64,000 bases of DNA from Candidatus Poribacteria bacterium (GCA_963665235.2 CAXXLX010000001.1:832001-896000); one strand, 5' to 3'; counted from the stretch's first letter, positions 1 through 64,000 are shown. Notes: generated by a model from the letters alone, not told the origin. Translations and numbers: made by a program.

Positions 1-188
1 CAAAACCATCTGAGTCGCTCGTTCGTTTCGAGCCAGTCAAAGGCTTGAAAGATGATGTCTGCGATTTCGGGGGTGGCAAGCAGCGGTTTTTTGTTAAGTG
101 TGGTTATTGTGAGGGAATAATAGGTGCCGGGTATTGAGTGTCTGCCTTTGCGGAGTTGTCGGTGTCCTCGGGTAGGCGATTTTTTCAT
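1..188 (-). CDS. REP-associated tyrosine transposase (RAYT/TnpA-REP), N-terminal part; runs off the window
   Basis: Manual translation from ATG at 188 gives MKKSPTRGHRQLRKGRHSIPGTYYSLTITTLNKKPLLATPEIADIIFQAFDWLETNERLRWF. This matches the RAYT N-terminal pattern LRxGRxSxxGxxYxxTxxT...PL. It lies directly beside a GTAG-REP array. The HUH motif would fall just outside the window. Confidence 0.8.
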   Translation of the reverse strand, partial: MKKSPTRGHRQLRKGRHSIPGTYYSLTITTLNKKPLLATPEIADIIFQAFDWLETNERLRWF

Positions 189-204
189 TTCATATTCCTA
201 TAAT

Positions 205-1080
205 GTGTCGCGTGCACAGCACGCTCCTACAGAAGAGATTATCGCGTGCGGTGCACGTTCCTACAGAAGAGGGTGTCGCGTGCACAGCACGCTCCTACAG
301 AAGAGGGTGTCGCGAGCCCAGCTCGCTCCTACAGAAGAGGGTGTCGCGTGCACAGCACACTCCTACAGAAGAGGTGTCGCGAGCCCAGCACACTCCTACA
401 GAAGAGGGTGTCGCGTGCACAGCACGCTCCTACAGAAGAGGGTGTCGCGTGCACAGCTCGCTCCTACAGAAGAGGTGTCGCGAGCCCAGCTCGCTCCTAC
501 AGAAGAGGGTGTCGCGTGCACAGCACGCTCCTACAGAAGAGGGTGTCGCGAGCCCAGCTCGCTCCTACAGAAGAGGGTGTCGCGTGCACAGCACGCTCCT
601 ACAGAAGAGGTGTCGCGTGCACAGCACGCTCCTACAGAAGAGGGTGTCGCGTGCACAGCACACTCCTACAGAAGAGGGTGTCGCGAGCCCAGCACGCTCC
701 TACAGAAGAGGGTGTCGCGTGCACAGCACGCTCCTACAGAAGAGGTGTCGCGTGCACAGCACGCTCCTACAGAAGAGGGTGTCGCGTGCACAGCACGCTC
801 CTACAGAAGAGGGTGTCGCGTGCACAGCACGCTCCTACAGAAGAGGGTGTCGCGTGCACAGCACACTCCTACAGAAGAGGGTGTCGCGTGCACAGCACGC
901 TCCTACAGAAGAGGTGTCGCGTGCACAGCTCGCTCCTACAGAAGAGGTGTCGCGAGCCCAGCTCGCTCCTACAGAAGAGGTGTCGCGTGCCCAGCACGCT
1001 CCTACAGAAGAGGGTGTCGCGTGCACAGCACACTCCTACAGAAGAGGGTGTCGCGTGCACAGCACGCTCCTACAGAAGAG
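205..1080 (-). repeat. Tandem array of 26 GTAG-type REP units, 33-34 bp each (REP family A)
   Basis: Minus-strand unit is CTCTTCT-GTAG-GA-GCGTGC-TGT-GCACGC-GACAC, a GTAG tag followed by a hairpin; 26 CCTAC cores counted. Confidence 0.92.
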
Positions 1081-1097
1081 GGGCGCAGGATGTGTTA

Positions 1098-1961
1098 TCA
1101 CGTAGTGTTATTCTCCAGCGAATACGCACGATTGCCACCCGGACCGCCACCAATCGCCCACGTACCACGGAACAACGATTGCCGTTTCGGCGGCATCGTT
1201 TCAATAATCTCATGGCTCAGATTCAACCGATGCCACTGGGCCCAAATTGAGTTATAGCAATTGAAAACCGCGCACCGTGGATTATCGGGATTCGTCCAAT
1301 CGTTTGCGGCATGCACAAGGCTTTCTGTGAAAATCACGACCGACCCAGGGGGACAGCTATAATCCTCCATCATCTCCCGCATGCTATCCTCCCATGGCGA
1401 TTCGCTGATATTCGGACGATACGGGTCCGGCCCGCCGTAGTTGAAGTGTGCCTTATGCGAACCGCTTAGGAAAGAGGTACCGCCTTGTCCTGCCTTCACC
1501 TCCTCAAGTTCCCAAACGACGCGCGTGAGTCCAGCGAATATTTTTCCGCCAGCAACCTGATACCGCATCGCATTTGCTTGTTGCGGGGGTCGCACGACGT
1601 GTGGCAATCCGTTATCACCCCGTGATGTAACACTCCAGCCGGGTTTCCGGACAGTCGTAAAAGACCCTTCACACCGAAATCCGTAGCAATCATCGAGAAT
1701 AAATCGTTCATCCGCAAGAATTGCATTTAGAACACCTACAATTCCGGGATGATCGAGTAAGGTTTGGAGGGCTCCCTGATAACTTTGTCGGGCACCCGCA
1801 TACACCTCCGCTTTCATCTCTTCAATTTCCGAGTCTGATAGGACCGATGGTAACAAAATCCAACCCCGAAGGTCAAAGAAAAACTTCTGTTCGGGGGTCA
1901 TCAACTTTTCTTCAGGAGACAACGGCATCGGTTCATTGGAATTACGTACTTCTTTTTTCAT
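1098..1961 (-). CDS. Phytanoyl-CoA dioxygenase (PhyH) family protein
   Basis: EQKFFFDLRGW start, GSHK, and PGSVVIFTESLVH motifs. Confidence 0.85.
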   Translation of the reverse strand: MKKEVRNSNEPMPLSPEEKLMTPEQKFFFDLRGWILLPSVLSDSEIEEMKAEVYAGARQSYQGALQTLLDHPGIVGVLNAILADERFILDDCYGFRCEGSFTTVRKPGWSVTSRGDNGLPHVVRPPQQANAMRYQVAGGKIFAGLTRVVWELEEVKAGQGGTSFLSGSHKAHFNYGGPDPYRPNISESPWEDSMREMMEDYSCPPGSVVIFTESLVHAANDWTNPDNPRCAVFNCYNSIWAQWHRLNLSHEIIETMPPKRQSLFRGTWAIGGGPGGNRAYSLENNTT

Positions 1962-1974
1962 AATAAAAATCCTT

Positions 1975-3723
1975 TTACAACGCCTGCTTCAATCCAGGCA
2001 AAAAGTAATCCTTAACAACAACTTCCCAGCTCATGCAAGCGGCGATATCATATCCCTCTTTAATCATATCTTCAACATCGCGAGATTTCCGTGGTAGGCG
2101 GCCGAGCAGTTTTGCTGCGATGTCTCGACTATTCTCCACCTCAATCTGCGTTCGTTCCGCCAACCCGATATGAATCACATCTTCCAGTGACTGCGGGGGC
2201 GGATTCAGGTGCGTATAATCAGCAATAACGATATTCGGAACGTCACGATTGTCGGTAGCACGTTGAATGAACCCGTAACACCCACACACGTTGCTAACCA
2301 CACAGATTGCGCCGAAACTGAGCGGTTCCACCTGTGCAATTCCGAAGGGTTCATAAATGGACTGCCCAAATTCTGCATCGCTTCCCTTGCGAATGTCCAT
2401 AAATTCCATATCACTATGCATTCGAGTCCCGCAAGCAGCTTGGCTCCACCCGAACTGATTGACGAAAACCACCTTTATCGCTTTAGACTGAAGATTGAAA
2501 GCAGAAACCCCGTTATTCAATTCGACCTCCGCGCCGACCAAATCGGGATACCCAATCTTGTGATGCACGGGCCACCCGTATTCCTTCTCCATCTCATGGA
2601 TGCTTTCATGAGGACGCCCGGTTGCAATTTCTGTAGAGAGGATAAACAGAACGGCTGTTTTATCATTAGAGGCAAGCAGTGAGTCCAAATGCGTTAGCAC
2701 CTGCAAATCGCGCCATAACCCCTTGCTTTTAACGAGTCGTGTTACATGCGTAAAGACATAATCCGGGCGATAGTCAAGCAGTGTCCGCGCGTATTTCTGG
2801 AGCCGTGCTTTCGATTCAGTCTTTTCCGCGAGGCTCACTTGAAACGCTGGAATTCCGTTATACACGAGGTTAATCGGAAACGTCTCAAACGGCTGTGCCA
2901 AAAAACGGAGCTCTTCTACAACGAGGTCACCGACAGCGAAGATTGCATCGCAGAGGTGTGCCTTATCAATCAAAACGTGCTTGTAATACCAGAATAGGTC
3001 TCCGAACACATCATGTGCCAACATGCCTTGTGCCTTTGCCTGCTGTAAAACGTTGTAAAAGCGGACATCGTGTCCGGGGTGTCCCTCAACAAGCGGTCGT
3101 ATCGTTGCGACTTCGTGGGCGTAAAAGACAGTACGCATATTTGCTGCGCGAGTGTCGATTTTCCGTTCGATGAGCGTTTTCAGTGCAAGCGGCATCCCCA
3201 TAAATTCGTGTGAAATAATGAACACGGGGGTTTCAGTCTCTTCATCAATTAGCACCCGCAGGGCATCGTAAGCAGGGGCAGCGAGACGGACGTACTCCTC
3301 AAACTCCCATTCACTTTCGTAACGGCTCGATTCAATGCCAAAGTGCTTGTAGAGTTGCCACTTGAACTGCCCAGTTAAATCTTCATTGCTGTTCGAGACG
3401 TTAACTAAGAGGACATCTGTCAGTGTGGTACCCTTTTGGTTTGGACCTTCAAATCGCCGTTGTCCGTAGACAAGTTCCACCTGATATTTTTTTTCAATAG
3501 CACTGAGTGCTTCCGCGTGCGGTGTGTTTTGCACACCGTCGGCGGCGTGATACAGTACAGAATCGAGTGCACCCAGCTCGGCACCAGAAAAAGTGGGGCC
3601 GATAAGAAATGTCCGCTCAATTGCTGCATTATAGCTTTGGGTTGTCAGCAAACCCTCCAAAACTGCGCCGATGCCCCCCATTTTTTGGATAGCTTCGTGT
3701 GTGACGTGGACAACAATACTCAA
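1975..3723 (-). CDS. Glycogen synthase-like GT-B glycosyltransferase (GT3-like)
   Basis: HEAIQKMGGIGAV resembles the GT3 EVxNKVGGI motif; also SHEFM, NGI, RLVKSKG and SIYEPFG. Divergent from glgP. Confidence 0.7.
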   Translation of the reverse strand: MSIVVHVTHEAIQKMGGIGAVLEGLLTTQSYNAAIERTFLIGPTFSGAELGALDSVLYHAADGVQNTPHAEALSAIEKKYQVELVYGQRRFEGPNQKGTTLTDVLLVNVSNSNEDLTGQFKWQLYKHFGIESSRYESEWEFEEYVRLAAPAYDALRVLIDEETETPVFIISHEFMGMPLALKTLIERKIDTRAANMRTVFYAHEVATIRPLVEGHPGHDVRFYNVLQQAKAQGMLAHDVFGDLFWYYKHVLIDKAHLCDAIFAVGDLVVEELRFLAQPFETFPINLVYNGIPAFQVSLAEKTESKARLQKYARTLLDYRPDYVFTHVTRLVKSKGLWRDLQVLTHLDSLLASNDKTAVLFILSTEIATGRPHESIHEMEKEYGWPVHHKIGYPDLVGAEVELNNGVSAFNLQSKAIKVVFVNQFGWSQAACGTRMHSDMEFMDIRKGSDAEFGQSIYEPFGIAQVEPLSFGAICVVSNVCGCYGFIQRATDNRDVPNIVIADYTHLNPPPQSLEDVIHIGLAERTQIEVENSRDIAAKLLGRLPRKSRDVEDMIKEGYDIAACMSWEVVVKDYFLPGLKQAL

Positions 3724-3845
3724 GATTTCACCTCGCCAAAAGCATAAGGTTAGAATATCTTAAAAAATACCATGCAAACCGAGAGGGTGTCAAGCACATT
3801 TTTGGAGGGTGTGCAAGTGTGTAAAGTTTTTGGACTATGATAAAG

Positions 3846-3920
3846 GGAAGATTGGAAGATTGGAAGATTGGAAGAGGGGAAGATTGGAAGATTGGAAGAT
3901 TGGAAGAGGGGAAGGATGGA
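3846..3920 (+). repeat. GATTGGAA octamer tandem repeat
   Basis: Repeated gaagattg units, seen directly. Confidence 0.8.
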
Positions 3921-4077
3921 TTTCGCGCGTGTGTTGTCTGAATGCACGTCGCATTTGGGCGAGTACGCCGCAAATCGCGGATTATCGCGGAGGACACGGA
4001 TTTCGCGGGGGCAGCCATTAGCAAAAGGAAAAGAACTCTGACACGTTTCAGAGATGTTCTTAGAATCACAAACCTCT

Positions 4078-4135
4078 TGCTAATTGCTAATTGCTAACTG
4101 CTAATCGCCAATGCGCCAATCGCCAATCGCCAATT
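4078..4135 (+). repeat. Heptamer (CTAATTG/CCAATCG) short tandem repeat; similar tracts near 27113, 27382 and 31960
   Basis: Seen directly. Confidence 0.75.
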
Positions 4136-4139
4136 TCTA

Positions 4140-4168
4140 TTGACAATCGGAAGGAATAGCAGTATAAT
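4140..4168 (+). promoter_or_regulatory. Sigma70 promoter upstream of glgP
   Basis: Perfect TTGACA-N17-TATAAT. Confidence 0.75.
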
Positions 4169-4232
4169 TTATCTATACCACCCTATAAATCGCGCACAGG
4201 AGCTAGCTTCTACAGAAAGGAAATATTAAAAA

Positions 4233-6860
4233 ATGAGGCCGATTCGCCAATTGTCCGTTGTACCGAACTTACCAGAGAATCTTGAACCGCTACGCGAATT
4301 AGCATTAAACTTATGGTGGACCTGGAATAGTGATGCAATTAGTCTCTTCCACCATCTCGATGCGGAGCTGTGGGAGGAAACCTACCATAACCCTATAGCA
4401 ATACTTGGTAAAATTCCGCAGGAACAGTTGCAGGATATTGCGAAAAATGAGGTTTTTTTAGCCCACCTTGAGGTAATTCACAAAAAGTTTAAAACATATC
4501 TCGCTGCCCCCGCATGGTTTGAAACGCATTCAAACGACCCATCACTCTCGAACCTACAAATCGCCTATTTTTCAATGGAGTTCGGATTGACAGAGTGTCT
4601 GCCGCTTTACTCCGGCGGTTTAGGGGTGTTAGCTGGTGACCATCTGAAATCGACCAGTTATCTTGGGCTTCCGTTCGTTGGAGTTGGTTTACTTTATCAG
4701 CACGGCTATTTCCGTCAAACGCTAACATCGGACGGTTGGCAGACAGCAGATTACCCGACAAATGACTTTTACAATATGCCGATTTCTCCCGAAAAACAGG
4801 CAGATGGAAGTCAGCTGCTAATTGAGGTAGAGTATCCTGAGGGAACAGCATTTGCAAAAGTTTGGCGTGCACAGGTCGGTCGGGTGCCGCTGTATCTATT
4901 GGATACCAACATCCCCGAAAACGAGAATGCGGCGTTGAAAGACATCACCGATTACCTTTATGGCGGCGATGAAGAGATGCGTATCAAGCAGGAGATTCTG
5001 CTCGGTATTGGGGGCTACCGTGCTTTAGCAGCACTCGGCATCCAACCGACCGTCTGCCACATGAACGAAGGGCACGCCGCTTTTCTGGTATTTGAACGGA
5101 TACGCCAATTAATGGCAGAAACCGGACTCAATTTTGAAGCAGCATGTGAAGCAACGGCCGCAGGGAATATTTTCACAACCCACACCCCGGTTCCCGCAGG
5201 GATTGATTGGTTTCCGCCTGAACTTGTAAAAAATTACTGTAGTGATTCTCTGAGCGCACTCGGCATTTCAGCAGAAAAGTTCCTCGGCCTAGGCAGAAAG
5301 AATCCAGCGGACACTAACAGTGAATTCAGCCCGGCATTAGTTGCACTACGACTTTCAACGATGTCCAACGGCGTGAGCCAACTACACGGACACGTGTCAC
5401 GCAATATGTGGAAAGAGCTATGGCCCAATCTTCCGGCGCACGAGGTGCCTATCAAGGCGATAACGAACGGTATTCATACCCGCTCCTGGGTTTCCGAAGA
5501 TATGCAGAGCCTGTTCGACAGGTATCTCGGCCCCAAGTGGATAGTTGACCTCACGAATCAGGAGGTATGGACGCAAATTTCTAAAATTCCGGATACGGAG
5601 TTATGGCGTACCCATGAACGTCGCCGCGAACGTCTTATCGCTTTTGCACAGCAGCGGCAAAGTCAGAAACGACAAAAACGTGCGGACTTAACCCCCCTCC
5701 CCCCGGTATCAAGTGGACAAGCTGTTCAAAATAGCGGTGAGAAGCGGGACGCTGGGGCAAAAATACTTAATGCCGCAGCACTAACCATCGGGTTTGCCCG
5801 CCGATTTGCTACCTATAAACGCGCTACGCTCCTATTTAATGATTTGGAACGGCTCGCGACAATTCTCAACGACCCTGACCGGCCCGTTCAACTTATCTTC
5901 GCTGGAAAGGCGCACCCGCACGACCATGAAGGGAAAGTCTTTATTCAACGAATTCACCAAATTGCTGCGGAACCCCGATTCCAACATAAAATCCTTTTCA
6001 TCGAAAATTACGACATCTGTGTCGGACGCTATCTTGTTGAAGGTGTTGATGTTTGGCTGAATACCCCACTTCCACCGAATGAAGCCAGCGGCACAAGTGG
6101 AATGAAGGCAGCAGCCAACGGCGTACTCAACCTCAGTACCGCGGATGGTTGGTGGGCGGAAGCGGAACACCTCGGCGGCGGATGGACAATTGCAGCGACA
6201 CCGGAAACAGATGACCCGAAATCTATCGACAAGGCACACGCAAACGCTATCTATGAACTCCTCGAAAAGGAGGTCGTCCCGCTATTTTACGACCGACATC
6301 CCGTTGACGATATTCCTTACGGGTGGGTTAACCGGATGAAGACAGCCATGCAGCACTTGGCACCGGTCTTCAATACAAAACGCATGGTGGCTGAATATGC
6401 AGAACGGCTCTATTTTCCTGCACACCAAAGATGGCTAAAGTTGAATCAGGATGCCGCGCGCCGCAGCATCGAGCTTGCCAATTGGAAAACAAACATCCGT
6501 AAGCATTGGCATAAGTTGCGAATTGAGGAGCGAGTCTCGAAAACAGGAGAGGGGAGTGGCGTGGCACTTTCTGTCGGAGAATCGGTTACAATTCAGGCAG
6601 TTGTTCACACAGACGCGCTGTTTCCAAATGAACTCGCTGTCCAAATTTATCACGGGGTGTTAGATGCAACCGGGGAAATTCAGAACGGACGCGCCACACA
6701 GATCGAATATCGAGAAGACCTCAGTGGTGGCAAATATCTGTTTGAAGGCACACTTGTGCTAAACCAGACAGGACAGCACGGTTATACACTTCGGGTTCTG
6801 CCCGCCCATGAAGATTTACAATCTCATTATGAGCTCGGCCTTGTGAAGTGGGCAAAATAA
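4233..6860 (+). CDS. glgP: Alpha-glucan (glycogen) phosphorylase
   Basis: YFSMEFG, YSGGLGVLAGD, GFARRFATYKR and the PLP-lysine motif EASGTSGMKA. Confidence 0.97.
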   Translation: MRPIRQLSVVPNLPENLEPLRELALNLWWTWNSDAISLFHHLDAELWEETYHNPIAILGKIPQEQLQDIAKNEVFLAHLEVIHKKFKTYLAAPAWFETHSNDPSLSNLQIAYFSMEFGLTECLPLYSGGLGVLAGDHLKSTSYLGLPFVGVGLLYQHGYFRQTLTSDGWQTADYPTNDFYNMPISPEKQADGSQLLIEVEYPEGTAFAKVWRAQVGRVPLYLLDTNIPENENAALKDITDYLYGGDEEMRIKQEILLGIGGYRALAALGIQPTVCHMNEGHAAFLVFERIRQLMAETGLNFEAACEATAAGNIFTTHTPVPAGIDWFPPELVKNYCSDSLSALGISAEKFLGLGRKNPADTNSEFSPALVALRLSTMSNGVSQLHGHVSRNMWKELWPNLPAHEVPIKAITNGIHTRSWVSEDMQSLFDRYLGPKWIVDLTNQEVWTQISKIPDTELWRTHERRRERLIAFAQQRQSQKRQKRADLTPLPPVSSGQAVQNSGEKRDAGAKILNAAALTIGFARRFATYKRATLLFNDLERLATILNDPDRPVQLIFAGKAHPHDHEGKVFIQRIHQIAAEPRFQHKILFIENYDICVGRYLVEGVDVWLNTPLPPNEASGTSGMKAAANGVLNLSTADGWWAEAEHLGGGWTIAATPETDDPKSIDKAHANAIYELLEKEVVPLFYDRHPVDDIPYGWVNRMKTAMQHLAPVFNTKRMVAEYAERLYFPAHQRWLKLNQDAARRSIELANWKTNIRKHWHKLRIEERVSKTGEGSGVALSVGESVTIQAVVHTDALFPNELAVQIYHGVLDATGEIQNGRATQIEYREDLSGGKYLFEGTLVLNQTGQHGYTLRVLPAHEDLQSHYELGLVKWAK

Positions 6861-7016
6861 AGACCGAAAACTAAATAATCCTGGCTAAAATCTATTTTTC
6901 TGTTGCACAAATCAATTTTTAAGCGTATAATAGAATAGGTTTGTAGGCTGCATAGTTGTTCATGAATCTACTTAAGAAGAAGCAGGAAACCCATGTCTTT
7001 GGCGTGGGAATATCAC

Positions 7017-7604
7017 ATGGAAAGAAAAGCAGAAATTTCACGTGAAACGACAGAAACTCAAATCCGGCTCAGTCTCAATCTAGATGGAACCGGAACTTCT
7101 CATATCAAAACCGGTGTTGGATTCCTCGACCACATGTTAGAACTCTTTGCAAAACACGGATTTTTCGATCTGACGGTTGAAGCAACGGGAGATTTACATG
7201 TAGATGCCCATCACACAACGGAAGATGTCGGTATATGTTTAGGGCAAGCCTTTCAACAGGCAATAAAAGACAAAGCCGGGATGAAACGATTTGGAAGCTT
7301 TGCTGTGCCGATGTATGAAGCTCTCGCGAAAGTTGACCTAGATATCTGTGGACGGCCCTATCTTCATTATGAGACACCGCTGAAGTTCGGAAAAATTGGG
7401 ACGTTCGATATAGAACTTGCTGAAGAATTTTTTCACGGATTTGTAAACCATAGCGGAACAACCTTACACATTAACGTACCATCCGGCACTAATCAACATC
7501 ACATAATTGAAGCGATTTTTAAAGCAGTTGCAAAAGCTTTGGATATCGCAACGCAACTCGATACACGGATTAGTGGGGTGCTCTCTACCAAAGGCAGTCT
7601 TTAA
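7017..7604 (+). CDS. hisB: Imidazoleglycerol-phosphate dehydratase
   Basis: RETTETQI, FLDHML, DAHHTTED, HHIIEAIFKA and STKGSL motifs. Confidence 0.97.
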   Translation: MERKAEISRETTETQIRLSLNLDGTGTSHIKTGVGFLDHMLELFAKHGFFDLTVEATGDLHVDAHHTTEDVGICLGQAFQQAIKDKAGMKRFGSFAVPMYEALAKVDLDICGRPYLHYETPLKFGKIGTFDIELAEEFFHGFVNHSGTTLHINVPSGTNQHHIIEAIFKAVAKALDIATQLDTRISGVLSTKGSL

Positions 7605-7633
7605 TATTTCCTTATCAAACGAATCCTGTTAAA

Positions 7634-7785
7634 ACGCGAGTTTGAAAAAAAGTTTTGACCCTCAGCGTTCTGTGGTAGTTTTAGCAAAAACCAGCACAAA
7701 CTAGGAAGTTTATGCTACAATTATACCGCTTTTTTCGCGATGAAAAAGGTTTAGAGCAAACGGATATTTATTATCAAGCTCACGT
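7634..7785. mobile_element. 152-bp MITE (ACG-family) with one internal REP-B hairpin
   Basis: TIR ACGCGAGTTTGA...TCAAGCTCACGT with 7-bp TSD TGTTAAA; near-identical copies at 18555 and 27230. Confidence 0.9.
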
Positions 7786-7888
7786 TGTTAAACAGAAATG
7801 TAAGCCCAACCAACGGGCGGGCTGGGTAAACGGAAGATAGATAGCACATTACACAACCCCTAAACGAACCGATAGGAAAAATTAAAAT

Positions 7889-9181
7889 ATGAGTCCAGAG
7901 AATGTTCTCTCAGTTATTCTTGGCGGCGGCCGCGGCACACGCCTATTTCCATTGACACGCGACCGGGCAAAACCGAGCGTACCAATTGCTGGCAAATTTA
8001 GACTGGTTGATATCCCCATTAGCAATTGCCTTCATTCCGGGTTGGAGCGGATTTATGTTTTAACACAGTTCAACTCTGTCTCCTTGAATAGGCATATTTC
8101 AAAGGCGTACCGGTTTGATACCTATCGTCGGGGTTTCGTTCAAATTTTGGCAGCACAACAAACGCTCATGGGCGATGACTGGTATCAGGGAACGGCAGAT
8201 GCTATCAGACACAATAAGTCCTATATTCTCAATCCACGGTTTCCAGCGGATTACGTCCTGATTCTTGCCGGCGATCATCTCTATCGGATGGATTATCGCA
8301 AAATGCTCGCGGTACACATTGAATCAAAAGCAGATATCACCGTATCAGCGATTCCTGTGAAAAAAGAGGAAACAAGCGGTTTCGGTATTCTCCAAACAGA
8401 TGCAAATGGACAGATAATCAATTTCGTTGAAAAACCGCAAACGGAAGCTGCGTTGCAGCCGCTACGGGTTGACCCGAAGGTCTTCACCTCCCGCGGCGTT
8501 CAAGCCGAGGGAAGAGACTATATCGCTTCCATGGGAATCTATATTTTTAACAGGGAGGTCTTGCAAGAAGCTCTTGACGACGAATCAAACGATGACTTCG
8601 GTAAGGATATTATCCCGAAAAGCGTTAAGACGCGGCGCGTCTCCGCTTACTTTTTTGACGACTATTGGGAGGATATTGGTACTATTCGTTCCTTCTATTT
8701 AGCAAATATCGCGCTTACCGATGCGTCGCCGCCCTTCAATTTTTACGATGAACATGCACGTATCTACACCAATCCTCGGCATCTTCCGAGTACGAAAGTC
8801 AATAGCAGCAGTATCCGGTCCTCTACTCTCGCCGAAGGCTCTATTATTGACGATTCCGAATTGGATCGGACGATTGTCGGTATTCGGAGCATCATCTCAA
8901 ACGGCTCCCGAATTTACCAATCCGTACTCATGGGTGCGGACTACTATGAATCGGAGACGTTGCGTGCTGAAAATGCAAGCAACGGAATTATCAGTGTCGG
9001 AATCGGGCGAAATTGCCTAATCCAAAACGCTATTATTGACAAAAATGCAAGAATAGGCGATAATGCAGTCATAGCAAATACGCAGAATCTTGAAAATCAC
9101 GACGCGGATAACTACTATATTCGCGACGGAATTGTCATCGTGCCTAAAGACGCAACGATTCCACCGGATACGGTTATCTAA
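7889..9181 (+). CDS. glgC: Glucose-1-phosphate adenylyltransferase
   Basis: ILGGGRGTRLFPLT..RAKP, WYQGTADA, GDHLYRMDY, FVEKP and ASMGIYIF motifs. Confidence 0.97.
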   Translation: MSPENVLSVILGGGRGTRLFPLTRDRAKPSVPIAGKFRLVDIPISNCLHSGLERIYVLTQFNSVSLNRHISKAYRFDTYRRGFVQILAAQQTLMGDDWYQGTADAIRHNKSYILNPRFPADYVLILAGDHLYRMDYRKMLAVHIESKADITVSAIPVKKEETSGFGILQTDANGQIINFVEKPQTEAALQPLRVDPKVFTSRGVQAEGRDYIASMGIYIFNREVLQEALDDESNDDFGKDIIPKSVKTRRVSAYFFDDYWEDIGTIRSFYLANIALTDASPPFNFYDEHARIYTNPRHLPSTKVNSSSIRSSTLAEGSIIDDSELDRTIVGIRSIISNGSRIYQSVLMGADYYESETLRAENASNGIISVGIGRNCLIQNAIIDKNARIGDNAVIANTQNLENHDADNYYIRDGIVIVPKDATIPPDTVI

Positions 9182-9203
9182 TTCTAACAAAGGAGCATTT
9201 CAG

Positions 9204-9974
9204 ATGCATAAACTATTAATTTTTGTTATTTTCGGCCTTCTTGTTATCTCGCCACAACTCTTGGCACTAGACACAAACGGATTGGTTGGTGCTTGGTTAT
9301 TGGACGATGGCGGCGGAGATACTGTCGAGGATTCCTCCGATAACGGGTTGGATGGACAAATAGCGAAAGGTGCCCCGAAATGGGTTAAAGGTAAATTTGG
9401 GGGTGCCATGGAATTTGGCGGCGCAGACATGGTAACGGTTCCGGATAACGCTGCGCTTGACCTAAAATCCTTTACACTCTCAGCGTGGGTGAATATACCG
9501 AAAATCACGGATAGATGGCAGATTATTGCCACTAAAGAGAATCGCAACCCAACAAGCCGAAATTACGGCATATTTGGACATGTTAACACAGGTGTCATCC
9601 ATTACTCTTTCACAACAGGCAATTGGAAATCTTTTGACGCAAAAACCAAGGTTACCGATGGAAAATGGCATCATATCGCTGCAACCTATAAAAACCCTGA
9701 CTTCATACTCTATTTAGATGGAAAGGTAGATGGACAAACAGCACCAGGGACAGACCCAGATAACCACGATAATATGCTCTTTATCGGCGGCTGTGATGTT
9801 GGTAATTATTGGATGACAGGCACTATCGACGAGGTGGTCCTCTATGATAGAGCCCTCAGTCCCGCAGAAATCGGCGAATTAATGGATAAAGGAATCACGG
9901 GAGCTCTGGACGTAAAACCGGGTGGAAAACTGGTAACAACGTGGAGCCGGATTAAAGCAAACGCTGCTCGGTAA
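9204..9974 (+). CDS. Secreted LamG-like jellyroll domain protein
   Basis: Signal peptide, GKFGGA, WHHIAATY, GTIDEV and the C-terminal V.P.GKL.TTW..IK motif. Confidence 0.85.
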   Translation: MHKLLIFVIFGLLVISPQLLALDTNGLVGAWLLDDGGGDTVEDSSDNGLDGQIAKGAPKWVKGKFGGAMEFGGADMVTVPDNAALDLKSFTLSAWVNIPKITDRWQIIATKENRNPTSRNYGIFGHVNTGVIHYSFTTGNWKSFDAKTKVTDGKWHHIAATYKNPDFILYLDGKVDGQTAPGTDPDNHDNMLFIGGCDVGNYWMTGTIDEVVLYDRALSPAEIGELMDKGITGALDVKPGGKLVTTWSRIKANAAR

Positions 9975-10015
9975 TGCCGGGCATCAACAATACCGAAAAA
10001 AGGAGAATTTTTCTA

Positions 10016-10786
10016 ATGTATAAACTCACAATCTTAGTCGTTCTAACCCTGCTTGCCGTTTCACCAAATCTCTTGGCAGTGTCCACCGATGGCCTTGTCG
10101 GTGCATGGCTATTGGATGATGGAAGCGGGGAAGCCGTTATGGATTCATCCGGTAACGGATTAGATGGTGAATTTGCCACGGGCACTCCGCAGTGGGTTGA
10201 AGGTAAATTTGGCGGTGCACTCAAATTTGGCGGTGCCGATATGGTAACCGTAGCTGACAATGATGCGCTTGACCTCACATCCTTCACAATCGCTGCATGG
10301 ATTAATAGTCCAGACACCTCCGGAAAATGGCATGTTATCGCTGCAAAAGAAACACGCAATCCGACAGGTCGAAACTACGGCATATTTGGACATGTTAACA
10401 CAGGTGTCATCCACTATTCCTTCACCTCCAGCGGATGGAAATCGTATGACGCAAAAACCAATGTTACCGATGGCACATGGCATCACGTCGCCGCAACGTA
10501 TCAAAAACCCGATTTCAAGCTTTACATAGATGGCGCAGTAGATGCTCAAGTCGCCCCAAATGCCGAGCCGGAAACCAATAACAGTCCCCTATATATCGGC
10601 GGTTGTGACATCGGCGGCTATTGGATGACAGGCACAATTGATGAAGTCGTCCTCTATGATAGAGCCCTTAGTGAACAAGAAATCGGCGAATTGATAGCGG
10701 ACGGAATAGCTTCTGTAACACCAGTGGAACCCGCAAGTAAATTGGTTACAACCTGGAGCCGGATTAAAGCGGGAGCAACCCGGTAA
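10016..10786 (+). CDS. Secreted LamG-like jellyroll domain protein (tandem paralog)
   Basis: Highly similar to 9204..9974. Confidence 0.85.
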   Translation: MYKLTILVVLTLLAVSPNLLAVSTDGLVGAWLLDDGSGEAVMDSSGNGLDGEFATGTPQWVEGKFGGALKFGGADMVTVADNDALDLTSFTIAAWINSPDTSGKWHVIAAKETRNPTGRNYGIFGHVNTGVIHYSFTSSGWKSYDAKTNVTDGTWHHVAATYQKPDFKLYIDGAVDAQVAPNAEPETNNSPLYIGGCDIGGYWMTGTIDEVVLYDRALSEQEIGELIADGIASVTPVEPASKLVTTWSRIKAGATR

Positions 10787-10817
10787 AATTCTAATTGAAC
10801 GAAAGAAGGCTCTTGAT

Positions 10818-11096
10818 ATGGCTGAATTAAGACAGCAGCTCTTAGTCCTACACTTACACACACCCGACCTCAACAGCCACGTCGTTGCATGGGCACTGTA
10901 CGATGGCACGGGTGAGAAACGTTATACGACAGGCGACAGTGAAACACCGCCCTATAGCTCAGTCGTCGAAGCGATGCGAGATGGCTGGCGGGTGATACAG
11001 TTTCCACAACAATTCCCTGCCTACCCCGGCATGGAATATCACACTTCCTATCTAAGATTTGAATATATCTTGGAGAAATTGGAGGAAATCTCATGA
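10818..11096 (+). CDS. Small conserved hypothetical protein coupled to the PhyH gene
   Basis: Clean ORF; ATGA overlap with the next gene. Confidence 0.7.
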   Translation: MAELRQQLLVLHLHTPDLNSHVVAWALYDGTGEKRYTTGDSETPPYSSVVEAMRDGWRVIQFPQQFPAYPGMEYHTSYLRFEYILEKLEEIS

Positions 11097-11911
11097 TTGA
11101 TAAACAGCACCTCCTCACGACAGAACAGATGGCGAATTTCGTAGCCGATGGTTACCTTCGCTTTGATGATTTTATTCCGGATGAATTCAATAAAGCTGCA
11201 CACGCGGAGATGCAGTCCGGCGTTCGAACACGCGGCGGCGGCGGCACCGTTCTAGACGATGTCTGGGGTGAAGATTCCGCAGTCGGAAACGTCTTCCGTT
11301 TACCGCAAGTACAAGGCATTATCCATAGCCTCGTCGGGGAAAATCCGTTATATGACCACCACGCCGTCCATATTGTGCGTCCCCAAAGCGAACACGGACA
11401 GATTTGGCACGCCGATGCTATCATTGACCTCCGCATGCACTTTGACATTCAGTTCTTCTATTTCTCACACGACACACCGCGCGAAATGGGCGGCACCATG
11501 ATTCTGCCCGGAAGTCATTTCAGACGCGTCTGCGAGACAGACGTTGCCCGATACCAAAACTTCCTCGGACAACATCCGATTGTTTGTGACGCTGGCACGC
11601 TCGTCGTTGTCCATCACGGAATATGGCACTGCGCGCAACCGAATTTAACCGAAGACACCCGGTACATGTTCAAATTACGTCTTAACCCGACCGTCCGTCA
11701 GCTCCAACTTTGGAACACAGACGACCTGAACGCGGCAGGGATCCGCGGCATTTTGAGCCGAAATCACAGATGGTACGGCAACGATGTCCGACTTGAAATT
11801 GTCAACCGGATCAAATTCTGGCGGTTTCTCATCGGCGATGAGTCGTTTGATGTCGGGTATTGGATGTCCCGTCTTGAGAATATGCCGGAAAACATCCTCA
11901 ATGTAGCTTAG
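11093..11911 (+). CDS. Phytanoyl-CoA dioxygenase (PhyH) family protein
   Basis: WHAD (HxD), PGSH and GIWH motifs. Confidence 0.88.
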   Translation: MIDKQHLLTTEQMANFVADGYLRFDDFIPDEFNKAAHAEMQSGVRTRGGGGTVLDDVWGEDSAVGNVFRLPQVQGIIHSLVGENPLYDHHAVHIVRPQSEHGQIWHADAIIDLRMHFDIQFFYFSHDTPREMGGTMILPGSHFRRVCETDVARYQNFLGQHPIVCDAGTLVVVHHGIWHCAQPNLTEDTRYMFKLRLNPTVRQLQLWNTDDLNAAGIRGILSRNHRWYGNDVRLEIVNRIKFWRFLIGDESFDVGYWMSRLENMPENILNVA

Positions 11912-12059
11912 TCCGTTGTCAAGATTTGTAGGCGCGCTTTGTTGTAAGCGTGTCTACAAACGCTACATTTAGGCGATGATGTTGCCGCAATACCGCAACT
12001 TCCTCAAACACCTCTTCTTCCACAGTTTTGATGTCGGCAAATGAAAGGAGATTTTGACC

Positions 12060-12454
12060 ATGTTAGAAACAGTTGAAACCCTCGCTCAACGGTTAACTCG
12101 GTTAGAAGAAACAGTAGAGCACATAACATTACAACTGTCTTGGATTGTTAATGAATTAGGGGGCGATGCTAATTGGAGAAAAGATGCGCAATTAAAGGCG
12201 TACTCTATAGGAAACAACAAGCAAGATGCAGAAATAGCTCGAAAAGTCCTTGAGCGGATGGGAATTTCCGGGGAACCGATCCCGTAGGGACGATAGTTTA
12301 TAGAAACACACAACGCTACCCACCTAGTCCCGCTGAAGAGCTGCAAGCACGGATGGTCCGTAACGGTATCCAGCCCGACGGGAACGAGTTTAGTCGCGCA
12401 ATTATCGAAGAACGCGAGAAATATGCGGCACTCACGGAAACGGAAAAGAAGTGA
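12060..12454 (+). pseudogene. Small hypothetical gene split by a 47-nt REP-C insertion
   Basis: Reads ...MGISGEPI, then the insertion at about 12282-12328, then PAEELQARMVRNGIQPDGNEFSRAIIEEREKYAALTETEKK*. Removing 47 nt restores one ORF. Confidence 0.7.
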
Positions 12455-12570
12455 TGTTGTCACCGTTGGATATCGGGGGTGGAAGGATGGAAGAGATTGG
12501 GCAGTGTGTTGTCAGAATCGCGGATGACGCGGATTACACGGATGACGCGGAGAGAACGATATTAACCAAA

Positions 12571-12693
12571 CAGGATGGACGCAAATTTGGCACTAAGTCT
12601 CGTAGCTCGTAGGGGCGGGGTTTCCCCGCCCGCTAGCTCTCCCTCTAAATCCCATTAGCTATAAAGGTTTATCAACGCGCTGCGTAAGTCCTA
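12571..12693. mobile_element. MITE-like element with AGGAC(TTA)CGCA-type termini carrying GTAG-REP GTAGGGGCGGGGTTTCCCCGCCC; related copy at 53885..54067
   Basis: CAGGATGGACGCA...TGCGTAAGTCCTA inverted ends; second copy in the opposite orientation; no TSD seen. Confidence 0.6.
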
Positions 12694-12865
12694 TAGTAGT
12701 TAGAAAACATACCCTAGAAACAGCAGTGTTTTCCGCAACACCTCCTAGTCCCGTAGGGACGATATCTTTATAGAACCGGCCGTTAACGCCAAAACTCTTA
12801 GCCCCAGTATTCGGGCAAACAGCCCGCTCCTCAAGGGCGGTATGTTTATGCATCGAACGATTAAA

Positions 12866-13972
12866 TTACCACTTCAACAAACCGGCATCGTTTTTATTAC
12901 TGAGTTTGCCGCTACGCACGACAGAGGTGAGAAATTCAATGATATCCAAAGCCCGTTTCAGGATTGCACTGAATGCTTGTTGCTGCCCCAGGCTATCAAC
13001 CCCGAAGTAATTAGCGATTTTTTGATAGTCGCTACCTTTTCGATGCCCACTACCCCTGGAGCGCAGCGTCTGAAGTTTTTGTAGGAAAGAGACTCGGCGA
13101 TCGGCATCTTCGACTGCATGGAAATCAAGGATTTCCCCAAGAATTTCAATGCTCCGTTTACCTTTCAGATTAACCCTCTCTGCTTCAGGCAAAAGTTGCT
13201 TTAACCCCTTTACATTTATTGATTCGATTAATATGGTTTGGAGATCCTGAACTAAATCATCAAAATGACACTGCTCATCATTAACCGGAATTCTCAGGCG
13301 TTGGAAACGGTACTCGTCACCAGAACCCAACGGTTTTAACAATTGCCAACCAAGGCATTCTTTGCATGCCTCTTGCAACTGTTCATAATTTTGTTTGAAC
13401 AAAATATCCGGCTGATCTGAACTTATACCATTTTTATTAATTATCCTATCATTACCGGTCGTTAGAAATGAAACGGAGAACGGAAGACACAAACTGGAAG
13501 TTTATGCTACAAGGAGGCACAAACTGGAAGTTTATGCTACAAGGAGGCACAAACTGGAAGTTTATGCTACAAGGAGGCACAAACTGGAAGTTTATGCTAC
13601 AAGGAGGCACAAACTGGAAGTTTATGCTACAAGAACGCACAAACTGGAAGTTTATGCTACAAGGAGGCACAAACTGGAAGTTTATGCTACAATAAAGAGA
13701 CATTTCCAATTAGAAATGGTATTACCCACTTTCCTTCGACCATCCGATCATGATAGGTTTCGCTCATATCCCCTTCTGGTGGAATATTATGAGCGCGCCA
13801 ATGTAATTGTTCCGTGTAAGGCAGATGTATCTAGGAAGTGTATCCTAGCGTTCTGCCAAGATAGTCTAAGAACACACAAACTTTGTCAGGGTGATGGTTG
13901 TCGATTTTGATGCTGCCCCACAGATTACAACTCACGATTGAATCCCTAACCGTGTATTTGCTAGGTTCGTTA
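12866..13972 (-). pseudogene. Hypothetical protein pseudogene, interrupted and truncated by TACCA-MITEs
   Basis: Removing 13426..13721 plus one TTA joins ...LPYTEQLHWRAHNIPPEGDMSETYHDRMVEGKWV to SSDQPDILFKQNY... in frame. There is a further frameshift near 13830, and the 5' end is replaced by a second MITE. Confidence 0.75.
13426..13721. mobile_element. TACCA-MITE carrying a 7-unit REP-B tandem array
   Basis: TIR TACCATTT...AAATGGTA, TSD TTA; units are CACAAACTGGAAGTTTATGCTAC with linker AAGGAGG. Confidence 0.9.
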
Positions 13973-14205
13973 TTAATTATTCTATCATTACCGGTTGTTA
14001 GAAATCAAACGGAGAACGGAAGACACAAACTGGAAGTTTATGCTACAATAAAGTGCACAAACTGGAAGTTTATGCTACAATAAAGTGCACAAACTGGAAG
14101 TTTATGCTACAATAAAGTGCCCAAACTGGAAGTTTATGCTACAAGAAAGTGCACAAACTGGAAGTTTATGCTACAAGAAAGAGACATTTCCAATTAGAAA
14201 TGGTA
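13971..14205. mobile_element. Left-truncated TACCA-MITE with a REP-B array
   Basis: Same leader and right end AATTAGAAATGGTA; linker AATAAAGTG. Confidence 0.8.
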
Positions 14206-14210
14206 TTATA

Positions 14211-14445
14211 ACGTGAGCTTGATAATAAATGTCCGTTTTCCCTAACCTCTATAAAGATATCGTCCTTGAGGAGCGGGAAACCGTTTGCCCGAATACTGGG
14301 ACTAAGAGGAAGGCAAAAACTGCTCCTTCTATAAAGATATCGTCCTTGAGGAGCGGGAAACCGTTTGCCCGAATACTGGGACTAAGAGGAAGGCAGAAAC
14401 CCCCTGTTTCTATAAACATATTGTCCCTAAGGAGCGGGGAACCTT
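14211..14445. repeat. ACG-MITE end followed by REP-C units (CTATAAAGATATCGTCC...GGGAC)
   Basis: ACGTGAGCTTGATAATAAAT terminus followed by repeated ~76-bp units. Confidence 0.7.
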
Positions 14446-14564
14446 TTTCCCGGTATTCCGACACACAGTCCGCTCCTCATTCGGTTTGCCAAAACATAAA
14501 ACGTAACTGTCATGATCATAGAAACACAGCTACACATAGAGACACTATAGGTTGAAAACAAAGC

Positions 14565-14605
14565 AAAACCCCACAAGGGATTTCAATCGTCTCTTGTGGG
14601 GTTTG
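14565..14605. terminator. Putative bidirectional intrinsic terminator
   Basis: AAACCCCACAAGGGA...TCTCTTGTGGGGTTT hairpin downstream of the 14669 gene. Confidence 0.55.
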
Positions 14606-14668
14606 TACAATTTTTACACACGCCTAGTAGCCCAAAGCTGTAGTAGCGGTAAATACCCTAGGAAATTA

Positions 14669-15487
14669 TCAATCGCGGCCGCGGCGTCTTCCTCTGCTAC
14701 GTTCCCGAAATTCTTTTATCATTTGTTCGCGTTGTTCACGGGAAGCACTCTCAAATCTCCGCCGCATCTCCATAACCTTCATCTCTGCCTGTTTTTTTGC
14801 GTTCTGTTCAGCGGCTTCCCTTGCTTTTCGCATCGCAGCGTCTCTAGAAGCACTAGATGAGGAGCTCCGGTTGTTATCACTCCGGCTGCTTTCTTCTCTA
14901 CTAGAGGAGCGTCCGCTGCTGCGGGATCCACTCGAGTTGAGAAACTGCATATTGCCTGTCCGAAGTGTTATATTCTCGCCGGCTTTATCCAACGTAACCT
15001 CTCGCTGCTTAATCTCTTTGACGACAGCCTCGCCGACTTTGTCACCAACGACTGCGGTATAAAATTGATTTGAGCGTCGCTCCAAGACAAATGCTTTGGC
15101 AACAGACCCGTTCGGATTGATGGCAGTGCCGATAAGCGCGTATTCTGGCTCTTTTCTCGGCGGAGTCCAACCGAGCGGTCGAAAGATATTGTTATCAATA
15201 ATCGCCCGATAAAACGCTTCACTGTCATTAGCTTTCTCGCCCCCGGAACGTTCTTTCTCCTGTGAGTTCGAAGCTTCTTGCCGATTGCGGAGCTTCTCCA
15301 TCTGCTGTCGCATTTGCTCCGGATTCGCCTTGCGGAGCTTCTCCATCTGCTGTCGCATTTGCTCCGGATTCGCCGCAATGCGCTCCAATTCTGCCCTATT
15401 CTGTGCATGGAGGTGGAAGCCGAACGCTAGCAGCAAAGCGACTATACCCCCAATTCCCAAAATGCTGAAGAGTTTTGAATATTTCAC
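14669..15487 (-). CDS. Membrane-anchored protein with a GspC/PilP-like domain
   Basis: N-terminal TM helix; NIFRPL..YALIGT..VGDKVG..VKEI..VTL pattern; in-frame 42-bp duplication (ANPEQMRQQMEKLR twice). Confidence 0.55.
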   Translation of the reverse strand: MKYSKLFSILGIGGIVALLLAFGFHLHAQNRAELERIAANPEQMRQQMEKLRKANPEQMRQQMEKLRNRQEASNSQEKERSGGEKANDSEAFYRAIIDNNIFRPLGWTPPRKEPEYALIGTAINPNGSVAKAFVLERRSNQFYTAVVGDKVGEAVVKEIKQREVTLDKAGENITLRTGNMQFLNSSGSRSSGRSSSREESSRSDNNRSSSSSASRDAAMRKAREAAEQNAKKQAEMKVMEMRRRFESASREQREQMIKEFRERSRGRRRGRD

Positions 15488-15782
15488 CGTAATCTCCTTG
15501 TACCTCAAAGGCATTTTTGTATGTATTAGACTATGTAAGTCTCAAAAAGGTTCATTTTTTTTTGTAAAAGTATTTGATTACCATAATTTTACCACAAAAA
15601 TTTGCGAATGTCAAATTTGCATTGTTTTCTTTTCAACCTTTGTGATATAATTAAAAATAAGTCGGTGCAATATATCGCCAAAGCGTCCCTTCTTCTGTAG
15701 GAGTGAGCACTCGAGCGCGACTTTCTGAAGTTAAGCAGGACGCTTGCACCAGTTAAATAGAATAGAAAAGGATTAATGTCTT

Positions 15783-16331
15783 ATGAAACGCCATAGTCAA
15801 AGTCAGAAATACGTTGCCCTGGTGTGCAGCTGTGCCCTTCTTTTTCTCTTAACGCTTGGGCAAGCGGATGCAGCGCGGCGGTCGCCTGCCTTAGCGATTA
15901 CGTTGTTTGTATCGGGCATGGGCTTCCAAGTTGGGAGTACCATGCTGAATTCCGCTGCGGAAACCCGTTATAATGAATATCTCAACACTGCAATTCAATC
16001 GGAAATTGCAAGCCACAAAGATGCAGTCATTGCGCGGCGAAATGCCAGTACTATCATGTCCCGCGTTGGTTTCGGCTGCGTCGGGTTGGCAGTGTTTCTC
16101 TCAATTTATAACCAACTTGCCTCCGCTGCCCCAGAGCCAGAACCGGAACCGGAACCGTTGTCCCAGGTACACCCGCTGATTAATGTGGGGACATATTCTT
16201 CAGCGAGCCTTATTTCGTCCCGTGTATCTCTAAGCAACAATAGACTCGTTGGGCTCTCTCGGTTCGGAATTCATCCACATTATGACTTCCAAACGAGACG
16301 TGCAAGTCTACAATTCCAACACCGTTTTTAA
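15783..16331 (+). CDS. Hypothetical exported/membrane protein
   Basis: RBS, signal peptide, C-terminal Phe; first gene of a three-gene run. Confidence 0.65.
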   Translation: MKRHSQSQKYVALVCSCALLFLLTLGQADAARRSPALAITLFVSGMGFQVGSTMLNSAAETRYNEYLNTAIQSEIASHKDAVIARRNASTIMSRVGFGCVGLAVFLSIYNQLASAAPEPEPEPEPLSQVHPLINVGTYSSASLISSRVSLSNNRLVGLSRFGIHPHYDFQTRRASLQFQHRF

Positions 16332-16340
16332 AGGAGAGAT

Positions 16341-17552
16341 TTGATGATTTTTTTTCAAAACCTCACACAACAATTCGGGGTAGGGAGGACATTCCTATTG
16401 AGCCTGCCTTTACTTCTCATGCTCTTGGGGTTAGCTGCATGCACAAATAGCGAAGATTTTGCGAACCCGCTTGACGCAGAAAATCTGCGGACATCCGGGG
16501 CGCCAGATGGACTCACGCTCTACCCCGGAGACAGAGAGATTCGTGTCACATGGACAGACACCGGACAATCGGGCATCAAAGCCTACCGTATCTATCGCCG
16601 TTCAATCAGCAACTCAGATGAACCCTTTGAGGTAGTTGGCACTGTTAATGCCCCGGCAAGCGAGTTTATAGACACTAACAATCTCGAAAATGACCGATTA
16701 GATGATTTTGGAAACGTTCTCGCGTACGAATACCGAATCTCATATATCGATATAAACGACGTTGAAACGCCTGACCCCGCGAATCTGCCCCAAACCGGCG
16801 ACGGTGAACCGATGCGGATCTGGAAAACCGCCAGTGCCACCCCGAGTATTGCACCGCCGGCACCAGACGTAACCATCGGGGACCCTGTTGACCTTGCTGT
16901 CAACCTTTTTTGGGAAAATTACGCGTTTCCCGCTGATTTCTCTATCTTCCAAATCTCCATCGCCCCGGACAGAGGCGAAGGCGAATCGCTGGTTTTTAGG
17001 CACGCCGCCGATATCAGCAGAGACGAAGAAAAACTTTACTATCTTGATGGTAATTTCCGGGAAGATGGCACGAAAAAAACATACCGAATCGCTGCTATAG
17101 ACCGATTCGGCGTGGAAGCCGTTACAATCGTCACAGCAGAATCCCCGAATCTTCCACCCAAACCACCCACAAACTTTGCGGTGTTTTGTTACCCGAGCTC
17201 CCTATTTACTGTCCGGTACGACTCCGTGTTACAATGGGATGCCAACCTTGAACCCGACCTGGATGGGTATCAAATTTATACGATAAATAATGATGGGGAA
17301 TTTATACCCCGGCCCGCGGCTAAAAAGGGGGAAACAACCTTGACAGTTATTGGTGAAGAACCCGTGCTCGTCGCCGGGAGCCCCTACCTTAGGCCCTATT
17401 TTATCGTTGCCTACGATAATACGCCCCGGCCCGATGGCATGATAGACACAAGTGAGAGAGTTGAAGCAACACTTCTTGCCAATTTCACGTTATTCGACCC
17501 AATTCCAGCAGAGCCTACGCCACCACCTCCCTCCGGCCCGAGCACACGATAG
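16341..17552 (+). CDS. Fibronectin type III-like repeat lipoprotein
   Basis: LAAC lipobox; FN3-like W...Y.IYR..Y.Y.I patterns. Confidence 0.7.
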   Translation: MMIFFQNLTQQFGVGRTFLLSLPLLLMLLGLAACTNSEDFANPLDAENLRTSGAPDGLTLYPGDREIRVTWTDTGQSGIKAYRIYRRSISNSDEPFEVVGTVNAPASEFIDTNNLENDRLDDFGNVLAYEYRISYIDINDVETPDPANLPQTGDGEPMRIWKTASATPSIAPPAPDVTIGDPVDLAVNLFWENYAFPADFSIFQISIAPDRGEGESLVFRHAADISRDEEKLYYLDGNFREDGTKKTYRIAAIDRFGVEAVTIVTAESPNLPPKPPTNFAVFCYPSSLFTVRYDSVLQWDANLEPDLDGYQIYTINNDGEFIPRPAAKKGETTLTVIGEEPVLVAGSPYLRPYFIVAYDNTPRPDGMIDTSERVEATLLANFTLFDPIPAEPTPPPPSGPSTR

Positions 17553-17613
17553 GCAAAGGTGAGAAAGTTGAAACCAAACATCCACAATTTGAATAGACAG
17601 AAAAGGAAAGATT

Positions 17614-18555
17614 ATGTACCTTAAACACCTAACATTCATTAGCATCGTTTTAGTTTTAATCGGAATCGGGGGACAGATTTTCGCACAATTGCCACCGACC
17701 CCCCAACTTAGCACTATCCAAACCGCTGAACCCCTCGGAAAAGGTGGGTCCACTACAATATTTAGCATGTTCAAGTATTCCAAAGTTGACCTTGCCCCTG
17801 AACATACACAAAATGTAGACATCGGTGAATTTGAGGAATCCCATTACGTAACACTCGAAACAGAGACGTTCCTCATCCCGGTCCGATTCATCTACGGGGT
17901 AGGCGAACACCTCGACTTTACGCTCGGTGCCACGTTTTCAACCGGTGGTGTCAGAAAAGTTATACTCGATTACTACAACACAGGAGACACGCTGACCGGT
18001 GCAAAACGGGTTTACGACCAGCCCCTGTATGATGGACTCATCGGCCTCAAATACAACATCAAACCCGATCGGAATGATGGCCTTCCGAGTATCTCTGTCG
18101 GTGGAGATGTACAGTTTGGCTTCACAGCGGACGACCGGCTGAACGCGGATGGCGAATTCCTTGACCATAGTCCTGCTGATGGATTCCCATTTTTCGGGGT
18201 CAATACCTATATCGCTGGCACGCAAAGAGTCGGAAGCCTCTTCAAACTCCACGGCGGCATAGGAGCTTTCCTACTGTCAAAAGCCCTTGGGACCGGCGAC
18301 TCTTTTACGCTCAATTGGCAAGCCGGTGGTGAAATGGCGGTTGGGGACAATATGTGGCTCGTCGCCGATTTTACCCGCGAACTGCCTTATGCAGGAATCA
18401 ACCTCGCAAACATGATTGGGGTTTCATTTCGCTATGAAATTTCCAACACACTCGCATTCCAAGTTGGATACAACACCCTCCCCGGATTTCAGTTCAATCT
18501 GATACTCGGCGGCGATAAGGCGCAAGCACTTGAAGGTGAAGATATACTGTTTTAA
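17614..18555 (+). CDS. Putative outer-membrane beta-barrel protein
   Basis: Signal peptide and amphipathic beta strands. Confidence 0.6.
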   Translation: MYLKHLTFISIVLVLIGIGGQIFAQLPPTPQLSTIQTAEPLGKGGSTTIFSMFKYSKVDLAPEHTQNVDIGEFEESHYVTLETETFLIPVRFIYGVGEHLDFTLGATFSTGGVRKVILDYYNTGDTLTGAKRVYDQPLYDGLIGLKYNIKPDRNDGLPSISVGGDVQFGFTADDRLNADGEFLDHSPADGFPFFGVNTYIAGTQRVGSLFKLHGGIGAFLLSKALGTGDSFTLNWQAGGEMAVGDNMWLVADFTRELPYAGINLANMIGVSFRYEISNTLAFQVGYNTLPGFQFNLILGGDKAQALEGEDILF

Positions 18556-18706
18556 CGCGAGTTTGAAAAAAAGTTTTGACTTAGAGCGTTCTGTGGTAGT
18601 TTTAGCAAAAACCAGCACAAACTAGGAAGTTTATGCTACAATTATACCGCTTTTTTCGCGATGAAAAAGGTTTAGAGCAAACGGATATTTATTATCAAGC
18701 GCACGT
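18555..18706. mobile_element. 152-bp ACG-family MITE
   Basis: TSD TGTTTTA, overlapping the stop codon of the upstream gene. Confidence 0.9.
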
Positions 18707-18759
18707 TGTTTTAAACCAACCCCTATATCAGCCCCATATCAGGAAGACAGGAGCAATCC

Positions 18760-19209
18760 ATGCGTGCTGTAATTCAACGGGTTAAATCTGCTGCTGTTAC
18801 CGTGGAGGGTGAAGTCGTCTCCGCTATTGGTGAAGGCGTGCTTATCTTCCTCGGTATCGCCCAGGACGATACAGAAGCAGAGTTAGCTTATGTCGCAAAC
18901 AAGGTCGCCACGCTCCGCATCTTTGAGGACGAGGCGGGCAAAATGAATCGTTCACTTCTCGACACCGGCGGAGCTGCCCTAGTTGTTTCACAATTTACGC
19001 TCTACGGTGATTGCCGCAAAGGGCGACGGCCCAGTTTTATTAACGCCGCTCGCCCTGAAGCAGCAAAGCCACTCTATGAACAGTTCATCACCGCCTTAAA
19101 ACAGCACAATATCCAAACACAAGGCGGCACCTTTCAAGCGATGATGGAGGTGCAACTCATTAATGACGGGCCCGTTACCATTCTATTGGATAGCGACAAA
19201 CAGTTTTAA
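18760..19209 (+). CDS. dtd: D-aminoacyl-tRNA deacylase
   Basis: [13 protein letters not shown] and NDGPVT motifs. Confidence 0.97.
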
Positions 19210-19210
19210 C

Positions 19211-19603
19211 GCTCTTCCGTCAAATCCCATGCTTTAGCTTGCGGGATGTAGACGGCGCATAAGTTGAAATTTTAATTTGACTTTCGCCAAAAACTGTGGT
19301 ATAATCAAACTAGCACTTTTGGATAGCATTCTCACCCCGTGCATAACCCTGTGCGGGTGCTATCCCCCACTTGTGAGAAGGTGTGTAGTGTTAGTGCGAA
19401 ATCACTCAAAACATTTCGGGATACACCGACGATGTATGTGGAGTAGAATCCCAGCCAACTGTGTGTATCCTCCAAATTCTATTCTAAAACGGGCAGGCTT
19501 AGCTGCCCTAAGTGGAGACGACATAAGACGGGTGAACCCCCAGGGCGAAACGCTGTTGTCTAGGAAGCACAAGCCCCCACCTTTAGGTGGTGGGTACTAT
19601 GAC
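19211..19603 (+). mobile_element. ORF-less IS200/IS605-type element with promoter and omegaRNA-like 3' end
   Basis: CTTTAG-loop hairpins at both ends; TTGACT-N17-TATAAT; GGAGAC...AAGCCCCCACCTTTAGGTGGTGGG...TGAC right end; core shared with 60335..61214. Confidence 0.7.
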
Positions 19604-19626
19604 AAGCAAGAAAGCCGAGAAAGTGC

Positions 19627-20904
19627 ATGCGTGAAAAAGGAGGGGACCACAGGCGAAACTTCGTTTTCGCGTTGCTGCAAGGCACCTTCATGCGAATCAA
19701 TCTCACCTTTGCAGATGCCACAACAGTCCTCGCCGCTTTTATCTCTAGACTCACGGAATCAGAGCTGATGGTCGGGTTGACCGGTTCAATGTTGACAGCT
19801 GGGTGGATGTGGCCCCAGCTGTTGATGTCAAATCTGCTGGAGCATCGCCCTCGCAAAATGCCGTTTTATGCCCTCGGCATGAGCCTCCGCGTATTAGCTT
19901 GGTTTGCCATATTTTGCTGCACGGTCGGAATCGGCACACAGAATCCGAGCTTACTTTCTACCTGTTTTTTGGCACTCTACTTTTTATCTACCTCCGCCAT
20001 GGGCATTTCGACGTTGCCTTACATGGACATCATCTCTAAGGCCATAGCCCCGAATCGGCGAGCTCGCTTTTTTAGCCTACGTCAATTGTGCGGTGGATTT
20101 TTTGCTATCTGGGTAGGGTTTCTCGTCCGTGCAGTCCTCCGTAATGATGTCCAAACCTCCCTCGAATTTCCGAATAACTACGCCCTCCTTTTTATCTGTT
20201 CCATGAGTGCTGCCCTCCTCTCATTTATCAGTTTCCTCGGCGTACGCGAACCGATTCACCCGGTTCAGCCGACACGCCAACCCCTATGGCAACATCTAAA
20301 GCAGGGGCCGCACTTCCTACGGACAGACCGAAATTATCGCCGGTTTCTCTTCTTTCGTATCTGTTTACATTTCTCTGGTATGGCAACCCCGTTCTACACA
20401 ACATACGCCCTCCGTGAATTAGGCGTTTCTGAAGCGACTATCGGATTTTTCATCGTATGCTCCGCATTGAGCGGTGTCATTTCAAATGCGGTATGGGGGT
20501 ATATCGGCGAAAAACATGGCGTGCGCTGGCTGTTGATTATCACCGCAGGGCTCATGATATTTCCACCGGCAATCGCCTTCTTTTCCGGGATGCTATCGGG
20601 TACTCTCATGCTACTTACCTATTTCCTGATTTTCGCAATCGGGGGTATTTTAACGAACGGTATGATGGTCGGGTTCATGGCGTATATGCTGAACATCGCA
20701 CCGCCTCGGCAGCGGCCCAGTTACATCGGTTTCATGAACACGTTGCTGCTCCCCGCCAGTTTTGCCCCTGCGGTAGGGGGACTCCTTGTACCGCGTATCG
20801 GTTATCAATGGTTATTTACGATATGCTTCTGCATCTGCCTTATCGCCTTCTACATCGCGACCGGGCTACAAGAAATCGTGCGCGAGCATGAAAATATAGA
20901 GTGA
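19627..20904 (+). CDS. MFS transporter
   Basis: About 12 hydrophobic segments; WGYIGEKHG and APP..RPSY motifs. Confidence 0.85.
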   Translation: MREKGGDHRRNFVFALLQGTFMRINLTFADATTVLAAFISRLTESELMVGLTGSMLTAGWMWPQLLMSNLLEHRPRKMPFYALGMSLRVLAWFAIFCCTVGIGTQNPSLLSTCFLALYFLSTSAMGISTLPYMDIISKAIAPNRRARFFSLRQLCGGFFAIWVGFLVRAVLRNDVQTSLEFPNNYALLFICSMSAALLSFISFLGVREPIHPVQPTRQPLWQHLKQGPHFLRTDRNYRRFLFFRICLHFSGMATPFYTTYALRELGVSEATIGFFIVCSALSGVISNAVWGYIGEKHGVRWLLIITAGLMIFPPAIAFFSGMLSGTLMLLTYFLIFAIGGILTNGMMVGFMAYMLNIAPPRQRPSYIGFMNTLLLPASFAPAVGGLLVPRIGYQWLFTICFCICLIAFYIATGLQEIVREHENIE

Positions 20905-20970
20905 GACAACTGCTGTAAAAGCAAATATGCGGAAAAATGTGACACGTTATCAATCTTGTGATATACTTAA

Positions 20971-21852
20971 ACGTGAGCTTGATAATAAATATCCGTTTTC
21001 ACTAACCTCTATAAAGATATCGTCCTTGAGGAGCGGGCTGCTTGCCCGAATACTGGGACTAATACCATTTTTATTAATTATTCTATCATTACCGGTTGTT
21101 AGAAATCAAACGGAGAACGGAAGACACAAACTGGAAGTTTATGCTACAATAAAGTGCAAACTGGATGAAGATTAAGAAATTAATTCAAACTGGAAGTTTA
21201 TGCTACAATAAAGTGCCCAAACTGGAAGTTTATGCTACAATAAAGTGCCCAAACTGGAAGTTTATGCTACAATAAAGTACTGCACAAACTGGAAGTTTAT
21301 GCTACAATAAAGTGCCCAAACTGGAAGTTTATGCTACAATAAAGTGCACAAACTGGAAGTTTATGCTACAATAAAGTGCACAAACTGGAAGTTTATGCTA
21401 CAATAAAGTGCACAAACTGGAACTGGAAGTTTATGCAAGAAGAGGGCATTCAAGGAGTTTCATAGACCGGGCCGTGGCCGCAAACCCGCGTTCGCCCCCA
21501 AATCCCCCGAAGAAGCAGAAACCGACAAACTGGAAGTTTAGACCCATCAAAACCCACAGAACACGGCTGTGCTTTATCAAGATGAGTTCTCATTTTACCG
21601 AAACCCCACTATAGCAAAAACTGCACAAACTGGAAGTTTATGCTACAATAAAGAGACATTTTCAATTAGAAATGGTATAAGAATTGGGGCGGAAACGGCT
21701 TCTATAAAGATATCGTCCTTGAGGAGCGGGCTGCTTGCCCGAATACTGGGACTAAGAATTGGGACGTGAACGTCTTTTTCTATAAACATATCGTCCCTAA
21801 GGAGCGAGCTGTTTGCCCGAATACCAGGGCAAAACTTTTTCCAAACTCACGT
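20971..21852. mobile_element. Composite ACG-family MITE containing REP-C units and a nested TACCA-MITE
   Basis: Ends ACGTGAGCTTGA...CCAAACTCACGT. Confidence 0.75.
21063..21677. mobile_element. TACCA-MITE with REP-B array, nested in a REP-C unit
   Basis: TSD TAA; the uninterrupted target CTGGGAC-TAA-GAATTGGG is visible near 21746-21763. Confidence 0.9.
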
Positions 21853-21902
21853 TAAAAAAAACAGGACGAAACACGTTTGCCCGCATGTCCTCGGAGGTTG
21901 TT

Positions 21903-24221
21903 GTGATCAAAAGGAGCTTATTCTCTATTTTCGCACTGTTATATATCGTTTCAATGCCCTATCTACTGAGCAGCTTTGCCCAAGACTACACACAATGGGA
22001 GCTGCCTGAACATGCCATAGCGCGTCTCGGCAAAGGGCGGATTGAAGATATACAGTACTCCCCGGATGGAACTATACTCGCAGTCGCGACCACAATCGGT
22101 ATTTGGATATATGATACTGAGACGTATCAGGAAAGTGCCTTGCTGACGTATCAGGAAAGTGCCTTGCTCACACTGAACAAGAAAGGGGTCAAGGAAATTT
22201 TATTCGATACTGAAGGGACAACCCTCGCTAGCGTGCATAGGCGCGGGGGCATTACACTCTGGGATGTTGGAATGCAAAGCCCCAGGAAAACACTCATGAC
22301 CGGTTCTTCTCTTAACCATATCATGCGATTCAGTCCAGATGGACGCATATTTGCAAATGGGGGTTACGAAGAGGTTCTACTATGGGATGCGGTTACAGGT
22401 GAGTCTAAAAACATCCTCAAAGCGCATAAGAAATTTGTTCAGTGTTTAGCATTCAGTCCAGATGGGCAAACCCTCGCGAGTGGAGGTGAAGACCAGACTA
22501 TTCACCTGTGGGATGTTGTTACCGGGAAACGCAAACAAACCATTACAATGCCTAAAGGGACGGTCACCGATATATCTTTCAGTCCGGACGGTAACACGTT
22601 TGCAAGTGTAAGCGATAACAAAACAATCCATTTGTGGGATACAACTACATGGAAACATAAAAAACAGGTAGTAAATCAGGGTGTGATTACCGAACAGGTC
22701 GAAGACAAAGAACGGATTGAAAGTGTGTTCTTCAGTCCGGACGGTAGCACGTTTGCAGCTGTGAGCACTGACACAACAATTCGCTTATGGGATACAACAA
22801 CAGGGACGCTCAGGCAAACCTTCATAGAGGAAAATGCAGAACAAGCAGGCAATGAAAGAGAGATAGAAAACGTATTGTTCAGTCCGGATGGGCAATCAAT
22901 TTCTAGTGTGAGTGACTATGGAAAAATCCGGTTATGGGACGTTGCGACAGGCAAACGTAAACGTTTGAGCGAAGATGCAGGTTATGTTACGAAGGCAGCA
23001 TTTAACCACAATGGGAGGACACTCGCGACTGGAACTTATAATGGTACCATTCGTTTATGGGACGTTGCGACAGGTAAACACAAAAAAACAATCCCAAATT
23101 TCGGCGCGCAGCACCTAGGTACGTCTCGTCTGGATCCGCCTGATATCAATAACATATCACTGAGTCCAAATGGAAGTAAGTTTGTGGCTGGCAATCCAGC
23201 TGAAACTATCTACTTCTGGGATTCAATCACAAGGCAGCAACAACCCATAATGGGACAGACACATCCTGCCGAAAAAGATATATGGTTCAGCGGGGTGTTG
23301 TTCAGTCCAGACGGGGACACCTTGGCAAGTTGGAGTTACAACTATACAACTATTCATCTATGGAATATCACCAGCAAACGTAAGCGAACCCTTACAGGAC
23401 ATACAGGTAAAATCAAACGTGTCACTTTTAGTCCAGATGGGAAAACGCTTGCAAGTTGGAGCCTTGCCCAAGACAAAACCATCCGTCTATGGGATGTCGC
23501 AACAGGAAAGCACAAGCGAACCCTTACAGGACATACAGAATTGGTCGAGAGTGTCATTTTCAGTCCTGATGAACAGATGCTTGTCAGTGGCGGGAGCGAT
23601 GGCACGCTCTATTTGTGGGAGATTGTCCTACAGGAATACAAGAGGTATCCCTTCACAAATCAACGTTTTGCGAACGAGCAAAAGGCACATGCGGTTGCTG
23701 TCCCTATCCTATCGTTTAACTCAGATGGGAGTGCACTTGCCAGTGGTAGTAAAAGCGGTTCCATCTATCTATGGGATGTTGGTACAAGGGCAATCAAACA
23801 AACATTCAAAGGACATACGGATACTATCTTAAGCATATCGTTCGGTCCCGATGGGCAGGAAATCGCGAGCACAAGCAAAGACGCTACTGCCCGTTTGTGG
23901 GATGTCGCAACAGGTAAACAAAAACAAGCAATCGCCGGATATGGGGGTTCTGTATATGAGCGTTCTGTATGGCATGTGCACTTCTCTTCAAGTGGGCTGC
24001 CGCTAGCAAGCGAGGTTAAAGGCGAGATTGGAGGGGTTGATGACGATAAGATTCGCCTGTGGGATTTACGCACAGGACAGCTTAAAAAAATGCTTACGGG
24101 GCATGCTTCATGGGTTAAAAATCTTTCGTTCAGTGCTGATGGGAAAACGATTGCAAGTCTGAGTTTTGATGCTACAGTGATTTTGTGGGACCTAACATCC
24201 GTAATGCAAGCTGCAGATTAG
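21903..24221 (+). CDS. Secreted WD40 repeat protein
   Basis: Many GH...FSPDG...LWD repeats; signal peptide. Confidence 0.92.
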   Translation: MIKRSLFSIFALLYIVSMPYLLSSFAQDYTQWELPEHAIARLGKGRIEDIQYSPDGTILAVATTIGIWIYDTETYQESALLTYQESALLTLNKKGVKEILFDTEGTTLASVHRRGGITLWDVGMQSPRKTLMTGSSLNHIMRFSPDGRIFANGGYEEVLLWDAVTGESKNILKAHKKFVQCLAFSPDGQTLASGGEDQTIHLWDVVTGKRKQTITMPKGTVTDISFSPDGNTFASVSDNKTIHLWDTTTWKHKKQVVNQGVITEQVEDKERIESVFFSPDGSTFAAVSTDTTIRLWDTTTGTLRQTFIEENAEQAGNEREIENVLFSPDGQSISSVSDYGKIRLWDVATGKRKRLSEDAGYVTKAAFNHNGRTLATGTYNGTIRLWDVATGKHKKTIPNFGAQHLGTSRLDPPDINNISLSPNGSKFVAGNPAETIYFWDSITRQQQPIMGQTHPAEKDIWFSGVLFSPDGDTLASWSYNYTTIHLWNITSKRKRTLTGHTGKIKRVTFSPDGKTLASWSLAQDKTIRLWDVATGKHKRTLTGHTELVESVIFSPDEQMLVSGGSDGTLYLWEIVLQEYKRYPFTNQRFANEQKAHAVAVPILSFNSDGSALASGSKSGSIYLWDVGTRAIKQTFKGHTDTILSISFGPDGQEIASTSKDATARLWDVATGKQKQAIAGYGGSVYERSVWHVHFSSSGLPLASEVKGEIGGVDDDKIRLWDLRTGQLKKMLTGHASWVKNLSFSADGKTIASLSFDATVILWDLTSVMQAAD

Positions 24222-24418
24222 GTCGGGTTGTTTGTCAGAATCGCGGAGGGCGCGGAGAACACAGAAAACGCGGAAAATGCTACGGGTCAGACAGGGTTAT
24301 TTAGTTTTCCAGCCTCCCTTTATAGAAGGGAAACCCTTCATTGCCCGTCGATGCCCGAACTATTTATCTAAACTTCATTAAGCTCGATATGTCGCTAGCA
24401 GCTTAGAGAGGTGTCAAA

Positions 24419-26380
24419 GTGAAAACGAGAATGCGTTCAATTTTTTTAGTACTATGTATTGTTTCCCCTATTGTAATTCTGTGCACTATTTTTTTTACGC
24501 GATTTCAACGCGAGACACTCCTTCACGAATCACCACAAAATCAGCTGCCTGAGGGCGTGAAATTGCGTATTGGTAAAGGCAGTGTAAATGATATAGCGTA
24601 TTCTCCAGATGGCTCAATATTAGCAGTTGCAACCACTATCGGTATTTGGTTTTATGATACTTCCACCGATACAGCGCGCACACTGCTTACAGGGGATAGC
24701 CGCGGTATTGCAAGCATTTCATTCAGTCCGGATGGAAAAACACTTGCTGGCGGAGGGGGGGATAGGACAATCTATTTGTGGGATGTTGCCACGGGCAAAC
24801 GTAAGCAATCCTTTGTAGGGCATGATGGGACCATTCTTAAGGTATTGTTTAGCCGAGATGGAAATACACTTGTAAGCGCGGGTATATACCGTACAAATCT
24901 GTGGGATGTTACCACCGGCACACATAGGAGAAAACACTATCGCGGTATGGATCATGGGGATGCGTTATGGTTTAACCGCGCTAGCGGAATAAGGGCATCT
25001 GCGCGTAGCGCAGATATTCGTCTGTCTAAGCTAATCACCGGAGAAGAAAAGGGAACACTGAAGGGACATAAGAAAAATATCAAAAGCTTGGCATTCAGTT
25101 TGGATGGACAGATGCTTGCAAGTGGAAGTTACGATAAAACCATCCGCTTATGGGATGTCGCCACCGGAACACATAAGAAAACCCTCAAAGGGCATAAGAA
25201 AAGTATCAATAGCATCACATTCAGTCCTGATAAACAGCTGCTGGCAAGTGGGAGTAGAGATGAGACTGTCCGCGTGTGGGATACCGCTACAGGCCGGCTC
25301 AAGAATACTTTTAAAGCAGATATGGCTGATGTACAACACGTGGCATTCAGTCCTGATGGGCAAACGCTTGCAAGTTGGAGCAACGACCATATTCTCCACT
25401 TGTGGGATATCACTACTGGCAAACACAAGAGAGCTATCACGGGACATATAGCTCCTGTTGCTGCCGTGTCGTTTAGTCCGGATGGAACGACACTTGCAAT
25501 TGCCGCATCTAAAGAGATTCTACTGTGGGATGCAATCGAAGGGATACACAGGAAAACCTTACTTGGACATGAAGGGGCAGTGGATTGTATAGCCTTCAGC
25601 CCGAATGGACGTTCGATTGGTAGTGGAAGTGTGGATGAGACTGTCCGCGTGTGGGATGTTGCTACTGGCAAACGTAAGAAAACCATAAAAGAACATATTT
25701 CCGGACGAGATATTTATTTTTTTGTCAGAAACGTAGCGTTCAGTCCCGATGGACAAATTCTCGCTAGCTCAAACAAGGACAAGACAATCCGATTGTGGGA
25801 TGCTGCTACAGGCAAACACAAAAAAACTTTGACAGGACATACAGGCGTTGTCAAGACGCTTGCGTTCAGTCCCAACGGACGTACTATTGCCAGTGGAAGC
25901 AGAGCAGACGAGAAAGCGGTCCGATTATGGGATGTTGCCACCGGCGAACACAAAAGAACGCTCCACAGTCATACATCAGGTATTTCAAGCGTGACGTTTA
26001 GTCCAGATGGGAGTATCCTTGCTACTATGGACCAAAATAACGTAAAATTGTGGGATGCCGCTTCAGGTGACCCCTTAAAAACGCTCACCGTAAAAACGCC
26101 CAGAGAACATATCTCTTTTGTTCAGACTTTATTGGGTTTATCGAGTTTATCGTTCGCGCCGGATGGTCGAACGCTTGCAAGTGCAGGTTGGGATACAGCT
26201 GTCCGACTATGGGACGTTTCAACAGGCACACACTACAAAACCCTCACAGGACACAAGCAAGGAGTCTATTGTGTCCTGTTCAGTCCTGATGGACAGACGC
26301 TTGCAAGTGGGAGTCCGGATGGCACAGTATTACTATGGGATATCCCTGCTATAATCAACGCAACAGATGGCGCAAAGTAA
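24419..26380 (+). CDS. WD40 repeat protein
   Basis: Many WD40 repeats; N-terminal TM/signal segment. Confidence 0.92.
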   Translation: MKTRMRSIFLVLCIVSPIVILCTIFFTRFQRETLLHESPQNQLPEGVKLRIGKGSVNDIAYSPDGSILAVATTIGIWFYDTSTDTARTLLTGDSRGIASISFSPDGKTLAGGGGDRTIYLWDVATGKRKQSFVGHDGTILKVLFSRDGNTLVSAGIYRTNLWDVTTGTHRRKHYRGMDHGDALWFNRASGIRASARSADIRLSKLITGEEKGTLKGHKKNIKSLAFSLDGQMLASGSYDKTIRLWDVATGTHKKTLKGHKKSINSITFSPDKQLLASGSRDETVRVWDTATGRLKNTFKADMADVQHVAFSPDGQTLASWSNDHILHLWDITTGKHKRAITGHIAPVAAVSFSPDGTTLAIAASKEILLWDAIEGIHRKTLLGHEGAVDCIAFSPNGRSIGSGSVDETVRVWDVATGKRKKTIKEHISGRDIYFFVRNVAFSPDGQILASSNKDKTIRLWDAATGKHKKTLTGHTGVVKTLAFSPNGRTIASGSRADEKAVRLWDVATGEHKRTLHSHTSGISSVTFSPDGSILATMDQNNVKLWDAASGDPLKTLTVKTPREHISFVQTLLGLSSLSFAPDGRTLASAGWDTAVRLWDVSTGTHYKTLTGHKQGVYCVLFSPDGQTLASGSPDGTVLLWDIPAIINATDGAK

Positions 26381-26976
26381 TACCATTTTTATTAATTATC
26401 CTATCATTACCGGTCGTTAGAAATGAAACGGAGAACGGAAGACACAAACTGGAAGTTTATGCTACAAGACCGCACAAACTGGAAGTTTATGCTACAAGAC
26501 CGCACAAACTGGAAGTTTATGCTACAAGACCGCACAAACTGGAAGTTTATGCTACAACAAACTGGAAGTTTATGCTACAAGACCGCACAAACTGGAAGTT
26601 TATGCTACAAGACCGCACAAACTGGAAGTTTATGCTACAAGACCGCCCAAACTGGAAGTTTATGCTACCGCACAAACTGGAAGTTTATGCTACAAGACCG
26701 CACAAACTGGAAGTTTATGCTACAAGATGCTACAAGGAGGCACAAACTGGAAGTTTATGCTACAAGAGGCACAAACTGGAAGTTTATGCTACAAGGAGGC
26801 ACAAACTACAAGACCGCACAAACTGGAAGTTTATGCTACAAGACCGCACAAACTGGAAGTTTATGCTACAAGACCGCACAAACTGGAAGTTTATGCTACA
26901 AGGCACAAACTGGAAGTTTATGCACAAACTGGAAGTTTATGCTACAATAAAGAGACATTTCCAATTAGAAATGGTA
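26381..26976. mobile_element. TACCA-MITE with a long REP-B array
   Basis: TSD TAA, where the left copy is the WD40 stop codon; linker AAGACCG. Confidence 0.9.
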
Positions 26977-27229
26977 TAATATGAAATAGGTCGCGTGCGA
27001 AGCACGCTCCTACAGAAGAGGTTTGTTGAAAAAACCGGCGGAAAATATCGAGAACTAAATGGCCCTGGCAATCCAGCACTGCGTCAGAAACCTATTTAGA
27101 ATCACAAACTCTTGCTAATTGCTAAATTGGCTATTGGCTTATGGCTATTGGAAACCTATGGCAAGAGGAAGAGGTTTTTGACGCGCTTCAAAAACTGTGC
27201 ACCTTCACAACGTCTTTTGCTAATTGCTA

Positions 27230-27381
27230 ACGCGAGTTTGAAAAAAAGTTTTGACTTAGAGCGTTCTGTGGTAGTTTTAGCAAAAACCAGCACAAACTAG
27301 GAAGTTTATGCTACAATTATACCGCTTTTTTCGCGATGAAAAAGGTTTAGAGCAAACGGATATTTATTATCAAGCTCACGT
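27230..27381. mobile_element. 152-bp ACG-family MITE
   Basis: TSD TAATTGCTA, inside a heptamer repeat tract. Confidence 0.9.
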
Positions 27382-27408
27382 TAATTGCTAATCGCTAATC
27401 GCTAATTG

Positions 27409-28314
27409 CTAAACTGTGCGACACAGTTCAATAATCCGTTCAGCCCCATCAACAGGATTGAAGCTATAACCGCCTAACGCAATCAGAGCTGCGTTCCCCT
27501 TTGGCGGATTGTCAAGACAACTTGGCGCGAGGACAAAGAGAGGTATACCCATCTCAAGTGCCGTTTTGGCAGTGCTGAACGTCCCGCTGTTCTTTCCCTG
27601 TTCATCCCGTTCAGGACCGGACTCAATCACAACAACCGCTTTAGAGAGAGCACACAGTAGCTCATTCCGAATTATTCCGTTGCGTGCTAACCACTTTACA
27701 GTAGGGGCAAACTGTGACACTGAAAGTATATCCCGTTCCCAATTGAATTCCGTGAACGCCTCTTTGTAACGCAATTCCTGAATGCCGTAAGGCAGCACAA
27801 TTGTCGTTGTACCGCCAGCCGCTAACGCGCCTAAGTGTGCCGCTGAGTCTACCCCCTGGGCATATCCAGAGACAACATCTATGCCTACCGCTGCAAGTTT
27901 ACCCGCCAGCTCTTCCGTAATGCGAACCCCTTTATCTGACACCTGCCGCGCCCCAACAATAGTAACGCTATCCGACATAAGACGTTTTCGTTGCCCTTTA
28001 GTAAATAGGACAGGTGAAATTTCAAGGAGATGCGGCAGAAAATCGGGGTGTTCTGGATAGATAATATCAACCCCTTGCTCTTTGAGCTGCGCGTATTCCG
28101 CGTACACCTTTTCCCTATCCGCGGCGCGAATTCTGCCGTTAAGGATTTTCGCCAATTTCGGAGACAGTGCAGCGAGCTCGTCTGGATTAAACAGCACCAT
28201 TTGAAGCTCGGGGTGCCCTGTTTCCAATATCTTCGCAATAGAAGCCAGCCGTTTAGCACCTATACCGCGTGTCCTAAAGAGCCGGAACCAGAAATAATCT
28301 CTATCAATTCTCAT
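27409..28314 (-). CDS. dprA: DNA-processing protein DprA (no C-terminal wHTH domain)
   Basis: IVGAR, VVSGYAQGVDSAAH and RN..I...S..VVVIE motifs. Confidence 0.85.
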   Translation of the reverse strand: MRIDRDYFWFRLFRTRGIGAKRLASIAKILETGHPELQMVLFNPDELAALSPKLAKILNGRIRAADREKVYAEYAQLKEQGVDIIYPEHPDFLPHLLEISPVLFTKGQRKRLMSDSVTIVGARQVSDKGVRITEELAGKLAAVGIDVVSGYAQGVDSAAHLGALAAGGTTTIVLPYGIQELRYKEAFTEFNWERDILSVSQFAPTVKWLARNGIIRNELLCALSKAVVVIESGPERDEQGKNSGTFSTAKTALEMGIPLFVLAPSCLDNPPKGNAALIALGGYSFNPVDGAERIIELCRTV

Positions 28315-28606
28315 TTTTTTCCTTAATTGGATAAAAAACACTCTTCATGGTATACTAATTTGGAAAGGTGATTCGCATTGTCCCGTATTACATAAACATA
28401 TCTTCCCGACAAGACTGAGTAAGAATACCTTAAAATTGATAAAGTGTCAAGATTTTTTGGCGGAGGTTCAATGATTCAAACAAACGTTGTCGATTTTCTA
28501 AAGCAGGTTTCCCGTGGAAAACACACAAAATAGGCACATTCTATAGGATCAGGTTAATTTCGTATTAAAACTGACTAATTTCAGTAACGAGAGGAGGATT
28601 ATAGAA

Positions 28607-29215
28607 ATGGCGTATAGCAATTTTACCTTAGACACGGTAGAGGAAACATTCCAACTTGAAAAGACTGAAACCGCAGGGGTCTTCGCTGGCATTGAACCGG
28701 TAGAGCCGAGCGAGGTCTTTATAATGGAGTTGGAAAAAAGGGTGCCGTTAGCGGTTGCTCTTAAGACAGAGAAAGCGCGGTCGGAATTAATCGTTGTCAA
28801 CGTTCTCGTTGAACTTCGGGAGCACTTTGAGCGGCGCATCAGTTTTTTTTCGGGAATCGACCTCAATGTCGATGCCGAAAACGGGCTAACAGGCGTATGT
28901 GACTTTTTAGTCAGCCTCTCACCGGACCTGCTATATTTGAAGACACCGATTGTCATCATTATTGTTCAGGCGAAAAATGCTGATGCAACAAATGGCTTAG
29001 GGCAGTGTGTCGCGGAGATGCTCGCCGCCCAACGTTTTAACGCAGAAAGAGGCAATGACATTCAACGCGTTTACGGCACTACTACCACCGGCACCGAATG
29101 GCTTTTCCTCAAATTAGAGGGCCAAAAACTCCATATTGATATGATGGGGTATCAGATTACGCAGTGCGACAAAATCCTCGGTATCCTTTCAAGCATGGTC
29201 GAACAAAAGGCATAG
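28607..29215 (+). CDS. PD-(D/E)xK nuclease-fold protein, copy 1 (QAK variant)
   Basis: EKARSE, G.CDF, IIVQAK and GQC.AEM motifs. Confidence 0.7.
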   Translation: MAYSNFTLDTVEETFQLEKTETAGVFAGIEPVEPSEVFIMELEKRVPLAVALKTEKARSELIVVNVLVELREHFERRISFFSGIDLNVDAENGLTGVCDFLVSLSPDLLYLKTPIVIIIVQAKNADATNGLGQCVAEMLAAQRFNAERGNDIQRVYGTTTTGTEWLFLKLEGQKLHIDMMGYQITQCDKILGILSSMVEQKA

Positions 29216-29264
29216 GGTAGTAGGCACACACCGACGTGCCTTTCACTACGGAGGGACTAAACAG

Positions 29265-29870
29265 ATGGCGTATAGCAATTTTACTTTAGACACGGTAGAG
29301 GAAACATTCCAACTTAAAAGGAATGAAACCGCAGGGGTCTTTGCTGGCATTGAACCGGTGGAGCCGAGTGTAGAGCTCACAAAGGATTTGGTAAAAAAGG
29401 TGCCGTTAGCTATCGCTATCGGAACAGAGAAGGCTCGGTCGGAACTGATTGTTGCCGGCCTTCTTGTTGAACTTCGGGAGCACTTTAAGCGGCGCATCAG
29501 TTTTTTTTCGGGCATCGACCTCAATGTCGATGCCGAAAACGGGTTAACAGGTGTCTGTGATTTTTTAGTTAGCCTCTCACCTAATCAGTTTAGTCTGAAA
29601 GCCCCGGTTATCATCATTGTTGAGGCGAAAAATGCTGACCCGAAAAATGGCTTAGGGCAGTGTGTCGCGGAGATGCTCGCCGCCCAACGTTTTAACGCAG
29701 AAAGAGGCAATGACATTCAACGCGTTTACGGCACTACAACCACTGGCACCGAATGGCTTTTCCTCAAATTAGAGGGCCAAAAACTCCATATTGATATGAT
29801 GGGGTATCAGATTACGCAGTGCGACAAAATCCTCGGTATCCTTTCAAGCATGGTCGAACAAAAGGCATAG
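29265..29870 (+). CDS. PD-(D/E)xK nuclease-fold protein, copy 2
   Basis: CDF...VEAK...GQC motifs. Confidence 0.72.
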   Translation: MAYSNFTLDTVEETFQLKRNETAGVFAGIEPVEPSVELTKDLVKKVPLAIAIGTEKARSELIVAGLLVELREHFKRRISFFSGIDLNVDAENGLTGVCDFLVSLSPNQFSLKAPVIIIVEAKNADPKNGLGQCVAEMLAAQRFNAERGNDIQRVYGTTTTGTEWLFLKLEGQKLHIDMMGYQITQCDKILGILSSMVEQKA

Positions 29871-29919
29871 GGGAGGAGGCACACACCGGCGTGCCGTTCA
29901 CTACGGAGGGACTAAACAG

Positions 29920-30525
29920 ATGGCGTATAGCAATTTTACCTTAGACACGGTAGAAGAAACATTCCAACTTGAAAAGACTGAAACCGCGGGGGTCTTTGCT
30001 GGCATTGAATTGGTGGAGCCGAGCGAGGCACTTACAAAGGAGTTGCAAAAAAGGGTGCCGTTAGCTGTCGCTATCGGAACAGAAAAAGCGCGGTCGGAAC
30101 TGATTATTGTCAACGTTCTCGTTGAACTCCGGGAACAGTTTGAGCGGCGCATCAGTTTTTTTTCGGGCATCGACCTTAATGTCGATGCCGAAAACGGACT
30201 AACAGGCGTATGTGACTTTTTAGTCAGCCTCTCACCGGACCTTCTATATTTGAAGACACCTGTCATCATCATTGTTGAGGCGAAGAACGCTGACCCGAAA
30301 AATGGGTTAGGGCAGTGTGTCGCAGAGATGCTCGCCGCACAACGTTTTAACGCAGAAAGAGGCAATGACATTCAGCGCGTTTACGGAACTACGACCACTG
30401 GCACGGAGTGGCTTTTCCTCAAATTAGAGGGACAAAAACTCCACATCGATATCAATAGTTATCATATTAGTCAATGTAGCACAATCCTCGGTATCCTTTC
30501 AAGCATGGTCGAACAAAAGGCATAG
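29920..30525 (+). CDS. PD-(D/E)xK nuclease-fold protein, copy 3
   Basis: CDF...VEAK...GQC motifs. Confidence 0.72.
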   Translation: MAYSNFTLDTVEETFQLEKTETAGVFAGIELVEPSEALTKELQKRVPLAVAIGTEKARSELIIVNVLVELREQFERRISFFSGIDLNVDAENGLTGVCDFLVSLSPDLLYLKTPVIIIVEAKNADPKNGLGQCVAEMLAAQRFNAERGNDIQRVYGTTTTGTEWLFLKLEGQKLHIDINSYHISQCSTILGILSSMVEQKA

Positions 30526-30617
30526 GAAGGAAAAAATGAAAGATTCGGGATGTGTTCACACGAAAGAATAACACCTAACACGGAATGCTGGCGTTACGAG
30601 AAAGGCAGGTATTTATT

Positions 30618-31325
30618 ATGGGCAATTTTTGTCACGACAAAGGCTGTGAACTTGAAGGGCTCCGCGAACGGCAATCCAAAACACTATGGATTGTGCTTGG
30701 TATTAACGGAGCCATGTTCTGCTTGGAATTGATTATTGGTTTCCTTGCAGGTTCAGTGGCGTTACAAGCCGATTCGCTTGATATGCTGAGCGATACTTTG
30801 GTTTACGGTTTCAGTCTCTATGCAATTGGTAAAAGTAGTCGCTGGCGTGCAGGTTCAGCTATGCTTAAAGGGAGTATTATGGCAATCTTTGGCATCGGCG
30901 TGTTGTTCCAGAGCGGTTATAAGTTCATCGCGGGCGGTACGCCAGAGTCAAATCTCATGTTTTTTATGGGTGCGCTCGCCTTGGTTGCCAACGCGACTTG
31001 TCTGCTTCTTTTAGCGAGACACAAAACAGATGATTTAAATATGCACTCAACGTGGGTGTGTTCTCGCAATGATATTATCGCGAACACAAGCGTACTTTTA
31101 GCAGCAGGCCTCGTTGCTTTTACGCAATCCAAGCTGCCGGACTTAGTAGTGGGTTTACTCATCACAATTATCTTTCTCAAGTCCGCGAGTGCTATTCTGA
31201 GAGCATCGTATAGAGAATTGCGTCAGCCCATCTCACACCCTTCTGAGCCCACTATTCCAAAATTTTTATCCATGTCAGAGCTGTGTGCAGCAGGGACCTG
31301 TCCAGCGAATGCCTGTCACTGTTAA
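30618..31325 (+). CDS. Cation diffusion facilitator family transporter
   Basis: SVALQADSLDMLSD and DDLNM.S.W.CSRND motifs. Confidence 0.88.
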   Translation: MGNFCHDKGCELEGLRERQSKTLWIVLGINGAMFCLELIIGFLAGSVALQADSLDMLSDTLVYGFSLYAIGKSSRWRAGSAMLKGSIMAIFGIGVLFQSGYKFIAGGTPESNLMFFMGALALVANATCLLLLARHKTDDLNMHSTWVCSRNDIIANTSVLLAAGLVAFTQSKLPDLVVGLLITIIFLKSASAILRASYRELRQPISHPSEPTIPKFLSMSELCAAGTCPANACHC

Positions 31326-31339
31326 GGTTTATGAGATAA

Positions 31340-31875
31340 TACCATTTTTATTAATTATTCTATCATTACCGGTTGTAGAAATAGAAATGGAAACGGAGAA
31401 CGGAAGACCCAAACTGGAAGTTTATGCTACGAAGAAGTGAACTGGAAGTTTTTATGCGAAGAAGTGCCAAACTGGAAGTTTATGCTACGAAGAAGTGCAC
31501 AAACTGGAAGTGCTACCAAACTGGAAGTTTATGCTACAAGAACGATGCCCAAACTGGAAGTTTATGCTACGAAGAACAAACTGGAAGTTTATGCTACGAA
31601 GAAGTGCACAAACTGGAAGTTTATGCTACAAGAACAAACTGGAAGTTTATGCTACGAAGAAGTGCACAAACTGGAAGTTTATGCTACGAAGAAGTGCCCA
31701 AACTGGAAGTTTATGCTACGAAGAAGTGCACAAACTGGAAGTTTATGCTACGAAGAAGTGCCCAAACTGGAAGTTTATGCTACGAAGAAGTGCCCAAACT
31801 GGAAGTTTATGCTACCAAACTGGAAGTTTATGCTACGAAGAAGTGCACAAACTGGAAGTTTATGCTACGATAAAG
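31340..31875. mobile_element. TACCA-MITE left end with a REP-B array; right end missing
   Basis: TAA|TACCATTTTTATT leader; linker GAAGAAGTG. Confidence 0.8.
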
Positions 31876-32011
31876 CACACAAAATTGGCTGTTAGTTGTT
31901 AGCAGTTAGCAAGCGTTCTTGATGTGTCAAAAATCTCTGACACGCGTCAAACATTTCTTGCTAATCGCTATTCGCTAATTGCTGGAAGTTTATGCTAATC
32001 GCCAAATTAAT

Positions 32012-32046
32012 TAAAACCCGCCTGCAACAACGGCAGCAGGCGTTCG
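32012..32046 (-). terminator. Intrinsic terminator after uvrA
   Basis: Minus-strand CGCCTGC...GCAGGCG stem followed by a T-rich tail. Confidence 0.55.
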
Positions 32047-32057
32047 GAGGACGTGAT

Positions 32058-35000
32058 TCAAAGCTCTCTTTGTAGGAAACGTGCCGTATGTGACTGCTCC
32101 ACCGATGCAACCTCTTCGGGTGTGCCCATAGCAACAATCTCTCCGCCGCCTTTGCTGCCCTCCGGCCCTAAGTCAATAACCCAATCTGCCGATTTGATAA
32201 TGTCCATGTTGTGTTCTATAGCCACAATCGTATTGCCAGCGTCAACGAGCTTGTTGAGGACGTTAAGTAGCTTCTGAATATCGTCAAAGTGTAGTCCTGT
32301 TGTCGGTTCGTCCATGATGTAGAGCGTTGACCCAGTTTGTCTGCGCGAGAGCTCCTTCGCGAGCTTGACCCGCTGCGCCTCACCCCCCGATAGCGTCGGT
32401 GCCGATTGTCCCAACTGGACGTAGTCCAAACCGACATCCGCTAACATTTTAAGTGGTCTGCGGATGCGGGAGATATCGCTAAAGAAGTCAAGTGCTTCCT
32501 GCACTGTCATCTGTAAAACTTCAGCGATGTTTTTCTGCTTGTATTGGATTTCGAGGGTTTCCGCATTGTATCCTGTGCTATGACATATTTCGCACGGAAT
32601 CCATACGTCCGGAAGGAAGTGCATCTCCACACGGGTAAAACGGTGTCCCTCACAGGTAGGACATTGGCCGTAGGAGAGATTAAAACTGAACCGTCCCGGG
32701 CTAAATCCGCGCCGTTTTGCCTCCGGTTGTTCCGCAAACAGTTCTCGGATTTTCGTGAAGAGGTCGGTATACGTTGCCGGATTGGAACGGGGTGTTTCTC
32801 CAATTGGATTCTGGTCGACGTTGATGAGACGTTGAATTGCGCTGCCTTGGACACGTTCATATTCCGCGGGGCCATAAGAGGACTCCCCTGCTGGTTCATC
32901 TCCGATTTTGATAGTGGCTTGGCGTTCGAGCGCAGGACGGAGCGTGCCATCAATAAGTGAGCTTTTCCCACACCCTGAAACCCCTGTAACACACGTCAGT
33001 GTGCCGACCGGAATCTTGATATCAATATCCTTAAGATTATTCGTTTTTGCCCCGAACAGCTCTATCCATTCCCCTGTCCCTTTGCGGCGAACAGGCGGTA
33101 CGGGTATCTGCTTTTCATTAGAGAGATAGGCGCGGGTCAATCCACCTTCCGGTTCCCCCTTGCCTGCGGGGGCATTAGGGGGGTCAGCAACAATAGACGT
33201 TGGGTCGGTAAAGGTATCGGGTGCCCCCGTTGCCACAATTTCGCCGCCTCGCGTGCCAGCCATTGGTCCGAAGTCAATGATATGGTCAGCGGCTAATATG
33301 GTATCCCGGTCGTGTTCAACGACGAGGACACTATTACCGATGTCGCGCAGTGCTTTCATGGCGGAAATCAGTCGTTCCTGGTCGCGCGGGTGTAAACCGA
33401 TGCTCGGTTCATCGAGGATGTAGGTGACCCCGGTGAGCCCTGTGCCGAGTTGGCTTGCGAGACGTATCCTTCGGATTTCACCGCCGGAGAGCGTCGGAGC
33501 CGGGCGGTCCAATCCGATATAACCGAGTCCGATATCTTCAAGGAATCGGAGCCGAATTTGGATATAGCGAATCAGCTCCGCCTCAAACTCAGGGGAGGAA
33601 TATATATGAAGTGATGGATGCGTAGCCCTGGATATCGACACCCCTTTTTCTGCCGGCTGCTCGCTGTCCGCTGTCTGCTGTTTGCTGTCTGCTAATTGCA
33701 ATTCAATTGCCGCTATCCGTGCGTCTAGGAATTCAATAATTTCGGTAATGGACATCGCCATCAATTCAGCGATAGTTTGCCCGGAGAATCTTACACCGCT
33801 TGGGAATTCTGTTAACCGTGTGCCATCGCATATGTGGCATGGTCTTTTGTGATTTCCGGAACCTATGATGCCAAGTCCATCACATGTATTGCACGCGCCC
33901 ACTTTGTTGTTAAACGAGAAGTGCCGCGGTGTGAGTTGTGGATAATTTCTACCACATTCTGAACACATCGCATGCTCACTGAAGAAATGCCGCTCGGGGG
34001 TGCTTCTCCCTTTTTTATGTTCAATAACGGCAAACCCGCCACTTTCTTTAAGTGCTAACTCGATAGCTTCGGTAAAACGGCTTTTCTCTTCACCAATCGC
34101 TTCCACCCGGTCGATGACAATAAAAATTTCATGGCGCATCAGTTTTTGCATTTTGGGGGTTGCATCCAATCGATGGATTTGTCCATTTATTTGCACCCGA
34201 GCGAAACCGTATTTTTGCAACCTACGGAACGCAGCATCATAGTCCTCGTTCGGTTTCAACTTGTGCGGGGTATCCTCCTCTAGGACCACTTCGAAGTGGC
34301 GGTGCACAGCACTTCGTCCGGTTCCGCCTTGTCCCCTCTGACCTACCGTAACATGAAAGTCTGTAATCGGTGCCAGGACATCGACCATTTTTTGTGGGAC
34401 ACGTTCAAAAATCTGATGGACTATTTCCTCAGCCGTTTGTGAGTGGACCTCTACGTTACAGGTGGGGCAGTGAGGCACCCCCCATTTGGCATAAAGCGTG
34501 CGGAGCCCATCGTGAATTTCTGTAATTGTTGCCACTGTAGAACGCGGGTTTTGACTTGGGCTTGCATGCGAAATAGCAATCGCTGGGGACAATCCCTCAA
34601 CCTTTGAGACCTTAGGTTTTTCCATCGTCCCGATAAACTGCCGTGCATACGTGCTTAACGTTTCAATATAGCGGCGTTGTCCTTCAGCGTAAACTGTATC
34701 TAGGGCGAGGGATGTTTTTCCTGAACCGCTCACCCCCGTGAATGCGGTTAACTGTAGGTGTGGAATCTCAATGTCAATGTTTTTGAGATTATTTTCCGTG
34801 GCACCTCGTATAACAATAGACTGTAGGTCTGTTGGAACAACGGTGTTTTGTAGGTCCGGCATCCCATCGGACTCTCCGGATTTCCCGAGGTCGAATTCAC
34901 CGAGCAGGGCTTGTCCGGTGTAGGATTCAGGCACCGCTTTAACTTCCTCCGGGGTGCCCACAGCAACGATAGTGCCGCCCGCTGCGCCACCCTCCGGTCC

Positions 35001-37799
35001 TAAATCGATAAGATAGTCTGCGGAATTGATAACCTCAAGGTTATGTTCAACAACTACCACGGTGTTGCCTTCATCAACGAGCCGGTGCAGAATAGTTAGC
35101 AATTTATTCACGTCGTCAAAATGTAAGCCGGTAGTAGGTTCATCAAGGAGATAGATTGTTTTGCCGGTGCTGCGTTTAGAAAGTTCGCGAGAGAGTTTAA
35201 TCCGTTGCGCTTCCCCACCCGAGAGAGTTGGTGCGGGTTGTCCCAATTTGATGTAATCCAAACCAACGTCGTGGAGAAGTTGTAACCCTTTTGCGACTTT
35301 TGGAATATCGGCGAAATGTGCAAGGGCGGTTTCAATATCCATTTCAAGGACATCAAAAATATTTTTCTCTTTATATTTCACAGTAAGGGTTTCGTCGTTA
35401 TAACGTTTTCCATCACATACTTCACATTCAACCCAGACATCGGAAAGCAGCCCCATATCCACCTTTTTGGCCCCGTTGCCGTTACATGCTTCACATCGTC
35501 CGCCGACAACATTAAAGCTAAACCGGCCGGGTTTGTAGCCGCGCAATTTGGCATCCGGTAAGCCTGCGTAGAACGAACGAATTGCATCAAAGACCTTTGT
35601 ATAGGTCCCTGCATTCGAACGCGGGGTCCGCCCGATGGGTGCCATGTCAATGTTAATAATTTTATCAATGACATCGGAGACAGGGACGTTTTTCTTCGCG
35701 ATGATACCCCGAATTCGGTCGTAGTCGCCGGGGACAGTGTGTGCTTTCATCAGGTCTCGTGCGAGTGCGTTGTAGAGAATATCGTGAATTAGGGAACTTT
35801 TTCCTGAGCCGCTCACGCCAGTCACACAACACAATGTACCGATAGGGATTTTCGGATTAATGGATTTCAGGTTGTTTTGGCGGGCGTTGCAGATTTGGAG
35901 CCACTTGTCGCCTGTCGGTCGGCGCGATTCGGGTTGGACAATTTTCTTGTCACCTCGCAGATATTGGGCGGTGAGTGAATTGCCCTCCTCAAGGATTTGT
36001 GTAGGTGTTCCTATCTCGGTTATTTCGCCACCTCTGATGCCTGCACCGGGGCCGAAATCTACTATCCAATCCGCCATTAACATCGTCGCTTCATCGTGTT
36101 CAACGACGATAACGGTGTTCCCCTGATTGCGTAGATTGACAAGGGTTGTGAGCAAGCCTGCATGGTCGCGTGGGTGTAAACCGATGCTGGGTTCGTCAAG
36201 GACGTAGGTGACATCGCGTAAGCCTGCGCCGACCTGACTGGCGAGGCGGATACGCTGTGTTTCGCCGCCAGAGAGCGTCGGTGCAGCGCGAGACAGGGTA
36301 AGGTATCCGAGCCCGACATTTATGAGAAATCCGAGGCGGCCGCGTACCTCTTTCAGGAGTTCAGATGCGATAAACGTTTCCCGCGCTGGCAGTTCCAATT
36401 TGTTAAAAAAGTCAGCCGCTTCCTCAATAGACATTTCGAGAATGTCGGTTATATTCGCGTCATCTAGCTTCACCCCTCGCACTAAGGGGGCAAGGCGCGT
36501 CCCGTTGCATGCTCGGCAGGGCATTTTGACAAAGAAGTCAGGAAGGTGTCTGTTTTCACTGCGCTCAACATCCCCCCAGAAGTGCTGAGACTCATGGGCG
36601 GGAATTATTCCTTGAAATCTACCTCGAACCCGCTTCAGCCGTCTGTTGTACTTCGTAGGTTGGCTAATCGTCAACACAGCGTCCCCGGTACCGTAAAGGA
36701 CACTGTGCTGTTGCTCTGGCGTTAGTTCTTTCCATGGAGATTCAAGACTGAAGCCCAAGTATGCTGCTAAGGCACGTGCTACACCTCTGTTCCTATAATC
36801 CAGCTTTCCCCACAAGGTTATTGCACCATCAGGAATAGAGAGCGTATCATCGGGCACAATCAATTTCGGTGAGATGCCCATTGTCACCCCTAAGCCTCGG
36901 CACTCCTCACACATCCCGTAGGGACTGTTGAATGAGAAATGACGCGGTTCCGGTACTTCGTAGCTTCGCTGGCATTGTATGCAAGCGTACGCTGTACTGA
37001 ATAGTTCATCATCACCTTCTTGTATGCCAGCATTCGGAGCTTGCCTATTACTATCTGTCTGCGATGTGTCTTCAGCTGTAGAGACGATGTGTACAATAAG
37101 GTTGCCATCTCCTATAGAGAGCGCGGTATCCACTGATTGCGCGACGCGGCTTTCAATGTCTGCTTTGATGATAACTCTATCAATCACAATATCAATGTCG
37201 TGCCGTTGATTCGGATTGAGGTTAACGCTTGCATTGAGTTCATGCACCTCGCCATCAATGCGGGCGCGTATGAATCCTGCGCTACGTGCGTCTGACAGTT
37301 CTTTCCGATGCTCGCCTCTTCGCCCTCTAACGACAGGGGCTAAAATCAGGAGCCGGGTGCGTGGGGGAAAGCTGAGAATCCGGGAAACAATATCTGCCGG
37401 AGTTTGTGAACCGACCTGCTCTCCACATTCTATGCAGTGTAATTGTCCAGCACGTGCAAAGAGCACCCGTAGGTAATCGTAAATTTCGGTTACAGTGGCA
37501 ACCGTTGAACGCGGGTTATGTCCCGTTGACCCTTGACTGATGGCGATAGAGGGGGATAGGCCGATAATTTCGTCTACCTCCGCTTTTCCTAATTGACCCA
37601 AAAATTGTCGCGCATACGCAGACAACGACTCTATATACCGCCGCTGACCTTCGGCATATACGGTATCCATCGCAAGTGAAGATTTGCCAGAGCCGCTAAC
37701 TCCGGTGAAAACAATCAGTTTATTTTTGGGGAGCTTGACATCAATATTTTTTAGATTGTGTTGCCGCGCCCCCTGTACATGAATTGATGCGTCTGTCAT
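32058..37799 (-). CDS. uvrA: Excinuclease ABC subunit A, tandem-fused double-length form
   Basis: 1913 aa with four GVSG(S/C)GK Walker A motifs, four LSGGE signatures and zinc fingers. Confidence 0.95.
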   Translation of the reverse strand: MTDASIHVQGARQHNLKNIDVKLPKNKLIVFTGVSGSGKSSLAMDTVYAEGQRRYIESLSAYARQFLGQLGKAEVDEIIGLSPSIAISQGSTGHNPRSTVATVTEIYDYLRVLFARAGQLHCIECGEQVGSQTPADIVSRILSFPPRTRLLILAPVVRGRRGEHRKELSDARSAGFIRARIDGEVHELNASVNLNPNQRHDIDIVIDRVIIKADIESRVAQSVDTALSIGDGNLIVHIVSTAEDTSQTDSNRQAPNAGIQEGDDELFSTAYACIQCQRSYEVPEPRHFSFNSPYGMCEECRGLGVTMGISPKLIVPDDTLSIPDGAITLWGKLDYRNRGVARALAAYLGFSLESPWKELTPEQQHSVLYGTGDAVLTISQPTKYNRRLKRVRGRFQGIIPAHESQHFWGDVERSENRHLPDFFVKMPCRACNGTRLAPLVRGVKLDDANITDILEMSIEEAADFFNKLELPARETFIASELLKEVRGRLGFLINVGLGYLTLSRAAPTLSGGETQRIRLASQVGAGLRDVTYVLDEPSIGLHPRDHAGLLTTLVNLRNQGNTVIVVEHDEATMLMADWIVDFGPGAGIRGGEITEIGTPTQILEEGNSLTAQYLRGDKKIVQPESRRPTGDKWLQICNARQNNLKSINPKIPIGTLCCVTGVSGSGKSSLIHDILYNALARDLMKAHTVPGDYDRIRGIIAKKNVPVSDVIDKIINIDMAPIGRTPRSNAGTYTKVFDAIRSFYAGLPDAKLRGYKPGRFSFNVVGGRCEACNGNGAKKVDMGLLSDVWVECEVCDGKRYNDETLTVKYKEKNIFDVLEMDIETALAHFADIPKVAKGLQLLHDVGLDYIKLGQPAPTLSGGEAQRIKLSRELSKRSTGKTIYLLDEPTTGLHFDDVNKLLTILHRLVDEGNTVVVVEHNLEVINSADYLIDLGPEGGAAGGTIVAVGTPEEVKAVPESYTGQALLGEFDLGKSGESDGMPDLQNTVVPTDLQSIVIRGATENNLKNIDIEIPHLQLTAFTGVSGSGKTSLALDTVYAEGQRRYIETLSTYARQFIGTMEKPKVSKVEGLSPAIAISHASPSQNPRSTVATITEIHDGLRTLYAKWGVPHCPTCNVEVHSQTAEEIVHQIFERVPQKMVDVLAPITDFHVTVGQRGQGGTGRSAVHRHFEVVLEEDTPHKLKPNEDYDAAFRRLQKYGFARVQINGQIHRLDATPKMQKLMRHEIFIVIDRVEAIGEEKSRFTEAIELALKESGGFAVIEHKKGRSTPERHFFSEHAMCSECGRNYPQLTPRHFSFNNKVGACNTCDGLGIIGSGNHKRPCHICDGTRLTEFPSGVRFSGQTIAELMAMSITEIIEFLDARIAAIELQLADSKQQTADSEQPAEKGVSISRATHPSLHIYSSPEFEAELIRYIQIRLRFLEDIGLGYIGLDRPAPTLSGGEIRRIRLASQLGTGLTGVTYILDEPSIGLHPRDQERLISAMKALRDIGNSVLVVEHDRDTILAADHIIDFGPMAGTRGGEIVATGAPDTFTDPTSIVADPPNAPAGKGEPEGGLTRAYLSNEKQIPVPPVRRKGTGEWIELFGAKTNNLKDIDIKIPVGTLTCVTGVSGCGKSSLIDGTLRPALERQATIKIGDEPAGESSYGPAEYERVQGSAIQRLINVDQNPIGETPRSNPATYTDLFTKIRELFAEQPEAKRRGFSPGRFSFNLSYGQCPTCEGHRFTRVEMHFLPDVWIPCEICHSTGYNAETLEIQYKQKNIAEVLQMTVQEALDFFSDISRIRRPLKMLADVGLDYVQLGQSAPTLSGGEAQRVKLAKELSRRQTGSTLYIMDEPTTGLHFDDIQKLLNVLNKLVDAGNTIVAIEHNMDIIKSADWVIDLGPEGSKGGGEIVAMGTPEEVASVEQSHTARFLQREL

Positions 37800-37823
37800 T
37801 GAATAGACCCCTCTTTCGGAAAA

Positions 37824-38729
37824 TCAGTGAAACCCACCTAATTCCTTAAGTTTACGTGCGTCCCGCCGCCAATCTGCTTTGACGGTCACGTATAGTTCTA
37901 AGAACACCCGTGAATCCAAAAACTTTTCGATGTCGCTGCGTGCCAATTCACCGATGCGTTTAATCAATTTCCCGCCTTTTCCGATGATAATTTGTTTTTG
38001 CGTCTGCCGTTCTGCATAAACAATCGCCCGAATGTAAATGATTTCCTCCGAATTCCGGCGGAGCCGTTTCTCAAATTCCTCAACGACAACAGCTGATGCA
38101 TACGGGACCTCCCGTTGTGTGATGAGCATAATTTTCTCGCGAATCGTTTCAGCGATAAAAAAACGTTCTGGCAGGTCGCTGAGTTGTTCCTCCGGAAAAT
38201 ATTGGGGACCGGGCGGCAAATAGGCACGAACCTTCTCAAGAAGGAGCGGCACACCGTCGGCAGTTTTTGCAGAAATCGGTATCATATCCGCAAATTCAAA
38301 TTTCTCGCGGTAATCGTCAAACATTGGCAGGAGCGTCGGCTTTGGGACCAAATCCACCTTGTTCAGAACGAGCACGGTCGCGGCAATCTTCGCACGCCGG
38401 AGACGTTCCAAAATTCTCTCCTCAATTCCCTCTTCAGCAGGGCGTGCAACATCAATCACGAAAAGCACTACGTCCGCCCCATGTAAAGCTCCATAAGCCG
38501 TTCGGACCATCTCTGACTGCAAACGGTACTTCGGTGCCATCAAGCCGGGCGTATCCACAAAAATCATCTGATGTGTGTCTGTCGTAAGAATCCCCCGAAT
38601 CTGATTTCGGGTAGTCTGCGGTTTCGGCGTGACTATCGCCAATTTCTGCCCTAAGAGCGTGTTAAGCAGTGTGGATTTCCCAACATTCGGGGCACCGATG
38701 ATGCTAACATATCCAGAATTTTGAATCAT
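37824..38729 (-). CDS. era: GTPase Era
   Basis: GAPNVGKST, PQTTR, DTPG, NKVD, EVPY and IIIGKGG KH motifs. Confidence 0.96.
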   Translation of the reverse strand: MIQNSGYVSIIGAPNVGKSTLLNTLLGQKLAIVTPKPQTTRNQIRGILTTDTHQMIFVDTPGLMAPKYRLQSEMVRTAYGALHGADVVLFVIDVARPAEEGIEERILERLRRAKIAATVLVLNKVDLVPKPTLLPMFDDYREKFEFADMIPISAKTADGVPLLLEKVRAYLPPGPQYFPEEQLSDLPERFFIAETIREKIMLITQREVPYASAVVVEEFEKRLRRNSEEIIYIRAIVYAERQTQKQIIIGKGGKLIKRIGELARSDIEKFLDSRVFLELYVTVKADWRRDARKLKELGGFH

Positions 38730-38808
38730 TGAACCTCCGCTCGCCTGCCCCGTTCTTGCAGGCCAAATCAACGCTAACTGTGCAAACGAGATTTTAAACA
38801 TCCATATT

Positions 38809-39090
38809 TTAAACGCTTGTGCCGCCGCCATCCTTTGAGAAATCGCGACCGCACGAAGGGCATGTTGGAATATCCGTTACTACCTTCAATCCGCACCCCG
38901 GACAGATTCGGCCCGGATAGAGCCATTTCCTGCGGTAGCTACGCCCGGATTTATCCGTTTCGGTATAGTTGAAAATGCGAAAAAGGATTACTATAAACAA
39001 AACAAAAAAACCGAAGCAAGCAAAAAACCCGATATATATAACCGCAGTAAAAAAATTATTAAAAAAGTCAAAAAAGGAGAAAGGGTTCAT
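38809..39090 (-). CDS. Small membrane protein with a C-terminal zinc ribbon
   Basis: TM segment followed by CPGC...CPSC. Confidence 0.6.
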   Translation of the reverse strand: MNPFSFFDFFNNFFTAVIYIGFFACFGFFVLFIVILFRIFNYTETDKSGRSYRRKWLYPGRICPGCGLKVVTDIPTCPSCGRDFSKDGGGTSV

Positions 39091-39135
39091 TTTAATCGGG
39101 TATATGCCTTATCGCAACATGCTACTCCCTTAAAT

Positions 39136-40140
39136 CTACCGTCTCGGTCGCGCTGGCGTTTGGGTTTCTGCGGATTCATATATTAAATCCATAAGCTCAG
39201 ATTGTATAATTCCGTTTATCGGACTGGTGCGCGGTTCCGCCCTGCCCAAGATGGCATCAATGAAATTGTCATCCGGGTTACCTGCCGACATATCCGCCGT
39301 AACCGGTGGTGGGTCTAACGCCTCGCCGCCCTTCCACACACGAATCCAACCGCCGCCCCAGCCGTCGACCTCAATCCTGCCGTTGTCAAAGATTAACGCC
39401 ATGTGGGTGCCCCCGGGACTCGGACAGTTGCCGCTTATTACCATTGACGCGAACACACCGTTCTCAAACTTGATGTTAATGGAGGAGTTGATGTCAACAT
39501 CCGTGTCCATGTTATCGGTATAGGCGTATACCTCTTCGACTTTCGCTTCGACTGTCCAGCAGAGACTATTGAGGAGGTGTGCGCCGCTATCGTACGCCTG
39601 TCCGCCGCCGGAGAGTTTCGGGTCTTGTCGCCATGCCCCGGTTGTGGCACGTCTCCAATTTTGTGTAATATACCCGATGACCAACTCTAGTTTGCCGAAT
39701 TCGCCGCTGCGGATACTCTCTCGGATATAGTAAAAGTTCCCGGAGCACGGCGTATTGTAACCGATTGTGAGTATAAGCCCGGTCTCTTCAACCTTCTCTG
39801 CCAGAGTGTATGCATCTTCAGCGGCGGTGACCATCGGTTTTTCCATCAAAACGTGGCATCCCGCGGATAATGCCTGCATGCCCTGCTCGAAGTGTAACGT
39901 ATGCGGTGTGGAGATAACAACTGCATCCGGTTCTGTTTCTTCGAGCATTTTCGCTATATCCGCATAAGCCCCTGGGCGTGGCGTAAGGTCCGAGAGGTTT
40001 CGGTCAATATAACCGTTAGCGATATCCGTGTTAACATCGCAGGTGCCAACAATTTGGACATCGGGGTTTCCGTTCATCCGTCTCGCGTGGCCGGAGGAGT
40101 TTCCGCCACATCCAATCATAGCAAGCCGAATTTTTGACAT
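39136..40140 (-). CDS. Gfo/Idh/MocA family oxidoreductase
   Basis: IGCGG, TPHTLH, EKPM and GGG..D.G.H motifs. Confidence 0.92.
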   Translation of the reverse strand: MSKIRLAMIGCGGNSSGHARRMNGNPDVQIVGTCDVNTDIANGYIDRNLSDLTPRPGAYADIAKMLEETEPDAVVISTPHTLHFEQGMQALSAGCHVLMEKPMVTAAEDAYTLAEKVEETGLILTIGYNTPCSGNFYYIRESIRSGEFGKLELVIGYITQNWRRATTGAWRQDPKLSGGGQAYDSGAHLLNSLCWTVEAKVEEVYAYTDNMDTDVDINSSINIKFENGVFASMVISGNCPSPGGTHMALIFDNGRIEVDGWGGGWIRVWKGGEALDPPPVTADMSAGNPDDNFIDAILGRAEPRTSPINGIIQSELMDLIYESAETQTPARPRR

Positions 40141-40222
40141 AATCTATTCCGATGATATTAACCTATATATTGAAGAGCAGGCTTGTAGCCTGAAGCCTGT
40201 GTAATACTATGTATTTCACATC

Positions 40223-41809
40223 TTATACGGTTTGCAAGCTGCTTATAGAAAGCAACCAGGGTTCATCTACCAAAGCACGCAGAAAAATCCCGCGTGCGCC
40301 GTTCAAATCTCTGTCCATCTTGAGTCCTGTGCTATCTTTGATAACTTTAGCGCCACCTAAGTTTTTGACAATCTCGCCTGTCCAAGACACAGTTTTTGAC
40401 GTGTAAGCCTCGCAGACATCCAGCACAAGACATCCAGTTTCTTTTGCTTTATGCTTAAGGAACTGTTTGAAACGGTAATGGGAGAGAGTCAACATTTGGC
40501 GGACTGTTCTTTTATGGAGTTTGCGTCCACTTTTACAAGTCTTATGAGAAGTCTCAAAAGTGGGGAGTAAGATAATATCAAAGTTATCGACAAGCCACCG
40601 TGCGACTTTCTTATGCAACTCATCCACAAGGTTTCTAATCCGTTTTCTGATACGATTTGCGGCACGTCTCATGTTCTTCTTTGCCTGTTGCTTAGTTGCT
40701 TTAGAGGCACGGGATAATAGGTCGTCAAGATATGAACAAAGTCGTTGAATACGATTAATTGCATGGTGTCCGAGCCAGCCGAACCCATGCTCATGAAAAT
40801 ATGTGAGGAATGTCCTAACACCGGGGTCAAGTGCGACGACACGTCCGTTTGGTTTTCGCTTCTGTGTCGTCACACTATAACTGACACACAAATAGTAGTG
40901 TGTGCCCTCTTTGACTAAGCGCGAGTCTTTGATATTTTCAGGGAGACGCTCACTGAGCCTAAGTTTTCCTAACTTTGTGTGATATACGCCATTTTCAGAT
41001 ATGGCAGCTTTGGGTATAAAGATACTATCTGAAGGCGTTCGTTTAGATTTAAATGAAACAGATTGAAACTGTCCCGTTTTCTGACATTTCTGCTTTGCTG
41101 CGCGAACAGCAAGGCAAGCATCCCGAATAGCAACTGACTTAATTTGATATGGAACAGGTTTAGCCCAATCGGGTAAATCGTCAAGGATACCTGTCTTAAT
41201 CGCTATCCAGTTCGCTTGGGTGTCCGTGTTGTTCAACAAAGCAACCGTTTTGTTGTAGGTCCAACGCGCTGTGCCTATCCATTGACGCAGCGTCTCACGC
41301 TGTTCGGTTGTCGGATAAACTCTTATCTTCTTTGATTTGGTCACGGTAACTTCGGAGACCATGCAGTCTGCAACTGAAGACATGCAGGATGGCGAGAAGA
41401 TCCGACGTGAGCTCTTCTTCTGGACTGTGTTCTGTTTGGTCAAGAACCACGAGTTCGCCACCGTTTTGTTCAACGAGGTATCGTATAAGGTCGATACCGA
41501 ACCGGGCGAGACGGTCCCGATGGGCAATAATAACTTCGAGCTTATCACCTTGCATAAGCCGGTCCAGTAAGGCTTTAAGTCCTTTTCTTTTGAAGTTAAG
41601 ACCACTTCCGATGTCTCTGATGATTTCTGCTTCGGGGTAGATACTTCGCATATAAGCGACTTGGCGTTCAAGGGCATCTCTTTGGTTTGGGCTGGACACC
41701 CGACAATAGCAAACAGTGGTAACTGATTTTGATTTGCTTTTGATGTATCCGTCAACATCGTAGCGTCTGTGTCCGCCTCCAGTGCGGATAATATCAATCT
41801 TTCCTTCAT
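40223..41809 (-). CDS. tnpB: IS607 TnpB RNA-guided nuclease (Fanzor2-like clade); start uncertain
   Basis: SKKIRVYPT, ALDPGVRTF, LPTFET, EAYTSKT and MDRDLNGARGI motifs. Confidence 0.9.
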   Translation of the reverse strand: MKERLILSALEADTDATMLTDTSKANQNQLPLFAIVGCPAQTKEMPLNAKSLICEVSTPKQKSSETSEVVLTSKEKDLKPYWTGLCKVISSKLLLPIGTVSPGSVSTLYDTSLNKTVANSWFLTKQNTVQKKSSRRIFSPSCMSSVADCMVSEVTVTKSKKIRVYPTTEQRETLRQWIGTARWTYNKTVALLNNTDTQANWIAIKTGILDDLPDWAKPVPYQIKSVAIRDACLAVRAAKQKCQKTGQFQSVSFKSKRTPSDSIFIPKAAISENGVYHTKLGKLRLSERLPENIKDSRLVKEGTHYYLCVSYSVTTQKRKPNGRVVALDPGVRTFLTYFHEHGFGWLGHHAINRIQRLCSYLDDLLSRASKATKQQAKKNMRRAANRIRKRIRNLVDELHKKVARWLVDNFDIILLPTFETSHKTCKSGRKLHKRTVRQMLTLSHYRFKQFLKHKAKETGCLVLDVCEAYTSKTVSWTGEIVKNLGGAKVIKDSTGLKMDRDLNGARGIFLRALVDEPWLLSISSLQTV

Positions 41810-41882
41810 TTGCTAATCTCCGTAAGTAGTCCGGGGTATAATCCAGTATTTCACTCGCTTTTTTTGCTGATACATAAACCAT
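41295..41882 (-). CDS. tnpA: IS607 TnpA serine recombinase/transposase
   Basis: MerR-like HTH (RTGGGHRRY), YCRVSS, GSGLNFKRKGL and DRLARFG motifs. Confidence 0.93.
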   Translation of the reverse strand: MVYVSAKKASEILDYTPDYLRRLANEGKIDIIRTGGGHRRYDVDGYIKSKSKSVTTVCYCRVSSPNQRDALERQVAYMRSIYPEAEIIRDIGSGLNFKRKGLKALLDRLMQGDKLEVIIAHRDRLARFGIDLIRYLVEQNGGELVVLDQTEHSPEEELTSDLLAILHVFSCRLHGLRSYRDQIKEDKSLSDNRTA

Positions 41883-41888
41883 AGATAT

Positions 41889-41917
41889 AGTATAACACAT
41901 TTTTACGGAAATGTCAA
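41889..41917 (-). promoter_or_regulatory. Sigma70 promoter of tnpA, probably giving a leaderless transcript
   Basis: TTGACA-N17-TATACT ending about 7 nt before the ATG. Confidence 0.65.
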
Positions 41918-42114
41918 GAAAAACATAGGTTTTTTGCTACTGTTAATCAACCTTCGGTTCACCGACTTGGCTCTTACCGTCCCAATATGCAACACGGCTA
42001 TGACTTTAATAGAGCCCCACGGACTTATGTCCCAAATCTAACATGCAAACCCACTAGACAGGAAATAGTATAGCACTTTTGACAGATATTGTCAAGAAAA
42101 AAAACGCTCACAAT

Positions 42115-42328
42115 CAGGGCCATTTAGTTTTACAAATTTACTTTGCAGATGTGGATATATTCCTCTGTAGGAGCGTGCTTCGCACGCGATACATTATATC
42201 ACGGACTTTCACGGAAAAATCCCAGTATTTGGGAAACCAGCGCGCCTTCCTATCGCGAGCACAGCTCGCTCCTACATAAGAGGGATGTTGAAAAAACGAC
42301 CAAAAATATCGAGAACTAAATCACCCTG
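42115..42328. mobile_element. 214-bp CAGGG-MITE carrying an inverted REP-A doublet
   Basis: TIR CAGGGCCATTTAGTT / AACTAAATCACCCTG; 10-bp TSD CGCTCACAAT; REP-A at about 42166 (+) and 42253 (-). Confidence 0.88.
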
Positions 42329-42371
42329 CGCTCACAATGTCCTTAATAGCAAAACTCTAATGGATACAGCA

Positions 42372-43172
42372 CTAGGCAGTTTTCGCTAAATCCTCCACGC
42401 TTAACGCGCCTTCACCGAATACGCGCCGAAAGGCTGAGCCGCGGTGAGAACGTGTGTCGCCATGCATATAGCAGACACTAAAAGCGCGCCGCGGAATGTC
42501 TGTCTGGTTCGTTCCGGAACTGTGCAGCAACCAATTATGTAGTAAAACGACTTCGCCTGCTTCCAATTCCAGGGGCAGCGCGGTAGAATTCGCAACAATA
42601 TCGTCTATCTGTTCCTGTGTCAGGAATCCTGAGCCGTGCGATGGATTGATAAGGCTGCTGTGCGAACCGGGGATAATATGCACGCATCCATTCTCAATTG
42701 TTGCCGGGTCTAAAGCGGTATAGATGGTAATTTGTGGGTCGCGGTCAAGGTCTGTCCATCTATCTTGATGCCAGACGAGATAGGTGCCCTCGCGTGCCGG
42801 TTTGTTCATAAACATGGCTCGGAAACACAATATCGGTACACCGTCCCCATAGATTTTTGCACATACCTCCCTGAAAGTCGGTTTCTGGAGATATGCCAAA
42901 AAGTATTCATCCAGCTCGAGGTTCTGGATTTTTCGGTACAACAACGTTGCCCCTTTATGTCCGGCTGACTGGGGGCCGGGCGAATTTTTGCCGGGGGCTC
43001 TGTCAAGTTGCATCATAATTTTGTTATAATCCAGCGGTGCCTTGCCGAGCATGATGTCATCCATTCGCTGCTGAAGTTGTGCGAATTCGGCATCAGTGGC
43101 CACCTGTCCGATGCGAACGTAACCGTTTTCCCAAAAATGTTCCCACTGTTCATCTGTTATATGTTGTTCCAT
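42372..43172 (-). CDS. Phytanoyl-CoA dioxygenase (PhyH) family protein
   Basis: WHQD, NGC..IIPGSH and WLLHSS motifs. Confidence 0.9.
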   Translation of the reverse strand: MEQHITDEQWEHFWENGYVRIGQVATDAEFAQLQQRMDDIMLGKAPLDYNKIMMQLDRAPGKNSPGPQSAGHKGATLLYRKIQNLELDEYFLAYLQKPTFREVCAKIYGDGVPILCFRAMFMNKPAREGTYLVWHQDRWTDLDRDPQITIYTALDPATIENGCVHIIPGSHSSLINPSHGSGFLTQEQIDDIVANSTALPLELEAGEVVLLHNWLLHSSGTNQTDIPRRAFSVCYMHGDTRSHRGSAFRRVFGEGALSVEDLAKTA

Positions 43173-43402
43173 CCCTTTTCTCCGATGTAGTTCTTGGATT
43201 TCAACTGCTATTTGCAAAATTAGCACAGACCTGACACAGCTAGCGGGGCATGTGCAGCATTGCACTATTTTATATAATAGCATAAACGTCCGAAAATTGC
43301 AAAAAATAATTTGGTTATTAACGCAGATTTTGTTAAGGAATAGGAAAGTGTCCTCCGTAACGCGGCTTTATCTTGCAAATTTTTAGTTTTTTCAGAAAAT
43401 AG

Positions 43403-43433
43403 TGCAACCTTGTATCACATAAGATGCGTCTAA
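43403..43433 (+). promoter_or_regulatory. Putative ECF-sigma promoter (TGCAACC...TGCGTCT); same motif at 57157..57184
   Basis: Motif shared upstream of both ECF sigma genes. Confidence 0.55.
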
Positions 43434-43469
43434 TTAATCACACGGATAATATAATTCCGGAGGATGCTT

Positions 43470-46400
43470 ATGAAAAACAAAAAAGATGCTGTTTTGCTAC
43501 AACAAAGAACTAATCCAGCGGACATTAGATGGCGATGAAACGGCATTTACTGCCTTAGTCGAAAAATACCAAAAAGGGGTCCACGCCCTCGTGTGGAAAA
43601 AGATTGGCGATTTTCATATCGCACAAGAGATTACGCAAGACACCTTTCTCAGGGCTTACCAGAAACTCAACACCCTGAGAAACCGGACCCTGTTTTCCAG
43701 TTGGCTTTATGTTATCGCCACTCGCTTGTGCCATGAGTGGGGCAGAAAAAAACGTCTGCTGATGGAACCCTTGAATACTCACAATACCAAGGAGGTTGAG
43801 CAGGTGGCATACAACCAATACCTAGCGGAACAACGTGCAGCAGATGCCGATGAGACTCGGCGTGAACTTGTTAAGAAGCTGCTCAAAAAACTGCCAGAAA
43901 GCGAACGCACTGTGATGACGCTCCATTACCTTGGGGAAATGACGTGTGAAGCGATAAGTGAATTTCTCGGAACATCGCCGAACACGGTGAAGAGCCGACT
44001 CCATCGTGCACGCGAACGACTAAAAAAGGAGGAATCTGTGATACACGAAAACCTTAGCAGTTTCAAACTGCCACCGCAATTGATAGAGAATATCATGAAG
44101 AAAATTTCACACCTCAAACCTGTACCCCCTTCAGGGAGTAAACCTGTGGTGCCGTTAGCGGTTTCCGCTGCGTCAGCCATTTTAGTGCTGCTATTGATAG
44201 GGGTCGGTATGCAACACCTACTCCGTTTTCAGCAACCGTATAGCTTCAACGCAACATCGGAACCGACAATTGAAATTGTAGAGACGCAACTCGTCATCGA
44301 CACACCGGCGAAACCCGCGATGCGTACACAGGTCGGCCGGTCGGATGTCTCCGGTAAGGGTAGCGGGGCGGGAAAAAGGTCAGATGTTCCGCTATTCGCG
44401 GCGGCACTCTCCGATGAAGAGGCGACTTCAAAGCCGAAACGGCACTGGGTTCAAACAAAGGGACCAGAAGGGGGTGTAATCAATAGGCTTTTCTCAACAA
44501 CTCGCGGTGATATTTATGCGGGTACATCCACCACATTATATAAACTGGCGGACAACGGAAATTCTTGGAAACTTGTTCGCACTGAAACTGCTACTACCTC
44601 AATAAACCTGTGGAATTGGGCCATGCCAAGTGGTGGCAAACCGATAGTGGAACGCGGGGACACGCTCTACCTCGCCACAGATACAGAGGTCCTGACATCT
44701 ACTGATAGCGGTGAAACTTGGACATCACTCGGAACGCATCCAAAAGGCTACCCTTCGGGAATTGTGGTAACAGACCGTGCTCTTTACCTTGCCCTTATGA
44801 AGGATATGCTCAAGTCGGATGCTACGCTTTCTGAGGGAATATTCCGATCTGAGGATGCTGGCAAATCATGGAAGCCGCTAAAGGACAGTCCTCTTGTAGG
44901 TAGGACAATTCGTGCCATTGCTGCTATTGAAAATACCGTGTTTGTTGGCACCGATGATGGCCTTTACCGCCTCAACGCAGAAGGGTGGAAAAAATTAACC
45001 GTTGGTCAGACAGATTTTGCCGCTGATCAGACAGATGTTAAGGGCGGAAAAATCACTATTCCCTCCTTGGCTGTTGCTGAAAACCGCCTCTACGTCGTAG
45101 CAGGGAAAAAAATCACGAATCAGAAATCTGTCACGACAAGCGACTCATGGTGGTCAGTTTACCGCTCCTCTGATTTAGGTGAATCATGGGAAAATATAGA
45201 GCCTAGGGAAGAAAAATCGAAAGGTGGATTGTCGGTTACGTTTCCGATGTTAGGTAAAAATTCAACACACGAGAATATTCCTTATATGGATATCAAGCTC
45301 GTTGCGGAAAATGAGAAGGTTATCCTTATTATAGATGTTGAGAAGATTTTCTATTCAACGGATACCGGCGAGACCTGGAAAGCCTTAGATATAGCGGGTA
45401 GTTCAAAGTTCAATACCGCGTTTCCTATGCTGATAAAGGATGCAAAAACCTTCTACAGAGGCAGCCAATCGGGTATTTATCGTACAACCGATGGCGGTGA
45501 ATCGTGGCATCCATTTAATACCGGAATTGCAAGCGCGGCCGTTATAAATTTAATCGCGGTTAGTGGCAAACTCTATGGGAGAACAAATGATGGATTTGTA
45601 ACTTCAACGGATGGCGGTGAATCGTGGGAGCCGTTCCGTGTTGATGTTCCAATATCTTCTATGGCTGAATTCAACAATGCGCTCTACTTGAAAGAACTCA
45701 GATAAGATACTCACTATCTTCCGCTTGTCCACGGACAATAATGAACTTACGCCCATTCTCGATATGCCCCAGCTGGGTGAAATCAATAAAGGCAGTCCAT
45801 TAAATTTAGACGTGTTTTCGGATAAGGGCAGGAAAAATATTAAGCAAGGAGCAACCTCCGAGCCGGTAGATGTTGATTTTGACAAATTCAGTAAAGAAGC
45901 AATTAAGGTGTTCCAGGAGCAACAGGAGCAAATGGCAACTGCACTTATACCACTTTTTGGAAGCTTCGCAGTTAGCAGTAATACCTACTATGTGGAATAT
46001 GGGCAGAAACTTTTCAGATGGAAATCCGGGACGACCGAATGGTACAACACAGGGTTAATAGATGAAACTGAAATTGTGTTTCCATTTAATATTGTTGGTC
46101 CTTTTGGCTATCCGACAGACCTTTCCACCTTAATGGAATTTCAAAATTCTCTCGGTTTCAAACTTGCGGTGTCCGGGAAGACTATTTATGTCGGCAGGCG
46201 GGATGGACATATCTTCCAATCGTTTGATGAGGGGAACACTTGGAACGATGTCACGGCAAATTTACCCTTTTCTGTTAAGCAGTTCTACACAATTGACTTC
46301 GCAGGGGCGACCGTTTACGTCGCAACGGACAAAGGGGTTGTGTATTCAAAAACCGATGGCACCGATTGGCATACGACTACCGATGCAGAAGGCGCACCGA

Positions 46401-46672
46401 TTGGCATTAAACAGCTTACGGTGGATGGCACAACGGTATATGGCGTAGGGCTCTATGGCGTAGAAGGGCAGCATGTGTATCAATTGAAGGAAAACTCAGA
46501 GACGTGGGAACAGATTACCCCGGAAATTCCTTCACCAATTGCCTCGCTTGTCGTTATGGATAACACGGTTTACGTTGGAACGCTTGCTCATAGTGTGCTT
46601 CGGTTCACACTTGACGAAAAAAACCAAAGAATGCCACACGCGCATTCAAAATCAAAAAAAGGAGATGGATAA
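43470..46672 (+). pseudogene. ECF sigma factor with TM helix and BNR beta-propeller extension; frameshifted near 45690-45720
   Basis: ORFs 43486..45705 and 45725..46672 together align end to end with the intact paralog 57223..60309. Confidence 0.75.
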
Positions 46673-46673
46673 G

Positions 46674-47444
46674 ATGTTTAAGGAACTTCTCACTAATAAA
46701 TGGATACTTGGCGGATTCGGTTGTCTACTGATTTTCGCTACCGGGTGCTTTTTGTGGCTTCAAAACGAACTGGCGAATATTCGACAGCAAGAGACACAAC
46801 ACAACGTTGAAATCCAGCAGCTGAAGGAATCACCGGCTGAAGAACTACCAACAGAACAAACCGCCACCGCGCAACCGACCACATCGGTGAAAAAGAACGT
46901 TGTCTCCGAAGACACTGCTGACGAGACCACCGATACCATGGGTGCAGGACAATCTAGTACACAAACCGATGCTGATACACTGCTAGAGAGCTCTCCAAAG
47001 GAAATTGCTGATGGGGAAGAGCAGGCACCAGAAACCCTCTCCGCTGAAGAACTCAGGAAACAGGAGGGAGCGAAGAGGTTTAAGGCAATTTTTGCAGAGC
47101 TAAATGCATTGAGTGAAACACAGGGAGGACACTTAGACCATGCCAGCAGTCCTGAAGCAAAGCAGGAGGCACAAAGTCTCATGCTGGAAATGTTCAATTT
47201 AATAGAGGAAGGGGCAGAAGATGTCCCGCCAGCCCTACGTTTCTTCATGAATCTCATGCGGGGGGCATTCACGCTCACGAACGCGAAAGGGGAAATCATT
47301 GTCTCCGAATATGCCAAAATGGCGGAGGACATGGAAGCCGCAGGTATGGGGAACATGGCACACGGTATACGCCTCATCACACAGCAGGCAATTGAACGGG
47401 GTGACGAGGTGATTAAACCGGAGGATATAGGGCATCCCAAATAA
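46674..47444 (+). CDS. Hypothetical single-TM protein
   Basis: RBS and N-terminal TM (NKWILGG...). Confidence 0.65.
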   Translation: MFKELLTNKWILGGFGCLLIFATGCFLWLQNELANIRQQETQHNVEIQQLKESPAEELPTEQTATAQPTTSVKKNVVSEDTADETTDTMGAGQSSTQTDADTLLESSPKEIADGEEQAPETLSAEELRKQEGAKRFKAIFAELNALSETQGGHLDHASSPEAKQEAQSLMLEMFNLIEEGAEDVPPALRFFMNLMRGAFTLTNAKGEIIVSEYAKMAEDMEAAGMGNMAHGIRLITQQAIERGDEVIKPEDIGHPK

Positions 47445-47614
47445 GGTCCAAGTCTGCTACAAGAGTGCTCGTAGTAGGGTGATTTATCACCCGTTCAGTC
47501 AGAGGAGTGGGCTGGTTGCCCGAATATTGGAGTGAAACCCCGCTCCTCAATTACCGATTTAAAAATTAATCTTCATTTTCTTTGCTTCAAAAATTGTTTG
47601 CATGTGTCGGATAC

Positions 47615-47797
47615 CTAAGTGTTACTATCAAGGATACGAGCTTGTGTATCCCCGTACCTTGAATCAACTGAAGGTGTACAGATGGATTCCAAGTACGGAT
47701 AAACATGTTGATTTCGGTAGTCGTGGACTATCTGGGTAGCAACGTCGTGATTGACATCAATAGCGAGAACGTGCGGAGTTCCCTCGTCGTTTTGCAT
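47615..47797 (-). pseudogene. Short or truncated ORF
   Basis: RBS GAGGAG; ends just before a duplicated fragment of the 48555 gene start. Confidence 0.4.
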
Positions 47798-47798
47798 A

Positions 47799-48149
47799 TT
47801 AACGGTCTCCTCTAATATGTTCTATTACGAGTGCAATCGTACGCAGTTCAATATCAATCAACGTGAGACCGGCAGGCGTTTGCTCTCGTACTTCCTGCAT
47901 AGCGCGTTCTTGGTCCACTATGCCAATGCCTATCATAGCCATTTTAAAATCGGGCTGGTACGCAATGCGTTTTTCTACCAATTCTGCTTCTTGTCCGGCA
48001 GGTACCAACTGTTCAGGCAAACTTTCAGGTGAAAGCGTGACTATTTTTTGGTCCGTAAATTCTCGTAAACTTAGCCAACGTCCATCGGGGGTTATGGATA
48101 CAGGCATTTCCCACTGTTCCTTGGGAACTATAGGGGTTTTATCTGCCAT
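47799..48149 (-). CDS. Hypothetical protein
   Basis: Strong RBS AGGAGG; clean ORF. Confidence 0.65.
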   Translation of the reverse strand: MADKTPIVPKEQWEMPVSITPDGRWLSLREFTDQKIVTLSPESLPEQLVPAGQEAELVEKRIAYQPDFKMAMIGIGIVDQERAMQEVREQTPAGLTLIDIELRTIALVIEHIRGDR

Positions 48150-48330
48150 GATTTCCTCCTTTAAAATTTTCTAAAAGAAATTATACAGAATTTTTCTAAT
48201 TAAAACAACGAAAAATTATGAAAAGGCGAGACATGAAACCCCGCCTTATAGCTAGCCCCCATAAAAAAGAGGTGTGATAGCATTCGGCAGAAAGCCTACT
48301 AACCATCACACCTTAGATTGTGTTTGTGTA

Positions 48331-48555
48331 TTATACGGGTAGGGCGCGCGCTTTTCCCGTAACTTTCACAATCACAGGAAATCCCTCATAAGTGGGCTCG
48401 TCTTTGAATTGCTGCGCGATGAGGCAATCCGCAGTCTCCACATAAACCCGCAAGGCATCAGCATTTTCATGAAGACCAATGCCGACTCCTACAAAACCTT
48501 CTTCAGACAAGTAACGGGCTGCGAAGTGTTTCTTCGCTTCAAAAATTGTTTGCAT
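48331..48555 (-). CDS. Small protein resembling the N-terminal domain of the adjacent protease
   Basis: GVGIG...LRVYV...GFPV compared with GWGIG...LRVYI...GLPI in 48567..49493. Confidence 0.65.
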   Translation of the reverse strand: MQTIFEAKKHFAARYLSEEGFVGVGIGLHENADALRVYVETADCLIAQQFKDEPTYEGFPVIVKVTGKARALPV

Positions 48556-48566
48556 GTGTCTACTCC

Positions 48567-49493
48567 TTATTCTCCAACAACGGTTACGCCGTAGTAATCA
48601 AGAACCAAATCTATATGATTCGCAATGGTGAGTCCAGAATCATTCCCAGCAAAGAGCAAGCCAACGGGCTTAAGCCAATCTTTATTTACAATGAGTGAAC
48701 CGGAATCTCCAGAGGCTGAAAAAGGATTCACGTCAATACTCTCGACTACAATTTGATTTTCAAAAAATGCGGACTGACTTCCAAAACCCACCCGTAAATC
48801 TAAACTAATATCTGTGATAACACCAACCGTATGTCCTGTCGTTCTACCGGACTTCCGGACAGTTTCTCCAAGCGAGGCAGAGTAAGTGCGGGATCTCGGA
48901 ACGCCGATGTCAATAATTTCCGGGCTGACGAGCGTTTGGTTGGCATCTCCAACTAGTGCTATGGCGGCATCAATATCGTTGGGCTCCCCCGAAAAATCAA
49001 TTTCGCGGTACGGTTCAAGCGTGGCAATGTTATCCTCTGGAGACGTGCCTCCATCTTCTGTCCCGGGGTGGATTACCGGATCACCTGGAGTTGCGTTATT
49101 ACTGTCGGCCAATACATGGTTATTGCTCAGGATGTAATGGTTCTGCTCTTTCTCAACTAAGCACCCAAGCGTCCCTGCGCCAATGTTCGGATGTCCAACA
49201 GAAACACCACAGAGAACCGGACAATGTCGATCCTGGTTTTGAAAAGCGGTAATTTGACCAACTTCAATGAACTCAATTGGTAGGCCGAACTCTTCTTCAA
49301 TAGTTGGTTCCGGGAATTCTCGGATATAAACACGAAGGACGTTTTCATCAGGCTGAAGTACTTCATCTACGACTTTTGCTCCGATGCCCCAACCGATAAT
49401 ATTCCTTGCACTTGGATCAGCGTCTGAAGGGGTAATGCGGCGGAAATATACTGAGGCTCTATCTTTCGCTTCGCGTTGAATCGAGTTAAGCAT
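48567..49493 (-). CDS. Trypsin-like serine protease (Nal1-like)
   Basis: GTLGC, LSNNHV, DAAIA, KSGRTTG and GDSGS catalytic-triad motifs. Confidence 0.85.
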   Translation of the reverse strand: MLNSIQREAKDRASVYFRRITPSDADPSARNIIGWGIGAKVVDEVLQPDENVLRVYIREFPEPTIEEEFGLPIEFIEVGQITAFQNQDRHCPVLCGVSVGHPNIGAGTLGCLVEKEQNHYILSNNHVLADSNNATPGDPVIHPGTEDGGTSPEDNIATLEPYREIDFSGEPNDIDAAIALVGDANQTLVSPEIIDIGVPRSRTYSASLGETVRKSGRTTGHTVGVITDISLDLRVGFGSQSAFFENQIVVESIDVNPFSASGDSGSLIVNKDWLKPVGLLFAGNDSGLTIANHIDLVLDYYGVTVVGE

Positions 49494-49687
49494 GTAAATC
49501 TCCTCTTGTTGGCTTTTTAAAGCCTACTAATGATTATACAGAATTTTTCCAATTAAAACAACAAAAAATTTAAAACATTAATTTACGAAAAGGCGAGGCA
49601 GAAAACCCCGCCTATAAACAAATAACAACCTTAAAACCTCCACCTGCCAAAGCAGATTGGAAACGTAAGAGGTAAAGACGTAAAGAT

Positions 49688-51199
49688 TTAAGGGGTTACA
49701 GCCCTCGCACAACGAAAACCGAAGCGGTTGCTCGAGTTCGACGGCGTATTGTAGGCGCGAAAGGCGACCCGCACGCCCCGTTCTGTATCGCCCCAGGAGC
49801 CACCACGCAAAACGCGGGAACTTTTAACACCTTTATAATTATTTATTAACCATTCAACACTATTTGCACCCGACAACGGATTCCGAGCTGGCGAAACCGA
49901 ATAGAAACCTCCGTTATACTCGTCTAAGCACCACTCCCACACATTCCCTGCCATATCGAATAAACCGTAACCATTTGCAGTATACTTACCTACTGCAGTG
50001 GTATCCTTAATATGATTATTGTAATTTGCCTTGGTGGAATTTATGGTGTTACCCCACGGGTATTTTAGACCGGCTAAACCGCCACGTGCAGCTTTTTCCC
50101 ACTCCGCTTCTGTCGGCAGACGTTTGCCCTTCCACGCCGCATAAGCCATCGCACCATACCAACTCACGTATGTCACAGGGTGATTTTCATACCCGGTTTT
50201 CGCACGATACTTACCAGATGCCAGCTCAATACGAGAACGATCTTGACCAATGCGATACCAGGTGATACCACCCTCAGCGTGTTTGCCTTTCGCATTCAGG
50301 AACGCTGCATATTGGGCATTGGTAACCTCATATTTATCCATGTAAAATGCATCTACATAGACAGAATGCACCGGTTTTTCATTGCTCCGGGCCTGTGCAT
50401 CGTTGCCTCCCATCCGAAATTCGCCAGCAGGGATTAGTGCCATGCCTGCATACGGGTCAGTGGTCGGTGGCGTGGTGGTTCCGCCGTCGTCTGGCGGCGT
50501 GGTGGTTCCGCCATCGTCTGGTGGCGTGGTCCCCCCACTATTTGTTGTCTTCCCGAGGTCGCGTGCGACTAACACAAGGTCCTGCACGTTCACTCTGTTA
50601 TCACTGTTCAGATCTGTCGAGAGAGTACCTGTCTTCCCGAGATCGCGCGCAACTAAGACGAGGTCTTGCACGTTCACTCTACCATCTCTATTGATATCTG
50701 TCGGAAGTAATTTTCTGACAACAACGTTGGCGTTCCGTTTCGTGACTGGCAAGGCGTTGCCATCCTTGTCGGTGAGGACAACATCAGCGAGTTGGAGTGT
50801 GGACTCTTTCACCGCAACCACTTGGAATTTGAGCGTTGCTAAGGTGCCACTACTGGCAGTTACGGCTCCTGATAACGAGGTCGCCGCAAATATGATGCGT
50901 CCACTGGACACCTTCGCCGGGGCAACAAACGCACCTGTCGGAAGATACGTGCTGTTCGTGATTTCAACGTATTGCAGGGCAGTTGTATCATACCGTATTG
51001 TTAAGTCGTAGCCGGCGACACGGGTGCCGTTGGCTATTTTAATCGTAACTGTCATCTGCTGTCCCACGGCGGGGGAAACCACTTCTGCGGGGTTTATGGA
51101 GACCACGGCTTGCCCATAACTTAGTGCCGTGATGCCAAAACAGAGGACTGTTATTAAGCAGGCGTAAAGCAGCTGCTTCTGAAATAGTTTTTTCATCAA
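49688..51199 (-). CDS. Secreted cohesin-dockerin-FGE-sulfatase (CLec) domain protein
   Basis: Cohesin-like N-domain; two DxNxDxRVNVQDLVLV dockerin repeats; PT linker; RLPTEAEWEKAARG, GNVWEW and RGGSW...GFRC motifs. Confidence 0.88.
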   Translation of the reverse strand: MMKKLFQKQLLYACLITVLCFGITALSYGQAVVSINPAEVVSPAVGQQMTVTIKIANGTRVAGYDLTIRYDTTALQYVEITNSTYLPTGAFVAPAKVSSGRIIFAATSLSGAVTASSGTLATLKFQVVAVKESTLQLADVVLTDKDGNALPVTKRNANVVVRKLLPTDINRDGRVNVQDLVLVARDLGKTGTLSTDLNSDNRVNVQDLVLVARDLGKTTNSGGTTPPDDGGTTTPPDDGGTTTPPTTDPYAGMALIPAGEFRMGGNDAQARSNEKPVHSVYVDAFYMDKYEVTNAQYAAFLNAKGKHAEGGITWYRIGQDRSRIELASGKYRAKTGYENHPVTYVSWYGAMAYAAWKGKRLPTEAEWEKAARGGLAGLKYPWGNTINSTKANYNNHIKDTTAVGKYTANGYGLFDMAGNVWEWCLDEYNGGFYSVSPARNPLSGANSVEWLINNYKGVKSSRVLRGGSWGDTERGVRVAFRAYNTPSNSSNRFGFRCARAVTP

Positions 51200-51210
51200 A
51201 ATAACTCCTT

Positions 51211-52023
51211 TTATTTCAGGATTAGCATTTTTCCGGTGGCGGCGAAGTCGCCCGCGGTGAGGGTATAGAAGTATAAACCGCTGGCAACGCGTTCACCGAT
51301 GTCGTTCCTGCCATCCCAATATGCTGCACGGGTCTTATGCTGATACACACCCGCAGGTTGATGTCCTAATGCCAATGTTCGAACTAACTGCCCATCTGAA
51401 CTAAAGATGGTCAACGTTACATCCGCTGGCGTAGCCAATTGATACGGTATCCATGTCTCCGGGTTGAACGGGTTCGGATAGTTCGGCATAAGCGATGTGT
51501 GGTTAGCGGGCATCGGGATTGTGAGCTCGGCGCGGTTGACGTTGTTTTGTATAAATCTCACACCCATCACCTCCGCATCCGCGTCTGCTAAGATAACTTC
51601 TGTCAGGTGAAGACTGCGAAAGGGGTTCGGTTTTAGCACTTCAAACGTCATTGTGGCAAGGGTGCCGAGGGTTTTTGTGGCAGTGCCGCCAAGTGCAGCA
51701 ACGACAAAGGTGGTCTGCTCAGCTTCTAGTAACGGCACAGCGAAAACTTCTGAATTGAGATAACCGGCATCTGCAGCAGAGACATATCGCACTACCGTCG
51801 GATCGAATGCTACAGCCACCTGATAGCCGGCCATGCCTTTGCCGCCAGCGATGTTCACTTCCACAGTGAAGGATTTACCGACTTGCGGCACTGCAATCGT
51901 TGCCGGTTGTAAAGAGATAATCGCTTGCCCGTAACTTATCGCTGTGAAACCGAAGCAACAGGCAAGAATGAGTAAGGCGAAAGTAATTTTTCCGCTAAAA
52001 GATTTGAAAGATTGGGTTTTCAT
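51211..52023 (-). CDS. Secreted cohesin-domain protein with a FlgD-Ig/T9SS-like C-terminal domain
   Basis: Cohesin G.LA...F pattern; NYPNPFNPETWIPY...WDGRN...SG.YFY. Confidence 0.85.
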   Translation of the reverse strand: MKTQSFKSFSGKITFALLILACCFGFTAISYGQAIISLQPATIAVPQVGKSFTVEVNIAGGKGMAGYQVAVAFDPTVVRYVSAADAGYLNSEVFAVPLLEAEQTTFVVAALGGTATKTLGTLATMTFEVLKPNPFRSLHLTEVILADADAEVMGVRFIQNNVNRAELTIPMPANHTSLMPNYPNPFNPETWIPYQLATPADVTLTIFSSDGQLVRTLALGHQPAGVYQHKTRAAYWDGRNDIGERVASGLYFYTLTAGDFAATGKMLILK

Positions 52024-52089
52024 GAAAGAAACTCCTTCGTTAGTTGTTGGTGGGGTTTATCACCCCGATGTGTAGCATAAACTTTCAGA

Positions 52090-53252
52090 CTAATGCGTTG
52101 ACATATCACCCCTACGGGGTTCAAGACGAGGTTCACGATGTTTTCTATAAATATAGCGTCCATACTGGACTGAAGAAACACGCGATTTTCTATAAATATA
52201 GCGTCCATACGGGAGGAGCGACATATTGTGATGCCCAACCAAACTAATGCGTTGACATATCACCCCTACGGGGTTCAAGACGAGGTTCACGATGTTTTCT
52301 ATAAATATAGCGTCCATACTGGACTGAAGAAACACGCGATTTTCTATAAATATAGCGTCCATACGGGAGGAGCGACATATTGTGATGCCCAACCAAACTA
52401 ATGCGTTGACATATCACCCCTACGGGGTTCAAGAGGGTGTTCATACGATTTTCTATAAATATAGCGTCCATACTGGACTGAAGAAACACGCGATTTTCTA
52501 TAAATATAGCGTCCATACTGGACTGAAGAAATAGGAACGACATATTGTGACGCACAAACTGATGTGTTGACATATCACCCCTACGGGGTTCAAGAGGGTG
52601 TTCACGCGATTTTCTATAAATATAGCGTCCATACTGGACTGAAGAAATAGGAACGACATATTGTGATGCCCAAACTAATGCGTTGACATATCACCCCTAC
52701 GGGGTTCAAGACGAGGTTCACGATGTTTTCTATAAATATAGCGTCCATACTGGACTGAAGAAATAGGAGCGACCTGTTGTGATGCCCAAACTGATGTGTT
52801 CACATATCACCCCTACGGGGTTCAAGAGGGTGTTCACACGCTTTTCTATAAATATAGCGTCCATACTGGACTAAAGAAATAGGAGCGACCTGTTGTGATG
52901 CCCAAACTGATGTGTTCACATATCACCCCTACGGGGTTCAAGAGGGTGTTCACGCGGGTTTCTATAAATATAGCGTCCATACTGGACTGAAGAAATAGGA
53001 GCGACATATTGTGATGCCCAAACTGATGTGTTCACATATCACCCCTACGGGATTCAAGACTATGTTCACACGCTTTTCTATAAACATAGCGTCCCTGAGG
53101 AGCGGGAAACCGTTTGCCCGAATACTGGGACTGAAGAAATAGGAGCGACCTGTTGTGACGCACAAACTGATGTGTTCACATATCACCCCTACGGGGTTCA
53201 AGAGGGTGTTCACGCGGGTTTCTATAAATATAGCGTCCATACTGGACTGAAG
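52090..53252 (+). repeat. Composite tandem array (9 units of about 115-160 bp) of REP-C-type hairpins
   Basis: CATATCACCCCTACGGG occurs 9 times, alternating with TTCTATAAATATAGCGTCCATACTGGAC. Confidence 0.88.
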
Positions 53253-53262
53253 ACACCCATAC

Positions 53263-53865
53263 TTAAGGTGCGTTGAGCTGCCCATTTACAGGTGTGAACG
53301 TTAACGCTTGCCCATTTGCATCTGTGAGGACAACTTCACCCAACGTAAGCGTGGAGGCTTTCGCGGTCAGCACCTCAAACGTCATGGTTGCAAGTGTGCC
53401 GCTCTCTTCGGTTACTGCGCCAGAGAGTGAAACCGCACTTAGGTAAACACTGTTCGCCGTAACTTGCGCGGGTGCTACGAATGCACCTGCCGGCAGATAA
53501 TCCGCATTTGCGCTTGAAACATATTGCAGGGCAGTCGGGTCGAAAATTAGTGTCACATCATAACCGCTGACATCGGCGGCACCGGTAATCTCGATACGTA
53601 CCTGCAGCTGTTGACCGGCTGCGGGGGACGTTGTTTGTGCGGGCACCGCTGTGACGACCATGCCTTGAATCGGTTCCGGTTCTGGCTCAGGTTCCGGTTT
53701 AGCGGGTTCAGTGGGTTCTGGCACCGGTTCAGTGGATGGTGTATCGGTGCCTCCATTAACCACGTTGTCAATTTGATTTGGCACCTGCTCGTCGCAGCCG
53801 TTAATACCAACTGCCAAGCAGGTGACAAGCATAACTATTGCTAAGAGATGAAAATATTTTTTCAT
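53263..53865 (-). CDS. Cohesin-domain lipoprotein
   Basis: INGC lipobox, PE-rich linker, and a cohesin closely similar to that in 49688..51199. Confidence 0.82.
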   Translation of the reverse strand: MKKYFHLLAIVMLVTCLAVGINGCDEQVPNQIDNVVNGGTDTPSTEPVPEPTEPAKPEPEPEPEPIQGMVVTAVPAQTTSPAAGQQLQVRIEITGAADVSGYDVTLIFDPTALQYVSSANADYLPAGAFVAPAQVTANSVYLSAVSLSGAVTEESGTLATMTFEVLTAKASTLTLGEVVLTDANGQALTFTPVNGQLNAP

Positions 53866-53884
53866 AAAATCTCCTTTGTTTGTT

Positions 53885-54067
53885 AAGGACTTATGCAGCG
53901 CGTTGATAAGTCCCTACGATCATCGGATTTAGAGAGTTAACGGGGCGAGGGGACCTCGCCCCTACGACGCTATCTGTTTCTGATAGGGTAGGGGCGGGGT
54001 TTCCCCGCCATATTGGCGGCAGTGCTTACTACGTCTGCCACCGTTTGCTAAATTTGCGTCCGTCCTG
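53885..54067. mobile_element. AGGAC-type MITE carrying an inverted GTAG-REP pair
   Basis: AGGACTTATGCA...TGCGTCCGTCCT ends; GGGGCGAGGGGACCTCGCCCCTAC and GTAGGGGCGGGGTTTCCCCGCC inside. Confidence 0.6.
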
Positions 54068-54385
54068 ATAAATTAGGACAGTTGTACGGACATCTGTGCG
54101 TTCGTCTGAATCTCGGATTTTCGCGGATTTATCGGATTGCGCGGATTTTAAGAGGTGTCCACAAACCCACAAAACAGAGGAAAACAACTTGCTTTCGCCA
54201 ATGTCAATAAACCGCGAAATCTGTGAAGTCCCTAAATGCCATACGCGCATTTGGCCGTTGATTCGCCGCACCATCACACGTCTGTCCGAACAAGGATTCA
54301 CGGGGTTATAGGATTTTCAAAATCATTCTGATTGTGATTCGCAATCCTGTTGATTTGCTAATCCTGAAAATTCTGGCTCGGAAAT

Positions 54386-55030
54386 TTATTGCCCCCAACC
54401 GTTAGGATCCACCGTATTAAAACGGCGTATCTCTGTTCTGTCACCTCTGAACTGGACGTATTCATCAGCATAAATTTTAAACCGGCACAGATCAATCTGC
54501 GTAACTTCTGAAGCAGGGGTGACATTCTCAATCACTCCGCCCTTTTCTAGCGCACCAGCAGCAAGTTCGGAGCAGAAAAAAGCCCCAAAGTCCTCCTCAT
54601 TCCGGGTTATACCCCATGAGTCAAGTCCATCTATCCATGCCCGGATCAACGTTACCAGGGAATCATAGGGAGCCCCTTCGCTATCGATCAAGAAGTCAAA
54701 AAAAGCTTGGAAATTTTCTTGTAGCCTAGATTGAGATTCAGAACTCAAAGGCAACCACCATACTTCGCCGTCATAATTTTCATTTATATCGCTGAGCTTG
54801 GTGAATTTCACACCGGACTCGGTTGCCTCAGCGACTTGTTTTAAAATACGTCCCTGAGATTCCCCATCTCTCTGTAACCTAGTCTCAATAACAACTCCAA
54901 CATGCGACACATTACTTTTTGTAGCCCTCTTTATTATCTCTGAGTGGGCCTTTTTTCCCGAAAAAGCAATTATATCGCCGGGTTGTATTCTGTCTCTGAT
55001 ATTGCTGTATTTATCTTGTCTTAATGGCAC
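54386..55030 (-). CDS. Permuted papain-like (YiiX/YaeF, NlpC/P60) enzyme
   Basis: PGDII, SHVG, PYD and FCSEL in permuted order. Confidence 0.8.
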   Translation of the reverse strand: MPLRQDKYSNIRDRIQPGDIIAFSGKKAHSEIIKRATKSNVSHVGVVIETRLQRDGESQGRILKQVAEATESGVKFTKLSDINENYDGEVWWLPLSSESQSRLQENFQAFFDFLIDSEGAPYDSLVTLIRAWIDGLDSWGITRNEEDFGAFFCSELAAGALEKGGVIENVTPASEVTQIDLCRFKIYADEYVQFRGDRTEIRRFNTVDPNGWGQ

Positions 55031-55181
55031 TTTTGCCTCCTTTAGAAGAAATTTCCTCGTATAGTTCCTATTAGAAACACTACGCAAGATCCAAATTAAA
55101 AGCATCTACCAACACCCAGTCACAATCCCATGCAACTGCTGTGCTGATAGGAATAACAAGCATCGGGCAAACCCAATGCAA

Positions 55182-55233
55182 CAAAAAAAGCCCGCGACGA
55201 AACATTTCGTACAAGACGAAACTCGCGCGAGCA
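55182..55233 (-). terminator. Intrinsic terminator/attenuator-like hairpin
   Basis: Minus-strand GCTCGCG...CGCGGGC followed by a T7 run. Confidence 0.55.
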
Positions 55234-55301
55234 CAAATAGAGTCCCGCAATAAGTGCTGGGACTGTTAAATTTCTAATAATAGTTAATTTATAATTAACA
55301 T

Positions 55302-55475
55302 TTAGAAGGGGGGGGTAATTATCGTTAATTTGATATTAACAATATATTCTGACGCTGAACAAACGCAAGCACGACAAGGATCTGCACTGCCGGCACAGTA
55401 GCTGTACGGCACTGCTAAAATCGGTTTTGGGATGCTAAAATTGTGGTGCATTTTCTGCATCTTTTTCACCTGCAT
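55302..55475 (-). CDS. Possible 57-aa Cys-rich small protein or leader peptide
   Basis: AGGAG RBS; MQVKKMQKMHHNFSIPKPILAVPYSYCAGSADPCRACVCSASEYIVNIKLTIITPPF. Confidence 0.35.
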   Translation of the reverse strand: MQVKKMQKMHHNFSIPKPILAVPYSYCAGSADPCRACVCSASEYIVNIKLTIITPPF

Positions 55476-55797
55476 TTGCTCCTAAGGTTCGGAAAATTGC
55501 ACAGGTTGCATTTTCCCTACTATGTGTTATCCAACATGAACTTGATACCATAGTACTAAAGTTTGGACAATGTGTCTGCGTTTGCTGAGAGGGACAGAGA
55601 TGTATTCATCTATTATCTATTACCGCGTCCGGGCGGTACATCGTACCTCTCCCGATTTATAACAGACGGTGCCCGTGTTTGAAAGCATAGCATCAGACCG
55701 AAGTAAGCACGGTTTGCTACCCCTGATGCGACCGGGTGCCAGAAAACGAGCAGAATCTGTCAGACATTTTCCAAACTTTCACTTTATCACTTTAATA

Positions 55798-55826
55798 ATT
55801 ATACACAAAATTGCATTTTTTGTCAA
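55798..55826 (-). promoter_or_regulatory. Consensus sigma70 promoter
   Basis: TTGACA-N17-TATAAT. Confidence 0.7.
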
Positions 55827-56032
55827 CTTTTTTTTGAAAAAAATGATAAATATGTCCGTAAACATCTTTTTTTGCAATGTGTTCGGCGAAAATCGTTGAT
55901 TTTTTTCCGTTCACATATTTCAGTGTATGATATTTCACGAAAAAAGTCAATTAATTTTTGATATTTCGCCAGAGGTATTCAGAATGGACAATCGCGTGCG
56001 AAGCACGTTCCTACAGAAGAGTTCCTAACAAC

Positions 56033-57055
56033 GGGTGTGTAAAGTTTTTGTACACCTGTTTGTAGTAGGGCGATTCATTGCCTGTCGTGTAGGAATCGTT
56101 TCGCTATTCGTCCAGCGTTTATAGTCCAGCATATACTTATTGGCACATTTTGTAGCACAAACTTCCCAGTTTGTGCACAGGCGGACACAAACTAAATGAA
56201 GATTAAAAAATTGATTCGGTAATTGCCCGACCCTAGACATCTGCTCTAATGTTTCTCTTGTGTGTGGTCTGTTATCTTGTTGTCCGAATCACGGAAGGCG
56301 CGGAGGACGCGGAGAACGCGGCAAAAGAGGGGTTTGTGTTTTCTATAAAGATATCGCCCCGCTGGGGCTATTTTTTGTTTTGTTTGTGTTTTCTATAAAG
56401 ATACCGCCCCGCTGGGGCTGCGCTTTTATCCATAGGTTGTGTTTTGTTTGTGTTTTCTATAAAGATACCGCCCCGCTGGGGCTGCGCTTTTATCCATAGG
56501 TTGTGTTTTGTTTGTGTTTTTATATAAAGTTTTCTATAAAGATCGCCCCGCTGGGGCTGCGCTTTTATCCATAGGTTGTGTTTTGTTTGTATTTTCTATA
56601 AAGATATCGCCCCGCTGGGGCTGCGCTTTTATCCATAGGTTGTGTTTTGTTTGTGTTTTCTATAAAGATATCGCCCCGCTGGGGCTATTTTTTGTTTTGT
56701 TTGTGTTTTCTATAAAGATACCGCCCCGCTGGGGCTGCGCTTGGCTCATGTAAAAAATAAGTGCAAATGAACTTTTTAACCTTGTGCTTTCGAGAAATCC
56801 CAGGGACTATATTAGTCAAACCCCGCTTTTTCCGAGTTCTCGGTGTTCTCTGTGTCCTCGGCGATTTGCGGCGTATTCGCCCAAACGCGACGGGCATTCA
56901 GACAAAAAAACGCTAAAACTCTAATCACAAAACTTCGATTGTTACACATCTTAAAATCCGCGAAATCCGATAAATCCGCGATAATCCGCGATTCAGACAA
57001 CACACATGCGAAATCCATCCTTCCCTCTATCATAGTACAAAAACTTTACGCACCC
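56033..57055. mobile_element. 1-kb ORF-less GGGTG-MITE filled with several REP families
   Basis: 21-bp TIR GGGTG(T/C)GTAAAGTTTTTGTAC, 7-bp TSD TAACAAC, internal CTATAAAGATATCGCCCCGCTGGGGCT array. Confidence 0.85.
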
Positions 57056-57222
57056 TAACAACTAATAACGGGCCTGATTGACGGTTGTCCCCCCTTATGC
57101 TAAAATAAAATCACCAACAGCAGGTTCACAACCCGACCTAATTTTTTCCGCCAATATGCAACCTTTTAAGCCGAAACTGCATCTTTAATTTTAAAGAGAT
57201 TACTGCCGTTTGGAGACACACA

Positions 57223-60200
57223 ATGAAGAAATATGACGATATAGAACTCATTCAACGCACACTCGAAGGCGATACGCAGGCATTCGCTGCGCTTGTGGAA
57301 AAATATCAGGAGCAGATACATGCACTCGCTTGGCGAAAAATTGGCGATTTTCATATCGCACAAGAGATTACACAGGACGCTTTTATCTCCGCCTATCAGA
57401 AGCTGGATACGCTCACACACCACAACCGGTTCGCAGGGTGGCTCTATGTCATTACAAATAACCTCTGCAACATGTGGCACAGAAAGAGAAGACCGCAACC
57501 CGAATCGCTTGAAAAGCTTGAAACAACTGACCCGGTTGAGTTGGAGGAGGCATATTATTCCGAATATATGTCTCGCCAACGCGAAGAAGCCGCAGCGCAA
57601 AAGAGACGCATTGCTGTTCAAAAGCTGCTCGATACACTCCAAGAAAGTGAACGCACTGTCATGACGCTTCACTACCTCGCCGGGTTGTCTTGTGAAGAGA
57701 TCAGTAAGTTCCTCGGTGTATCACCGAACACGGTGAAAAGCCGACTCCATCGCGCACGCGAACGACTAAAGAAGGAGGAAGCTGTGTTACACGAAAACCT
57801 TAGCAGTTTCAAACTGCCACCGCAATTGATAGAGAATATCATGAAGAAAATTTCACGCCCAACTGCTCCCCCCGCGGGAAATAAACCCTTGGTGCCGTTA
57901 GCGGTTTCCGCTGCGTCATCCATTTTAGTGCTGCTATTGATAGGGAGCGGCATGCAGCACCTACTCCGTTTTCAGCAACCGTATAGCTTCAACGCAACAT
58001 CGGAACCGAAGGTTGAGATAATTAATGCCAAATCTAATCTGCCGCTACTCTCAAAACCGGCAGTGCGGAATCGAGCCGGGTACTCAGATGTTTCTGGGAA
58101 CAGCAACGGCACTAAACAGAAACCGAACGCGCCCCTATTCGCTGCAGCAATGGCGGATGAAATCGAGATTTCAAACCCAAAAACACGGTGGGTTCAGACG
58201 AAAGGGCCAGAAGGCGGTGCAGTCGCTACCCTCTTCGAAACAACCCGTGGTGATATCTACGCAGCGACACAGAACAGCCTCTATAGATTGACAGATGATA
58301 GGTTAGCGTGGAAACACATTAGCAACATCAAGGGCCCCTCACACACGTCAATAGCGCAGAGAAGGGGATGGTGGCCTGTGGCAGAAAGGCAGGGGACGGT
58401 TTATATCGCTACCGATACAGGGATATTGGGTTCTACAGATAGAGGCGAAACGTGGGAAACGCTCTGTCCGCGTATAAAGGGACGGCTTGTTGACATGGTG
58501 GTAACTGATGGAATGCCAGAAACACAAAACGATATAACAATCTACCTCGCTTATACAAACGGGGTATTCCGATGGAGTAATGCTGACAAATCGTGGACCC
58601 CGCTGCCGGAAGGGATGACAGCTAACGAAATTCGTGCAATCGCTGCAATTGAAAACAGTGTCTTCGCGGGAACCAATAATGGCCTCTATCGCCTCAATGC
58701 TGACACGTGGGAGCAGGTGTCGATAGCACAGGAAAATGCCCAAGAAAAAACGGTTGGTGATATCCAGGGATTAGCAGTCGCAGAAAATAGGTTATACGTC
58801 TTAAGCGGCTGGAATTTAGAGGATAAATGGACTTTAGAGAGTAAAGATCCTAAAGGGGATTGGGTAGTAGGAGAAGGAGGTTGGATAGGATTAACAAATG
58901 CTACAGGTCCTCCTTTTTCGCTTTATTGCTCGACCGACCGAGGCGATACGTGGAAGTCTATAACGCCGAAACAGATTAACACTGGTATTAGTGAAATCAT
59001 GTGGGGAACGGATCCTGGAAGCTGGATTCCATTAGTACCGCGACATGAAACCAGCAGATATCAATTTCGCCCTGCAACACCGTACCCAAAGATTTTTGCG
59101 TTTGCGGCAGGGGAAAATGTCACGGTAATAACCAGCAATAAGACCTTTCGCTCCAGTGATGCAGGTGCAACTTGGACCCCTCTAAGTGCTATAGGAGATA
59201 TTATTGATTCCGTCGTGATGTTGAACGCAAACACCTTCTACAGAGACGGAACCTACGGAATTTATCGGACAACCGATGGCGGCAAGTCATGGCATCCATT
59301 CAATACCGGCCTTGTGAACACACATGTGAAAAAGGTCATTGCTGATAGCGGAATTCTTTACGCTAACACACAGAGTGGACTCGTACGTTCAACTGACAGC
59401 GGCGAATCTTGGGCAGCTGTTCCTGGCGATACAGGTTATCTTACACGTATTGCGGTATTTGATGGGGTACTCTATGCACGGTCTAATCAAAATATGGCAC
59501 CCCAACTTTTTTACTACTTATTCGCCGAAGACAATAGTCTCGCTGGCATTCCCGATGTCCCTATTTTAGAAAATAGAGACCCACTTGGTGCTATTTTAGA
59601 AAATAGAAATGTAAGAGCACGTAGAGGAATTCTTAAGGAAAATCGTGATGAGGTGCTCTTTCTTATACCACACAACAAGGGATTTTTCCTCTCTTCGCAG
59701 CTTGGAAGCTTCGCCGTTAGCGACACCGCACACTACATGGAATACGACAAAAAACTCTTTAGGTGGAATATCGGCGCACCGGATTGGTACGACACAGGCC
59801 TAGAGGATAGGGGTGAATTTTCTTTTTCTAAAAACGGATTACAGTTTGAGGCACATTTAGGTTTCAAACTCGCTGTTTCGGGGAAAACCGTTTATGTCGG
59901 CAAACGGGATGGACATCTCATGCAGTCGTTCGATGAAGGAACGAGATGGAACGATGTCACAGCAGACCTGCCGTTTTCTATCAACCATTTTAAGGCAATA
60001 GTTTTCGCTGAAAACTTCGTCTATGTGGCAACCGATAAAGGCGTAGTGCTGTCAGGCAACGGCACTGACTGGCACACACTCACCGATGCTGAAGGAACAC
60101 CGCTTGTTATGAGTAGATTGGCAACAGATGACACAACGGTTTACGGCGAAGCCGAACAGAAAATATATCAACTGAACAAGGACAGCGGCACATGGCAACA

Positions 60201-60309
60201 GGTCACACCGGAAATCCCATATCCGGTTTTCTCGTTTGATGTCGATGGGAATACGCTCTATGTCGGAACTAACGGCCATGGCGTGCTCCGCTTCTCGCTT
60301 GACGAATAG
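57223..60309 (+). CDS. ECF sigma-70 factor with TM helix and a large C-terminal BNR/beta-propeller domain
   Basis: Sigma2 (AQEITQDAF..WLY), sigma4 (TVKSRLHRAR), TM VPLAVSAASSILVLLLIG, and SxDxGxxW repeats. Confidence 0.9.
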   Translation: MKKYDDIELIQRTLEGDTQAFAALVEKYQEQIHALAWRKIGDFHIAQEITQDAFISAYQKLDTLTHHNRFAGWLYVITNNLCNMWHRKRRPQPESLEKLETTDPVELEEAYYSEYMSRQREEAAAQKRRIAVQKLLDTLQESERTVMTLHYLAGLSCEEISKFLGVSPNTVKSRLHRARERLKKEEAVLHENLSSFKLPPQLIENIMKKISRPTAPPAGNKPLVPLAVSAASSILVLLLIGSGMQHLLRFQQPYSFNATSEPKVEIINAKSNLPLLSKPAVRNRAGYSDVSGNSNGTKQKPNAPLFAAAMADEIEISNPKTRWVQTKGPEGGAVATLFETTRGDIYAATQNSLYRLTDDRLAWKHISNIKGPSHTSIAQRRGWWPVAERQGTVYIATDTGILGSTDRGETWETLCPRIKGRLVDMVVTDGMPETQNDITIYLAYTNGVFRWSNADKSWTPLPEGMTANEIRAIAAIENSVFAGTNNGLYRLNADTWEQVSIAQENAQEKTVGDIQGLAVAENRLYVLSGWNLEDKWTLESKDPKGDWVVGEGGWIGLTNATGPPFSLYCSTDRGDTWKSITPKQINTGISEIMWGTDPGSWIPLVPRHETSRYQFRPATPYPKIFAFAAGENVTVITSNKTFRSSDAGATWTPLSAIGDIIDSVVMLNANTFYRDGTYGIYRTTDGGKSWHPFNTGLVNTHVKKVIADSGILYANTQSGLVRSTDSGESWAAVPGDTGYLTRIAVFDGVLYARSNQNMAPQLFYYLFAEDNSLAGIPDVPILENRDPLGAILENRNVRARRGILKENRDEVLFLIPHNKGFFLSSQLGSFAVSDTAHYMEYDKKLFRWNIGAPDWYDTGLEDRGEFSFSKNGLQFEAHLGFKLAVSGKTVYVGKRDGHLMQSFDEGTRWNDVTADLPFSINHFKAIVFAENFVYVATDKGVVLSGNGTDWHTLTDAEGTPLVMSRLATDDTTVYGEAEQKIYQLNKDSGTWQQVTPEIPYPVFSFDVDGNTLYVGTNGHGVLRFSLDE

Positions 60310-60334
60310 CTGGAGGGTGTGTAAAGTTTTTTAC

Positions 60335-61214
60335 GGGCATTCGGGCGTAAGGTTTCCCAATCCTTTAGGTTTGGGATATAAGTTTCCCGCTAAGGGCGTA
60401 ATCCCTGAAAATTAATTTGAGGAATATTGATGACCTTGTGTCATAAATATCCCTCCTTTGACCAAAAACTGTGGTATAATTATACTGACACTTTTGGATA
60501 GGAGTTCTACCCTACACAAACTTTTGGATAGGAGTTCTACCCTACACAAACTCAGTGTGGGTCCTATCCCTCACCTGTAGAACGGTGTGTAGTGTTAGTG
60601 TTAGACCACTTAAAAAGTATATCGGGCAGTTAACGCATAATTGCATGAAAGCTTGTATCGTGGCGGGGGTGAAAGTCCGCACGTTGTATCACTGCCCCTC
60701 TCTTAAAATATCGTTTATGATTTCTTCAAAACGAGGCACGTGGGGATAGACAGGACCCTTCTGACCTGATATGCCTGTAGGATTTTTCACCTACAGGGAA
60801 TCGCGTGCGGGTGGAGACGACATAAAAGGATGTCCTCGGTGGGACCGATGTCCTCGGTGGGACCGATGTCCTCGGTGGGACCGATGTCCTCGGTGGGACC
60901 GATGTCCTCGGTGGGACCGATGTCCTCGGTGGGACCGATGTCCTCGGTGGGGACCGATGTCCTCGGTGGGACCGATGTCCTCGGTGGGACCGATGTCCTC
61001 GGTGGGACCGATGTCCTCGGTGGGACCGATGTCCTCGGTGGGACCGATGTCCTCGGTGGGACCGATGTCCTCGGTGGGACCGATGTCCTCGGTGGGGACC
61101 GATGTCCTCGGTGGGACCGATGTCCTCGGTGGGACCTCGGACGTTCGACCTTCGGGAAGAACGCAAACGTCTATGAAGCCGAAGCCCACGCCTTTAGGCG
61201 TTGGGTGCTATCAC
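60335..61214 (+). mobile_element. ORF-less IS200/IS605-type element with an internal 18-bp tandem repeat
   Basis: Preceded by TTAC; CTTTAG-loop terminal hairpins; right end GAAGCCCACGCCTTTAGGCGTTGGGTGCTATCAC; core shared with 19211..19603. Confidence 0.7.
60829..61137 (+). repeat. About 17 copies of the 18-bp unit GATGTCCTCGGTGGGACC
   Basis: Seen directly; each unit forms a GTCC...GGAC mini-hairpin. Confidence 0.92.
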
Positions 61215-61987
61215 TACAGGGACAATTGAATATATCTCTCTATACGGTATTGACCCCAACACAAGCAGAAATTTGGGAAGGAATGGTGATTTTCGAAAAG
61301 AGGGAGACATCTCCAGATACACTTCAGAACGAATTCAAATCGCAACGTTGGCAATTGGCAGAAGCAATCCTGGGACTACATACACAACAGCTCGGGCCGC
61401 TCAACGAAATTGCAGAGAAACGTTTGGAAATCGCTACCAAAGGGGTGCTCCAACAATACATTGAAGTGCGAAATCAGGACGACAGCGAAAAGCTTTGGTA
61501 TCTGCTTGACTTATATAGGCTCTGGGTGAAGGTCCTAAAGCAAAATATTCCTCGCGAACAGGCTGCTAAGGAGCTTGAAGCCATGAAGAAAACGTTGGCG
61601 GACGAAAGCTGGACTAACAAACTGTGGGGCGGCGCGGAGCTGTACAACATTACAAATCATCCGCTCTACCAACAGGCGATCAAAGATGTACTTCCTGATG
61701 AGGCATATTCGGAATATGTTGCCTGTCAAACCGAACGCCAGGTTTTCCAAGCACAAGCTGCCCGTGATATGTTAGTGGTATACATGGATACGGTCCTGCT
61801 CTTGAAAGGGACGCAACGGAAACAGTTGGAAACAGCGGCAGCGCAGGTGCCGCTTCTCTCGTTGAGTCTGGAGGGATTGCAAATAATGAATGCTGAACTT
61901 TTGCTAAGGATAGGCCCCGAGATTCTTATGCCTTGGTATCAGGCTGCTCTTGAACAAGACGGATTGGCGAATCCACTTACACAATAG
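61215..61987 (+). pseudogene. 5'-truncated paralog of 62019..63545
   Basis: LNISLYTVLTPTQAEIW...HPLYQQAIK aligns with LKISLQTILTPTQVKIW...HPLYQQTIK. Confidence 0.75.
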
Positions 61988-62018
61988 ATGCAACCCTATT
62001 GTAAAGGAGGTAAAACAG

Positions 62019-63545
62019 ATGCCCCGTTCTATTTTGATACTAATAATCACTATATTCACAAGCGTTGCCTTTGCACAAGAAAACGCGCCGAACGGCGGCA
62101 CCCTCCGTGGCGAAGTTTTTGACACAACCGCAGAACCGAACCCAATCGAAGGGGTTACAGTTAATATTGTTGGGATAGATAAAAAGGTAGTCACAGTCAA
62201 AACGGATGCCAAAGGGCAATATAAATGTGATAACCTCCCCGCAGGCCGCTATCTGATTAATATGAGTAAAAAGGGATACAATGACCGGGTCGGTAGGGCT
62301 GTTACAATCGTTGATGGCGGAGACCACTTCGTTCAGATTAGAATGCACAAAAGGGACAATGCAGTTCCTGTTATCGATAGACCCCTTGGTTATATCATTG
62401 GGAGTATAGGCGAGCGTTACAAATTGGAGGAGTCTTCTATGGGGGCACTCTATCAGTCGCTTCTTGAAGTACTCACTAGGTTGGAACCGGGAAATCTAGA
62501 GGCGAAATTACAAGAAAACAACCTGATGGGGGCAATGGCATTGTTGTCGCACCCTGATAGCAAGGCAGCCTTCGCGAAGCATCTAACCGAAACGCAACTT
62601 CACGATTATATAGAGTTCATCGAGAATCGACAACAGCGAGCATGGCAAACGGTCGCTCACTTCCTAACGGCGTTCCTCGACCAAACCCTCAGTCTGAATT
62701 CCAAGCAGCGCGAAGATGTGCTCAAATTGCTACTTGACACAATAGCGCATTCGCCGAAACTGGACCTAGACTCTATGTTTAGGGGCCCCAACTTACAGCG
62801 CGAAGCTGTGGATTTGCTACCTGATGATTTGAAAATATCTCTACAGACGATATTGACTCCAACTCAGGTAAAAATTTGGCACGGATTAATTAAACTGATA
62901 AATCCTAAAAGGGATTTGGTTGACGAATCTGAACTGTCAGAGATGATAGACGCGCTATTAACAGCACATACCGAACAACAGCTAGGAACGCTCAGTGAAC
63001 GGGAAAATCAACGTTTGCGGGTAGCCATCAAAGGAGTAATCCAACAAGCTATTGAAACGCAAAAGCCGGACATCGAGGAAAAAATCAACTATATTGATGC
63101 CTCATTTACGCTCCTAGCTGGACTCATAAGGCAAGATGTTCCTCGCGAACAGGCTGCTGAACAGCTCGAACTCCTGAAGAAAAAGTTCACGGATGAAATG
63201 GTTATGAGTAAACGATGGCGTGGGCCTGAACTGCCCGACCTTACGAGTCATCCGCTTTACCAACAGACAATCAAAGAGGTGCTATCTGAAGAGGCTTATC
63301 GACAATATACCGAACGTCAAACCGAACGACAAGTTTTCCAGACGCAGGCTTCGCAGGCAATGCTTGTGACCTCCTTAGACGCGGCGCTGCTCTTGAAGGA
63401 GACACACCGAAAACAGTTAGAAACAACTACAGCACAGCTGACGCTTCTCGCGTTGAGCGCGGAGGGGCTTCACATGATGACTACCGAAATGGTCATAACG
63501 ATGAACCCCGAGATACTGAGGCTTTTAAGGCTGTATAATGATTAA
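62019..63545 (+). CDS. Secreted protein with a carboxypeptidase-regulatory-like N-terminal domain
   Basis: Signal peptide; GTLRGEV.D...PIEGVTV...TDAKGQY...GRY...K.GY. Confidence 0.8.
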   Translation: MPRSILILIITIFTSVAFAQENAPNGGTLRGEVFDTTAEPNPIEGVTVNIVGIDKKVVTVKTDAKGQYKCDNLPAGRYLINMSKKGYNDRVGRAVTIVDGGDHFVQIRMHKRDNAVPVIDRPLGYIIGSIGERYKLEESSMGALYQSLLEVLTRLEPGNLEAKLQENNLMGAMALLSHPDSKAAFAKHLTETQLHDYIEFIENRQQRAWQTVAHFLTAFLDQTLSLNSKQREDVLKLLLDTIAHSPKLDLDSMFRGPNLQREAVDLLPDDLKISLQTILTPTQVKIWHGLIKLINPKRDLVDESELSEMIDALLTAHTEQQLGTLSERENQRLRVAIKGVIQQAIETQKPDIEEKINYIDASFTLLAGLIRQDVPREQAAEQLELLKKKFTDEMVMSKRWRGPELPDLTSHPLYQQTIKEVLSEEAYRQYTERQTERQVFQTQASQAMLVTSLDAALLLKETHRKQLETTTAQLTLLALSAEGLHMMTTEMVITMNPEILRLLRLYND

Positions 63546-63649
63546 TAGAAACAAAATACAGAATCAGGTGTCAGGTTTCTTGTCGAATGCATGTATCACT
63601 ATGATGAGGTAAACAAATGCCCCGTTCTATTTTAGTAATAATAATCACT

Positions 63650-64000
63650 ATTATTCTATCATTACCGCTTGTTAGAAATGAAACGGAGAACGACACAAAC
63701 TAAATGAAGATTAAAAAATTGATTCGGTAATTGCCCGACCCTAGACATCTGCTCTAATGTTTCTCTTGTGTGTGGTCTGTTATCTTGTTGTCTAAATCAC
63801 GGAAGGCGCGGAGGACGCGGAGTATACGGTGCGAAACACTCCAAGTTTTGTGATTATAGGTTAGGATGTTGTTCTTTCTATAAACATGCCGCCCCGCTGG
63901 GGCTAGGTTGTGGTGTGGTTGCGTTTGCTATAAACATATCGCCCCGCTGGGGCTATTTTTTGTTTTGTTTGTGTTTTCTATAAAGATACCGCCCCGCTGG
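63650..64000 (+). repeat. Mosaic repeat: TACCA-MITE leader fragment, a block shared with about 56185-56320, and a REP-C array running off the window
   Basis: Direct sequence identity; follows a short duplicated start of the 62019 gene at about 63617. Confidence 0.75.

Follow-up and report, generated by a model that had tools for sequence, protein, structure and literature searches.

How does a short mobile element come to carry tandem arrays of a hairpin that differ in length from copy to copy, and is the process that moves the element also the one that multiplies the hairpin? The question is raised by a sponge-symbiont genome of Candidatus Poribacteria. Within the window, that is, the whole 64,000-nucleotide stretch that was analyzed, an earlier note made from the sequence alone had placed five copies of such an element; all five are indeed there, on the plus strand, with unequal numbers of units (7, 5, 9, 16 and 14), and the linkers that the note had named are the dominant ones locally.

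Copy 1 (13426..13721, 296 bp) is complete and consists of a 61-nt leader, 7 units and a 31-nt tail flanked by TTA on both sides; its linkers are AAGGAGG (five times) and AAGAACG (once). Copy 2 (13971..14205) is truncated at the left end, where TACCATTT is absent, and retains 5 units joined by the linker AATAAAGTG and an intact tail followed by TTA. Copy 3 (21063..21677, 615 bp), complete and flanked by TAA on both sides, has 9 units, again with the linker AATAAAGTG; its array holds foreign debris, namely, fragments of an IS630-family element, and 0.7 kb downstream the following copy of the host repeat contains an empty version of its target (gggacTAAgaattggg). Copy 4 (26381..26976, 596 bp), which is also complete and flanked by TAA, contains 16 units joined mostly by AAGACCG, and its left TAA is the stop codon of a WD40 gene (24419-26380). 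Copy 5 (31340..~31875) has an intact leader preceded by TAA and 14 units with the linker GAAGAAGTG, without a tail. The three complete copies begin with TACCATTT and terminate with AAATGGTA, so that the matching termini and TTA/TAA flanks first reported for them hold; Tandem Repeats Finder applied to the window gives array periods of 30-32 bp.

A genome-wide family of composite MITEs

The five window copies are members of a genome-wide MITE family. Sequence searches, including blastn-short, identified 146 full leader ends and the same number of tail ends, and 131 of them form leader-to-tail pairs. The single source assembly has duplicated or redundant segments and an estimated contamination of 5.65%; six of the 131 paired copies fall in duplicated stretches. 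The pattern, from the pairing of leader with tail to the identity of the flanks, is far beyond chance. The basic form of the element is a leader, one 23-nt GTAG-tagged hairpin and a tail, 112-116 bp altogether, and 17 near-identical one-unit copies of 112-127 bp are present in this genome. The MITEs have no coding capacity, the ORFs over arrays being repeat read-through alone, and none of the copies in the genome lies inside an ORF of at least 150 aa; nor is there an orientation bias among the copies (runs test, P = 0.28).

One 23-nt hairpin unit is located at 13488..13510 on the minus strand, where it reads GTAG-CATAAACT-TCC-AGTTTGTG, with the GTAG followed by a hairpin that has two 8-nt arms and a 3-nt loop. 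Folded as DNA, the minus strand of this unit reaches -3.2 kcal/mol compared to -2.1 kcal/mol for the plus strand, and 3 of 200 shuffled sequences fold as well as the former compared to 31 of 200 for the latter. The hairpin has the properties of a REP, namely, a palindrome in the 20-40 nt range, an unpaired terminal GTAG, a high copy number and an extragenic location. The 20-nt core of the unit has 1227 matches in the genome, which form 236 clusters; 169 of these are located in or adjoin the MITE shell, and thus the hairpin appears to spread mainly with the shell.

Identical 3-bp flanks were detected in 122 of the 131 paired MITEs (64 TTA, 55 TAA, 2 TAC and 1 TGA). The TWA duplications that the proposal of the earlier note required at other copies are therefore present genome-wide, with TTA or TAA in 119 of the 122 identical flanks, which is the 3-bp duplication characteristic of IS5 and PIF-Harbinger elements. 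For 43 of the 122, a paralogous empty site was found, i.e., an uninterrupted site with a single trinucleotide in another copy of the host repeat, and several of these sites match over 57 of 57 nt. The terminal inverted repeats in this genome, TACCATTT and AAATGGTA, are perfect over 8 nt and imperfect up to ~16 nt; in relatives, the ends are more symmetric, with TACCATTTCTA on both. Small, non-coding and multicopy, and combining terminal inverted repeats with target-site duplications and empty sites, the elements have these features of MITEs, which supports the description proposed from the window, namely, a non-autonomous transposon delimited by TIRs and by a TWA target-site duplication of 3 bp. 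A TA duplication of the IS630 type would demand different element ends at TAA and TTA sites, and the 3-bp reading was kept.

Search for a transposase partner

The earlier note had further attributed the movement of the shell to an IS5-like DDE transposase. This part of the proposal did not find its counterpart when the genome was searched for the terminal repeats: no IS with TACCATTT ends was found in this genome. Each of the 17 long candidates turned out to be a MITE, a pair of MITEs or a MITE with a nested IS, so that no full-length IS with the same ends was among them, and none of the 12 repeat families or loci inspected in this genome has the MITE ends. PF13340 and PF13359 have no matches in this genome and PF01609 has eight; the ends were read for four PF01609 elements (an ISAs1-like family, a 1.4-kb MITE-nested IS and the loci C1:2245568 and C1:4356515), none of which ends in TACCATTT. 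A 1.4-kb element with MITE ends at C1:3547208-3548602, which resembled an autonomous parent, is a MITE with a decayed, unrelated IS nested in the leader; this IS encodes a 430-aa DDE_Tnp_1 transposase and has ACTAAAGTTTGGACAAT ends. An IS630-family element containing TACCATTTTTATCAATAAC near one end was discarded as a partner as well, the motif being internal, ~50 nt from the true CTAG-bounded end.

Among 51 Poribacteria loci with the same end, at one of which the ORFs were checked, no autonomous element was recognized. The elements of relatives that carry an IS5-type PF13586 or a Harbinger-type PF13359 transposase have other ends, GAACTCATA... and AGACATTATAATGA..., respectively, and neither in this genome nor among these elements was there an IS5-family or DDE_Tnp_4 element with matching ends. 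Because no autonomous IS with such ends was found, the IS5-like origin is one that we infer.

Growth of the arrays

Between the constant leader and tail, copies in this genome hold anywhere from 1 to 27 units, and no particular number is preferred. The repeated module consists of the hairpin and 4-12 nt of adjacent sequence, arranged head to tail, and this module alone is multiplied, the leader and the tail never being repeated. Linkers are homogeneous within a locus and differ between loci: in the 91 elements with at least four units, the share of the dominant linker is 0.75, compared to a mean of 0.23 and a maximum of 0.26 in 1000 shuffles. In some arrays, two linkers alternate (5:5 or 3:3), many arrays hold partial or odd units, and the same locus is encountered in two versions (2 versus 5 units; 6 versus 7 units). 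The 91 arrays are covered by 41 dominant linker types, and expanded elements thus seem to transpose as such.

Comparison with other Poribacteria is consistent with growth in place. The one-unit MITE was found in 18 of 40 relatives, and unit-linker-unit junctions number 779 in this genome versus 5, 3, 1 and 0 in the 40 relatives. Together, the locus-specific linkers, the differences in unit number at one locus and the one-unit copies in relatives support a separate local process by which the arrays grow, as had been suggested for the REP cargo of the window copies. The process is not confined to this element, however: hairpins repeated with their own linkers also occur in the REP arrays that flank the RAYT gene and in a second MITE-like family that has a related unit in both one-unit and multi-unit forms. 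The target of amplification is therefore the hairpin repeat as such and not the MITE shell; expansion inside the MITE stands, whereas the idea that it is special to this shell does not.

We consider it reasonably probable that the MITE is moved by a DDE-type transposase, that the arrays arise by local duplication followed by slippage or unequal exchange, and that the whole is selfish DNA. Under this scenario, the transposase would be encoded elsewhere; the linker would be fixed by an initial local duplication at the hairpin foot; whole units, and sometimes two-unit blocks, would then be gained or lost through slippage during replication or unequal exchange of sister copies; and expanded elements would transpose again, carrying the array along. 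Side effects on neighboring genes would be possible through candidate promoter-like or terminator-like motifs. In addition to the lack of an autonomous element with matching ends and the dependence of array lengths on one assembly, three sets of observations argue against this scheme. First, joining the local start of the tail to the end of the leader reproduces exactly no more than 11 of the 89 dominant linkers, so that one simple duplication of neighboring sequence leaves most linkers unexplained. Second, the linkers vary mostly at positions 1, 3, 8 and 9 of 12, which directly flank the hairpin, a pattern not predicted by plain slippage. Third, three relatives with complete or nearly complete genomes and many MITE copies (G013, G015 and G023) have 0-1 junctions, and hence hairpin-driven slippage alone fails to explain why arrays are found only here.

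An enzyme specific for REPs could act on the arrays in trans and leave the MITE shell unchanged, the most likely candidate being the RAYT (REP-associated tyrosine transposase) of this genome; we regard this as possible, although rather unlikely. In such a scheme, the RAYT would cleave single-stranded DNA at the GTAG hairpin and join it to a neighboring or sister copy, each time duplicating the hairpin together with a short flank. The sole RAYT gene of this genome (157 aa; NF047646, 136 bits, cut-off 80), which is not part of the MITE, has its 5' part at 1..188 on the minus strand, the remainder lying before the window. It adjoins an array of 26 copies, with a period of 34, of a different GTAG hairpin, REP-A (205..1082, minus strand), and on the other side, before the window, a second array of 5 REP-A copies in the opposite orientation; altogether, there are 21 REP-A arrays, each with its own period, from 30 to 67 bp. 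A check proposed earlier, for a RAYT flanked by the MITE hairpin, gave this different outcome, REP-A being found beside the gene instead. The involvement of such an enzyme would be compatible with the placement of inverted-orientation arrays on both sides of the RAYT gene, with the identical layout of REP-A and the MITE hairpin (GTAG, 8-nt arm, 3-nt loop, 8-nt arm), with the restriction of repetition to the hairpin module, with the position of linker variation directly at both edges of the hairpin, as expected of cut-and-join sites, with the existence of several unrelated GTAG hairpin families that form arrays with locus-specific linkers, and with the presence of different GTAG palindromes at the same position of the same shell in other Poribacteria. 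Tandem repetition of REP clusters with flanking DNA, along with RAYT processing, is also discussed in the pertinent part of Di Nocera et al. 2013 (PMC3733652).

Several observations argue against this role of RAYT. None of the 11 Y1-transposase loci of this genome has the MITE hairpin within 900 nt. RAYT homologues are widespread, occurring in 28 of the 41 genomes searched, and their presence does not cleanly separate genomes with and without arrays; one relative (G007, a 120-contig draft) possesses both the MITE and a RAYT at 64% identity, yet has no array junction. Furthermore, where relatives have REP arrays next to a RAYT gene, these arrays are short, with 2 to 6 copies. We deem unlikely the more specific version, in which a hairpin enzyme, most likely RAYT, acts in trans on GTAG hairpins at any location, also within a DDE-type MITE, and builds the arrays by cutting and rejoining the DNA site-specifically at either hairpin edge. 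If it were true, two unrelated transposition systems would cooperate, the MITE spreading the REP and the REP enzyme amplifying it, and the reaction would have left its scars in the variable bases that border the hairpin.

That the arrays are selected functional elements, such as stacked terminators or RNA stabilizers, mobile promoters or arrays of protein-binding sites, appears improbable. In consensus-match scans, many units resemble terminators on the minus strand, where a stem of 9 pairs precedes a T-rich linker, and the end of the tail together with the TAA duplication resembles a promoter that has an extended -10 (GAGACA-17-TATAAT with TG), which matches at 10 of 12 positions at 26952-26980; these are, however, consensus matches only, and Rfam at the gathering score yields no match in 12500-32500. 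Among 13 distinct modules from other genomes, simple pair counts give 8 of 8 pairs in eight modules and six different loops, so that the stem is kept while the loop varies, and both BrickBuilt and BOX are described as affecting transcription in the relevant parts of the respective reports (PMC4596501; PMC3049150). Conversely, the MITEs have no preferred orientation relative to neighboring genes (the four arrangements number 44, 37, 30 and 16), share the strand with a fraction of 0.465 of nearby coding bases and favor no number of units. The GC skew of this genome is too flat for placing the replication origin.

Array lengths rest on one assembly, and in the comparison of four public runs with window positions 13000-32000, all sequences are short-read contigs that end ~25 nt inside the MITE and thus do not bear on array length, strain variation or empty alleles. 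Assembly artefacts or a CRISPR-like array, which the partial and odd units, the redundant assembly segments and the superficial similarity to a leader followed by repeats could suggest, are nevertheless highly improbable, given one consistent architecture in 96 arrays, junctions into the MITE reproduced by contigs of independent runs, linkers of 4-12 nt repeated within a locus, and no Cas proteins among the 15 neighboring ORFs scanned; the CRISPR reading is already refuted because spacers are absent, the resemblance being, as the earlier note had observed, without unique spacers.

Relation to known elements

These MITEs bear on the question of how REPs spread and cluster, and to our knowledge there are few precedents for a MITE with an internal minisatellite (BOX and BrickBuilt). 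In the present family, a single genome provides numerous independent arrays whose origins are marked by their linkers, relatives keep a one-unit form, and the same genome encodes a RAYT with its own REP arrays; therefore, the rate and mechanism of array growth are amenable to testing, as is the action of RAYT on foreign hairpins. In practice, short-read assemblies of Poribacteria are interrupted at arrays of this kind, which could also be used to tell strains apart.

In their ends, the elements resemble Tourist-type MITEs (PIF/Harbinger) and some IS5-family groups, which have a 3-bp TTA or TAA duplication and short terminal inverted repeats; the likeness extends to both features, although no IS5 or Harbinger element with matching ends was found. 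In their overall design, with fixed ends and a variable tandem middle, they are composite MITEs like BOX and BrickBuilt. BOX is represented by about a hundred copies in a 2-Mb Firmicute, and its middle module, the 45-bp boxB, has neither a GTAG-tagged hairpin nor a variable linker, unlike the unit described here. As far as the BOX elements of Streptococcus pneumoniae (boxA, variable boxB, boxC) are characterized in the relevant sections of Croucher et al. 2011 (PMC3049150), they share with the present MITE the composite structure, array lengths that differ between versions of a locus, a middle module that folds alone and an intergenic location, and differ in the target duplication and the candidate transposase (BOX has ISSpn2-like ends); boxB arrays vary in length, the longer ones more so, and slippage and unequal crossover are discussed. 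BrickBuilt of Porphyromonas gingivalis, according to the corresponding part of Klein et al. 2015 (PMC4596501), has a leader and a tail that enclose 1 to 22.8 copies of a 23-nt unit, and is similarly intergenic and transposase-less, with short inverted-repeat ends that resemble those of IS5-family elements. By the same account, however, its units abut without a linker, whereas the MITE has GTAG hairpin units with locus-specific linkers; both ends are present in only 4 of 19 copies, compared to 131 paired copies here; and the flanking duplications are inconsistent (CT, GAAA, AAAAA), in contrast to the clean 3-bp TWA. GTAG-tagged REPs, in the portion of Di Nocera et al. 2013 (PMC3733652) that bears on them, are, like the MITE hairpin, 23-nt palindromes with GTAG at one end, high-copy and extragenic, and their clusters, tandem repeats that include flanking DNA of variable length, resemble the MITE-hairpin and REP-A arrays. 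Unlike the hairpins of REP/RAYT systems, the MITE hairpin is an integral part of a TIR/TSD transposon and adjoins no RAYT gene. The closest known elements are BOX, BrickBuilt and REP clusters repeated with flanking DNA; the design is known from other bacteria, and the family described here is unusually large.

Structure and insertion of the MITE family

All five sites of the MITE (a non-autonomous transposon) in the window have the same build on sequence reading: a leader of about 61 nt that starts with TACCATTTTTATTAATTAT, then 23-nt GTAG-tagged hairpin units (CACAAACTGGAAGTTTATGCTAC on the plus strand) arrayed head to tail with short linkers between them, and a 31-nt tail that terminates in AATTAGAAATGGTA. 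The complete copies are copy 1 (13426-13721, flanked by TTA on both sides), copy 3 (21063-21677) and copy 4 (26381-26976), the latter two between TAA flanks; copy 2 (13971-14205) is missing the first bases of the leader, and copy 5, which starts at 31340, is missing the tail. Reading of the sites and Tandem Repeats Finder, which gives array periods of 30-32 bp, bear out the five copies as placed and described in the earlier note. The neighbours are ordinary genes: the 15 ORFs scanned include an MFS transporter gene before a copy, a cation-efflux gene preceding a copy, a DprA-like gene and a long UvrA-like gene each following a copy, and a WD40 gene before copy 4, the stop codon of which is the left TAA of that copy. 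Neither a Cas protein nor a transposase is encoded among these 15 ORFs, and Rfam gave no match in the window region with the MITE copies. Consensus scans, which report motif matches only, flag many units as terminator-like on the minus strand and score the tail end together with the duplicated TAA as a promoter-like site that has an extended -10. The outward-facing promoter-like site, formed by the tail end and the duplicated TAA/TTA at 26952-26980 and 14181-14209, reads GAGACA, 17 nt, and TATAAT or TATTAT preceded by TG, which is a consensus match only.

In the 5.31-Mb assembly of the source genome (G000; four contigs, the window being C1:832001-896000), the 20-nt unit core has 1227 matches with at most two mismatches, in 236 clusters. 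Short-query BLAST identified full leader ends and tail ends, 146 of each kind; 131 form leader-tail pairs in the right order and orientation, which leaves 15 leaders and 16 tails unpaired. The elements range from 112 to 2879 bp, and the basic form is the one-unit MITE of 112-127 bp (17 elements). Because six of the 131 pairs sit in stretches present twice in the assembly, the number of independent loci is about 125. Contig C3 (34 kb) repeats C1:999349-1032654, C4 (17 kb) repeats C1:3774884-3794300, and 33.6 kb are common to the ends of C1 and C2 (the end of C2 repeats part of C1); the duplicated stretches differ from each other in MITE unit number and IS insertions, and true duplication, episomes and alternative haplotypes in a mixed population are the candidate explanations.

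The outer 3-bp flanks are equal in 122 of the 131 MITEs (64 TTA, 55 TAA, 2 TAC and 1 TGA) and unequal in nine. Empty sites exist within the genome itself because the MITE often lands in other dispersed repeats: when the two 30-nt flanks of the 122 equal-flank elements were joined with one trinucleotide kept, an ungapped match across the junction, with at least 12 nt on each side, was found for 43, several of these being identical across 57 nt. The filled site of copy 3 reads gggacTAA, the element, and TAAgaattgggg; its empty counterpart, in the next copy of the host repeat 0.7 kb downstream, reads gggactaagaattggg. Were the duplication TA, as in the IS630 type, the element would need one set of ends at TAA sites and another at TTA sites; a 3-bp target duplication is the simpler reading. 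MITEs of like orientation are not clustered along the chromosome (runs test P = 0.28), nor does their orientation follow the strand of the genes around them (fraction of nearby coding bases on the same strand, 0.465), and no MITE in the genome lies inside an ORF of at least 150 aa. These data fit insertion of double-stranded DNA by a DDE-type enzyme; for the shell, a strand-specific mechanism acting on single strands does not fit.

Growth of the hairpin arrays

The arrays of this MITE grow in place, and the outline given in the earlier note, a moving shell with separate array growth, is right. Among the 91 MITEs with at least four units, the dominant linker makes up on average 0.75 of an element's linkers, compared with a mean of 0.23 and a maximum of 0.26 in 1000 trials in which linkers were dealt randomly among elements; the dominant linkers are of 41 different kinds. 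In some arrays, two linkers alternate and are equally frequent (5:5, 3:3), suggesting that blocks of two units were duplicated. Two assembly versions of one locus have 2 and 5 units between identical flanks, another pair has 6 and 7 units, and a further pair is identical save for three bases after the last unit (TAC in one, AAG in the other). Expanded MITEs seem to transpose with their array as well, since several loci have a linker in common and nearly equal length; for example, copy 1 and the element at C1:536026 are each 296 bp long with the linker AAGGAGG.

The likeness to CRISPR drawn in the earlier note is wrong. The arrays could originate by ordinary slippage or through a hairpin-specific enzyme. 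Plain slippage predicts neither linker variation sited beside the hairpin nor the small share of linkers that equal the tail start plus the leader end. In 51 arrays with a 12-nt spacer between unit cores, positions 1, 3, 8 and 9 of the spacer are variable (entropy 0.9-1.7 bits) and directly adjoin the hairpin, on either side, the remaining positions being nearly fixed; of 89 dominant linkers, just 11 match the start of the local tail joined to the end of the local leader. Folded as single-stranded DNA, the GTAG strand forms an 8-pair stem (-3.2 kcal/mol; 3 of 200 shuffles fold equally well), and the opposite strand has one mismatch (-2.1 kcal/mol; 31 of 200 shuffles as good). Among 13 distinct modules from other genomes, eight retain 8/8 Watson-Crick pairs, four retain 7 and one retains 6, with six different loops; one stem position is altered on both sides in a subfamily.

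The amplified thing is not the MITE shell. Tandem Repeats Finder, run on the whole genome (period at least 15, at least 3.5 copies), yielded 258 arrays: 96 of the MITE unit, 8 of a related unit (CACAATCTGGAAGATTATGCTAC), 21 of REP-A, which is another GTAG hairpin, 34 of a CTATAAA-type repeat, and 99 others, among them additional hairpin variants and coding repeats (WD40 and TPR, for example). The periods of the 21 REP-A arrays span 30-67 bp, so that each has its own linker. Of the 236 unit clusters, 134 belong to paired MITEs and 35 more have a leader or tail at most 120 nt away; the remaining 67 (152 of the 1227 units) have neither nearby. Most of these represent a second MITE-like family, distinct in its ends, that has one- and multi-unit forms and locus-specific linkers, and a few are arrays without any shell.

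Several other repeats were observed. A 1.27-kb IS630-family element (DDE_3 and HTH domains), present at C2:852862-855368 and in seven more copies, sits in the loops of GTAG hairpins that belong to three or more distinct families; its junctions in most copies fit a 1-nt duplication, not TA, one copy hosts a nested second IS630-family element, and fragments are interleaved with partial units in copy 3 (21160-21190 and 21436-21633). A third repeat type, CTATAAAnATAnCGnCCC...GGGnCTA, forms arrays with periods of 50-154 bp at 14248-14452, 52089-53094, 56376-56742 and 63878-64000; an IS200-like Y1 transposase gene at C1:1178437 is flanked by this type as well. On the minus strand at 18613-18638 and 27288-27313 lie single copies of a variant hairpin (TAGCATAAACTTCCTAGTTTGTGCTG, then GTTTTTGCTA) with 11 pairs and a terminator-like score, which belong to yet another family with a related hairpin. 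The 18-bp unit of a 17-copy array at 60829-61136 (GATGTCCTCGGTGGGACC) also adjoins IS200/IS605-type elements elsewhere in the genome. A 1.8-kb element at 40147-41953, with four copies in the assembly and a shorter 1.27-kb relative nested in its family, encodes a 529-aa protein whose sequence looks TnpB-like. Elements of 1.3 kb in three related families (with about 10, 7 and 4 copies; for example, C1:672969-674253 and C1:120253-121577) encode proteins of 370-390 aa, one of which matches the RRXRR domain; these start with MFVPV...PLMP, a beginning typical of IscB-like proteins.

Candidate partner transposases

No autonomous parent was found among the 17 TACCATTT/AAATGGTA end pairs that are 0.6-4 kb apart with equal flanks: each is a MITE, a set of adjacent MITEs or a MITE that hosts other nested elements, and a 1.4-kb candidate parent is a MITE with an unrelated IS inside. 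MITE-type ends are absent from the twelve repeat families and loci inspected in a genome self-comparison, which include IS200/IS605-type TnpB, RRXRR-domain (IscB-like) elements, two IS630-family elements and one ISAs1-like element, among others. The genome contains no PF13340 or PF13359 match and eight PF01609 matches; the four PF01609 elements whose ends were read have ends unlike those of the MITE. The IS5-type and Harbinger-type elements present in several copies in MITE-carrying relatives, which end in GAACTCATA... and AGACATTATAATGA..., likewise differ. A scan for the 16-nt end in one genome per species gave at least 108 stretches. Poribacteria, by title Candidatus or uncultured, account for 51 of the 80 listed loci, and only short elements were recognised among their 53 matches; a longer-looking one of these listed loci, the sole locus checked for ORFs, encodes no transposase. 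With no partner found in these searches, it is the TWA duplication alone that suggests the IS5-like mover proposed in the earlier note, and such a mover is unproven.

The only RAYT (REP-associated tyrosine transposase) gene of the genome lies on the minus strand at 1-188 and runs off the window start; its 157-aa product scores 136 bits against the NCBIfam REP-associated tyrosine transposase model (cut-off 80) and is one of 13 genome matches to PF01797, most of which are IS200/IS605 transposases. Beside this gene, at 205-1082, is a REP-A array of 26 copies of a 34-bp repeat, and on the opposite side a 5-copy REP-A array in inverted orientation relative to the first. REP-A and the MITE hairpin have a common layout of GTAG, 8-nt arm, 3-nt loop and 8-nt arm. 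A RAYT flanked by the MITE hairpin, a check named in the earlier note, did not emerge: the hairpin lies within 900 nt of none of the 11 Y1 loci inspected. RAYT homologues are present in 28 of the 41 genomes searched, some of which carry the MITE without arrays; thus, RAYT presence alone does not explain the arrays.

Distribution in relatives and comparison with known systems

The 116-bp one-unit form has matches in 18 of 40 related genomes, namely every genome of two genera (nine each), and in none of the remaining 22; these copies show the same build, TTA/TAA flanks and a hairpin with varied loops. The pattern of two units separated by 4-16 nt has 779 matches in G000; among the 40 relatives, it has 5, 3 and 1 in three genomes and none in the other 37. 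For three relatives with many copies, the assemblies are complete or almost complete (1-4 contigs), and collapse during assembly therefore does not account for the difference. Array formation is a trait of the lineage of G000. In other Poribacteria, the ends and the TGTAG position are unchanged but are followed by quite different palindromes, indicating that the shell is modular.

The Poribacteria family combines features of three published systems. In BOX elements, boxA and boxC enclose a variable tandem number of boxB, and length variation is greater in larger arrays (PMC3049150). BrickBuilt of Porphyromonas gingivalis, with 19 copies, consists of a leader, a tail and, between them, 1 to 22.8 linker-free copies of a 23-nt unit; its short inverted ends resemble those of the IS5 family, and its flanking duplications are inconsistent (PMC4596501). 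Di Nocera and colleagues described GTAG-tagged REPs, with Cyanobacteria among the hosts, and REP clusters that are tandem repeats with flanking DNA of variable length, linked to RAYT processing (PMC3733652). The Poribacteria family is a clean TWA-duplicating MITE, the middle module of which, a GTAG REP, has undergone large-scale amplification in one lineage.
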